Below are positions 1 through 64,000 of a stretch of 64,000 nt of DNA, one piece after another. A model generated the notes under the pieces. That model worked only from the letters and a program-made list of their open reading frames with translations. It did no database searches and was not told the DNA's origin. This DNA is from Chiloscyllium plagiosum (Eukaryota), in assembly GCF_004010195.1 (NCBI RefSeq), contig NC_057719.1:45876782-45940781 (forward strand). Direction: 5' to 3'. A program made the position numbers and the translations under genes. Positions within the stretch are counted from its first letter, which is position 1. Each line of letters opens with the position of its first letter.

Positions 1-292
1 TCTCAAGGATTGTGGAATCAAGGGTTATGGGGATAAAGCAGGAACAGGATACTGATTAAGGATGATCAGCCATGATCATATTGAATGGTGGTGCAGGCTC
101 GAAGGGCAGAATGGCCTACTCCTGCACCTATTGTCGATTGAATTCCCCTGCCCAAGTCTTGTTCTGTTTTGTCGACATTGCTGTCAGCAGAATGGATCCA
201 TTTTTCTGTTTTCCACACCTATCATTCACACCTACTTAACATCTCCTTCTCTCTTTTACTACTATTACCATAACCCTATACGTTTTGCTCTA

Positions 293-416
293 ATTTGGAG
301 ACACTGGTGTTGGACTGGAGTCTACACAACCACCTGATGAAGGAGTAGAACAACTAAAACTAGTGCTTCCAAATAAACCTGTTGGACTATAACCTAGTGT
401 TGTGTGATTTTTAACT
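293..416 (+). mobile_element. Short Penelope-type terminus nested in an older Penelope-like remnant (~200-580)
   Basis: TSD TTTTGCTCTA at 283 and 417; CAC-CTGATGA...CTA-GTG. Confidence 0.7.
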
Positions 417-981
417 TTTTGCTCTAGGCATCCTCACCGTTCACTCCTCATCCACTCTGTCAACAGTGTGAAAACCATTGTATTCCAGCTCCTTCAGTTC
501 TGAAGCATCATTTTGACTTGAAACCTTAACTTTGTTTCTCTCTCCACAGATGCTACCAGACCTGCTGAGTTTCTCTCTTTTTATTTATAACTGGATGGGA
601 AAGCTGTGGATCTCCACTATAAAACTGTCTTAAAACAACTTCTCACACTCAAATGGAACGGAGTTTCTGTTTTTTGTCATCAGAATAGGGTTCTAGCTTA
701 TGGAGTGGTAGAGAGTAAGTGACTATGAATGATTACAGCTAGGAATAGGTCATTGGATCTGCAAGGTCCATGCTAGTCCTAAGTAAATTACCAAGTTCTA
801 ATGGGATATGCTCTCAGTCACGCTAGCCATCTACATTAGAAATTTTACTGTGGTCATTATTTAAATTGTAAATAGTTGATGATGTCAGTGCATGATACAA
901 AAAGCAATGAAATCAGACAATCCTGTGTGAACGCATAATAAATACAAACACTTATTTCAAAGGTTAATGATAAGGTCTCAC

Positions 982-1055
982 CATCAACTTCACAGAAGTT
1001 GTCTGTAGAATCATCATGTCTGTTCCAGTCCAATACTGCTTGTTTTGTTTCTTCA
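982..1055 (-). CDS. ERO1A: ERO1A exon 6
   Basis: 74 nt, [24 protein letters not shown]. Confidence 0.95.
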
Positions 1056-4000
1056 CTAAAATAATAAAAAATGTTTAAACTAATTAAGTAGTAATCACTC
1101 AATGTAGATAACGGCCCCCACTTTAAGTAAATTGTGAGCATTGTGCGGGCATGTATCAAGACAGATAGCAACTCATCAGCACTTCTGTTGCACTTGGCCC
1201 AAGAGATTTTAACACACAGGCCTCATCTACATTCTCACATGCTTCCTGAGTCCAGTCCGAGGTTTCAGCTGGTGGTTCAGAGTGGGATTTTGGATATCAA
1301 GGACCGAAGAAACAGCTGTGTTGACCCTGCAAAGTCCTCCTCTCTAACACCTAGGGGCTAGTGCCAAAATTGAGAGAGCTGTCTCACAGACTAGTCAAGC
1401 AATAACCTGACACAGTCACAATCACAGAAATGTTACAGACACCACCACCACCATCCGCAGATATGTCCTGTCCCATCAGCAAGACTGATCCAGCAGAGGT
1501 GGCGACAGAGTGGTATACAGTTGGGAAGGAGTCGACCTGGGAGTCCTCAACATTACCTCTAGGCATCACGAAGTCTCATGGTTTCAGGTTAAACATGGGC
1601 AAGGAATTATTATTACATACCATTCTCCCTCGGCTGATGAATCAATATTCCTCCATACTGAACATCACTTGGAAGAAGCAGTGAGAATGGCAAGAGGACA
1701 AAACTTCCTTTGGGTAGGGGATTTAAATGTCCACCACCAAGAGTGGTTTGGCAGTAGTGCTACTGATCAAGCTGGTCAGGTCCTAAAGGACATAACTGCT
1801 AGACTGGATCTGCAACAGCTAGTGAAGGAACCAACAAGAGGAAAAGACATACTTGCCCAGGTATATCCTGTCCTTAAAAAGCAAGACAAGTTCAACCCAG
1901 CCAATTACCACTCCATCAGTTGACTCTCGATCATCAGTAAAGTGATGGAAGGTGTCATCAACAGTGCTGTCAAGTAGCACTTGCTCAGCAATAACCTGCT
2001 CAGTGACACCTAATTTGGGCTCTGCCAGGGCCACCCAGCTTCTGACCTTATTACAGCCTTGGTTCAAACATGGACAAAGGAGCTGAATTCCAGAGGTGAG
2101 GTGAGAGTGACAGCCCTTGACATCAAGGCTGCATTCAACCGAGAGTGGAATGTAGTAAAACTGGAATCAATGAGTACCAGGGGACATACCTGGCACATAG
2201 GAAGATGGTTGTGGAAGAAACCAAAGAAGTAATATTTTACCTCTGGTTTCAGCTACTCTAGTCACTGGGTTGCCTGTTGACACCTGGGGTTAAAAACTGC
2301 AGTGAAGCCCTATCCCAATCACAGTCTGAGCTCCATGTGATAGAGTGCTTAAAACAGCAAGTCATAACCACAGCCCAAAGGTTGGCAACCTGTCTGATGG
2401 GATTAAGCTCGGCCATTTTAACTGTATGTTCTTCCAGTTTCTTCCTGACAGTCAGGATTATAAACATTCCCAATATCACAAAGGCAGTATTTTTTTAAGA
2501 TCAAGCTGCAAAAAAATGTTATCCATGCAACAGAGAGACAGTGGAATTTAATGATGCTTGATCCTGTGTCATTTCAATTACCTCAATGAATTGTTGACAG
2601 CACCAAGCTTCTCAGCCTTTTCACAGTCACGGTCATGTTGGGAAATCACATTTGCTTCCATTGTATACTAGAAGTTCACAGAATTAAACCAGTCAATGTT
2701 TTTTTTTAATACATGCACCATAGCGTCGGTAACTGCATTACAAAAGCAACCAAAAATAATTTTCCCAAAATTCATTGTGTACTATATATTGAAAGGAATT
2801 TCATTTTTTTTTGTATAAAGTAGTAGCAGACAGTTCCAGTAACTTGGAGAGGGAAAGATGTGTGAGAGTATGTAAATGGAGATGTGGTTTTTAAATTTGG
2901 GTCTTATTTGTGGGAGAGTCAAGAAAAAGTGGAAAGATTGTAGGAGCATGGGAGAAGGACAGGCAGGAGGTACTGCTGGGTCCAACAGAGACTGTGGGCT
3001 CAGGAAGTAAGGGCAATGATCTTGATACGTCAGGTGAAATAGGAGTGGAGTGAACGGATAGGATAAATAATAAAAAGGGGAATGATCATGATTGCTTGTG
3101 AACTGTTATTAACTACATAAAGCATGTACTTGAAATCTTATTGTAAAGAACAACTCAAATTTCAACAATACAAATAGGTAATGCAAGAATATCAAACAGT
3201 CCACCAATATTACACATCTGCTTGTTTATAATATTCACCAGTGTGTGTAGTTCTGAAATAAAATGCTAGTTGTAAAGGATTTAGTTAAATAGCACACTGC
3301 AGAGCCAAGGGAGAAAGATGTGACAGAACAGAAATTCAAGCTTTGACCTTATGATTTGAGGCCCCATCTGGATCCCTGAATAACACTATTGTCCTGTTGA
3401 TTATTCCTAATAATTAATATAACATTTCTTGTCTGAAAGGTTCTTGGTTAGTCTGGTAGTTTCAACCTTTTACAGAAAAAAATACATTTACTCCTTAAAT
3501 TCTTCATAATTAATTGTCTTAACCAATGTATAAAACATGTTTAGAATAAAAATATGAAACTAAGAGTTTTAAATCAGACAGTAATTCATGCATCCATTTA
3601 AATACTAGCACGTGCACCATGAATTAAATTTGCAAATGTCATACCTTTAAACTTTCTGATCTAATTCCTGCTGGTATTTCATTCTGCAGAAAAAAAACAT
3701 TGTGAAATAACTTAAATGGAAAAACGTATCATTTGAATACACCACGAGATACCATTAAGGATTAATCTAATTAGCTCCTATTTTAGAATCATAGAGAGCT
3801 ACAGCATAGGAAAAGGCCCTTCAGCCCATAACATCCGTGCCAGATGGAAACAACCACCTAACTATTCTAATCCCAATTTCCAGCAAACTATCCAATGGCA
3901 TCACAAGTGGACATTTAAACACTTCTTAAATGTTTGGACGGTTTCTGCCTCTAGCATCCTTACAGACTGTTTCAGATTCCCACCATTGAGTGAATAAAAA

Positions 4001-7000
4001 ACATTTCCTCACAGCTCCTCTAAACCTTTTGTCCTTACTTTAAATCTATGTCCCCAGTTAATGATACTTTCTTTAAGAGTAAAGTTCCTTCCTGTCTATC
4101 CTATTTACACCCCTCATAATTCATTACATCTCAGTAAAATCACCGCCCCACCCCTCAATCTCCTTTGCTCGAAGGAAAATAAAATAACTCGAGTCAGACC
4201 AATCTATTTTCATAACTAATACTTTCCAGCCCAGGCAACATCCTGGTAAATCTTCTCTGCACTCTACCCAACGCTATGACACCCCACCCACAATGTGGAT
4301 TCCTGCACACAATACCATAGTTGTGGCTGAACCAACATTCTCTGCAGTTCCAGCAAATACTCTCTGCTTTTAAACTTGCTTGACTTTATTAGCCAAGGTA
4401 CCATAAACCTTTTTAACCACTTTATCCACCTGTTCTGATTCCTTAAGGCATCAGTGTACACGCATCATTCATCAGGTTTGTTCTGCCCAAGTGCATCACC
4501 TCACATTTATCTGGATTGAATTCCATTTGTCACTGATCAGCCCACCATATTCTCCTGTAATCTGAGGGTAGCCTCCTCATTATTTACCACCTCACCGATT
4601 TTTCTATCATCCACAAACTTAAATGATTAATCCTCCTATAATTCATGTCTGAATCATTTACTTAAATCAGAAATAGCAAGGTCCCCAACACTGACTCCTG
4701 GGGATCAAACTGGACACAGACCTCCAGTTGGAAAAACACCCCTCAACAATCATCCTCTGCCTCCTTCCACTAAGCCAGTTGTGTATTCAATTTGTCAAAT
4801 TTGCTCGGATTCCAGTGGCGCTTATTTTTGCTATCAGTCTCCCACATGGGATCTTATCAAAAGACTTGCTGAAATCCAAGTAGACAATGTCAAAAGCATT
4901 GCCCTCATTTACATACCTGGTCATTTCTTCAAAAAATTCAATCAAATTGGCCAGACACGACCACCCCTAAACAAAACTATGCTCATGGTTCTCGAATACG
5001 CCTTGCCTCTCCAAATGCAGATTAATCCTGTCCCTCTGAATTGCTTCCAATACTTTCTCCACCTCTGAGGTTAGATTGATTAGATTAGATTACATTACAT
5101 TACAGTGTAGAAACAGGCCCTTCGGCCCAACAAGTCCACACCGACCCGCCGAAGCGCAACCAACTCATACCCCTACATTTACCCCTTACCTAACACGACG
5201 GGCAATTTAGCATGGCCAATTCACCTGACCTGCACATCTTTGGACTGTGGGAGGAAACCGGAGCACCCGGAGGAAACCCACGCAGACACGGGGAGAACGT
5301 GCAAACTCCACACAGTCAATCATCTCAGGCAGGAATTGAACCCGGGTCTCTGGTGCTGTGAGGCAACAGTGCTAACCACTGTGCCACCGTGCCGCCCACT
5401 TGACTAGCCTATTGTTTCCTGGTTTATCCCAATCTGCCTTGAACTGAATAACACTAACACATTGGTTTTCCTACATTCCTCTGGCACCTCTCCTGTGGCC
5501 AGAGAGGAATTGAAAATTTTTGCAAGTGCCCCTATTATTCCTTCCCTGCCTCACTGAACAATCTGACATTCATTTTATCTGTCCCTGGATATTTCTCTAC
5601 TCTCAAGCCTGCCAGGTCACTCAAAACCTCCTCTCAGTCTACACTAATTTCTTTAAGTGTATCACAGACCTTCTCCCTGGCTTCCATACCCATATAGTCT
5701 CTCTCACTAGTGGTAGAATGCTTTTTTTACCTAAAACTAAACCATTTAATGAATAAATAATTATATGGTATTACTGCTCCCTGTCCTTATTTCTTTTAAA
5801 AATTTACCTCTATCCACATTCCCTCCTCCCTGTATTTTGGTTTATAAAAGAAATGATGATCTTACGGGCTCACAAGGTTGAACAGCACAATCTCTCAGAC
5901 CACAGTGACTACTATCTGACCAGAACGGACAAGGCTTCTTTAAATTCACCTGTAAAGATTGAAGTGAACAGTTTAAACAAATCTGAGAATCATAGTACAT
6001 AACCAACACAGATAAATACAGAAGAAGATATAACAACATACCTTGTAATATCTGAAGTAATCACTTTCTAGCAGTTCTTGTATTTTGGGAAATAGCTTCT
6101 TGTTATTAAAGTCTTGAATAGTTTCAATATCACAAGTGCAATCGTCGAGGCATCCTGTTAGCTACAGTTAAAGAGTTTAAATTATCATCCTTGCAGTGTC
6201 CTGTAAACTGACTAAATCTTAGATCCTTTGCAAATATGCAGAGAATAGACTACTTTTATCACATTGTTTTCTGAAGCAAAATTGTTCAAAACTGGCACTG
6301 AGCAAATTAAATCTCTATTGTGCAACACAATTGTACTGAGTTGAATTACAATACTACCCGTAAATCTTGTTCAATAGCATAAGGGGCTCCCTACAGGGCA
6401 ACAAGATGAAAAATACATTGCTGGAAAAGTAAGCTGATAGTTCAGACAGCACACTGAGGGCAAAATGACATTTCCATCAATCATTAAGAGTTTCAGTGCT
6501 GCCATATAAAATAGAGAAACAAGGGAACCATGACATTTGAGCCTAAAGGCAGTTTCACTATTCAATAAGATCATGCTGATCTGTGACCCAATTCTTTTGC
6601 TCCACATTCCTCAATATCTTTTGTTTATCAAAAATCAATCTCAAATTTAGAATCAACAATTGACCTAGCATCAACTGCATTTGCAGGCAAGAGTTCCAAT
6701 TTTCTATCACATTTTGGATGCAAAACCATTTCCTAATTTCAGTCCTGAAACATCTGGCTCAAAATTGTAAATGTGTTCCTTAATTCCTGGCTCCAGCAGA
6801 AACAGTTTCTCTTTCTCCACCTTATTGATTCACCTTAATATCTTTAAAACTTTGACTCACTTTCACCTTTCAAAATTCCAGAGAATATAATCCCTGGGTT
6901 TGTATTAAAAGGAAACTGTTTCTATACATAATCATAGTCAGATTTTTAATTGTAAATGTACATCCTCGTTACAGGTTGCTGCAGATATGACACTTGCCAT

Positions 7001-10000
7001 TTTGCTTCAAGAACCGAATGCCTGAGCTTCACAATATCCCTCAAAGCATAGCTTTCATGGTTTTTAAGGAATTGCCTGACTAAATGAATGCTTCGTAATA
7101 GCACAATGCTAGATTTCTCAACAGTAATTGATGAGAAAAAAAGACAAATATTTCTGTTGCAACAAAAATGTTATATCCATTCTCTAGTGGGTAAATCTCT
7201 GTTTTTATGAACATTTTAATTTCCTTTGTGCAAAACCCATATTAGATTGAAGAGGAAGGGATTAAGAGAAGGATCACATGTTGCACAATAACCATGGAAT
7301 TTGCTAACATGACACTCCAATTCCATAGGACAGAATGGACATGGATACTTTGGTTTACTTCCCTTTATTGGTCAGAGCATTGAGCCTTGGAGTTGGGAGA
7401 ACATGTTGCGGCTGTACAGGACTTTGGTTAAGCCACTTTTAGAATATTGTCTGCCATTCTGGTCTCCCTTGTATAGGAAGGATGTTGTGAACTTGAAAGG
7501 ATTCAGAAATGATTTACAATGATGTTGCCAGGGTTGGAGGATTTGAGCTATAGGGAGAGGCTAAATAGACTGGAGCTGTTTTCCCCGGAGAGTCAGAGGG
7601 TGAGGGGTGACCTTATAGAGGTTTATAAAATCATAAAGGGACATAGATATGGTAAATAGACAAGTTCCTTTCCCTGAGGTTGGAGAATCCAGAACTAGAG
7701 GGCATAGGATTAGGGTGAGAGGGGAAACATTTAAAAGGGACCTAAGGGGCAATTGTTTCACACAAAGGGTGGTCCAGGTATGAAATGAGCTGCCAAAGGA
7801 AGTGGTGGAGGCTGGTACAATTACAACATTTAAAATACATCTGGATGGGTACATGAATGGGAAGGGTTTAGAGGGATATGGGCCAAGTGCTGGCAAATGG
7901 AACTGGATTAGTTTAGAGTATATGGTCGGCATGGACAAATTGGACTGAAGGATCTGTTACCGTGCTGTACATCTCTATGACCCTAAGAACATAAACTCCA
8001 TGTCAAAAGTGCAAATAAAGAATAATGAAAGATTGACATACAGGTTTATTGATGTAAATTATATTTCCTGTCAAAACAAAACTTGAAAGTTTAATAAGGG
8101 GAACATTTTCACATCACATCTGACCAGATGTCTGTTAACTGACTCCAAAAGCCCAATTTTAATTTTACAGTGAATGGACTTTAACTGAGTCAAGGTCAGG
8201 CCCTCAGATTATCAATTCTACAATAAAAATCAATGGGCAGGTAATTTACTTCATGGATTCAATTTTATGGAGTGCCACAGTCTCTGCCCAGTCCAGCCAC
8301 AATTCCAATAGCTGTTCTGTAACAATTTAAAACAATTAAATTCTGTAGCCCCCATCTCATTAGCAAGTCCCAGCTTGAAGAGCACTGGTCAATCCAACTG
8401 ACTGCCAGCTCTAGTCCCAACAGTACCGAAAATGTGTTGCTGGAAAAGTGCAGCAGGTCAGGCAGCATCCAAGGAGCAGGAGAATCGACGTTTCGGACAC
8501 GAGCCCTTCTTCAGGAAGTCTGTCTCCAGCAGGCTAAGATAAAAGGTAGGGAGGAGGGNNNNNNNNNNNNNNNNNNNNNNNNNNNNNNNNNNNNNNNNNN
8601 NNNNNNNNNNNNNNNNNNNNNNNNNNNNNNNNNNNNNNNNNNNNNNNNNNNNNNNNNNNNNNNNNNNNNNNNNNNNNNNNNNNNNNNNNNNNNNNNNNNN
8701 NNNNNNNNNNNNNNNNNNNNNNNNNNNNNNNNNNNNNNNNNNNNNNNNNNNNNNNNNNNNNNNNNNNNNNNNNNNNNNNNNNNNNNNNNNNNNNNNNNNN
8801 NNNNNNNNNNNNNNNNNNNNNNNNNNNNNNNNNNNNNNNNNNNNNNNNNNNNNNNNNNNNNNNNNNNNNNNNNNNNNNNNNNNNNNNNNNNNNNNNNNNN
8901 NNNNNNNNNNNNNNNNNNNNNNNNNNNNNNNNNNNNNNNNNNNNNNNNNNNNNNNNNNNNNNNNNNNNNNNNNNNNNNNNNNNNNNNNNNNNNNNNNNNN
9001 NNNNNNNNNNNNNNNNNNNNNNNNNNNNNNNNNNNNNNNNNNNNNNNNNNNNNNNNNNNNNNNNNNNNNNNNNNNNNNNNNNNNNNNNNNNNNNNNNNNN
9101 NNNNNNNNNNNNNNNNNNNNNNNNNNNNNNNNNNNNNNNNNNNNNNNNNNNNNNNNNNNNNNNNNNNNNNNNNNNNNNNNNNNNNNNNNNNNNNNNNNNN
9201 NNNNNNNNNNNNNNNNNNNNNNNNNNNNNNNNNNNNNNNNNNNNNNNNNNNNNNNNNNNNNNNNNNNNNNNNNNNNNNNNNNNNNNNNNNNNNNNNNNNN
9301 NNNNNNNNNNNNNNNNNNNNNNNNNNNNNNNNNNNNNNNNNNNNNNNNNNNNNNNNNNNNNNNNNNNNNNNNNNNNNTAGGTAGCTGTGGGAGTCGGTCG
9401 GTTTATAGTAAATGTCCTTGTTGATTCGTTCGCCCAAGATAGAAATGGAACGGTCTAGGAAGGGGAGGGAGGAGTCTGAGACGGTCCAGGTGAATTTGAG
9501 GTCAGGGTGGTAAAGTCGATGAACTGTTCAACCTCCTCGTGGGAGCACTTGGCAGTGCCGATACCGTCATCGATGCAGTGGAGGAAAAGGTGGGGGGTGG
9601 TGCCAGTGTAGCTGCGGAAGATGGATGTTCCATACTGGGAGTGCAGGTAATTCCAACATGCTTAGTAGCTTTAGGTAGTTTGATTGCTTGACAAGTGGGG
9701 TGCGAATTAGTTTCAAGAAGTTAAAGCTTCTAGACTTCCTGCAATGACAGGGACCTCCCATCGTAGGTGAAATACCAACAGTGCCAGATGAATGTAATTA
9801 TTGACCACTTAAAGGCCTCAATAGGCCCAAAGATGGGCTAGTAACCTGACACCTTCAAATGGGCCAACTGGGCTAGTTTAAAACAGCCCAATGACTTATC
9901 AATGCATCTCAGGCAACAAATCACACAGGTGTCCCCAGAACTACAGAAAGGGAAGCTCTTAATCCACTACAAGTGATCTACGTTATAACCTGAAGACAGA

Positions 10001-13000
10001 CAGTCTAATTATGGCTAATAGACTACTTAAAATTGTATGATTTTTCAAAACGATATCAGTATTTGAACTCCTGCTGTTCATAACATATGTCAGTGATTTG
10101 AAGTTGGGGACCAAATGCAGTACTTCCAAATTTGTGGATGATGCAAAGCTAAGTGGGAATGTGTGTTGTCAGGAAGATGTAAAGTAGCTTTAGGCGGATT
10201 TAGACAAGTTTTGCGAACTGGCAAGAACTCAGTAGGTAGAATTTAATATGGAAAAATATGATGTTATCCACTTCAATAGGAGAAAGAGTTGCAGAGTATT
10301 GCTTAAATAGTAAGAAATTGGAAAGTGTAGATGTACAAAACGACCTAGGTGCCCTTATTAATGTCACTGAAGGCTGACATGCAAGTGTCATGCGCTATTA
10401 AGTCATAAATGGAATGGTAAATGTTACTGCAAGAGTCTTTGACTATGGGTGTAGTGAAGTGGAGCTTGGTTAAGCTGCACCTGGAATATGTTGTGCAGAT
10501 TTAGTCTCCTTATCTTGATATTATTGCCATCGTGGGAGTGCAGTGAAGTTTCATCAGACTTGATCCCAGAATGGCAGTACTGTCCTATGGAGAAAAAGTT
10601 GGAAAATGGACCCTTTATTCTCTAGAAGAGAATTCTATTCGAAGAATGAGGGGTGATGTCATTTAAACATACGACATACTGAAAGGAATACCGGGCAGGT
10701 AACATTTTCCCCAGATTGAGTATTCTGGAAACAGGGGATATAATTTCAAGATAGTGGGGTATACCATTTAGGTCAGAAATTAGGAGATTTTTTTCTTAAA
10801 CTCAGCTGGTTGTGAACCTTTGTAATTCTCTACCACAGAGGGCTGTGGAAGCTCAGTCTTTTCATATGTTTAAAGTAGAAATTGATAGATTTCTGAATAG
10901 TAAGGGCATAGAGGGTTTGGGGATGGGGTGGCTAAAAGCCATTGAGGTGCTTTGTGGTCATGATTATCTTAAATGGTGGGGCAGGCTTAATGTGCTGAAT
11001 GGCCTACTCTTTTTCATAAGTCCTCATGTTTGTAAATTTGTGTTACATTTCAACAGATAAATGTACCATGATCAGCATGTCCAGGTATATCCACTTTTCC
11101 CAGGATAATAATATTTTCATTAGATTTGCTAAAATATGCATTTGCAATTTAGTTTTTAAAAACTCATTTATGTGATACCTCAGTTGAAAAGAGCCTTTGA
11201 ACTAATTCTAATTCTCCCTTCAACAATTTTGTTGTGATTGTATTGTAAAGAACATGTCCTTTTTATTTTTCTGTCTTTTTCAAATGGTGAACAGAAATGA
11301 GAAAATAACTTAAAAACCAAGGATTGCTGCACTTTGGAAAGCAAGGAACCTAACTCTCATTGTAAGCATCATTTTGCTTACAATACAGTAAACAGCTCGA
11401 GGCCGTGAGAAAAAGATGGAGAGAAGCCTTCAGACCTCCACCAGCTCAAGAGCTCTGAGCTCCGATCACTGAACTACTTTCCCAGTTTTCCCTCCATCCA
11501 TAACATCCATGTCTTGTTTTCCTTGCCTGTGTGTATAAGGGGGAGTTTATAAGGCATTAGAATTTTAATTTGTTGCAAGGCGATGGTTCGTAGTTGGTCG
11601 TAGCTATTCTCTAATTATTCGTGAAAAATAATTAATTTTAAGTACAGGAAGCTGATCTGTGCATTCGAACAACTTGGTCTAAAAGGGAATTCTGCATCCT
11701 TTTTAAAAATCTTTAACTTTTGTGACAATTGTGGGTATAGCAGAGCTAGAATTCCAACATTCTAATTCACAGAGGCATGACAATATTTTATCATGCAAAA
11801 ACACAGAATTCTGATTAAAATCAATATGTAGATAAACTGAGACTGAGAACCCACAGCTTCATAATCACAGGCTGGATTTCTGTCACTTCCATATTCACTG
11901 TCAGAGCTTATCGTTATTAATATGGTTCATCGCCACCCAATATACTCCATATGAAACATTATACAATCAAAGGAAAGTCTGTATTTTGTAAAAAGAATGA
12001 TTATTATAATTTTCAAATATGCTATGGGGGTGGCATGATGGCTCAGTGGTTAGCACTGCTGACTCACAGGGACCTGGGTTCAATTCCTGCTGAAACATCG
12101 ATTCTCCTGCTCCTTGGATGCTGCCTGGCCTGCTTGCTTTCCCAGCAACACACACTCGACTCTGATCTGCAGTCCTCACTTCCTCCTAGTTGATTTTAAC
12201 CTTACTGTTAAGCCTCTTCCAAGGATGCTTACCTTGAGGAAGTTCTCCTCCTCTCTCTTCAAAGATCTCCATAGGTACCTTTTATATCTTTCCCCTCTCA
12301 CCCTGAACTATCTGGAATCTCCAAGTTCTAAGTCTAGCCATAGTGTTTATGAGGAGAAAGAGAAGTTACGTTTTGATCTCATTAATGCAATTTTAGGATC
12401 AAGAAGCAAGTTGCTTTATACTAATGTTGATATTGTAGTGCAAATCTGGAATCAGGGCTCTGCCTTAGTGACGACAAGTAATTGCATTTATATAATGCCT
12501 TTAATTCAGTAAAATATCCCAACATCAAACAAAACACTGCAGGTGCCAGGGATCAGCATTAAAAACAAAGTGAAAAACTGAGGAGATTTGGCAACAACTG
12601 TGGAGAGGGAAACAAAGGTAATGTTTTGAATCCAACTAACTTTCCAAATGAAGGGGACTGGCAGAACAGCATTATTTTACACTTTTTATTATAAAACATC
12701 TCAGCATGGCTCAGGGGTGATTATCAGACAAAAAAAGGCACCAGGTAACATTAAAAAACCAATAAATATTATTTCAACGTCATTCACTCAGAGTCAATAA
12801 GTCATAGAGGTGTATAGCACGAGAACAGACCCTTCAGTCCAACCCGTCCGTGCCGACCAGATATCCCAACCGGATCTAGTCCCACCTGCCAGCACTTGGC
12901 CCATTTTCCTCCAAACCCTTCCTATTCATATACCCATCCAGATGCGTTTTAAATACTGCAAAATGTACCAGCCTCCACCACTTCCTCTGGCAGCTCATTC

Positions 13001-14490
13001 CATACACATACCACCCTCTGCGTGAAAAAATGTTTTAGGTCTTTTTTATATTTTTCCCCTCTCACCCTAAACTTATGCCCTCTAGTTCTGGATTCCCCCA
13101 CCTCAGGGAAAAGACTTTGTCTATTTATCCTATCCATGCCCCTCATGATTTTATAAACCTCTTTAAGGTCACCCCTCAGCTTCTGATACTCCATGGAAAA
13201 TTGCCCTCGCCTCTCCCTGTAGCTCAAATCCTCCAACTCTGGCAACATCTTTGTAAATCTTTTCAGAACCCTTTCAAGTTTCACAACATCCTTCCAATAG
13301 GAAGAAGACCAGAATTGCACGCAATATTCCAACAGTGGCCTAACCAACATCCTGTACAGCTGCAACATGACCTCCCAACTCCTGTACTCGATACTCTGAA
13401 TCAATTTAGTTCAAGGCAGAACCCAGATTTAGTTATGATTCTAGTTCATGATCACAATCCAGTGTCTCATACTAAATAGATCTGGTCTGGATATTCAAAG
13501 ATAGAACTGGATAAGGCGGTGATGCCTTCTGCGCAGGGAGAAAGTGAGGACTGCAGATGCAGGAGATCAGTCAAAACGTGTGGCGCTGAAAAAGCACAGC
13601 AGGTCAGACAGCATCCGAGGAGCAGGAGCGTCGACGTTTCCCGTAGAAGCTCTTCATCAGGAAGAGTTTGGGACTCATGCCCCCTCCACAGTTACATGTT
13701 CTGAATATTCCCATACAAGTTCCCCTCATCCAAGCAGTTAGTAACTTCAGAAGAAGTGGGCATAAAAAATGACAACACTTCTACATGCAAGTTCAGTTGA
13801 ATATCTGCAATCCTATGGGTAGGGATGAAATTTTCTAGCTTGACTTAGTGACTCACTGACTTCAACGTGCATCGGATAATTATGAACCAAAGGAAATTTA
13901 ACTTACCATGGTTGGAAAGATGTTTGTTAATTTGTAAAAGTCCTCACACAGACACACCCTCTGATTAATAAGCAGAGTTGTGGTTAATGCTTGGTGACCT
14001 TTTCTTTTCTCGCCTCGACTCTGACCCGATACAATAGCTTTCTCATTCCGCATTGACTACGTGCTCAATCAACCGTTCACGTCTCAGACAGGGGCGAGCT
14101 GGCATCTTGCACAAAGCAACATCAGATACGCGGTACCTAGCGCATCCAAACTTAGAAACAGCATCAAGTATAAAAGAAGGTGGCCTTGCTCTGCACCAGA
14201 CATACCCCACTGTTATTAGCACTCTATTTGGGGGACATCGCTAGACTTAATGTCCTACATGGTTCTCATAAATGTGAGGGGGAGGGGAGGTTTACACACG
14301 CAACAAAGTAACTATGTTTTACACAGTTCAGATAAACCCTCACATATTCACATGAAATTATCAACAAAGATCCACCGTGTGTTACCTGATAGGAACATTT
14401 TTGTTCATCCACCTGCCCCTTTAAAGTCTGATGCTGTTTACACCGGGCTGAAAGTACACAAGAAAACAGCAAAAGGACCAGTGTCAACAT
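982..14490 (-). CDS. ERO1A: ER oxidoreductase 1 alpha, coding exons 1-6; gene continues beyond the left edge
   Basis: Exons 14490-14386, 6161-6042, 5949-5866, 3683-3645, 2667-2582 and 1055-982, all GT-AG and in phase. Translation ...[64 protein letters not shown]... matches ERO1A; position next to PSMC6 supports the alpha paralog. Confidence 0.95.
1160..2215 (+). mobile_element. Decayed LINE (APE endonuclease plus RT fragments, internally deleted)
   Basis: WVGDLNVHH endonuclease motif joined to [11 protein letters not shown] motif. Confidence 0.8.
2582..2667 (-). CDS. ERO1A: ERO1A exon 5
   Basis: 86 nt, [28 protein letters not shown](S). Confidence 0.92.
3645..3683 (-). CDS. ERO1A: ERO1A exon 4
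   Basis: 39 nt, [13 protein letters not shown] (human DEVPDGIKSASYK), polyT-CAG acceptor, GTATG donor. Confidence 0.9.
3786..5700 (-). mobile_element. CR1-type LINE, 3' portion
   Basis: RT-type reading on - strand, CR1 3' tail at ~3786; interrupted by a SINE. Confidence 0.8.
5078..5397 (-). mobile_element. tRNA-derived V-SINE (HE1-like), full length
   Basis: GGGCGGCACGGTGGCACAGTGGTTAGCAC head with A/B boxes, GTGTGGAGTTTGCAC core, (AATCT)n tail; nested in CR1. Confidence 0.9.
5866..5949 (-). CDS. ERO1A: ERO1A exon 3 (shuttle cysteines)
   Basis: 84 nt, [28 protein letters not shown]. Confidence 0.96.
6042..6161 (-). CDS. ERO1A: ERO1A exon 2
   Basis: 120 nt, [44 protein letters not shown] bounded. 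Confidence 0.96.
7345..7985 (+). mobile_element. CR1/HER1-type LINE 3' end
   Basis: [13 protein letters not shown]...WSP; near-identical to 12790-13400 and 21840-22590 in opposite orientation. Confidence 0.88.
8428..9635 (-). mobile_element. Penelope-like element spanning the gap
   Basis: Terminus nearly identical to that at ~51826; RT-type peptide HPDLKFTWT on - strand right of the gap. Confidence 0.75.
8559..9377. other. Assembly gap (819 N)
   Basis: Run of N; both flanks are Penelope-like sequence. Confidence 1.
10080..11030 (+). mobile_element. Old CR1 LINE 3' portion
   Basis: SKFVDDAKL motif, CR1 3' UTR. Confidence 0.8.
11171..11782. repeat. Possible solo LTR in ERO1A intron 1
   Basis: TGTGAT...ATGACA termini (5/6 inverted match), ~610 bp, internal TATAA; no clear TSD. 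Confidence 0.3.
12790..13400 (-). mobile_element. CR1/HER1-type LINE 3' end
   Basis: [21 protein letters not shown]. Confidence 0.9.
13535..13665 (-). mobile_element. Short Penelope terminus
   Basis: GAGAAAGTGAGGACTGCAGATGC...GACGTTTC...CTTCATCAGG. Confidence 0.8.
14386..14490 (-). CDS. ERO1A: ERO1A exon 1 (signal peptide)
   Basis: [35 protein letters not shown]: hydrophobic leader, phase-0 donor CAG|GTAAC, locally CpG-richer sequence. Confidence 0.8.
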
Positions 14491-14499
14491 GATAAGAAA

Positions 14500-14950
14500 C
14501 ACTTAATCTCGCCTTATACGATCAAATAAGCTGCTCCGATCCAAATTCTACAAAAGATAATTGAACAAACTCGACTCATTGAAAGTTGGCTGGTAAAGAG
14601 AAGTCCCGCCTTCTTGTAAATTTCACGTTGCTTCCTGGTCTGGTGCGTAACATCAAACTCGCACGTCGCCACATTGCAAATACCTGGCAAGGATAGGGTC
14701 TTTGCGTGTGTTTGATTTATTTAAAGGTATGCAGTCTGATGTATTGTATAACACATAAAGACTCGCATACTGTTCTATACAGAAAATTGTATTTTTTTAT
14801 GGCATGACTGTTGAGTATTTTAGCGTCAGTAACCCCAATTCCGCCTTGGACTGAACTGATTGGTTTCCAAAGAATGACGTTGAAATAAGGTTTATTGGCA
14901 CAGACCGCACAACATGTTTGTCCTCAAATTAGTAGACTACGTTTTGCAAC
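14500..14950 (-). promoter_or_regulatory. ERO1A proximal promoter
   Basis: CpG-enriched region upstream of exon 1 with GC-box-like CCCGCC, RCGTG cores and a CCAAT box. Confidence 0.55.
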
Positions 14951-15659
14951 TGTACTTCTTTAATTACAAGATTTCAGATTATTCTTTCACCAAAGAGTGT
15001 AACAGAATCAAGAATTGTCTCACATATTGATGCCAAAGTTTAACAACAGTCACAGGGATATAATGCAAATTATGTAAACAGTCTGGCTATCTCATTTGTT
15101 TATATCGTAGAAGTCTCCAAATCAAGTCTGACTGGGAACTATTTCCCCCGAGTAGAAAAGGCAAGTGTACATGCAATGGATTCATTATTAATTGAGAAAT
15201 AAACATTCTATTTATTTTCTCGAAATTTTAACTACAATAATTTCAGCATCTATCACTAAAGAAAATTAATCGAGGGATATGGGTTAGGCTGACAAAGTCG
15301 GTGGTTATTGCCCTTTCCTAATTGCTCAGAGGACAGGAAAGAGTCAGTTAGGTTTAAGTGGATCTGGAGTCACATGTAGACAAGACCAGCTAAAGGTGAC
15401 AGATTTCGGAGACATTTTTTACTACAGTCTTGTTCTAAGACAATGTCCCTATTTAGGATTCAAATTATGGAGCAACATTTTTGCTTTTGTTATCTTGACC
15501 AGGATTCAAATGTTATCATCTTCTTTACCTATGGAATAACTGATCGCATATTCTTTTAATTCACTTGCCAGCTGTTCTTAAACGTCTTCACTCAACTGTA
15601 ATGCATCTTCATGTTTTCACTTTTAGAACAAAGAATAAAGTTGTAATAAATAATTGTTT

Positions 15660-16220
15660 CTATTATTCTGCTAGATTCAACCAATTCCATAATCTCTTCC
15701 AGTAAGCTGGTAGAGATTGACCAGAGAATTGTACACATTGGAACCAACAATACAAGAAGGGAAAAGGATGAGACTCTGAAGGGAAAATATAGAGAGTTAG
15801 GCAGGAATTTAAAAAAGGAGGTCCTCAAGACTAGTAATATCTGGATTACTCCTGGTGCTACGAGCTAGTGAGGGTAGGAATAGGAAGATAGAACAGATGA
15901 ATGCGTGGCGGAGGAGCTGGTGTATGGTAAGGATTCACATTTTTTAGATCATTGGAATCTCTTCTGGGATAGAAGTGACCTGTATAAGAAGGATGGATTG
16001 TGTCTGAATTGGAAGGGTACTAATATACTGGTAGGAAGATTTGCTAGAGCTGCTCGGGAGGATTTAAACTGGCAAGGTTGGGGATGGAGGTGGGCCCAGG
16101 GAGATAGTGAGGAAAGAGATCAATCTGAGACTGGTACAGTTGAGAAAAGAAGCGAGTCAAACAGTCAGGGCAGACAGGGACAAGGTAGGACTAATAAATT
16201 AAACTGCATTTATTTTGAAG
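15660..16220 (+). mobile_element. CR1 ORF1 (esterase-type) fragment
   Basis: VHIGTNN, FLDHWNLFW...LYKKDGLCLN. Confidence 0.75.
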
Positions 16221-16307
16221 TGAGAGATGGCATGGAGCAGGGTGACATGAGGCACATGGACACACAAGATGTCTGCTGAGCCATCAGTTGGCCACTTAAC
16301 ACATAAG

Positions 16308-16506
16308 GAGAAAGTGATGTGCAGATGCTGGAGATCAGAGCTGAAAATGTGTTGCTGGAAAAACGCAGCAGGTCAGGCAGCATCCAAGGAGCAGGAAAAT
16401 CAGCGTTTCGGGCATGAGCCCTTCTTCAGGAATCCCCGAAATATCGATTTTCCTGCTCCTTGGATGCTGCCTGACCTGCTGCACTTTTCCAGCAACTCAT
16501 TTTCAG
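16308..16506. mobile_element. Fold-back Penelope-terminus mini-element
   Basis: Inverted arms of ~70-80 bp; TSD CACTT(A/G)ACACATAAG at 16293 and 16507. Confidence 0.85.
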
Positions 16507-17585
16507 CACTTGACACATAAGTTGGTCGCCGGACCACAATATGCAGAGCAAATACACTGTCTGGGGCCATCAGAAGGCCAGCACAATGCATTCACAACCT
16601 ACTTAGTTAGTTTAAGGCAGGTGGGTGAGAGAATACACATGAGTAGCGTATACTGCCTGCTGAAGTGTCTGGGTCCAGCCAACACCTTTTATGGAAATGC
16701 TAACAGCTTGGTATGGACCCAGTACAGAGTGCTAATAGCCAGGGCTGCAGTAACCGTCCTTCTCAGGAAGAGCAATTAGCAGTCATTACTAGACCATTCT
16801 CTCGCTTTCTCCCTGTAACCCTTGATCATTTTGACAATCAAGAAACTATCTATCCCTCTTGTCTTAAATACGCTTAATGAGCTGTCCCCCACAGCCTTCT
16901 GTGGCAATAAATTCCATTGATTCACCACTCTCTGGCTGAGGAAGTTTCTCCTTACCTCCATTCTAAAGGGTCCTCCCCTTAGTCTGTGCCCTCAAGTCCC
17001 AGTCTCTCCTGCCAATGGAAACATTTTCCCAACATCCACTCTGTTCAGGCCATTCAATACTCTGTAAGTTTCAATCAGATCCCCCCTCATCCTTCTAAAC
17101 TCCATTGAGTATACACCCAGAGTCCTCAAATGTTCCTCATATGTTAAGCCTTTCATTCCTGGGATCATTCTCTTGAACATCCTCTGGATCTGCTCTAGAG
17201 CCAGTACATCCTTCCTGAGGTATCGGGTCCAAAATTGCGCACAATGTGATCTGACATTTATAAAGCCTCAGAAGTACATCCCTGCTTTTATATTCAAGTC
17301 GTCTCAAAATAAAAGCCAATATTATATTTGCCTTCCTCACTACCGATTCAATCTGCAAGGTTACCTCAAGTAAATCCTGGACTAGAACTCCCAAGTCCCT
17401 TTGCACTTCAGATTTCTGAATTTTCTCCCCAATCAGAAATGCCCCTATTCCCCCTACCGAAGTCATGACCTCACACTTTCCCACATTGTATTCTATCTGC
17501 CACTTCTTTGCCCACTGTCCTAACTTGTCTAATCTTTTCTGTGGCCTCCCCACCTCTTCAATACTACCTGTCCCTCTACTTATCA

Positions 17586-17890
17586 GTGGCTCAGTGGTTA
17601 GCACTGCTGCCTCACAACACCAGGGTCCCTGGTTCAATTCCAGCCTCGGATGACTGTCTTTGTGGAGTTTGCATGTTCTCCCCATGTCTGCGTGGATTTC
17701 CTCCGGATGCTCTGGTTTCCTCCCACAATCCAAAGATGTGTGGGCCAGGTGAATTGGCCATGCTAAATTGCCCATAGTGTTAGTTGCATTAGTCGGAGGG
17801 GATTGGGTCAGGGTGGGTTACTCTTCAGAGGGTCGGTGTGGACTGGTTGGGCCGAAGGGCCTGTTTCCACACTGTAGGGAATCTAATCTA
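17586..17890 (+). mobile_element. HE1-like V-SINE nested in CR1
   Basis: Same head, core and tail. Confidence 0.9.
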
Positions 17891-19704
17891 AATTTGCAAA
17901 TATAGCCAGAATGCTCTCAGTTCCTTCATACAGATTATTAATGCATAAAGTGAAAAGCTGTGGTCCCAATAGTTGGGACCACTGAACCTTCTGGAACACC
18001 ACTTGTCACAGGCTGCCACCCTGAGAAGGATCCTTTTATCCCCACTGTCTGCTTTCTGGCAGACAGCTTTTAACACCATGGGCTCTTATCTCACTCAGCA
18101 GCCTTCTGTGAGGCAACTTGTCAAAGGCCTTCTGGAAGTCCAGGTAGATAACATCCATTGAGTCTAACCTGCTCATTACCTCCTCAAAGAATTCTAACAG
18201 ATTTGTCAGGCATAACCTCCATTTGATGAAACTATGCTGACTCCGCCCTAAGTATTTACCAAGTATTCAGAAATCTCATCCTTCACAATGGACTCCAAAA
18301 TCATACCAACAGCTGAGGTCAGGCTAATCGGCCTGTAATTTTGCATCTTTTGCCTCACTCCCTTCTTAAATGGGGGGGTTACATTAGCGATTTTCCAGTC
18401 CTCTGGGATCCTCCCTGATGGCAGTGATTCCTGAAAGATCACCACTCATGCCTCCACTATATCTTCAGCTATCTCATTCAGAACTCTGGGATGTAATCCA
18501 TCCAGGCCAGATGATTTATCCAGCTTCAGACCTTCCAGTTTTTCTTGCATCTTTTCCTTGGTGATGGCCGTCATATTCACCTCTTCCACTCCCCCCCCCC
18601 CCCCAAATTCCCTTGAATCTTTATGATTTAACTCGTGTCTTCCATCATGAAGACTGACGCAAAGTAATTATTCAGTTCCTCAGCCATTTCTTCATTCCCC
18701 ATTACTACTTCTCCAGCGTCATTTTCCAGCAGCCCAATGTCCACTTCTGCTTCTCTTTCACATTTCTCTTGCAATCTTCTTTTATATTACTGGCTAGCTT
18801 ATCCTCATATTTAATCTTCTCCCTCCTTATTTGTTTTTTTTGGTGTCCTCTGTTGATCTTTGCAGGCTTTCCAATCCTCTGGCTTCCCACTGCCCTTGAC
18901 CCCATTATATGCTGTCCCTGGTTTCCCTTGTCAGCCATGCTTCCCTCATCATCCCTTTGGTTTGCTTCTTTTTTACTCAGGATGAATTTCTGCTATGTCT
19001 CCCAAATTACTCCCAGAAACTCCTGCCACTGCTGTCCCACTGTCTTTCCTGCTAGGCTCTTCTCCCAGTCAATTCTGGTCAGCTCACTCATGCATCTGTA
19101 GTTGCATTTATTCAACTGTAATACATCAGATGTTCAACACCTTCTCCCTCTCACATTGTAGACCAAATTCTATCAAATTGTGGTCAGTGCCTCCTAACAG
19201 TTCCTTCACCTTAAGCTCCTTTATCAACTCTGCCTCATTGCACAACACTAAGTCCAGTATTTCCTGTTCTGTAGTGGGCTCCACCACAAGATGCTCCAAA
19301 AAGCCATCTAGTAGACATTCCACAAATTCCTTTTCTACTACCACTACCAACCTGATTTTCCCAGTCCACCTGCATATTGAAATCCCCCATGACCACTGTA
19401 ACTTTGCCTTTCTTACACACCTCTTCTATCTCCTTGCATATCTTGTGCCCCAAATCCTGAATACTGTTTGGAGGCCCATACATAACTCCCATTATGGTTT
19501 TTTACCAATTGCAGTTTCTCAACTCTATCCACACAGATTCTACATCATCTGACCCTAATTCATTTCTTTGCTTAAATAATAGTATACGCTTGGATATTTG
19601 GCTCCCAGTCCCAATCCCCTTGCAGGCATGTCTCCGTGATGCCTACCATGTCATACCTGCCAATTTTGATCTGTGCCACAAGCTCATTTACCTTATTTCA
19701 TATA

Positions 19705-19879
19705 CAGAGGAGCCTCGATTATTTGAATGACATGAGTGTGGAGTATTTTGTTCTGATAATCAACTGTTGGATAATTGAAAGCCGGATAACACAGCTTAGC
19801 AAAGAATCGAGACCCTACAATCTTGTCTGGATAATCCAAATTTCAAATAATCAAATGCTGAATAATCAAGGTTCCTCTG
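19705..19879. mobile_element. Tc1/pogo (Tigger-like) MITE
   Basis: TIRs CAGAGGAGCCTCGATTATT / AATAATCAAGGTTCCTCTG, TA target duplication, inserted in CR1. Confidence 0.85.
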
Positions 19880-20317
19880 TACTGCGTGCATTCAGGTACA
19901 ACACCTTCAGTCCTATATCGATCATTCATCTTCTCATTGTCATTCGTCTAACCGGTGTACTTGAAGTTTGATACCTAACTCTTACCCTTTTCCCAACCCG
20001 GTTCAGGTGGAGAAGCGGTATTGAATCCCAATGGTACAGATCTCTCCTGTTCCAATGCTAATGCCAATGCCACATGAAATGGATCTCCTCTTTCCCATAC
20101 TGCTCTTTTAGTGACGAGTTTACTTCCCTTATTCTCGTGTCCCTATGCCAATTTGCACATGGGGCTTAGGCAGTGATACGGAGATTATAACCCTTGAGGA
20201 CCTGTTCTTTTATTTAGTTCCAAGATCCTGATAATCAATAAACAGGTCCTCTTTCCTAGTCTTGCCTATGTTATTTGTCCTGATGTGGACCACAATGACT
20301 GGATCCTCTGGATCTTT

Positions 20318-20446
20318 AGACAGTGGGAGGAAATTGGAGCAGACTCGGGGAGAATATGCAAACTCCACACAGACCATAACCCAAGGCTGGAATCAAATTG
20401 GCTCCCTGATGCTGTGAGGCAGCAGTGCTAACCACTGTGCCACTAT
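20318..20446 (-). mobile_element. HE1-like V-SINE, 5' part
   Basis: Reverse complement of SINE head and core. Confidence 0.8.
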
Positions 20447-20477
20447 GCTACCCAAAGTGCTGCCTCCCTTATTATGC

Positions 20478-20785
20478 GGGCGGCACGGTTGCTCAGTGGT
20501 TAGAACGGCTGCCTCATAGTACCAGGGTCCTAGGTTCGATTCCAGCCTCAGGCAACTGTCTGTGTGGAGTTTGCACATTCTCCCCATGTCTGCGTGGATT
20601 TCCTATGGGTGCTCTGGTTTCCTCCTACAGTCCAAAGATGTGCAGGTCAGATGAATTGACTATGCTAAGTTTCCCATAGTGTTAGGTACATTAGTCAGAA
20701 AGAAATGGGTTACTCTTTGGAGGGTCGGTGCAGACTTGTTGGGCTGAAGGGCCTGTTTCCACAGTGTAGGGAATCTAATCTAATC
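20478..20785 (+). mobile_element. HE1-like V-SINE, full length
   Basis: Head, core, (AATCT)n tail. Confidence 0.9.
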
Positions 20786-21735
20786 ATTATTTCTGATATT
20801 CATAAATGACAAGTATGTTTGCGGATGACACAAAGTTTAGCTGTGTGTTTAACACCGAAGAGAAAAGTGTTAGGATAGAGGAAGATGTAAATGGATTGTC
20901 ATATCGACAGATCAGTGGCAGCTGGAATTTAACCCTAATAAGTGTGAATGATGCACTTTGGAAAAAGGATAAAGACAAGGGACTGCTAAATGAATGGCAC
21001 GAGCCATGGAAGCAGAGGAACTTCAAAAGAACAGAGGGACGATTGGGTGCTTGCCTAATGATCCATGAAGATGGCAGGACAGCTTAATAGGGTACGTAAG
21101 AAGGCATATGGGTTGCTTGCTTGTATCAGTTGTGGCACTGATATAGGGGCTGTACAGGACTATGGTTAGGCCATAGCCGGAGTTTTGTCAGTAGTTCTGA
21201 CAACCACATTATAGGGATGATGTGATTGCACTGAAGGGGTTGAAAAAGGAGATTCACCAGCATAATGCCTGTGATGAAGCATTGCATCTAAGAGGCTGGA
21301 TAAGCTTGGTTGTTTTCTTTGGAGCAGAGAAGGTTGAAAGGTGATAAAGGTGTATAAGGTATTGAGAAGCATGGACACTGTATTTAGAAAGCACCTGGTC
21401 CCCACCCCCCAACCTACCCACCTTTGTTAAAGGGTCAATAACAAAGGGGTATGATTTTAAAGTGAAGGCAAGCAGGGAGTTAGACAGGATTTGAGGAAAT
21501 TCTTTTTCACCCAGAGCATCATGGGGGGTCTAAAATGCATTTCCTGGAGGGTTGTCTAAGCAGGAAATCTCATAACCTTTAAAAAGTATTTGGATGAGCA
21601 CTTAAAGTATCATAACATTCAAGTCTATGCAAGTAATGTGGGAATGTGGGACTCATGTAGATAGTCGTATATTTTTGGTGGTACAAACTTGATAGGATGA
21701 AGGCCCTCTTCTATACTGTATGATTCTATGATTCT
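20786..21735 (+). mobile_element. CR1 LINE 3' portion
   Basis: SMFADDTK, (ATTCTATG)n tail. Confidence 0.82.
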
Positions 21736-21839
21736 ATACCCCTCCCTTAAATGCCATCCCGGTCCTATCCCTTCCATATCATCCCCACCTGACTCTTGTT
21801 ACCATCAAACTTTTGACTAAACAATCTTTCCATCCTAGG

Positions 21840-22590
21840 TCATAGAGTCATAGAGATGTACAGCATGGAAACAGATCCTTCGGTCCAACCCGTCCATGCT
21901 GACCAGATATCCCAACCCAATCTAGTCCCATCTGCCAGCACCCGGCCCATATCCCTCTAAACTCTTCCTATTCACATACCCATCCAAATGCCTCTTAAAT
22001 GTTGCAATTGTACCAACCTCCATCACTTCCTCTGGCAGCTCATTCCATACACATACCACCCTCTGCCCCTTAGGTCTCTTTTATATCTTTCCCCTCTCAT
22101 TCTAAACTTATGCCCTCTAGTTCTGGACTCCTCGACCCCCAGGGAAAAGACTTTGTCTATTTATCCTATCCATGCCCCTCATAATTTTGTAAACCTCTGT
22201 AAGTTCACCCCTCAGCCTCCGACGCTCCAGTGAAAACAGCTCCAGCCTGTTCAGCGTCTCCCCATAGCTCAAATCCTCCAACCCTGGCAACATCCTTGTA
22301 AACCTTTTCTGAAACCTTTCAAGTTTCACAACATCTTTCCGATAGGAAGGAGACCAGAATTGCATGCAATACTCCAACATTGGCTTAACCAATGCCCTGT
22401 ACAGCTGCAACATGACCTCCCAACTCCTGTACTCAACACTCTGACCAATAAAAGAAAGCATACCAAACGCCATCTTCACTATCCTATCTACCTGCGACTC
22501 CACTTTCAAGGAGCTATGAACCTGCATTCCAAGGTCTCTTTGTTCAGCAACACTCTCTATACACTTATACATTAAGTGTATAAGTCCTGC
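21840..22590 (-). mobile_element. CR1/HER1-type LINE 3' end
   Basis: ORF LYRALVKPMLEYCMQFWSP. Confidence 0.9.
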
Positions 22591-24439
22591 TAATAGTAAC
22601 TTTGGACTCTTGTTAGTATTTATTTTCCTCTAAAATACCTCACGTTGCTGTTGCTAGGATTGTCATGGGCAGCCCCACATACACTGCACTTATGCCTTTA
22701 TGTATTTTTATTATTGTTCACCACAGAAATTGGGTAAGATATTGAAATGACTAAATTCGTGAAGATTGAAGACTTGGCTGAAATACTAACCTAGCTTTGA
22801 CTTATAGGAGGAATCTCCAGGGTAAACCTCAGAGGGAAAGTCAATCTTACATTACAAACTATCTGGCTCGGAAAGGAGAATAGAAGCAATGGCTTGGGAG
22901 CAGAATATAGTTTTTGTTCCAGGAAATAAAGTATCCACCTTAGGGGCAGTGTAAAGTATAGCCATGGCAGGAATTTTTGAAAATGTTAAAACTTAAAAGA
23001 GTGAATTTATGTTGCCTACAAAAATATCATTTTTGACTTTAGTTTGTCTGTTACAGTAGAAATATTCCAACTTAAAATCTGATTTTGTAATCCTCCCATC
23101 AGTCACTGGAAACTCAAGTAACCTTTGAAAGCAATTAGTTTCCACAGTAGCATACCTGTCTATTGACGGCACCCCTCAATTTAGTGTCATCTGTAAATTT
23201 TGAAACTGACTTTCAATTCCCAATTTCAAAATGTCTACGTACATACTGGATAGCAGTGTTTCCGGATCTTGTCATTATGGATCACCATTTCACACCATTT
23301 GCCAATCTGAGCAACCATCTGATATCCCAATTCTCTTTGCCTTTGTAAGCAGCTTACCACCTATCCTGCTACTTAGCACATGTTCCATTTTTTTCTGAAT
23401 TTAGTTTATGATGTAAACCTTATTGATAGCCTTATGAAAGTCTAAATTTTTTTCTACCTTTACCTTTACCTAATACTTTAACCTTTCAGGTTACACTGGA
23501 ACAGAAATAGGCCATCTAAGTTTTAAACTTCTTCAACACATTGCAAGTAAAAGTGTTTCCTAATTTCATTTCTGAAAAGACTGACTATAATTTTTAGACT
23601 TTGTCTGATAATGTCACATTCCCAACCAGCAGAAATAATTTATCTCTATGTCCCCTTATTAGTGCCCCTTAGTATCTTGAAAACTTGAATCAAACCATCC
23701 TTTCACCTGGGACCAAACCATCTGGTCCTCAGGATTATCACTTTGAAGTGCCATTATTTTCTTCATTGCTGTTATTCTGCTTATATAGCTTTTGGTGAGT
23801 CTCACACACAGAAACATAGAAAATAGCCCTTCAGGCCTGCTCTGCCAATTTGATCATGGCTGTTCATCCAACTCAGTCCCCTGTTCTCACTTTCTCCCCC
23901 ACTTAAATTCATTAATCCCCTCACACAGTCCTTGATTCCCCTCTCTATTCCTGATTCAACATCAGCTTCCTTGGAATGTTGAGCATGTTATCCTCTTCCT
24001 CAAACACAAAGACCAATGTAAAGTCATTATTTAACATGCTCACCATTACTTTATATCACCATGATCAGGATAGGGTGCATAATGTGTGGATAACCAAGGA
24101 AATTAAAGGTATGCTATGAAGATGTGTTATCAGAATTATCAATTTAAAAGTAATTGATGAGACAAATATTTATCTCTTGGAATTTTTGGAAAAATGCTGC
24201 TACAGTTCGGAAAAATATTGCCTTTAAAAGACCATGAATTGTTTGAATGGAGATACCAAATGTATAATATTTTCAGAAAGAGGTCATCTCGCTCACATTG
24301 TGGGTGGAAAGGTATATATTAGATTTGAACATAAACAGTCAAAGAGATAACTTTGATAATTTAGAGTGACAGGCTTTGTCGTATCTATTGTTTTTCTAAA
24401 CTCTTTTTGATCAAAGTTTGTGAGTTGTAAGCCCACTGC

Positions 24440-25340
24440 AAGACTTCTGGAAATATCCCATCAGATTAGAAAATGGCAAATGTATTCAAGATTCATTCAA
24501 GAAAGGAGGGAGAAAGAAATCAAGAGATTATAGGTCAGGTAGCATAAAATCTGTCAGAGAGAAAATGCAAGAATCTGTCATTAACGTTAAAGCATGAAAC
24601 TTAGAAATCTTACTGTAAGTCAAAATCAGCATGGTTTTGTGAAAGAGAAAATGTGTTTGACTAATTCGTTAGAGTTATTTAAGGAATTAATAAGCAACAA
24701 GGATAACAGAGAAAATGTCCATGCGGTATTCTTGGATTTCCAAAAGGCACTTGATAAGGTTTCTATCAACATTTGTTACACAAATTAAGGACTGCTGGTG
24801 TATGAAAGCAGACAGTAAGCATAGATGGATCATTTCCAGGTTGGCAAGAGAAAACAAGTGGAGTTCCACAGGGATCAGTGCTGAGGCCTCAACTACTAAT
24901 TTAAGTCGATAGCTTGAATGAAGGGAATAAATATATGGTTGTTAAATTTGTCGATTACTCAAAGATAAGTCCTCGAGTAAGTTGTGAAGAGGATTAAAGT
25001 AGTCTGCAAAGTGATTATTAACAGATTAAGTGACTGGGCAAACATTTGACAGATAAAGTTTAATGTGGGAACATGTAAACTTGTCCATTTTGGCAGGAAC
25101 ATCAAGAAAGCAGCAATTGATTTAAATTAAAAGGGATTACAGAACTCCATGATATAGAAGGATTTGGACGTCCTCTAATGTAAGTCACAAAAATCTAGTT
25201 TGCATGCACAATGCGTGATTAAGTAGGCAAATGAATGCTGTTGCTTATTGCAAGGAGTTTAAAATAGGGATGTTTTGCTATGCATGGCTTTGGTGAGATT
25301 ACATCTGAAGTATTGTGTACAGTTTTGGTCTCCTTAATTC
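24440..25340 (+). mobile_element. Old CR1 RT fragment
   Basis: QHGFVK...LDFQKALDKV. Confidence 0.8.
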
Positions 25341-25574
25341 AAAGCAGTACAATCTCTTCTGAAGGGTAAAATGGAGGACAGAAAGAAGGCCAACCTATAG
25401 AAATAGTTGGATATTAAACATCACTCAGCAGTTGCAGAAAATCTACAGTGAATGTGTGAGTTTAACATAAGGCAGACAGTACGACAGATCTCCCAGCAAC
25501 TACAGTGCTTCTTATAGGCAACTAAGAACTTTAAACCTCAACAATAGTTATTGAGACATCATATGACACAGGAC

Positions 25575-26550
25575 GCTTGCGCTTTCATTATTTTCCTGCT
25601 TTTCCTCCCTCTGTCATCCAGACAGCCCTCGACTGCACCACCTCTATTCCCAGTTCCACTGCTCTACACCCCTCCTCCAAATGCAATAAAGACAGAATTC
25701 TCCTTGTCCTTGCCTACCACCCCACCACTCTCTGCATCCAATGCATCATCCTTAAACTCTTCCACCAACTCCAAATAGACCACATCACCAAGAACATCTT
25801 CCCCTCTCCACCCCTCTTTGCCTTTTGCAAGGACAGTCCTTGGTTTGCGCTAATCTCCCTACCAACTCCACGGAATCACCAGGTACCTTCCCCGCAACCA
25901 GAAAAGATGCAAAACCTGCCGATACACCACCCCTCACCTCCATTCAGGGCCCCAAACAGACCTTTCAGGTGAGATAAAGGTTCACCTGCCTCTCTTCAAC
26001 CTAGTTTACTGCATCAGGTGTTCCCGATGTGGTCTTCTCTACATCGGAGAGACCAAAAGTAAACTTAGGGAACGGTTCGCCGAGCATCTCAGCCAGGCCT
26101 GCAGGTGCCGACCAGATCTCCCAGTCATCACCTATTTTCCCACTCCCTTTCTGACATGACCATCCTTGGCCTCCTCCATTGCCCCAATGAACCAAACCAC
26201 AAATTGGAGGAACAACACCTCATGTTCTGTTTGAGCCGCCTATAGCCTGGAGGACTCAACATTCAGTTATCCAATTTCAAATAACCTCCCTTTCCATCCC
26301 CTGGCTCCCTTCCCAACATCCCCACCCTTCCACCCTCCCAGTGATTCATTCCTCCCGTTGACCAACCAGGTCGTACCCTCTGCCCATCTTCACCTATCCC
26401 GACTTCACCACCCAGTTCCCCCCCGACGCCCTTTATCTGCAGGTCCCCCTACACCCACCCCCCAGTCCTGAAGAAGGGTTACACACGAAATATCGACTTC
26501 TCCACCTCCTGATGCTGCCTGGCTTGCTGTGTCCTTCCAGTCTCCTGACT
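25575..26550 (+). mobile_element. Penelope-like element, 3' part
   Basis: GIY-YIG peptide LVYCIRCSRCGLLYIGETKSKLRERFAEH at ~26001-26087, C-rich tail, hammerhead motif 26464-26498. Confidence 0.85.
26464..26498 (+). ncRNA. Minimal type I hammerhead ribozyme motif
   Basis: AGUC-CUGAAGA-A-GGGU-UAC-ACAC-GAAA-U-AUC-GACU; one mismatch in stem II. Confidence 0.65.
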
Positions 26551-26752
26551 GTCTACACTGTTTCATTATTAACAGCAGTACAAACAAGATACAGTTCATG
26601 GACTCAGCCATACCACCTCCAGCCACTAGAGGCTATACGGTTTGGAGGTAAGATATCTGTGTGGTCATATTTTCGTGCCCGAGAAGAGGCTCGTTGTCAA
26701 ATGCGGCTGAAAGCTTCTCCCCGTCCGGCGGTGCTTGGTGCTGAGCGTCAAC

Positions 26753-50079
<23,327 letters not shown>

Positions 50080-50468
50080 AATAACCCACCTTTTTAATCT
50101 TAATTGTACAGTTTAAAAGGGTTTAAAAGCATACAAACCTTAAAAGGGAGAGGAATATGTCGGTGGCTCTATACTGTAATTCATTACAAGTGTATGTTAA
50201 TATGCTGCAGACTGTAGGTGACCACTAACTTTCATGTTCTGCTGCATTATATACGTACTGACTTTTTCTAAGGCCACGGTTTGGCTGCTAGAAAAAATAT
50301 TCTGTTGAAAATAATTTTAAAAAGCAAATGTTAGCACAGAGACAGGTCTGTCTTAACAGTGTAATGCATTCTCTTGTATACAAATGACACTTAAAGCCTT
50401 TGTGGTGTGACGGTCAAAATACAGATTTATAGGTTTTTGATGAATTTGATTCATTTTCCCCAGGCCTC

Positions 50469-50474
50469 AATAAA
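50469..50474 (+). terminator. Candidate PSMC6 polyadenylation signal
   Basis: AATAAA about 390 nt after the stop codon. Confidence 0.55.
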
Positions 50475-51792
50475 ATTTAAATTTACAAGAATTTGACCAG
50501 CTATTTGTTGAATACTTATGTAACACTTACAGATCTCCTGTGGCATTTTCATGGTGAATCAGAAGTTTTGAAAAAGTGTATTTTATTATCATTAACCAAG
50601 GACATTGATTTATCAACATTAGAAACAGACCTCTGGGAACAGGATCTAGGATATGGTATGGCAGGGTGGAGAATTAGACATGGTGCTACAGAATTTCTGA
50701 GATGTGCTCGTAGAAGTACTTAGACCACTTGCCCTTTAGTGTACTGTTTATATGTTAATCAACTTGTATAATATTTAATAGAAATAAGTTTCCAAAAGAA
50801 ATATAAAAGATTCTCACTTCATAATTACTCAGTTTCTAGGCTTTTGTACAGAAAGATTTCATTTCGCCTCATCACTTATTCTGAAGAGAATGTGTTTTAG
50901 CTGAATATGTGTAAGCAAAATAGAAATGAGTAACTATGAAAGAAAGATAAACAATTCTTTTCTGTGAATAAAGAAATTATGATCATAAGTGATAGTGATC
51001 ATAGGTGTTTTCTCTTTGCACAGTTTTTAAATATACAACAGCATTAAATAAATATAATCAGTTGTATGAAATTAAACTTTGACAATTAAATTTCTGTTAC
51101 ATTGAAGTCTTAGACACCAGCAAATTTTCATAGGGTGAGAGGGCTTGTCCTTCTACCTGTCAGCATTTGCTGATGCACACCTTTTGCAGTCAGAGACTCA
51201 GTAAAGTGTATAAATTCAAAATGCACACAATCAAAAGATCTGACTAATTGTTGAGGATGAAAAATGTCAGTAATGCTCAGGTCTTTACGATTGGTGAAGC
51301 TTTGAAGTAAAAGTTTATTTTTCAAAAACATTAAAAAGTCATTCAATAAGTATTATCATAGATTTTCTTTAAAGCTTTTTGTAAATCTTAATTCAAAATA
51401 TCTAATTCAATGTGTTTGAACCATATTTCCCAATAGAAATACTTTATTTTAATTATACCTGATATGAAAGATAAAAATTGGCACAAACTGGTTGTATGAA
51501 CATATGAAATAGGAATGGAATTCAGTTCTTCGAGCCTGTTCCAGAATTCAGTGAGATTATGCTTCATTTGTTTTGAATTCTCCATTTCCATTAACTTCTG
51601 AAAACCTTAGATTCTAGTTAGGCAAAGGAATCAATTTCTTAAAATTATTTAATGACACAGTCTCACTGCTTTCTGAGGTACAGAACTCCAAAGTGTCTCA
51701 GCCCTCTAAGAGCATTTCTTCTCTGCTCTGCTCTTAAGAGGTAACCCCTAATTTTTAAACATTGCTCTTTAATCCTTTGCTGACCATAAGAG

Positions 51793-52656
51793 AAAGTGAG
51801 GACTGCAGATGCTGGAGATCAGAGCTGAAAAATGTGTTGCTGGAAAAGCGCAGCAGGTCAGGCAGCATCCAAGGAGCAGGAGAATCGACGTTTCGGCCAT
51901 AAGCCCTTCTTCAGGAATGAGGAGGGTGTACCAAGCAGGCTAAGATAAAAGGTAGGGAGGAGGGACTTGGGGGAGGGACGTTGGGAATGCGATAGGTGGA
52001 AGGAGGTTAAGGTGAGGGTGATAGGCCGGAGAGGGGGTCAGGGTGGAGAGGTCGGGAAGAAGATTGCAAGTCAAGAAGGTCGTGCTGAGTCCGAGGGTTG
52101 GGACTGAGACAAGGTGAGGGGAGGGAAAATGAGGAAGCTGGAGAAATCTGCATTCATCCCTTGTGGTTGGAGGGTTCCTAAGTGGAAGATGAGGTGCTCT
52201 TCCTCCAGGCGTCATGTTGGCCTCCTCCATCGCCAGAGCATGGCAAGGACCTGCATGTCCTTGGCGGAGTGGGAGGGGGAGTTGAAGCCACGAGGTGGTT
52301 GGGTTGGTTGGTGCGGGTGTCCAAGAGGTGTTCTCTGAAACGTTCTGCAAGTAGACGGCCTGTCTCCCCAATATAGAGGAGGCCACCGGGTGCAGCGGAT
52401 GCAGTAAATGATGTGTGTGGAGGTGCAGGTGAATTTGTGGTGGATATGGAAGGATCCCTTGGGGCCTTGGAGGTAAGTAAGGGGGGACGTGTGGGCGCAA
52501 GTTTTGCATTTCTTGCGGTTGCAGGGGAAGGTGCCGGGAGTGGAGATTGGGTTGGTGGGGGATGTTGACCTGAGGAGGGAGTCGCGGAGGGAGTGGTCTT
52601 TCCAGAATGCTGATAGGGGAGGGGAGGGAAATATATCCTTAATGGTGGGGTCTGTT
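51793..52656 (-). mobile_element. Penelope-like element, 5'-truncated
   Basis: GLLYIGETGRLLAERFREHL; TSD TGACCATAAGAG at 51781 and 52657; hammerhead motif ~51882-51919. Confidence 0.88.
51882..51919 (-). ncRNA. Minimal type I hammerhead ribozyme motif
   Basis: AUUC-CUGAAGA-A-GGGC-UUAU-GGCC-GAAA-C-GUC-GAUU; one mismatch in each of stems I and II. Confidence 0.6.
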
Positions 52657-52674
52657 TGACCATAAGAGGAAATA

Positions 52675-53387
52675 GGAGAAAGTGTATACTGCAGATGCTG
52701 GAGATGAGAGTGAAGAGTGTGGTGCTGGAAAAGTACAGCAGGTCAAGCAGCAACCGAGGAGCAGGAGAATCTATGTTTCAGGCAAAAGCCCTTCATCAGG
52801 AATGAGGCTTGTGAGCCAGGAGTGTGGACACACAAATGGGAGGGGGGTTGGGACTGGGGGGGAACGTAGCTGAGAATGTGATTGGTTGATGAAGGTGTGG
52901 GTAATGGTGATAGGTCGGAGAGGAGGGTGGAGTGGATAGGTGGGAAGGAAGGTGGACTGGTCATTAGGACGGTGCCAAGTTGGAAGGTTGGATCTGGGAT
53001 AAGATGGGGGGAGGGGAAATTACGAAACTGGTGAAATCCACATTGATCCCATGTGGTTGGAGGATCCCAATGTCCATCGCCAAACCCTAACCACCCAAAG
53101 CCTGGATGAAGAATGCCTCATCTTCTGCCTTGGGACCCTCCAACCACACGGGACCAATGTGAATTTCACCAGTTTTCTCATTTCCCCTCCCCGCTCCCTA
53201 CCCCACCCTATCCCAGATCCAACCTTCCAACTTGGCACCGCCCTCATAACCTGTCCTACCTGTACATATTCCTTCCTATCTATCTGCTCCATCCTCTGAC
53301 CTATCACCATTAACCCCACCTTCATCTACTTAACACACTCTCAGCTACCTTCCCCCTCCCCTCCCCTCCCATTTATCTCTCCACATG
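52675..53387 (-). mobile_element. Penelope-like element with inverted segment
   Basis: Same terminus family as the neighbour; TSD TAAGAGGAAATA at 52663 and 53388; internal inverted repeat. Confidence 0.85.
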
Positions 53388-54737
53388 TAAGAGGAAATAC
53401 CCTTGTTCACCTTGTCAAGACCATTTGATACATTTCAATACAACTCTTATTCTAAATTCCAGTGGGAAGAAGCCTACCTATCAAACATATCTAAGACAAC
53501 TCACTCATTCCATGAACATCCTGTTTTATGTTTGATTATTCTTGTCAATAAAGGCAACCAACCTGTTAGTCACCTTGATTATATGCTGTACCTGCATCCT
53601 AACCTTTCACAACTCATGCAGTTGAACACTAAATCCATTTGCACCTTTGAATTCCATAGTCAATTTAAGTAGTAATTTGGCCTAATAACTGTTTTTAGTT
53701 TTCAACTTCCAAATATTCTATGGAAAGCTAACAAATAGGATTACAAGATTCAGTGAATGTTGAATATTGTGTAACAATGCTTCTAGGAATGCAACGTAAG
53801 GTAAGTTACAATCTCCATATTTCAGCGAAATTGTCTTTTGTTTGTGTCATTAAATATATTTTTAGGAAAACATTGTTACTTGCTTTCCAAAAGAAACACA
53901 TTAAAATGTTTATTAAGCTGCTAATTTTGTATATTTTAAAAGTAATCATGACTGTTCAGATAAATAGCTGTAAGAATTGATCTAATTGGTTTATGTAAGC
54001 CTGATCATAATTCCCCATTAAAATGATTTGAAATGCACTTAGTTTTTTTTGTTTATCTCAAAGGGCATTAATGACTTGTTAGGAGTCTGTTTTTGTGGAT
54101 TCTGATGCTACAGAGACTAGACCATGATTCACTACAAAACTACTGCAGGTCTGCTATTGAAATCAGCCATTCGCAGTATCCTTATTTAATGCAAATCTAT
54201 ATCTCTGATGGATGGTTATTGTTTACCAGATAAGTCACTAGGATATTTGGGCTTTTTCTTAATCCATCTTTGTGCCCAGGCTTATCACACTTAACTGCTG
54301 CCCAATCTGAAATGGGGTAATTTCTCACACAGGATGAAGCTTTTGAGCCTTCCTAACCTGAGAGTCAATTGCTATTGTGTTAATCCCCAAAATCATTGAG
54401 GAAATGAGCAGTACTATTTCAAACTTTCAATAGCAAGTTTCTATGGTAATTTTAATTTAGAATATTACTATCAGAAGTTAGCAACTTTTTAAATTGATGT
54501 CATAATTGTCGTAAGCATATACGATATAGCACAAATCATGACCAGTATCAACACAGTTGTTTTTCAACCTTGGCTGAATTGTTGAATTTATGATTTCTAA
54601 ATTAACTGAGTAATACGATGAGCCTCAATGATAGTATATGATCAATTTTTAATTATCTCCATATAATACTTACACTTACAATACACTGAAACAGGTTGTT
54701 TTTCTAGAAAACAAAGTATGATGTTATACGAACATTG

Positions 54738-54923
54738 GGGAGAAAGTGAGGTCTGCAGATGCTGGAGATCAAAGTTGAAACTTTATTGCTGGAACAGCAC
54801 AGCAGGTCAGGCAGCATCCAGGGAACAGGAGATTCGATGTTTCGGGCACAGGGGAAGGGCCTGTGCCCGAAATGTCGAATCTCCTGTTCCCTGGATGCTG
54901 CCTGACCTGCTGTGCTGTTCCAA
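54738..54923. mobile_element. Fold-back Penelope-terminus mini-element
   Basis: Inverted arms; perfect 15-bp TSD GTTATACGAACATTG at 54723 and 54924. Confidence 0.88.
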
Positions 54924-56029
54924 GTTATACGAACATTGTAAATTTTGTTTAAAAATCTCAGTTTGGTACCCTATTCTTCTATTTTTAATTTCTAAATTGT
55001 GCAGCCATATTGTTAGTAATTTTTAAAAAGTCTGCTATTCACTTGTGGGACTTAAAAAGGCCTGCTGGCACTCACTTTTAATCATACAAGAAGTGACAAC
55101 TAAGCCTGATTTTGTCCCTCACTGCAAACCAGCAATTTTTCAGCACTTGGCTCTAAGCAACAGTCAACAGAATGGACTATAACAAATTTTCACATTCTGA
55201 GCACACCAATTTACTGAAGCAATTTATAACACTATTTTCTCCGCTGGCTGCATCACTTGATAGGTTTTTCTGCTGCTCCAATCAGGCTCTTTGGTACAAT
55301 GCTCATCATATTCTGATGGACCTTCAATTGAGATTGTAAATCTTAGCAGCATAACTATCTTATATTGTTACTGTGATGCTAGAAGTTGTTTTACAATAAG
55401 TTTATAATAAATAGCAGAAATTATAATTTGGTGTTTGGCCTGGCATCAGCATGAGGACAGCAGCAGACAGAGGTGGTCTGATTGACTGGAGGAAAGTACT
55501 AAAAGCTTGTGCATTCAATGGTGGGGGTGGGGTGGGAGTATGATGTCTGTGGGGGAGTTGATGAGACAGGAAGAGGCATTGAATAGATGGTGAGTGCTGA
55601 GTGGAGTCTGGGTCAGAGAGTTCAACAGATGAATGGGCCATTGAGGGGGTTCGGTTGGGTTAGCAAGTGGCTGTAACGGAATTCTGAGGGTCAGTGGGTG
55701 GAAGGTTCCAGTGAATGGGTTGAGAGATGGTTCTGAGGATTAGTGAGGGTGATAAACGTCCTTATGTAGTTGGTGAGATGTTGTATGGAGGGGCTAGTGT
55801 CCATGAGAGCTGCTGGGGTTGGAGGGAGCTGTTGTTGAGAGTGCCTCGAGAAGGTTGGGTTGGCCATGGGGCTGGGGAAGAGGGGTTTCGGTGGGGATGC
55901 AGAGGCTAACTGGTGTTGGTGAGGAGTCGATGGGGAGGGAGTTTGATGTTGTCAGCGAGAGGAGTGGATGGGGGTTAAGGTCAGTGTCGGTAATGACGGG
56001 TTGGTTTTTGCCATTGCGGATGAGGAGGG

Positions 56030-56560
56030 GGGCAATGAGCGAGATCCAAGGGTCCGGGGGGTGGTGGGGGGGAAGAAGCGGTGAATGAGGTACTCTACCT
56101 GGAGCCTGCCGATTGGCCGCGGCGTGAGGCGTGATGACGTTGTGTTGATGTTGGTCTCCAGCAGCATGGCGGCGCGTGAGCTCCAGCATACGTAACAGAA
56201 AGAGCGAGAATATCTGACGGGGGTTGGGGGGGGAAATTAACGGCCGTTACCGCCCCCCCCGATCGATAGAGCGAGAGATGGATGGAGTACACCTAGAATT
56301 CCCGGCTTTACCGTCTTCCAGGGAAGACGCGGGGGTGGGTAAACGTAAACCCGGTGCTGAGTTTCGGCCTAAAGTTGTGAACAAAGCCGGCTCTGATCTT
56401 GCAGGGGACGGGAACGGGGACGGGGGGCAGGAGGAGGAGGTGAGCCTGACCCGGGGAAGGTGAGTGGAGGCCGGCTCCCAGGCACTGTTAGCGGGGTCCA
56501 GGCACTGGGCGAGCCGCCGTTTGGCTTCCATAGTGTGAGACGGCAGCTTACCGCAGAGTA
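56030..56560 (+). promoter_or_regulatory. STYX CpG island / promoter
   Basis: CpG-rich; inverted CCAAT (GATTGG near 56111), CRE half-site TGACGT near 56135, YY1-like CATGGCGGC near 56165. Confidence 0.75.
56278..56334 (+). CDS. STYX: STYX coding exon 1
   Basis: MDGVHLEFPALPSSREDAG, donor GGG|GTGGGT. Confidence 0.88.
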
Positions 56561-59500
56561 TTTATTGCTTTGTTTTCACTCGTGTGTCTCAGGAGTAGCC
56601 GTGAAGTTTACTGAACTGTTCAGGCTCTTTTGTTTTTGTCTCGTGTGGCGATTCAGCTTCTTTTTAGGGAACAGTATTTATTTAATCTTGGCCGTGCTTG
56701 CCCCTATTTGACAAGTCAGCAACACGTGGGATTGAGGAACAAACCCAACTCCACTTAAACTTCAACAAAACATATTCAAAAGCGTTCAGGAAACGTTTTT
56801 GCTCTTTTTTTAAAAAAAAGACACGGATTAAAACTATTTATTAACCTCATGGTAAAATATCATAAGCTTTGAGCTAAAGAAGAAAAGGGAAGCTTGATGG
56901 TTGTGTAACCTGTGATCGTTCTTCCTGCTTGAGGCATGGGGAAGGCCTTCTGGCTGTTGGACTTAGCTGGAGCCTGAGCAAGAGTGAAAAAAGCTAGTAA
57001 AGGTATTCAGACATTCCTTACCAATGTAAGGTATGGTTACCTGTGTTTGGCGTTGGACATACCCAGGAATAAATCTCAAACAGGTACAATATTCTTAAAC
57101 TTTGGTTTCAGTTCCTTTTAAACATTGAAAATTACTTGGAGCAAAGAAGCGCATAACATGGATTTGACAAATTCCCGCCGAGCGGATTTGTTGAAAAAAT
57201 AAGAATTCCTAGCCCCTCATTTGCTCCAATAGCTATAGTATTTATTTGCCTGGTCCAGTTAAATTTCTGGTCAGTGATAATCCACTAGGATAGTGAAAGA
57301 TTTCGCGATGGTAATATTGCTAGACATCAGTGCGAGGTGGTTAGCTTTGATCTTGTTGAGGATGGCCCATTACCTGGCACTTGATGTGAATGTTAATGCC
57401 ATTTATCAATGTAAATCTGGATGTTGATCATGTCTTCATGAGGGCTATTGAACTTCTTAAGTATTGTTGAGGCTGCATTTTAAGAGGCACCATGACAGAG
57501 TTAATAGAAGTGACCTACTTCTCTTTCAAAGAGACTAATGACCAGTAGCATACATGTTGGATAAAGGGGAGATGAGAAACATTATTGTCAGGGGATGATG
57601 GACGTCTTGAACTGCCCAAAAGACTGATAGAGGCAGAATATCTCATCATCTTTAAAATTAATGCTTGGATATGCACTTGAATGTGGAAAGAGGGGTTAGG
57701 TTGAGTAGCATTTCTTTGGCCAGGACAGACCCAATAGGTTTCTTGCTGTAAATTTTCCTTTTAAGTGTAAAACATTAATTGGTAAAAGATGAAGTGGGCC
57801 CAGTAGGAAAAAACAAAGTTTAGAAAACATGCGAAATAGGTGGAGAGAGACAGAGGCTACAAAGAGATGCAGGTAAGTTAAGTTGTGGGCACACATCTGG
57901 CAAATAATATATGGGAAATGTGGAATTAAGGCAGAAGTGGATAGGTTCTTAATAACCAAAGGGCTGAAAGATTATTGGGGCTAGGTAGAAATATGGAGTA
58001 CAGTAATCAGATCAGCCATAATCTAAGTGAATGACAGAGCAGGCCTGAGGAGCTGCATGACCTATTCCTGTTCCTAGTTCTTGAATTCTTCATAAATAGA
58101 ATTAGTTTTCAGATACGTGGCCTTTTCATTAAAATCAGTTCTGACCGATCATTGATCTAAAATATTAAACTCTTTCTCTCTCTGTAGATTCTGACCAATT
58201 ATCTTGTTTTATGTATTTTTATTTCAGATTTACAGTTTTTTATACATTTAAATTAACCAAAAATACATTCATTGATTGTCAGAGAATCTCTTGCATTGAA
58301 TATTTAGGAGAATTTGATAGACAAAGCCAAAATTAGGAAATTCAAAATATAATTGGATCATAGGCTGGAAGAGTTGAGATTTTCAAGAAATTTTTTTTAA
58401 TGGACCACATTGGGGAATTTTGTTTTCCTTTCTATTGTGATTAAACTCAATGCGTCCTTTTTATAACAGAGTACTTTTTTATTTCAGGACTTCATTTTTG
58501 GAGATCATTAACAATTAATTCCTTTCTGCATAATGAGACTGTGTAAATATAATTTTTAAAAGTGTATACACCTTGCACTTCAAAAAAATTAAGTGGACAG
58601 TATTTTAAACTAACTTTTAAATGATAGCTCTGAACCCTCACCCCGACTGATACGGAATTGGGACCTCTGAAAATAATAACCAAGGTTTGACCACATGACT
58701 CTTGTCAACCCATGTCAAAGCAGACCTGTGGTTAAATCGGCTTCTCCTTTTTGAGTTATCTCCTATACTAAATGGTAATCCCTTAGATTTAATTACATTT
58801 GTGTAGCTGCACGGTTATAAACATAGACCTTTACAGATTTCAGCATTGGCTTCCATCTATCATGTCAGTTGATTGCAAAAAAAATTAATCATGATTTGTT
58901 ACTGAAACTCCTATCCTATCCTGTCTATTGAAGTACTGAGCACACTTTGATTATGATTGTGACTCTGGTACATACAGACTGTTTGCTAATTAGAATTGCA
59001 GTTAAAATTATGATAAAGACTTATTTTTGTAACTGCATTTTTAGTTCTTTAGCTGATGTTTGTTTGAAAGTATTACAATTAAACTGCAGTTTTATTTGAA
59101 AGTTGGTAACATTTGGTATTTAACTTTGGGAACTTTCATATTTTTCTTTGTAAGCTTTTTGATTGAAGTTAAAAATATAAAGAGCTGTTGCATTATTATC
59201 AGTGTAGATGCACTTTATTATTTGGCGTTTTCAAAAGTACAAATTGGCATTTCCCTCCAATAGTCATATTCCTTTCAAAGACAATCAACTCTTAACTTTT
59301 AAAAAATGAAATAGTTTTGTGGTCTGTTTGATTCAAGATTATTTCTCAAGGTAACTTGACATTCACGTGTGTGAAATCAGACTAAGCATGGAAGAAAATG
59401 TTTTAGATACAACTGGCAAAATAATCAGGCTGAAATTCAAAATCTGAAATAATGGTCATAAAAATTGGAGTTTTGGAAATAGGAAATAAATGCTGTGGTT

Positions 59501-62500
59501 TGAAGAGGTAATGAATTTTAAATGTCACAGATTCGAATTGGGCAAAAATGAGTGTTATCGATTACTCATGTTAGGAAGAATTCACAACTGTAATATCTTA
59601 CATAATTTTTTTTGCCGTTTAGGATTGGATATATCCAATGAGACGTGCGATGCAGGTAATCCAAGTGCTATTGTTTTACTGTTTGCAACACTGAGGCCTC
59701 TTTTATAGTTCATTCATTTTCTCATTGTATTAGTCATAGCATCATAGAATCCCTAGAGCAAAAGGAGGCCATTCAGTCCATTGAATCTTCACTGATACCC
59801 TGAAGAGCATTCCACGCAGACCTAGCTCCTTACCATATCCTGTAACTCCATATTTACTATGATTAATCCACCTAGCCTGAACACTACGGACAATTTCAGC
59901 ATGGCCAGTCAGCCTAATCAGCACATTTTTGGACTATATTGGAAATGGAGCACCTGGGAAACGTGCATAGAATGTGCAAACTCCATACAGACAATTGTCC
60001 AACGCTGAAATTGACTTGACAAAATCATTACTTATTATGATTATATTTCGCATTTTGTATGAAACAGCTAATAGCGAGTTTTGAGAAGATTTGTAGCTCA
60101 GGTTGAGATTTTAGATATAGGTTTGTGGGCGGCACGGTGGTACAGTGGTTAGCACTGCTGCCTCGCAGCGTCAGAGACCCGGGTTCAACTAATCTAATCT
60201 AAAAAAAAGGTTTGCTTGCTGAGCTGCAAGGTTCATTTCCAGATGTTTCGTTACCTTACTAAGCAACATATTCAGTGGGCCTCAGGTGAAGCAATGCTGA
60301 AAATTGCTGCTTTCTATTTATATGTTAGGGTTTCTTTGGGTTGATGATGTTATTTCCTGTGCTGAAGTCACTTCCTGTTCCTTTTTTCAGGGGCTGGTAG
60401 ATGGGGTCTAACTGGATGTGTGTGTTGATAGAGTTCTGATTGGAATGCCATGCCTCTAGGAATTCTCGTGCGTGTCTTTGTTTGGCTTGTCCTAGGATGG
60501 ATGAGTTGTCCCAGTCGAAGTGGTGTCCTTCCTCATCCGTATGTGAGGATACTAGTGAGAGAGGGTCATGTCTTTTTGTGGCTAGTTAGTGATCATGTGT
60601 CCTGGTGGCTAGTTTTCTGCCTGTTTGTCCAATGTAGTGTTTGTTACAGCCCTTGCATGGTATTTTGTAAATTACATTAGTTTTACTCATTATCTGTATA
60701 GGGTCTTTCAAATTCATTAGCTGTTGTTTTAGTGTGTTAGTGGGCTACCATGATACCAAGGGGTCTAAGTAGTCTAGCAGTCATTTCCAAGATGTCTTTG
60801 ATGTAGGGGAGAGTGGCTGGGTTTCTGGACATGTTTTGTCTGCAAAGACCCTATACAGATAATGAGCAAAACTAACACCATTTACAAAATATCGTGCAGG
60901 TCTGTAACAACACTACATTGGACAAACAGGCAGAAAACTAGCCACCAGGACACATGAACACCAATTAGCTACAAAAAGACATGACCATCTCTCACTAGTA
61001 TCCTCACATATGGATGAGGAAGGACACCACTTCAACTGGGACAACACATCCATCCTACGACAAGCCAAACAGAGACACGCACGAGAATTCCTAGAAGCAT
61101 GGTATTCCAAGCGGAACTGTATCAACAAACGCATCGAGTTAGACCCCCCCCCCAACTACTGCCCCTGAAAAAAGTAATAGGAAGTGACTTCTTCACTGGA
61201 AATAACATCACAGGGAGTGACATCACCAACCCAAAGAAACCCAAACATAGAAAGCAGGAATTTTCAGCATTGCTTCGCCTGAGGCCCATGAAGATGTTGC
61301 CTAGCAGGGTAACGAAATGTCTGGAAATGAACCTTGCAACTCAGTGAGCAAACCTACATCCTCAGCTAATAATAAATAGTTTTTTTTTGTGTCTTTCCCT
61401 TCATCTGTATTCTATTTTAAAAGTGTAACTGCCGAACTCATTCTGCACCTTTTCTTCAAAAGTGGCATTCTGCCTCAGGGCATCTGTTGGCTTACACGCC
61501 CAGCTCCATGGCTCTGCTATAGTAATGTTATGATGTGGAGGTGCCAGTGTTGGACTGGGGTGGAGAAAGTTAAAAATCACACAACACCAGGTTATAGTCC
61601 AACCAATTTATTTGGAAGCACTAGTTGTCGGAGCACTGCCACTTCGTCAGGCAGCTGTGGAGCAGGATCATAAGACACAATGTATAGAAAGATTACTGTC
61701 ATGCAACAGAAACAATATATTGAACAAACCGAGATTGCTGTAAATTAGAAACATCAGTGATAGATTAATTAACATGTTCCAGCTGCTGTTCTTCAACGTT
61801 TTATTTTGTGCTTTTATCCAATTCTTTTCACTGGTTTTTCTCTGGTTTGACAACACTTTTTACCTCTCCATATCCTTATTGCAGTTATCGCATTGTGACA
61901 TGGAGAGGAGCAGTTGTAGAGACATAGGTCGACCAAACTTCCATCCCCACAAAGATTGAGTGCATTCAAAACACTAAAATTAGAAAAATAAATTTGCTCT
62001 TGTCCTATTTGGATCATGTGGGGCATGAAAGCTGGCATAGATGTGCTGAGCTGAATGGCGCTGTTAATGAAGAGTGCCCTTGGGAATTGTAGTCCCCACT
62101 GTCAGGGTTGGAATGCAGATATCTGCAAAAATCTGGGCTGGGGAGGGAGTGGGAGAAGAGGATTGTGCATGTTGTGTAAATTAGGTATCATGTGTTAAGT
62201 TAAATCTTTACTATTTATAATTATGTAATTAGACAGCCATCACAAGTGTAATTTTCTTTTTGCATGTGATTGGATAGCTGCAGCATAAAGTTTTGGTATA
62301 TTCTAATTTTGAGTTCTTTGTAGTAGAATGCAGCTAAGTAGAAAAGTCCTGTGAATTTAGAAATAGAAAATGGAACTAATTTATAAACAATTGGAAAAGA
62401 ACAAAATGCAAACTGCAAACATATTTTCAATGAACAAGCAATAAATTAACATGGTATTAAACAGACAAAACAGCAGGTACAAAATTTAAAGACATTTCAG

Positions 62501-62722
62501 ATGCTTATTAGAAAAAAATTCTTATAATGCAGAAATAGAGGAAAACATTATTACACTCTACTTTTGAAAACTCGGTTTTATTTTGACTTTTTATTATAGA
62601 ACATAGTTATCATTGGTAATGTGCTTTTTCATTTTATCCAGTTGACTAACAACCTTTTTTGTTCATAGGAGATACTACCTGGCTTGTATTTGGGGCCATA
62701 TTCTGCTGCTATGAAAAGTAAG
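56278..62722 (+). CDS. STYX: Serine/threonine/tyrosine-interacting pseudophosphatase, coding exons 1-3; continues beyond the right edge
   Basis: Exons 56278-56334, 59623-59655 and 62669-62722 give MDGVHLEFPALPSSREDAG DWIYPMRRAMQ EILPGLYLGPYSAAMKSK versus human MEDVKLEFPSLPQCKEDAE EWTYPMRREMQ EILPGLFLGPYSSAMKSK; syntenic after PSMC6. Confidence 0.95.
59623..59655 (+). CDS. STYX: STYX coding exon 2
   Basis: 33 nt, DWIYPMRRAMQ, TTTAG/GTAAT. Confidence 0.93.
59735..60015 (-). mobile_element. Older diverged V-SINE
   Basis: AATGTGCAAACTCCATACAGAC core and CR1-like tail. Confidence 0.7.
60074..61362. mobile_element. Penelope-like element (second family), fold-back structure
   Basis: YIGQTGRKLATRTHEHQL GIY-YIG on + strand at ~60915, mirrored on - strand; TSD CAGCTAATA at 60065 and 61363. 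Confidence 0.85.
60126..60207 (+). mobile_element. Internally deleted SINE (tRNA head plus tail only)
   Basis: TSD AGGTTTG at 60119 and 60208. Confidence 0.8.
61536..61760 (-). mobile_element. Penelope-type terminus, same family as 293-416
   Basis: Reverse complement of 331-416, including a degenerate hammerhead at ~61618-61653. Confidence 0.7.
62669..62722 (+). CDS. STYX: STYX coding exon 3
   Basis: 54 nt, EILPGLYLGPYSAAMKSK, CATAG/GTATGA. Confidence 0.95.
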
Positions 62723-62867
62723 GTATGAGCTTTAAGAAATAAAACAAGACTGTTCTCAGTGAAGCGAAATCTATGCTACATCTGCATTTAAAAAAAAAAG
62801 TTTTACTGTTCCCTTTGCTGGTAGCACAATTCATTTCCTCAACTCTGTGTATTGGAAAATCAAATCA

Positions 62868-63035
62868 GACAAAGTGAAAAATCACACAAAACCAGGTTAT
62901 AGTCCAACAGATTTGGAAGTACTAGCTTTTGAAGCGCTGCTTTGAAAGCTATACTTCCAAATAAACCTGCTGTACTATAACTTGGTGTTGTGATTTTTAA
63001 ATTTTGTCCACCTCAGTCCAACACGGGCACCTCCA
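62868..63035. mobile_element. Fold-back mini-element (third terminus family)
   Basis: Inverted arms centred near 62937; same family as 293-416 and 61536-61760. Confidence 0.75.
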
Positions 63036-63244
63036 GAACATGAATTGGCAGTGTAACGATGATGACAATGAGCATCTTTGTTTTTAAACCAGAATGTCCT
63101 GACTCCAAACATGGGCCAATTGGGAATTACAAGATTTCACAAGTACAGTTCACGTAGTATGAAAGTCCAAACGATCAGCAATGCTGATAATGAACATGTA
63201 TGTCGAATAGAAGGATGAGCTTAAGCATCTGAGATTCTTTTGTA

Positions 63245-63877
63245 GGAATTATTGAATGTATCTCGTGAGAGGAAGGAGATTTTACCTCGATTATCCAAAG
63301 GGGATCTCATGGTCCTGATGGAAACATTATATCAAAAAACTGTTTCAACTCTGATAGCGTCTTTTGTTTACAGGTACAATGCTTAAAAATGAACTTGGCT
63401 CACTGAAATGGTGCCGAGAACAGTCGTGGACAGTTTAGGCACCGGCTCCAAAAGACTGACCATCTACTGCCACACCACCCCCCACACCCTCCCCTCCAAA
63501 CTTTCCCTGGAGTTCTACACAGGGGTCAACCCTAAACCTTCCTTCTCCAGATAATCTCTCCAACATTGTCCTGTACAGGGCAGAGGTGGAACCTGTCAAA
63601 AAGTTTGTGCGTGTGTGTTTGGAGACTTACCCCACAACAGCGGCAGCAATCTTATTGTTGGTGTACAGTCCAGTTGCCCTGGCAGGAGTTGGGGGGGAGT
63701 GGGCAGGCGATGGGGTGGGGGGGGTCTCATGCGCAGTGTGCTTTTGCCTAGTTTCCTGAACGGGGAGCACACTTCACAGAAAACTCCAAGCCCCAGAGGA
63801 AATCAATTAACCGAATAATCAGTTATCTGCACGAAATAGTGCCTGCCCGTCTCGTTCGGATAATCGAGGTTCCTCTG
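63245..63877. mobile_element. Longer element of the same Tigger-like family, left TIR unclear
   Basis: Right end GGATAATCGAGGTTCCTCTG|TA; internal CCTCGATTATCC. Confidence 0.65.
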
Positions 63878-64000
63878 TACTTAGACAGTAATTTTGAAGA
63901 TTATTCTGAAATAAGTCCCTACTAGCTTCTGATGCATGAGATTAATGTTTATTCCTGTGATAAATGAAATTTCTGCTGCTAAAGGAATTGACACACTTTT

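Follow-up and report, generated by a model that had tools for sequence, protein, structure and literature searches.

Probable fossil 3′ ends of Penelope-like retrotransposons with minimal type I hammerhead motifs in a genomic window of the shark Chiloscyllium plagiosum

The window, i.e. the whole 64,000-nucleotide stretch of Chiloscyllium plagiosum contig NC_057719.1 that was analysed, was found to contain 18 insertions belonging to five sequence families (A-E) (Table 1). With a probability of roughly 0.88, these copies are the fossil 3′ ends (pseudo-LTR, pLTR, followed by a tail) of endonuclease-bearing Penelope-like retrotransposons (Penelope-like elements, PLEs) whose source pLTRs carried a minimal type I hammerhead. 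The PLE-derived share of the window was about 9%, the boundaries being placed by eye. The weak nhmmer matches 6475-6403, 19016-19102 and 54152-54100 (E 0.004-0.28) were excluded from every count.

Table 1. Insertions in the window, the state of their hammerheads and their anatomy (handles in brackets)
Family	Position	Strand	Hammerhead	Other features
D	293..417	+	331-367 (C3 at 334), damaged	~25-nt inverted tail piece ahead of the hammerhead; 3′ end tail-less; 10-nt exact TSD
C, short	494..585	+	C3 at 500, damaged	
A, long (8514)	8429..9628	-	8483-8518, core intact, stem II 4/4, stem I 2/4, ACGU stub	Neptune-type RT remnant 9625-9378; N gap 8559-9377; ERO1A intron 1, sense strand
A, short	12089..12188	+		Start in stem II (+17); SINE-like fragment fused
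C, old	12530..12642	-	3′ half of motif only; G12>A	
A, short (13660)	13537..13664	-	Core intact, stem II broken (1/4)	Start ~-3; ERO1A intron 1, sense strand
A, head-to-head	16307..16510	.	- arm: 16398-16433, U16.1>C	- arm tailed; + arm without tail, start at +17; 15-nt TSD, 1 mismatch
B, 5′-truncated PLE (26468)	25593..26560	+	26464-26498, core intact, stem I 4/4, stem II 3/4, AUAU stub	Linker/GIY-YIG remnant 25601-26320; single 10-nt exact TSD encloses this remnant and the hammerhead
C, old	28946..29045	-	Core destroyed	
C	33746..33880	+	G12>A, cut-site change	Tailed
C, 115 bp (48939)	48929..49043	+	48935-48972, core intact, stems 4/4 and 5/5 (two G-U), stub CpG-decayed	11-nt exact TSD; PSMC6 intron, sense strand
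A, 5′-truncated PLE (51914)	51790..52655	-	51883-51918, core intact, ACGU stub, stems 3/4 and 3/4	CX4CxxC linker and GIY-YIG remnant (52658-52122); tailed; TSD ~12 nt, by eye
A (52799)	52675..53387	-	52768-52803, core intact, stub decayed	Inverted 5′ arm, EN C-terminus at 53090-53176 (+); tailed; 12-nt exact TSD
A, hairpin	54738..54923	.		Arm starts +15 and +5, in/just before stem II; one arm tailed, the other tail-less; 15-nt exact TSD
C, very old	58136..58235	+	Core destroyed	Weak nhmmer match, E 0.034
E, head-to-head pair, Penelope/Poseidon-type	60208..61360	.	60239-60278 (-), G8>U; 61285-61325 (+), C3 missing; stem II 7 bp	GIY-YIG remnants 60882-60367 (-) and 60908-61147 (+); ATG 28 nt ahead of predicted cut
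D (61650)	61538..61660	-	61618-61654, A14>C	Tailed
D, hairpin	62868..63036	.		Both arm starts in stem II; tail on one arm only

Abundance, pairing and decay of the hammerhead motif

The minimal type I hammerhead motif (CUGAnGA-N-stem II-GAAA-NN-UH) in the window is real. Six sites had an intact core with a 2-nt stub, while 500 block-wise dinucleotide shuffles yielded 0.93 on average and reached six only once. An intact core with paired stems (at least 2/4 pairs in stem I and at least 3/4 in stem II) was found five times against a shuffle mean of 0.07, with as many in none of the 500. A stricter descriptor gave two matches in the window and none in 40 shuffles, and with one core change permitted five were found against 0.55 in shuffles. 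Isolated core matches at 12578, 45830, 47681, 44024, 31528, 28379, 23732 and 683 were found without stub, NUH or stems and were set aside.

All 13 sites named in the initial annotation, whose coordinates give the low end of each motif, were found to be recognisable copies on the strand given there, and nine arms were added (12092+, 12626-, 16436+, 29038-, 54848-, 54853+, 58140+, 62930- and 62945+). Its expectation that the motifs were probably unannotated was borne out by Rfam, in which the window had no hammerhead match either at the gathering threshold or up to E=10. The Rfam mir-942 match (54819-54893) was found to be only the family A hairpin insertion.

The recurrent CUGAnGA/GAAA core that had been described was intact in 6 of the 13 sites (26464, 48935, 51882, 52766, 8482 and 13629) and altered in the other seven, either by the base changes given in Table 1 (16397, 61618, 60239 and 61286) or as damaged motifs (331, 496 and 33747). 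Most copies are dead, since an intact core was retained in 6 of 15 parsed copies, from families A, B and C and none from D or E, the fixed parse being approximate where indels occur. In families D and E no copy was whole, but each core base survived in one or more copies or arms. Position 10.1 was G in all six intact-core copies; the closing pair (10.1-11.1) was G-C in three, G-U in two and broken in one, and the stub was palindromic in four of the six. The self-complementary ACGU or AUAU stub reported earlier was present in 5 of the 13 sites (ACGU in four, AUAU in one) and was spoiled by CpG decay in some others; the 62945 arm suggests that the stub of family D was probably AGCU. Where the stems had been said to pair in the better-preserved copies, stem I of family A (AUUC/GAUU) proved to be mismatched (U-U) in 51914, 52799 and 16429 and had 2/4 pairs in 8514; a fully pairing 3′ arm was found only in the 54848 pair. 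Stem II was 4-5 bp long in families A-D and 7 bp in E. Free-energy folding of monomers gave the hammerhead fold in one of seven.

The stems were also found to covary between families, as had been proposed. In both copy sets the true pairing of the arms ranked first among the 120 permutations, with 28 Watson-Crick pairs against a permutation mean of 16, on a base of five families of which three are related. The cross-family test was carried out by core-anchored parsing because family E resisted MAFFT alignment with the remaining families. The alignment of A-C contained three pairs with two-sided change, which was equalled in 18 of 500 shuffles, slid controls being far lower. A covariance model built from families A-C retrieved copies of these three alone, with no D or E copy among its 40 matches to E=10. 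Among non-CpG changes in all family A arms, the core was changed at 1/68 positions and the rest at 83/825 (p=0.015), whereas in the young A subfamily the values were 1/38 and 9/293 and the core was not spared. The conservation of the family A core fits selection in the source lineages, and later selection is also compatible with it; the young A subfamily is, on these counts, judged to decay neutrally.

Penelope-like identity and number of lineages

The hammerheads had been assigned to Penelope-like termini, which was upheld for families A, B and E by endonuclease/RT remnants, TSDs and inverted arms; for families C and D, the 1 kb upstream of each copy in the window was found to be free of coding remnants. 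A Pfam GIY-YIG domain was found in family B at 25854-26156 (E 5.9e-6). Shark PLE proteins gave tblastn matches at 52742-52122, 25601-26320, 9625-9378, 60882-60211 and 60844-61284, each match being followed downstream by a hammerhead on its own strand, and 150 further RT/EN relatives were found to match the same sites. The layout of an RT followed by a C-terminal GIY-YIG domain upstream of the 3′ pLTR was found in A, B and E. A match near D61650 (E 0.005) is AT-rich and was judged spurious as a coding remnant. The PLE status of family C would rest on its kinship with A, and that of D on insertion anatomy.

The linker finger is the criterion separating Neptune from Poseidon (PMC8557442). The CX2-5CxxC linker was present in A51914 and in 57 of 63 relatives, decayed in the family B copy, and present in 0 of 20 family E relatives. 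By their linker, which is common to Neptune and Nematis, A and B are classed as Neptune-type, and family E is classed as Penelope/Poseidon-type by the lack of a linker finger and by an ORF start placed inside the hammerhead; the distance from the ATG to the cut was 28 nt in both E copies. The four to five lineages claimed at the outset correspond to five sequence families, of which A, B and C are related, leaving about three that are independent. The downstream sequence was common to A, B and C, and nhmmer gave cross-matches among them with E down to 8e-11. Translated tails had no match to the N-termini of long PLE relatives, and a full-length pLTR-ORF-pLTR copy was not found in the window.

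Insertion ends, proposed mechanism and alternative readings

Six inverted insertions were found in the window. All four head-to-head insertions of families A and D contained a tail, 30-40 bp long, on one arm only. Of 17 insertions, 5 had an exact TSD of at least 10 nt and 12 did not; among 388 random pairs, 3 did. The 5′ starts of 11 of the 18 insertions were located at -13 to +20 nt of C3, a count that leaves out D61650 and one C copy, whose 5′ ends could not be fixed, with no start between this region and about -270 and none at the cut site. A best-case geometric truncation model gave P=5.6e-5 for the cluster, the test region having been picked after viewing the data. A tail-only BLAST in the window found no copy starting after the ribozyme. 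One of the three excluded weak nhmmer matches could begin near the cut.

The lack of arm starts at the cut site indicates a template that was uncleaved at the hammerhead, and the clustering of 5′ ends by the core indicates that copying stops at the ribozyme. The location of the 5′ ends beside the core, with none at the cut, is possibly a new point. The shark pLTR hammerhead may tentatively be read as marking the end of PLE reverse transcription across unrelated families, shaping insertions without cleaving, a reading held to be less probable than its opposite. The cluster would be caused either by a folded or protein-bound ribozyme that stalls the RT, followed by a strand switch giving hairpins, or by RNA starts just before stem I.

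In the proposed mechanism, the pLTR of each source element would contain a minimal type I hammerhead, and the target would be nicked by the GIY-YIG domain of the PLE protein. Reverse transcription would then begin internally on the RNA, on both target strands, at two sites that are spaced about 35 nt and lie about 90-130 nt beyond the ribozyme; nicking and an internal start on both target strands have been obtained in vitro for the anole Poseidon (PMC11167929). The expected outcome is the pattern found here, with head-to-head arms, one tailed and one not, and a duplication of 10-15 bp. As the copies show, copying mostly halted at or just past the ribozyme, giving pieces of 90-135 bp, and at times continued into the endonuclease or RT gene, on a template not cut at the hammerhead site, where no arm start was observed. 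In the source elements selection would have kept the core and stems, as the cross-family covariation suggests, and the selected use, judged from the literature, was probably to process tandem transcripts slowly, with assistance from dimer formation or from protein. Inserted single copies could form no helix III, would probably not cut and would decay neutrally, consistent with the decay pattern observed.

A rather unlikely alternative is that the short copies, to which most of C and D and part of A belong, are not truncation products and form a non-autonomous SINE-like class, mobilised in trans by PLE protein, whose RNA starts at one fixed position just before stem I, given by a transcription start or a processing site. 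The clustered starts and their low truncation probability are in keeping with this, as are C48939, a 115-bp unit bounded by a TSD, the lack of common upstream sequence in five C copies, and the location of PLE promoters in the pLTR (PMC2377424). However, the region for the truncation test was chosen post hoc, the 5′ ends are scattered over about 35 nt with no single site, short and long A copies belong to one subfamily, and the hairpin junctions within stem II suggest stalling and template switching. It is very improbable that the copies are non-LTR retrozymes, tandem hammerhead-bearing units replicating via circular RNA. Such units are PLE pLTR-derived and known in one chondrichthyan (bioRxiv 10.64898/2026.07.22.740005), and the 52799 and 51914 hammerheads of family A lie 885 nt apart on the same strand; these two are nevertheless separate insertions with their own TSDs, every other pair is inverted, the repeat and self-BLAST maps contained no head-to-tail array in the window, and the canonical 6-bp helix I is absent from the motifs.

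That some copies (8514, 13660, 48939 and 26468) were co-opted as active ribozymes cutting host pre-mRNA is highly improbable. All four have intact cores on the sense strand and the conservation of the family A core would agree, but in the young A subfamily the decay of the core resembles that of the flank, stem II of 13660 is lost, 48939 is CpG-decayed both in its stub and at G10.1-C11.1, monomers of the class were inactive in vitro (PMC4209133), and an orientation bias is absent. Scarcely credible is a chance pattern within an amplified repeat, with no ribozyme ancestry: the copies are non-independent, Rfam was without a match and folding seldom yields a hammerhead, yet the unrelated A/B/C, D and E have the same core, identically placed with respect to the PLE end, and stems which differ between families pair and agree with the published consensus.

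Relation to known elements and to host genes

The class of minimal hammerheads in PLEs, their multi-family diversity per genome and their opposite-strand pairs are already known from metazoans (Cervera and de la Pena 2014, PMC4209133). Like those, the shark motifs are of type I and contain CUGANGA followed by one unpaired base, G10.1-C11.1, a short stem I and GAAA-N-N-UH with a palindromic stub, and they occur in several families per genome, mainly as single truncated copies and with opposite-strand pairs; unlike those, family A contains the U-U mismatch in stem I, and the stem II lengths given above differ. Among the rows of that paper, family A resembles that of Acropora Neptune, and family D has the GC stub and the CCAAAUAAA 3′ flank in common with that of the turtle Chrysemys, whereas none of the legible rows of its Fig. 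S3 is from a cartilaginous fish. A shark catalogue of PLE hammerheads was not found in literature searches, so that the known PLE feature is here extended to shark families missed by Rfam.

Families A and B resemble Neptune-clade PLEs (Craig 2021, PMC8557442) in the C-terminal GIY-YIG domain with a CX2-5CxxC linker, the pLTR hammerhead, 5′ truncation, the inverted arm and the one-sided tail. Family E resembles Poseidon_Ac of Anolis (Frangieh 2024, PMC11167929), with a Poseidon-type endonuclease without linker finger and an ATG at the start of stem II, the cut following 28 nt on (26 in PAc), and all families fit its two 3′ ends (tail) and uncleaved template. Both E cores are broken, whereas the PAc ribozyme was shown to require the protein (PMC11167929). 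Non-LTR retrozymes (Li 2026, bioRxiv) likewise contain a type I hammerhead in short PLE-derived units, whereas the copies here are dispersed monomers and head-to-head pairs with TSDs, without tandem arrays.

What PLE hammerheads do is left open in the literature (PMC8557442, PMC11167929), and insertion ends may provide a readout: ends at the cut site would point to cleaved templates, and ends beside the ribozyme, as here, to templates that stayed uncleaved and to a boundary set by structure or by a promoter. Reported counts per genome are about 4,000 hammerheads in coelacanth and 9,000 in Xenopus (PMC4209133), and the local density here looks much higher. If the 2-6 intact-core motifs and 18 insertions in 63 kb here are representative, on the order of 10^5 intact-core motifs would be expected per shark genome, a figure far above the published counts of other vertebrates and extrapolated from one window picked as rich.

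The genes in the window were ERO1A, PSMC6, which was named by a PDB search, and a third gene, which we take to be STYX-like and for which the PDB search yielded no name. Single-arm intronic copies were found in the sense orientation in six cases and in antisense in five, a near equality that is expected if monomers are harmless. The family B copy (26468) was located just upstream of PSMC6.

Hammerhead copies and stem pairing

All 13 sites named in the initial annotation were found to carry a hammerhead copy, seven of them with a broken core. An intact core with a 2-nt stub (the residual helix III) was found six times in the window against a shuffle mean of 0.93 (six reached in 1 of 500 shuffles), followed by five occurrences of intact core, stub and paired stems together against a mean of 0.07 (reached in 0 of 500) and two matches to a stricter hammerhead descriptor against none across 40 shuffles. 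Hammerhead matches were absent from an Rfam scan of the window. The motif is real and was correctly classified; the copies are a further, mostly decayed example of a known motif class. Self-BLAST and nhmmer widened the set to 22 arms in 18 insertions and five families (A to E), and the core was intact in six of 15 parsed copies, all of family A, B or C. These three families were found to match one another through a common downstream segment, so that only three independent lineages (A/B/C, D and E) remain of the four to five proposed earlier, the count of five families being retained.

The stems had been said to differ among families and still to pair in the better-preserved copies, which was borne out. 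In a core-anchored test with one copy per family, in which 5′ and 3′ arms were paired in 120 permutations, the true pairing gave 28 Watson-Crick pairs against a permutation mean of 16 and was the best of the 120, followed by 29 against 15.6 in a second copy set. The seven-copy A-C alignment was found to be paired in 80% of cells (8-46% in slid controls) with two-sided change at three pairs, reached by 18 of 500 shuffles. Several points weigh against this. Of the five families compared, three are related. Stem I of family A contained a U-U mismatch, with five of seven cells of the alignment unpaired at that position. The D and E copies were not recovered by a model trained on A-C. Free-energy folding gave the hammerhead for only one of seven monomers, which is expected because the motifs are without helix III, and was not counted as support.

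Several families of this motif in one genome, single truncated copies and opposite-strand pairs, all as in the window, were described in the available part of Cervera and de la Pena 2014 (PMC4209133), which also contained inactive monomers, dimers of low activity and hosts among fish, lamprey, coelacanth, frog and reptiles; sharks did not figure among the rows in that part of its listing. Retrozymes in one chondrichthyan were present in the accessible portion of Li et al. 2026 (bioRxiv). The literature search found no relevant paper on hammerhead ribozymes of shark Penelope-like elements (PLEs), of elasmobranchs or of Callorhinchus, and none devoted to shark PLEs. Excerpts of PMC8557442, PMC6765202, PMC2377424, PMC3846280 and PMC6155905 were also used for comparison.

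Origin and anatomy of the insertions

The window was found to be CpG-depleted vertebrate DNA (about 40% GC, CpG o/e 0.29), with top protein matches in the carpet sharks Stegostoma, Chiloscyllium and Hemiscyllium. The STYX-like name received no backing from a PDB search.

Coordinates of features in the window
Feature	Position	Strand	Remark
Gap	8559-9377		only one in window
ERO1A exon 1	14466-14380	-	gene extends past window start
PSMC6	26756 to about 50100	+	
Gene, presumably STYX-like	from about 56278		
Decayed LTR-retroelement	41781-44162	+	inside an intron of PSMC6; Pfam matches to RT, RNase H and an integrase zinc finger, each in its own broken frame
tRNA-like SINE family, presumably HE1-like	5187-5397, 12028, 17586, 20478, 34878, 41430, 60127		AATCT-repeat ends
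CR1/L2-like LINE fragments (many)	1489, 18039, 19238, 24591		Pfam matches
GIY-YIG domain	25854-26156		Pfam, E 5.9e-6; 239 frames scanned
Family B PLE end	25593-26560	+	about 200 nt upstream of PSMC6 ATG (26756), same strand, beside CpG island
Two independent family A insertions	51790-53387	-	intergenic; overlapping target sites; form a natural tandem of two same-strand hammerheads spaced by 885 nt
Inverted arm of 52799 insertion	53130-53387	+	ends about 25 nt before ribozyme core, away from usual 3′ end
Stretch directly 5′ of 8514 hammerhead	8519-8531	-	13 nt in place of usual sequence; resembles inverted bit of family tail
Family E endonuclease	60908-61165	+	55-62% identity to liver-fluke (Opisthorchis, Clonorchis) PLE proteins
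Weak nhmmer matches	6475-6403; 19016-19102; 54152-54100	-; +; -	may be very old A/C-type ends

Shark PLE proteins were found to match upstream of hammerheads 51914, 26468, 8514, 60275 and 61288 (copies numbered by core base C3), always on the ribozyme's strand, the RT motifs of 8514 lying past the gap. The same sites were matched by 150 additional relatives, which gave no match around families C and D. In family B, one 10-nt duplication encloses both the GIY-YIG remnant and the hammerhead. The CX2-5CxxC linker, a mark of Neptune/Nematis in the accessible text of PMC8557442, was present in family A and 57 of 63 relatives and in 0 of 20 family E relatives. In family E, stem II opens with an ATG that lies 28 nt ahead of the predicted cut, as in Poseidon_Ac, where the distance is 26 nt in the available part of PMC11167929.

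Exact duplications of at least 10 nt were found to flank five of 17 insertions against three of 388 random pairs; the 51914 copy, with about 12 nt common to its flanks by eye, was excluded because a neighbouring repeat confounds the search. All four head-to-head insertions of families A and D contained the tail on one arm only, the pattern reported in the portions available of PMC8557442 and PMC3846280. The 8514 and D334 copies, and perhaps C48939, were without a 3′ tail.

Position of the 5′ ends

The 5′ ends of 11 of the 18 insertions were found within -13 to +20 of C3, five insertions extended at least 270 nt beyond this zone and two were without a fixable start. The most favourable geometric truncation model gave P=5.6e-5 for the 11 starts, a value qualified by the choice of the zone after inspection of the data. 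No insertion started at the cut site (+28 in family A), and tail-only searches found no copy beginning there, three weak nhmmer matches being set aside. The templates were therefore uncleaved, in agreement with Poseidon_Ac, whose main substrate is unprocessed RNA in the excerpt consulted.

Termination of the copies is caused by something at the ribozyme. The junctions of hairpin insertions were found to fall in stem II, which points to stalling of the RT at the ribozyme with a strand switch that would end the copy; or else the RNA's own 5′ end may set the start. No description of such a pile-up at a PLE ribozyme was found in a literature search thin on subscription journals and Repbase.

Fate of the copies and individual loci

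Among non-CpG positions of nine family A arms, pooled from several subfamilies, 1 of 68 in the core and 83 of 825 outside it were changed (p=0.015); in the young A subfamily (four arms) the changes were 1 of 38 and 9 of 293. In the older families the core was damaged, in five of six C insertions and in every D and E copy, CpG decay was found to strike the stub and the C11.1-G12 step, and intronic single-arm copies were six sense and five antisense to their host genes. Taken together, these were read as selection of the hammerheads in source elements followed by neutral decay once inserted.

The sense strand of ERO1A intron 1 contained intact-core family A motifs at 8514 and 13660 (-), 5.1 kb apart with ACGU stubs, which could in principle pair with each other; the 13660 copy has lost stem II. 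The family B pseudo-LTR upstream of PSMC6 may act as a promoter. The fluke likeness of family E makes an old horizontal transfer possible. Several annotated shark host proteins (MAP3K7, CUEDC2, EYA3 and WBP2 isoforms) were found to have family E endonuclease sequence as their final portion, either as exonised PLE pieces or as annotation errors.
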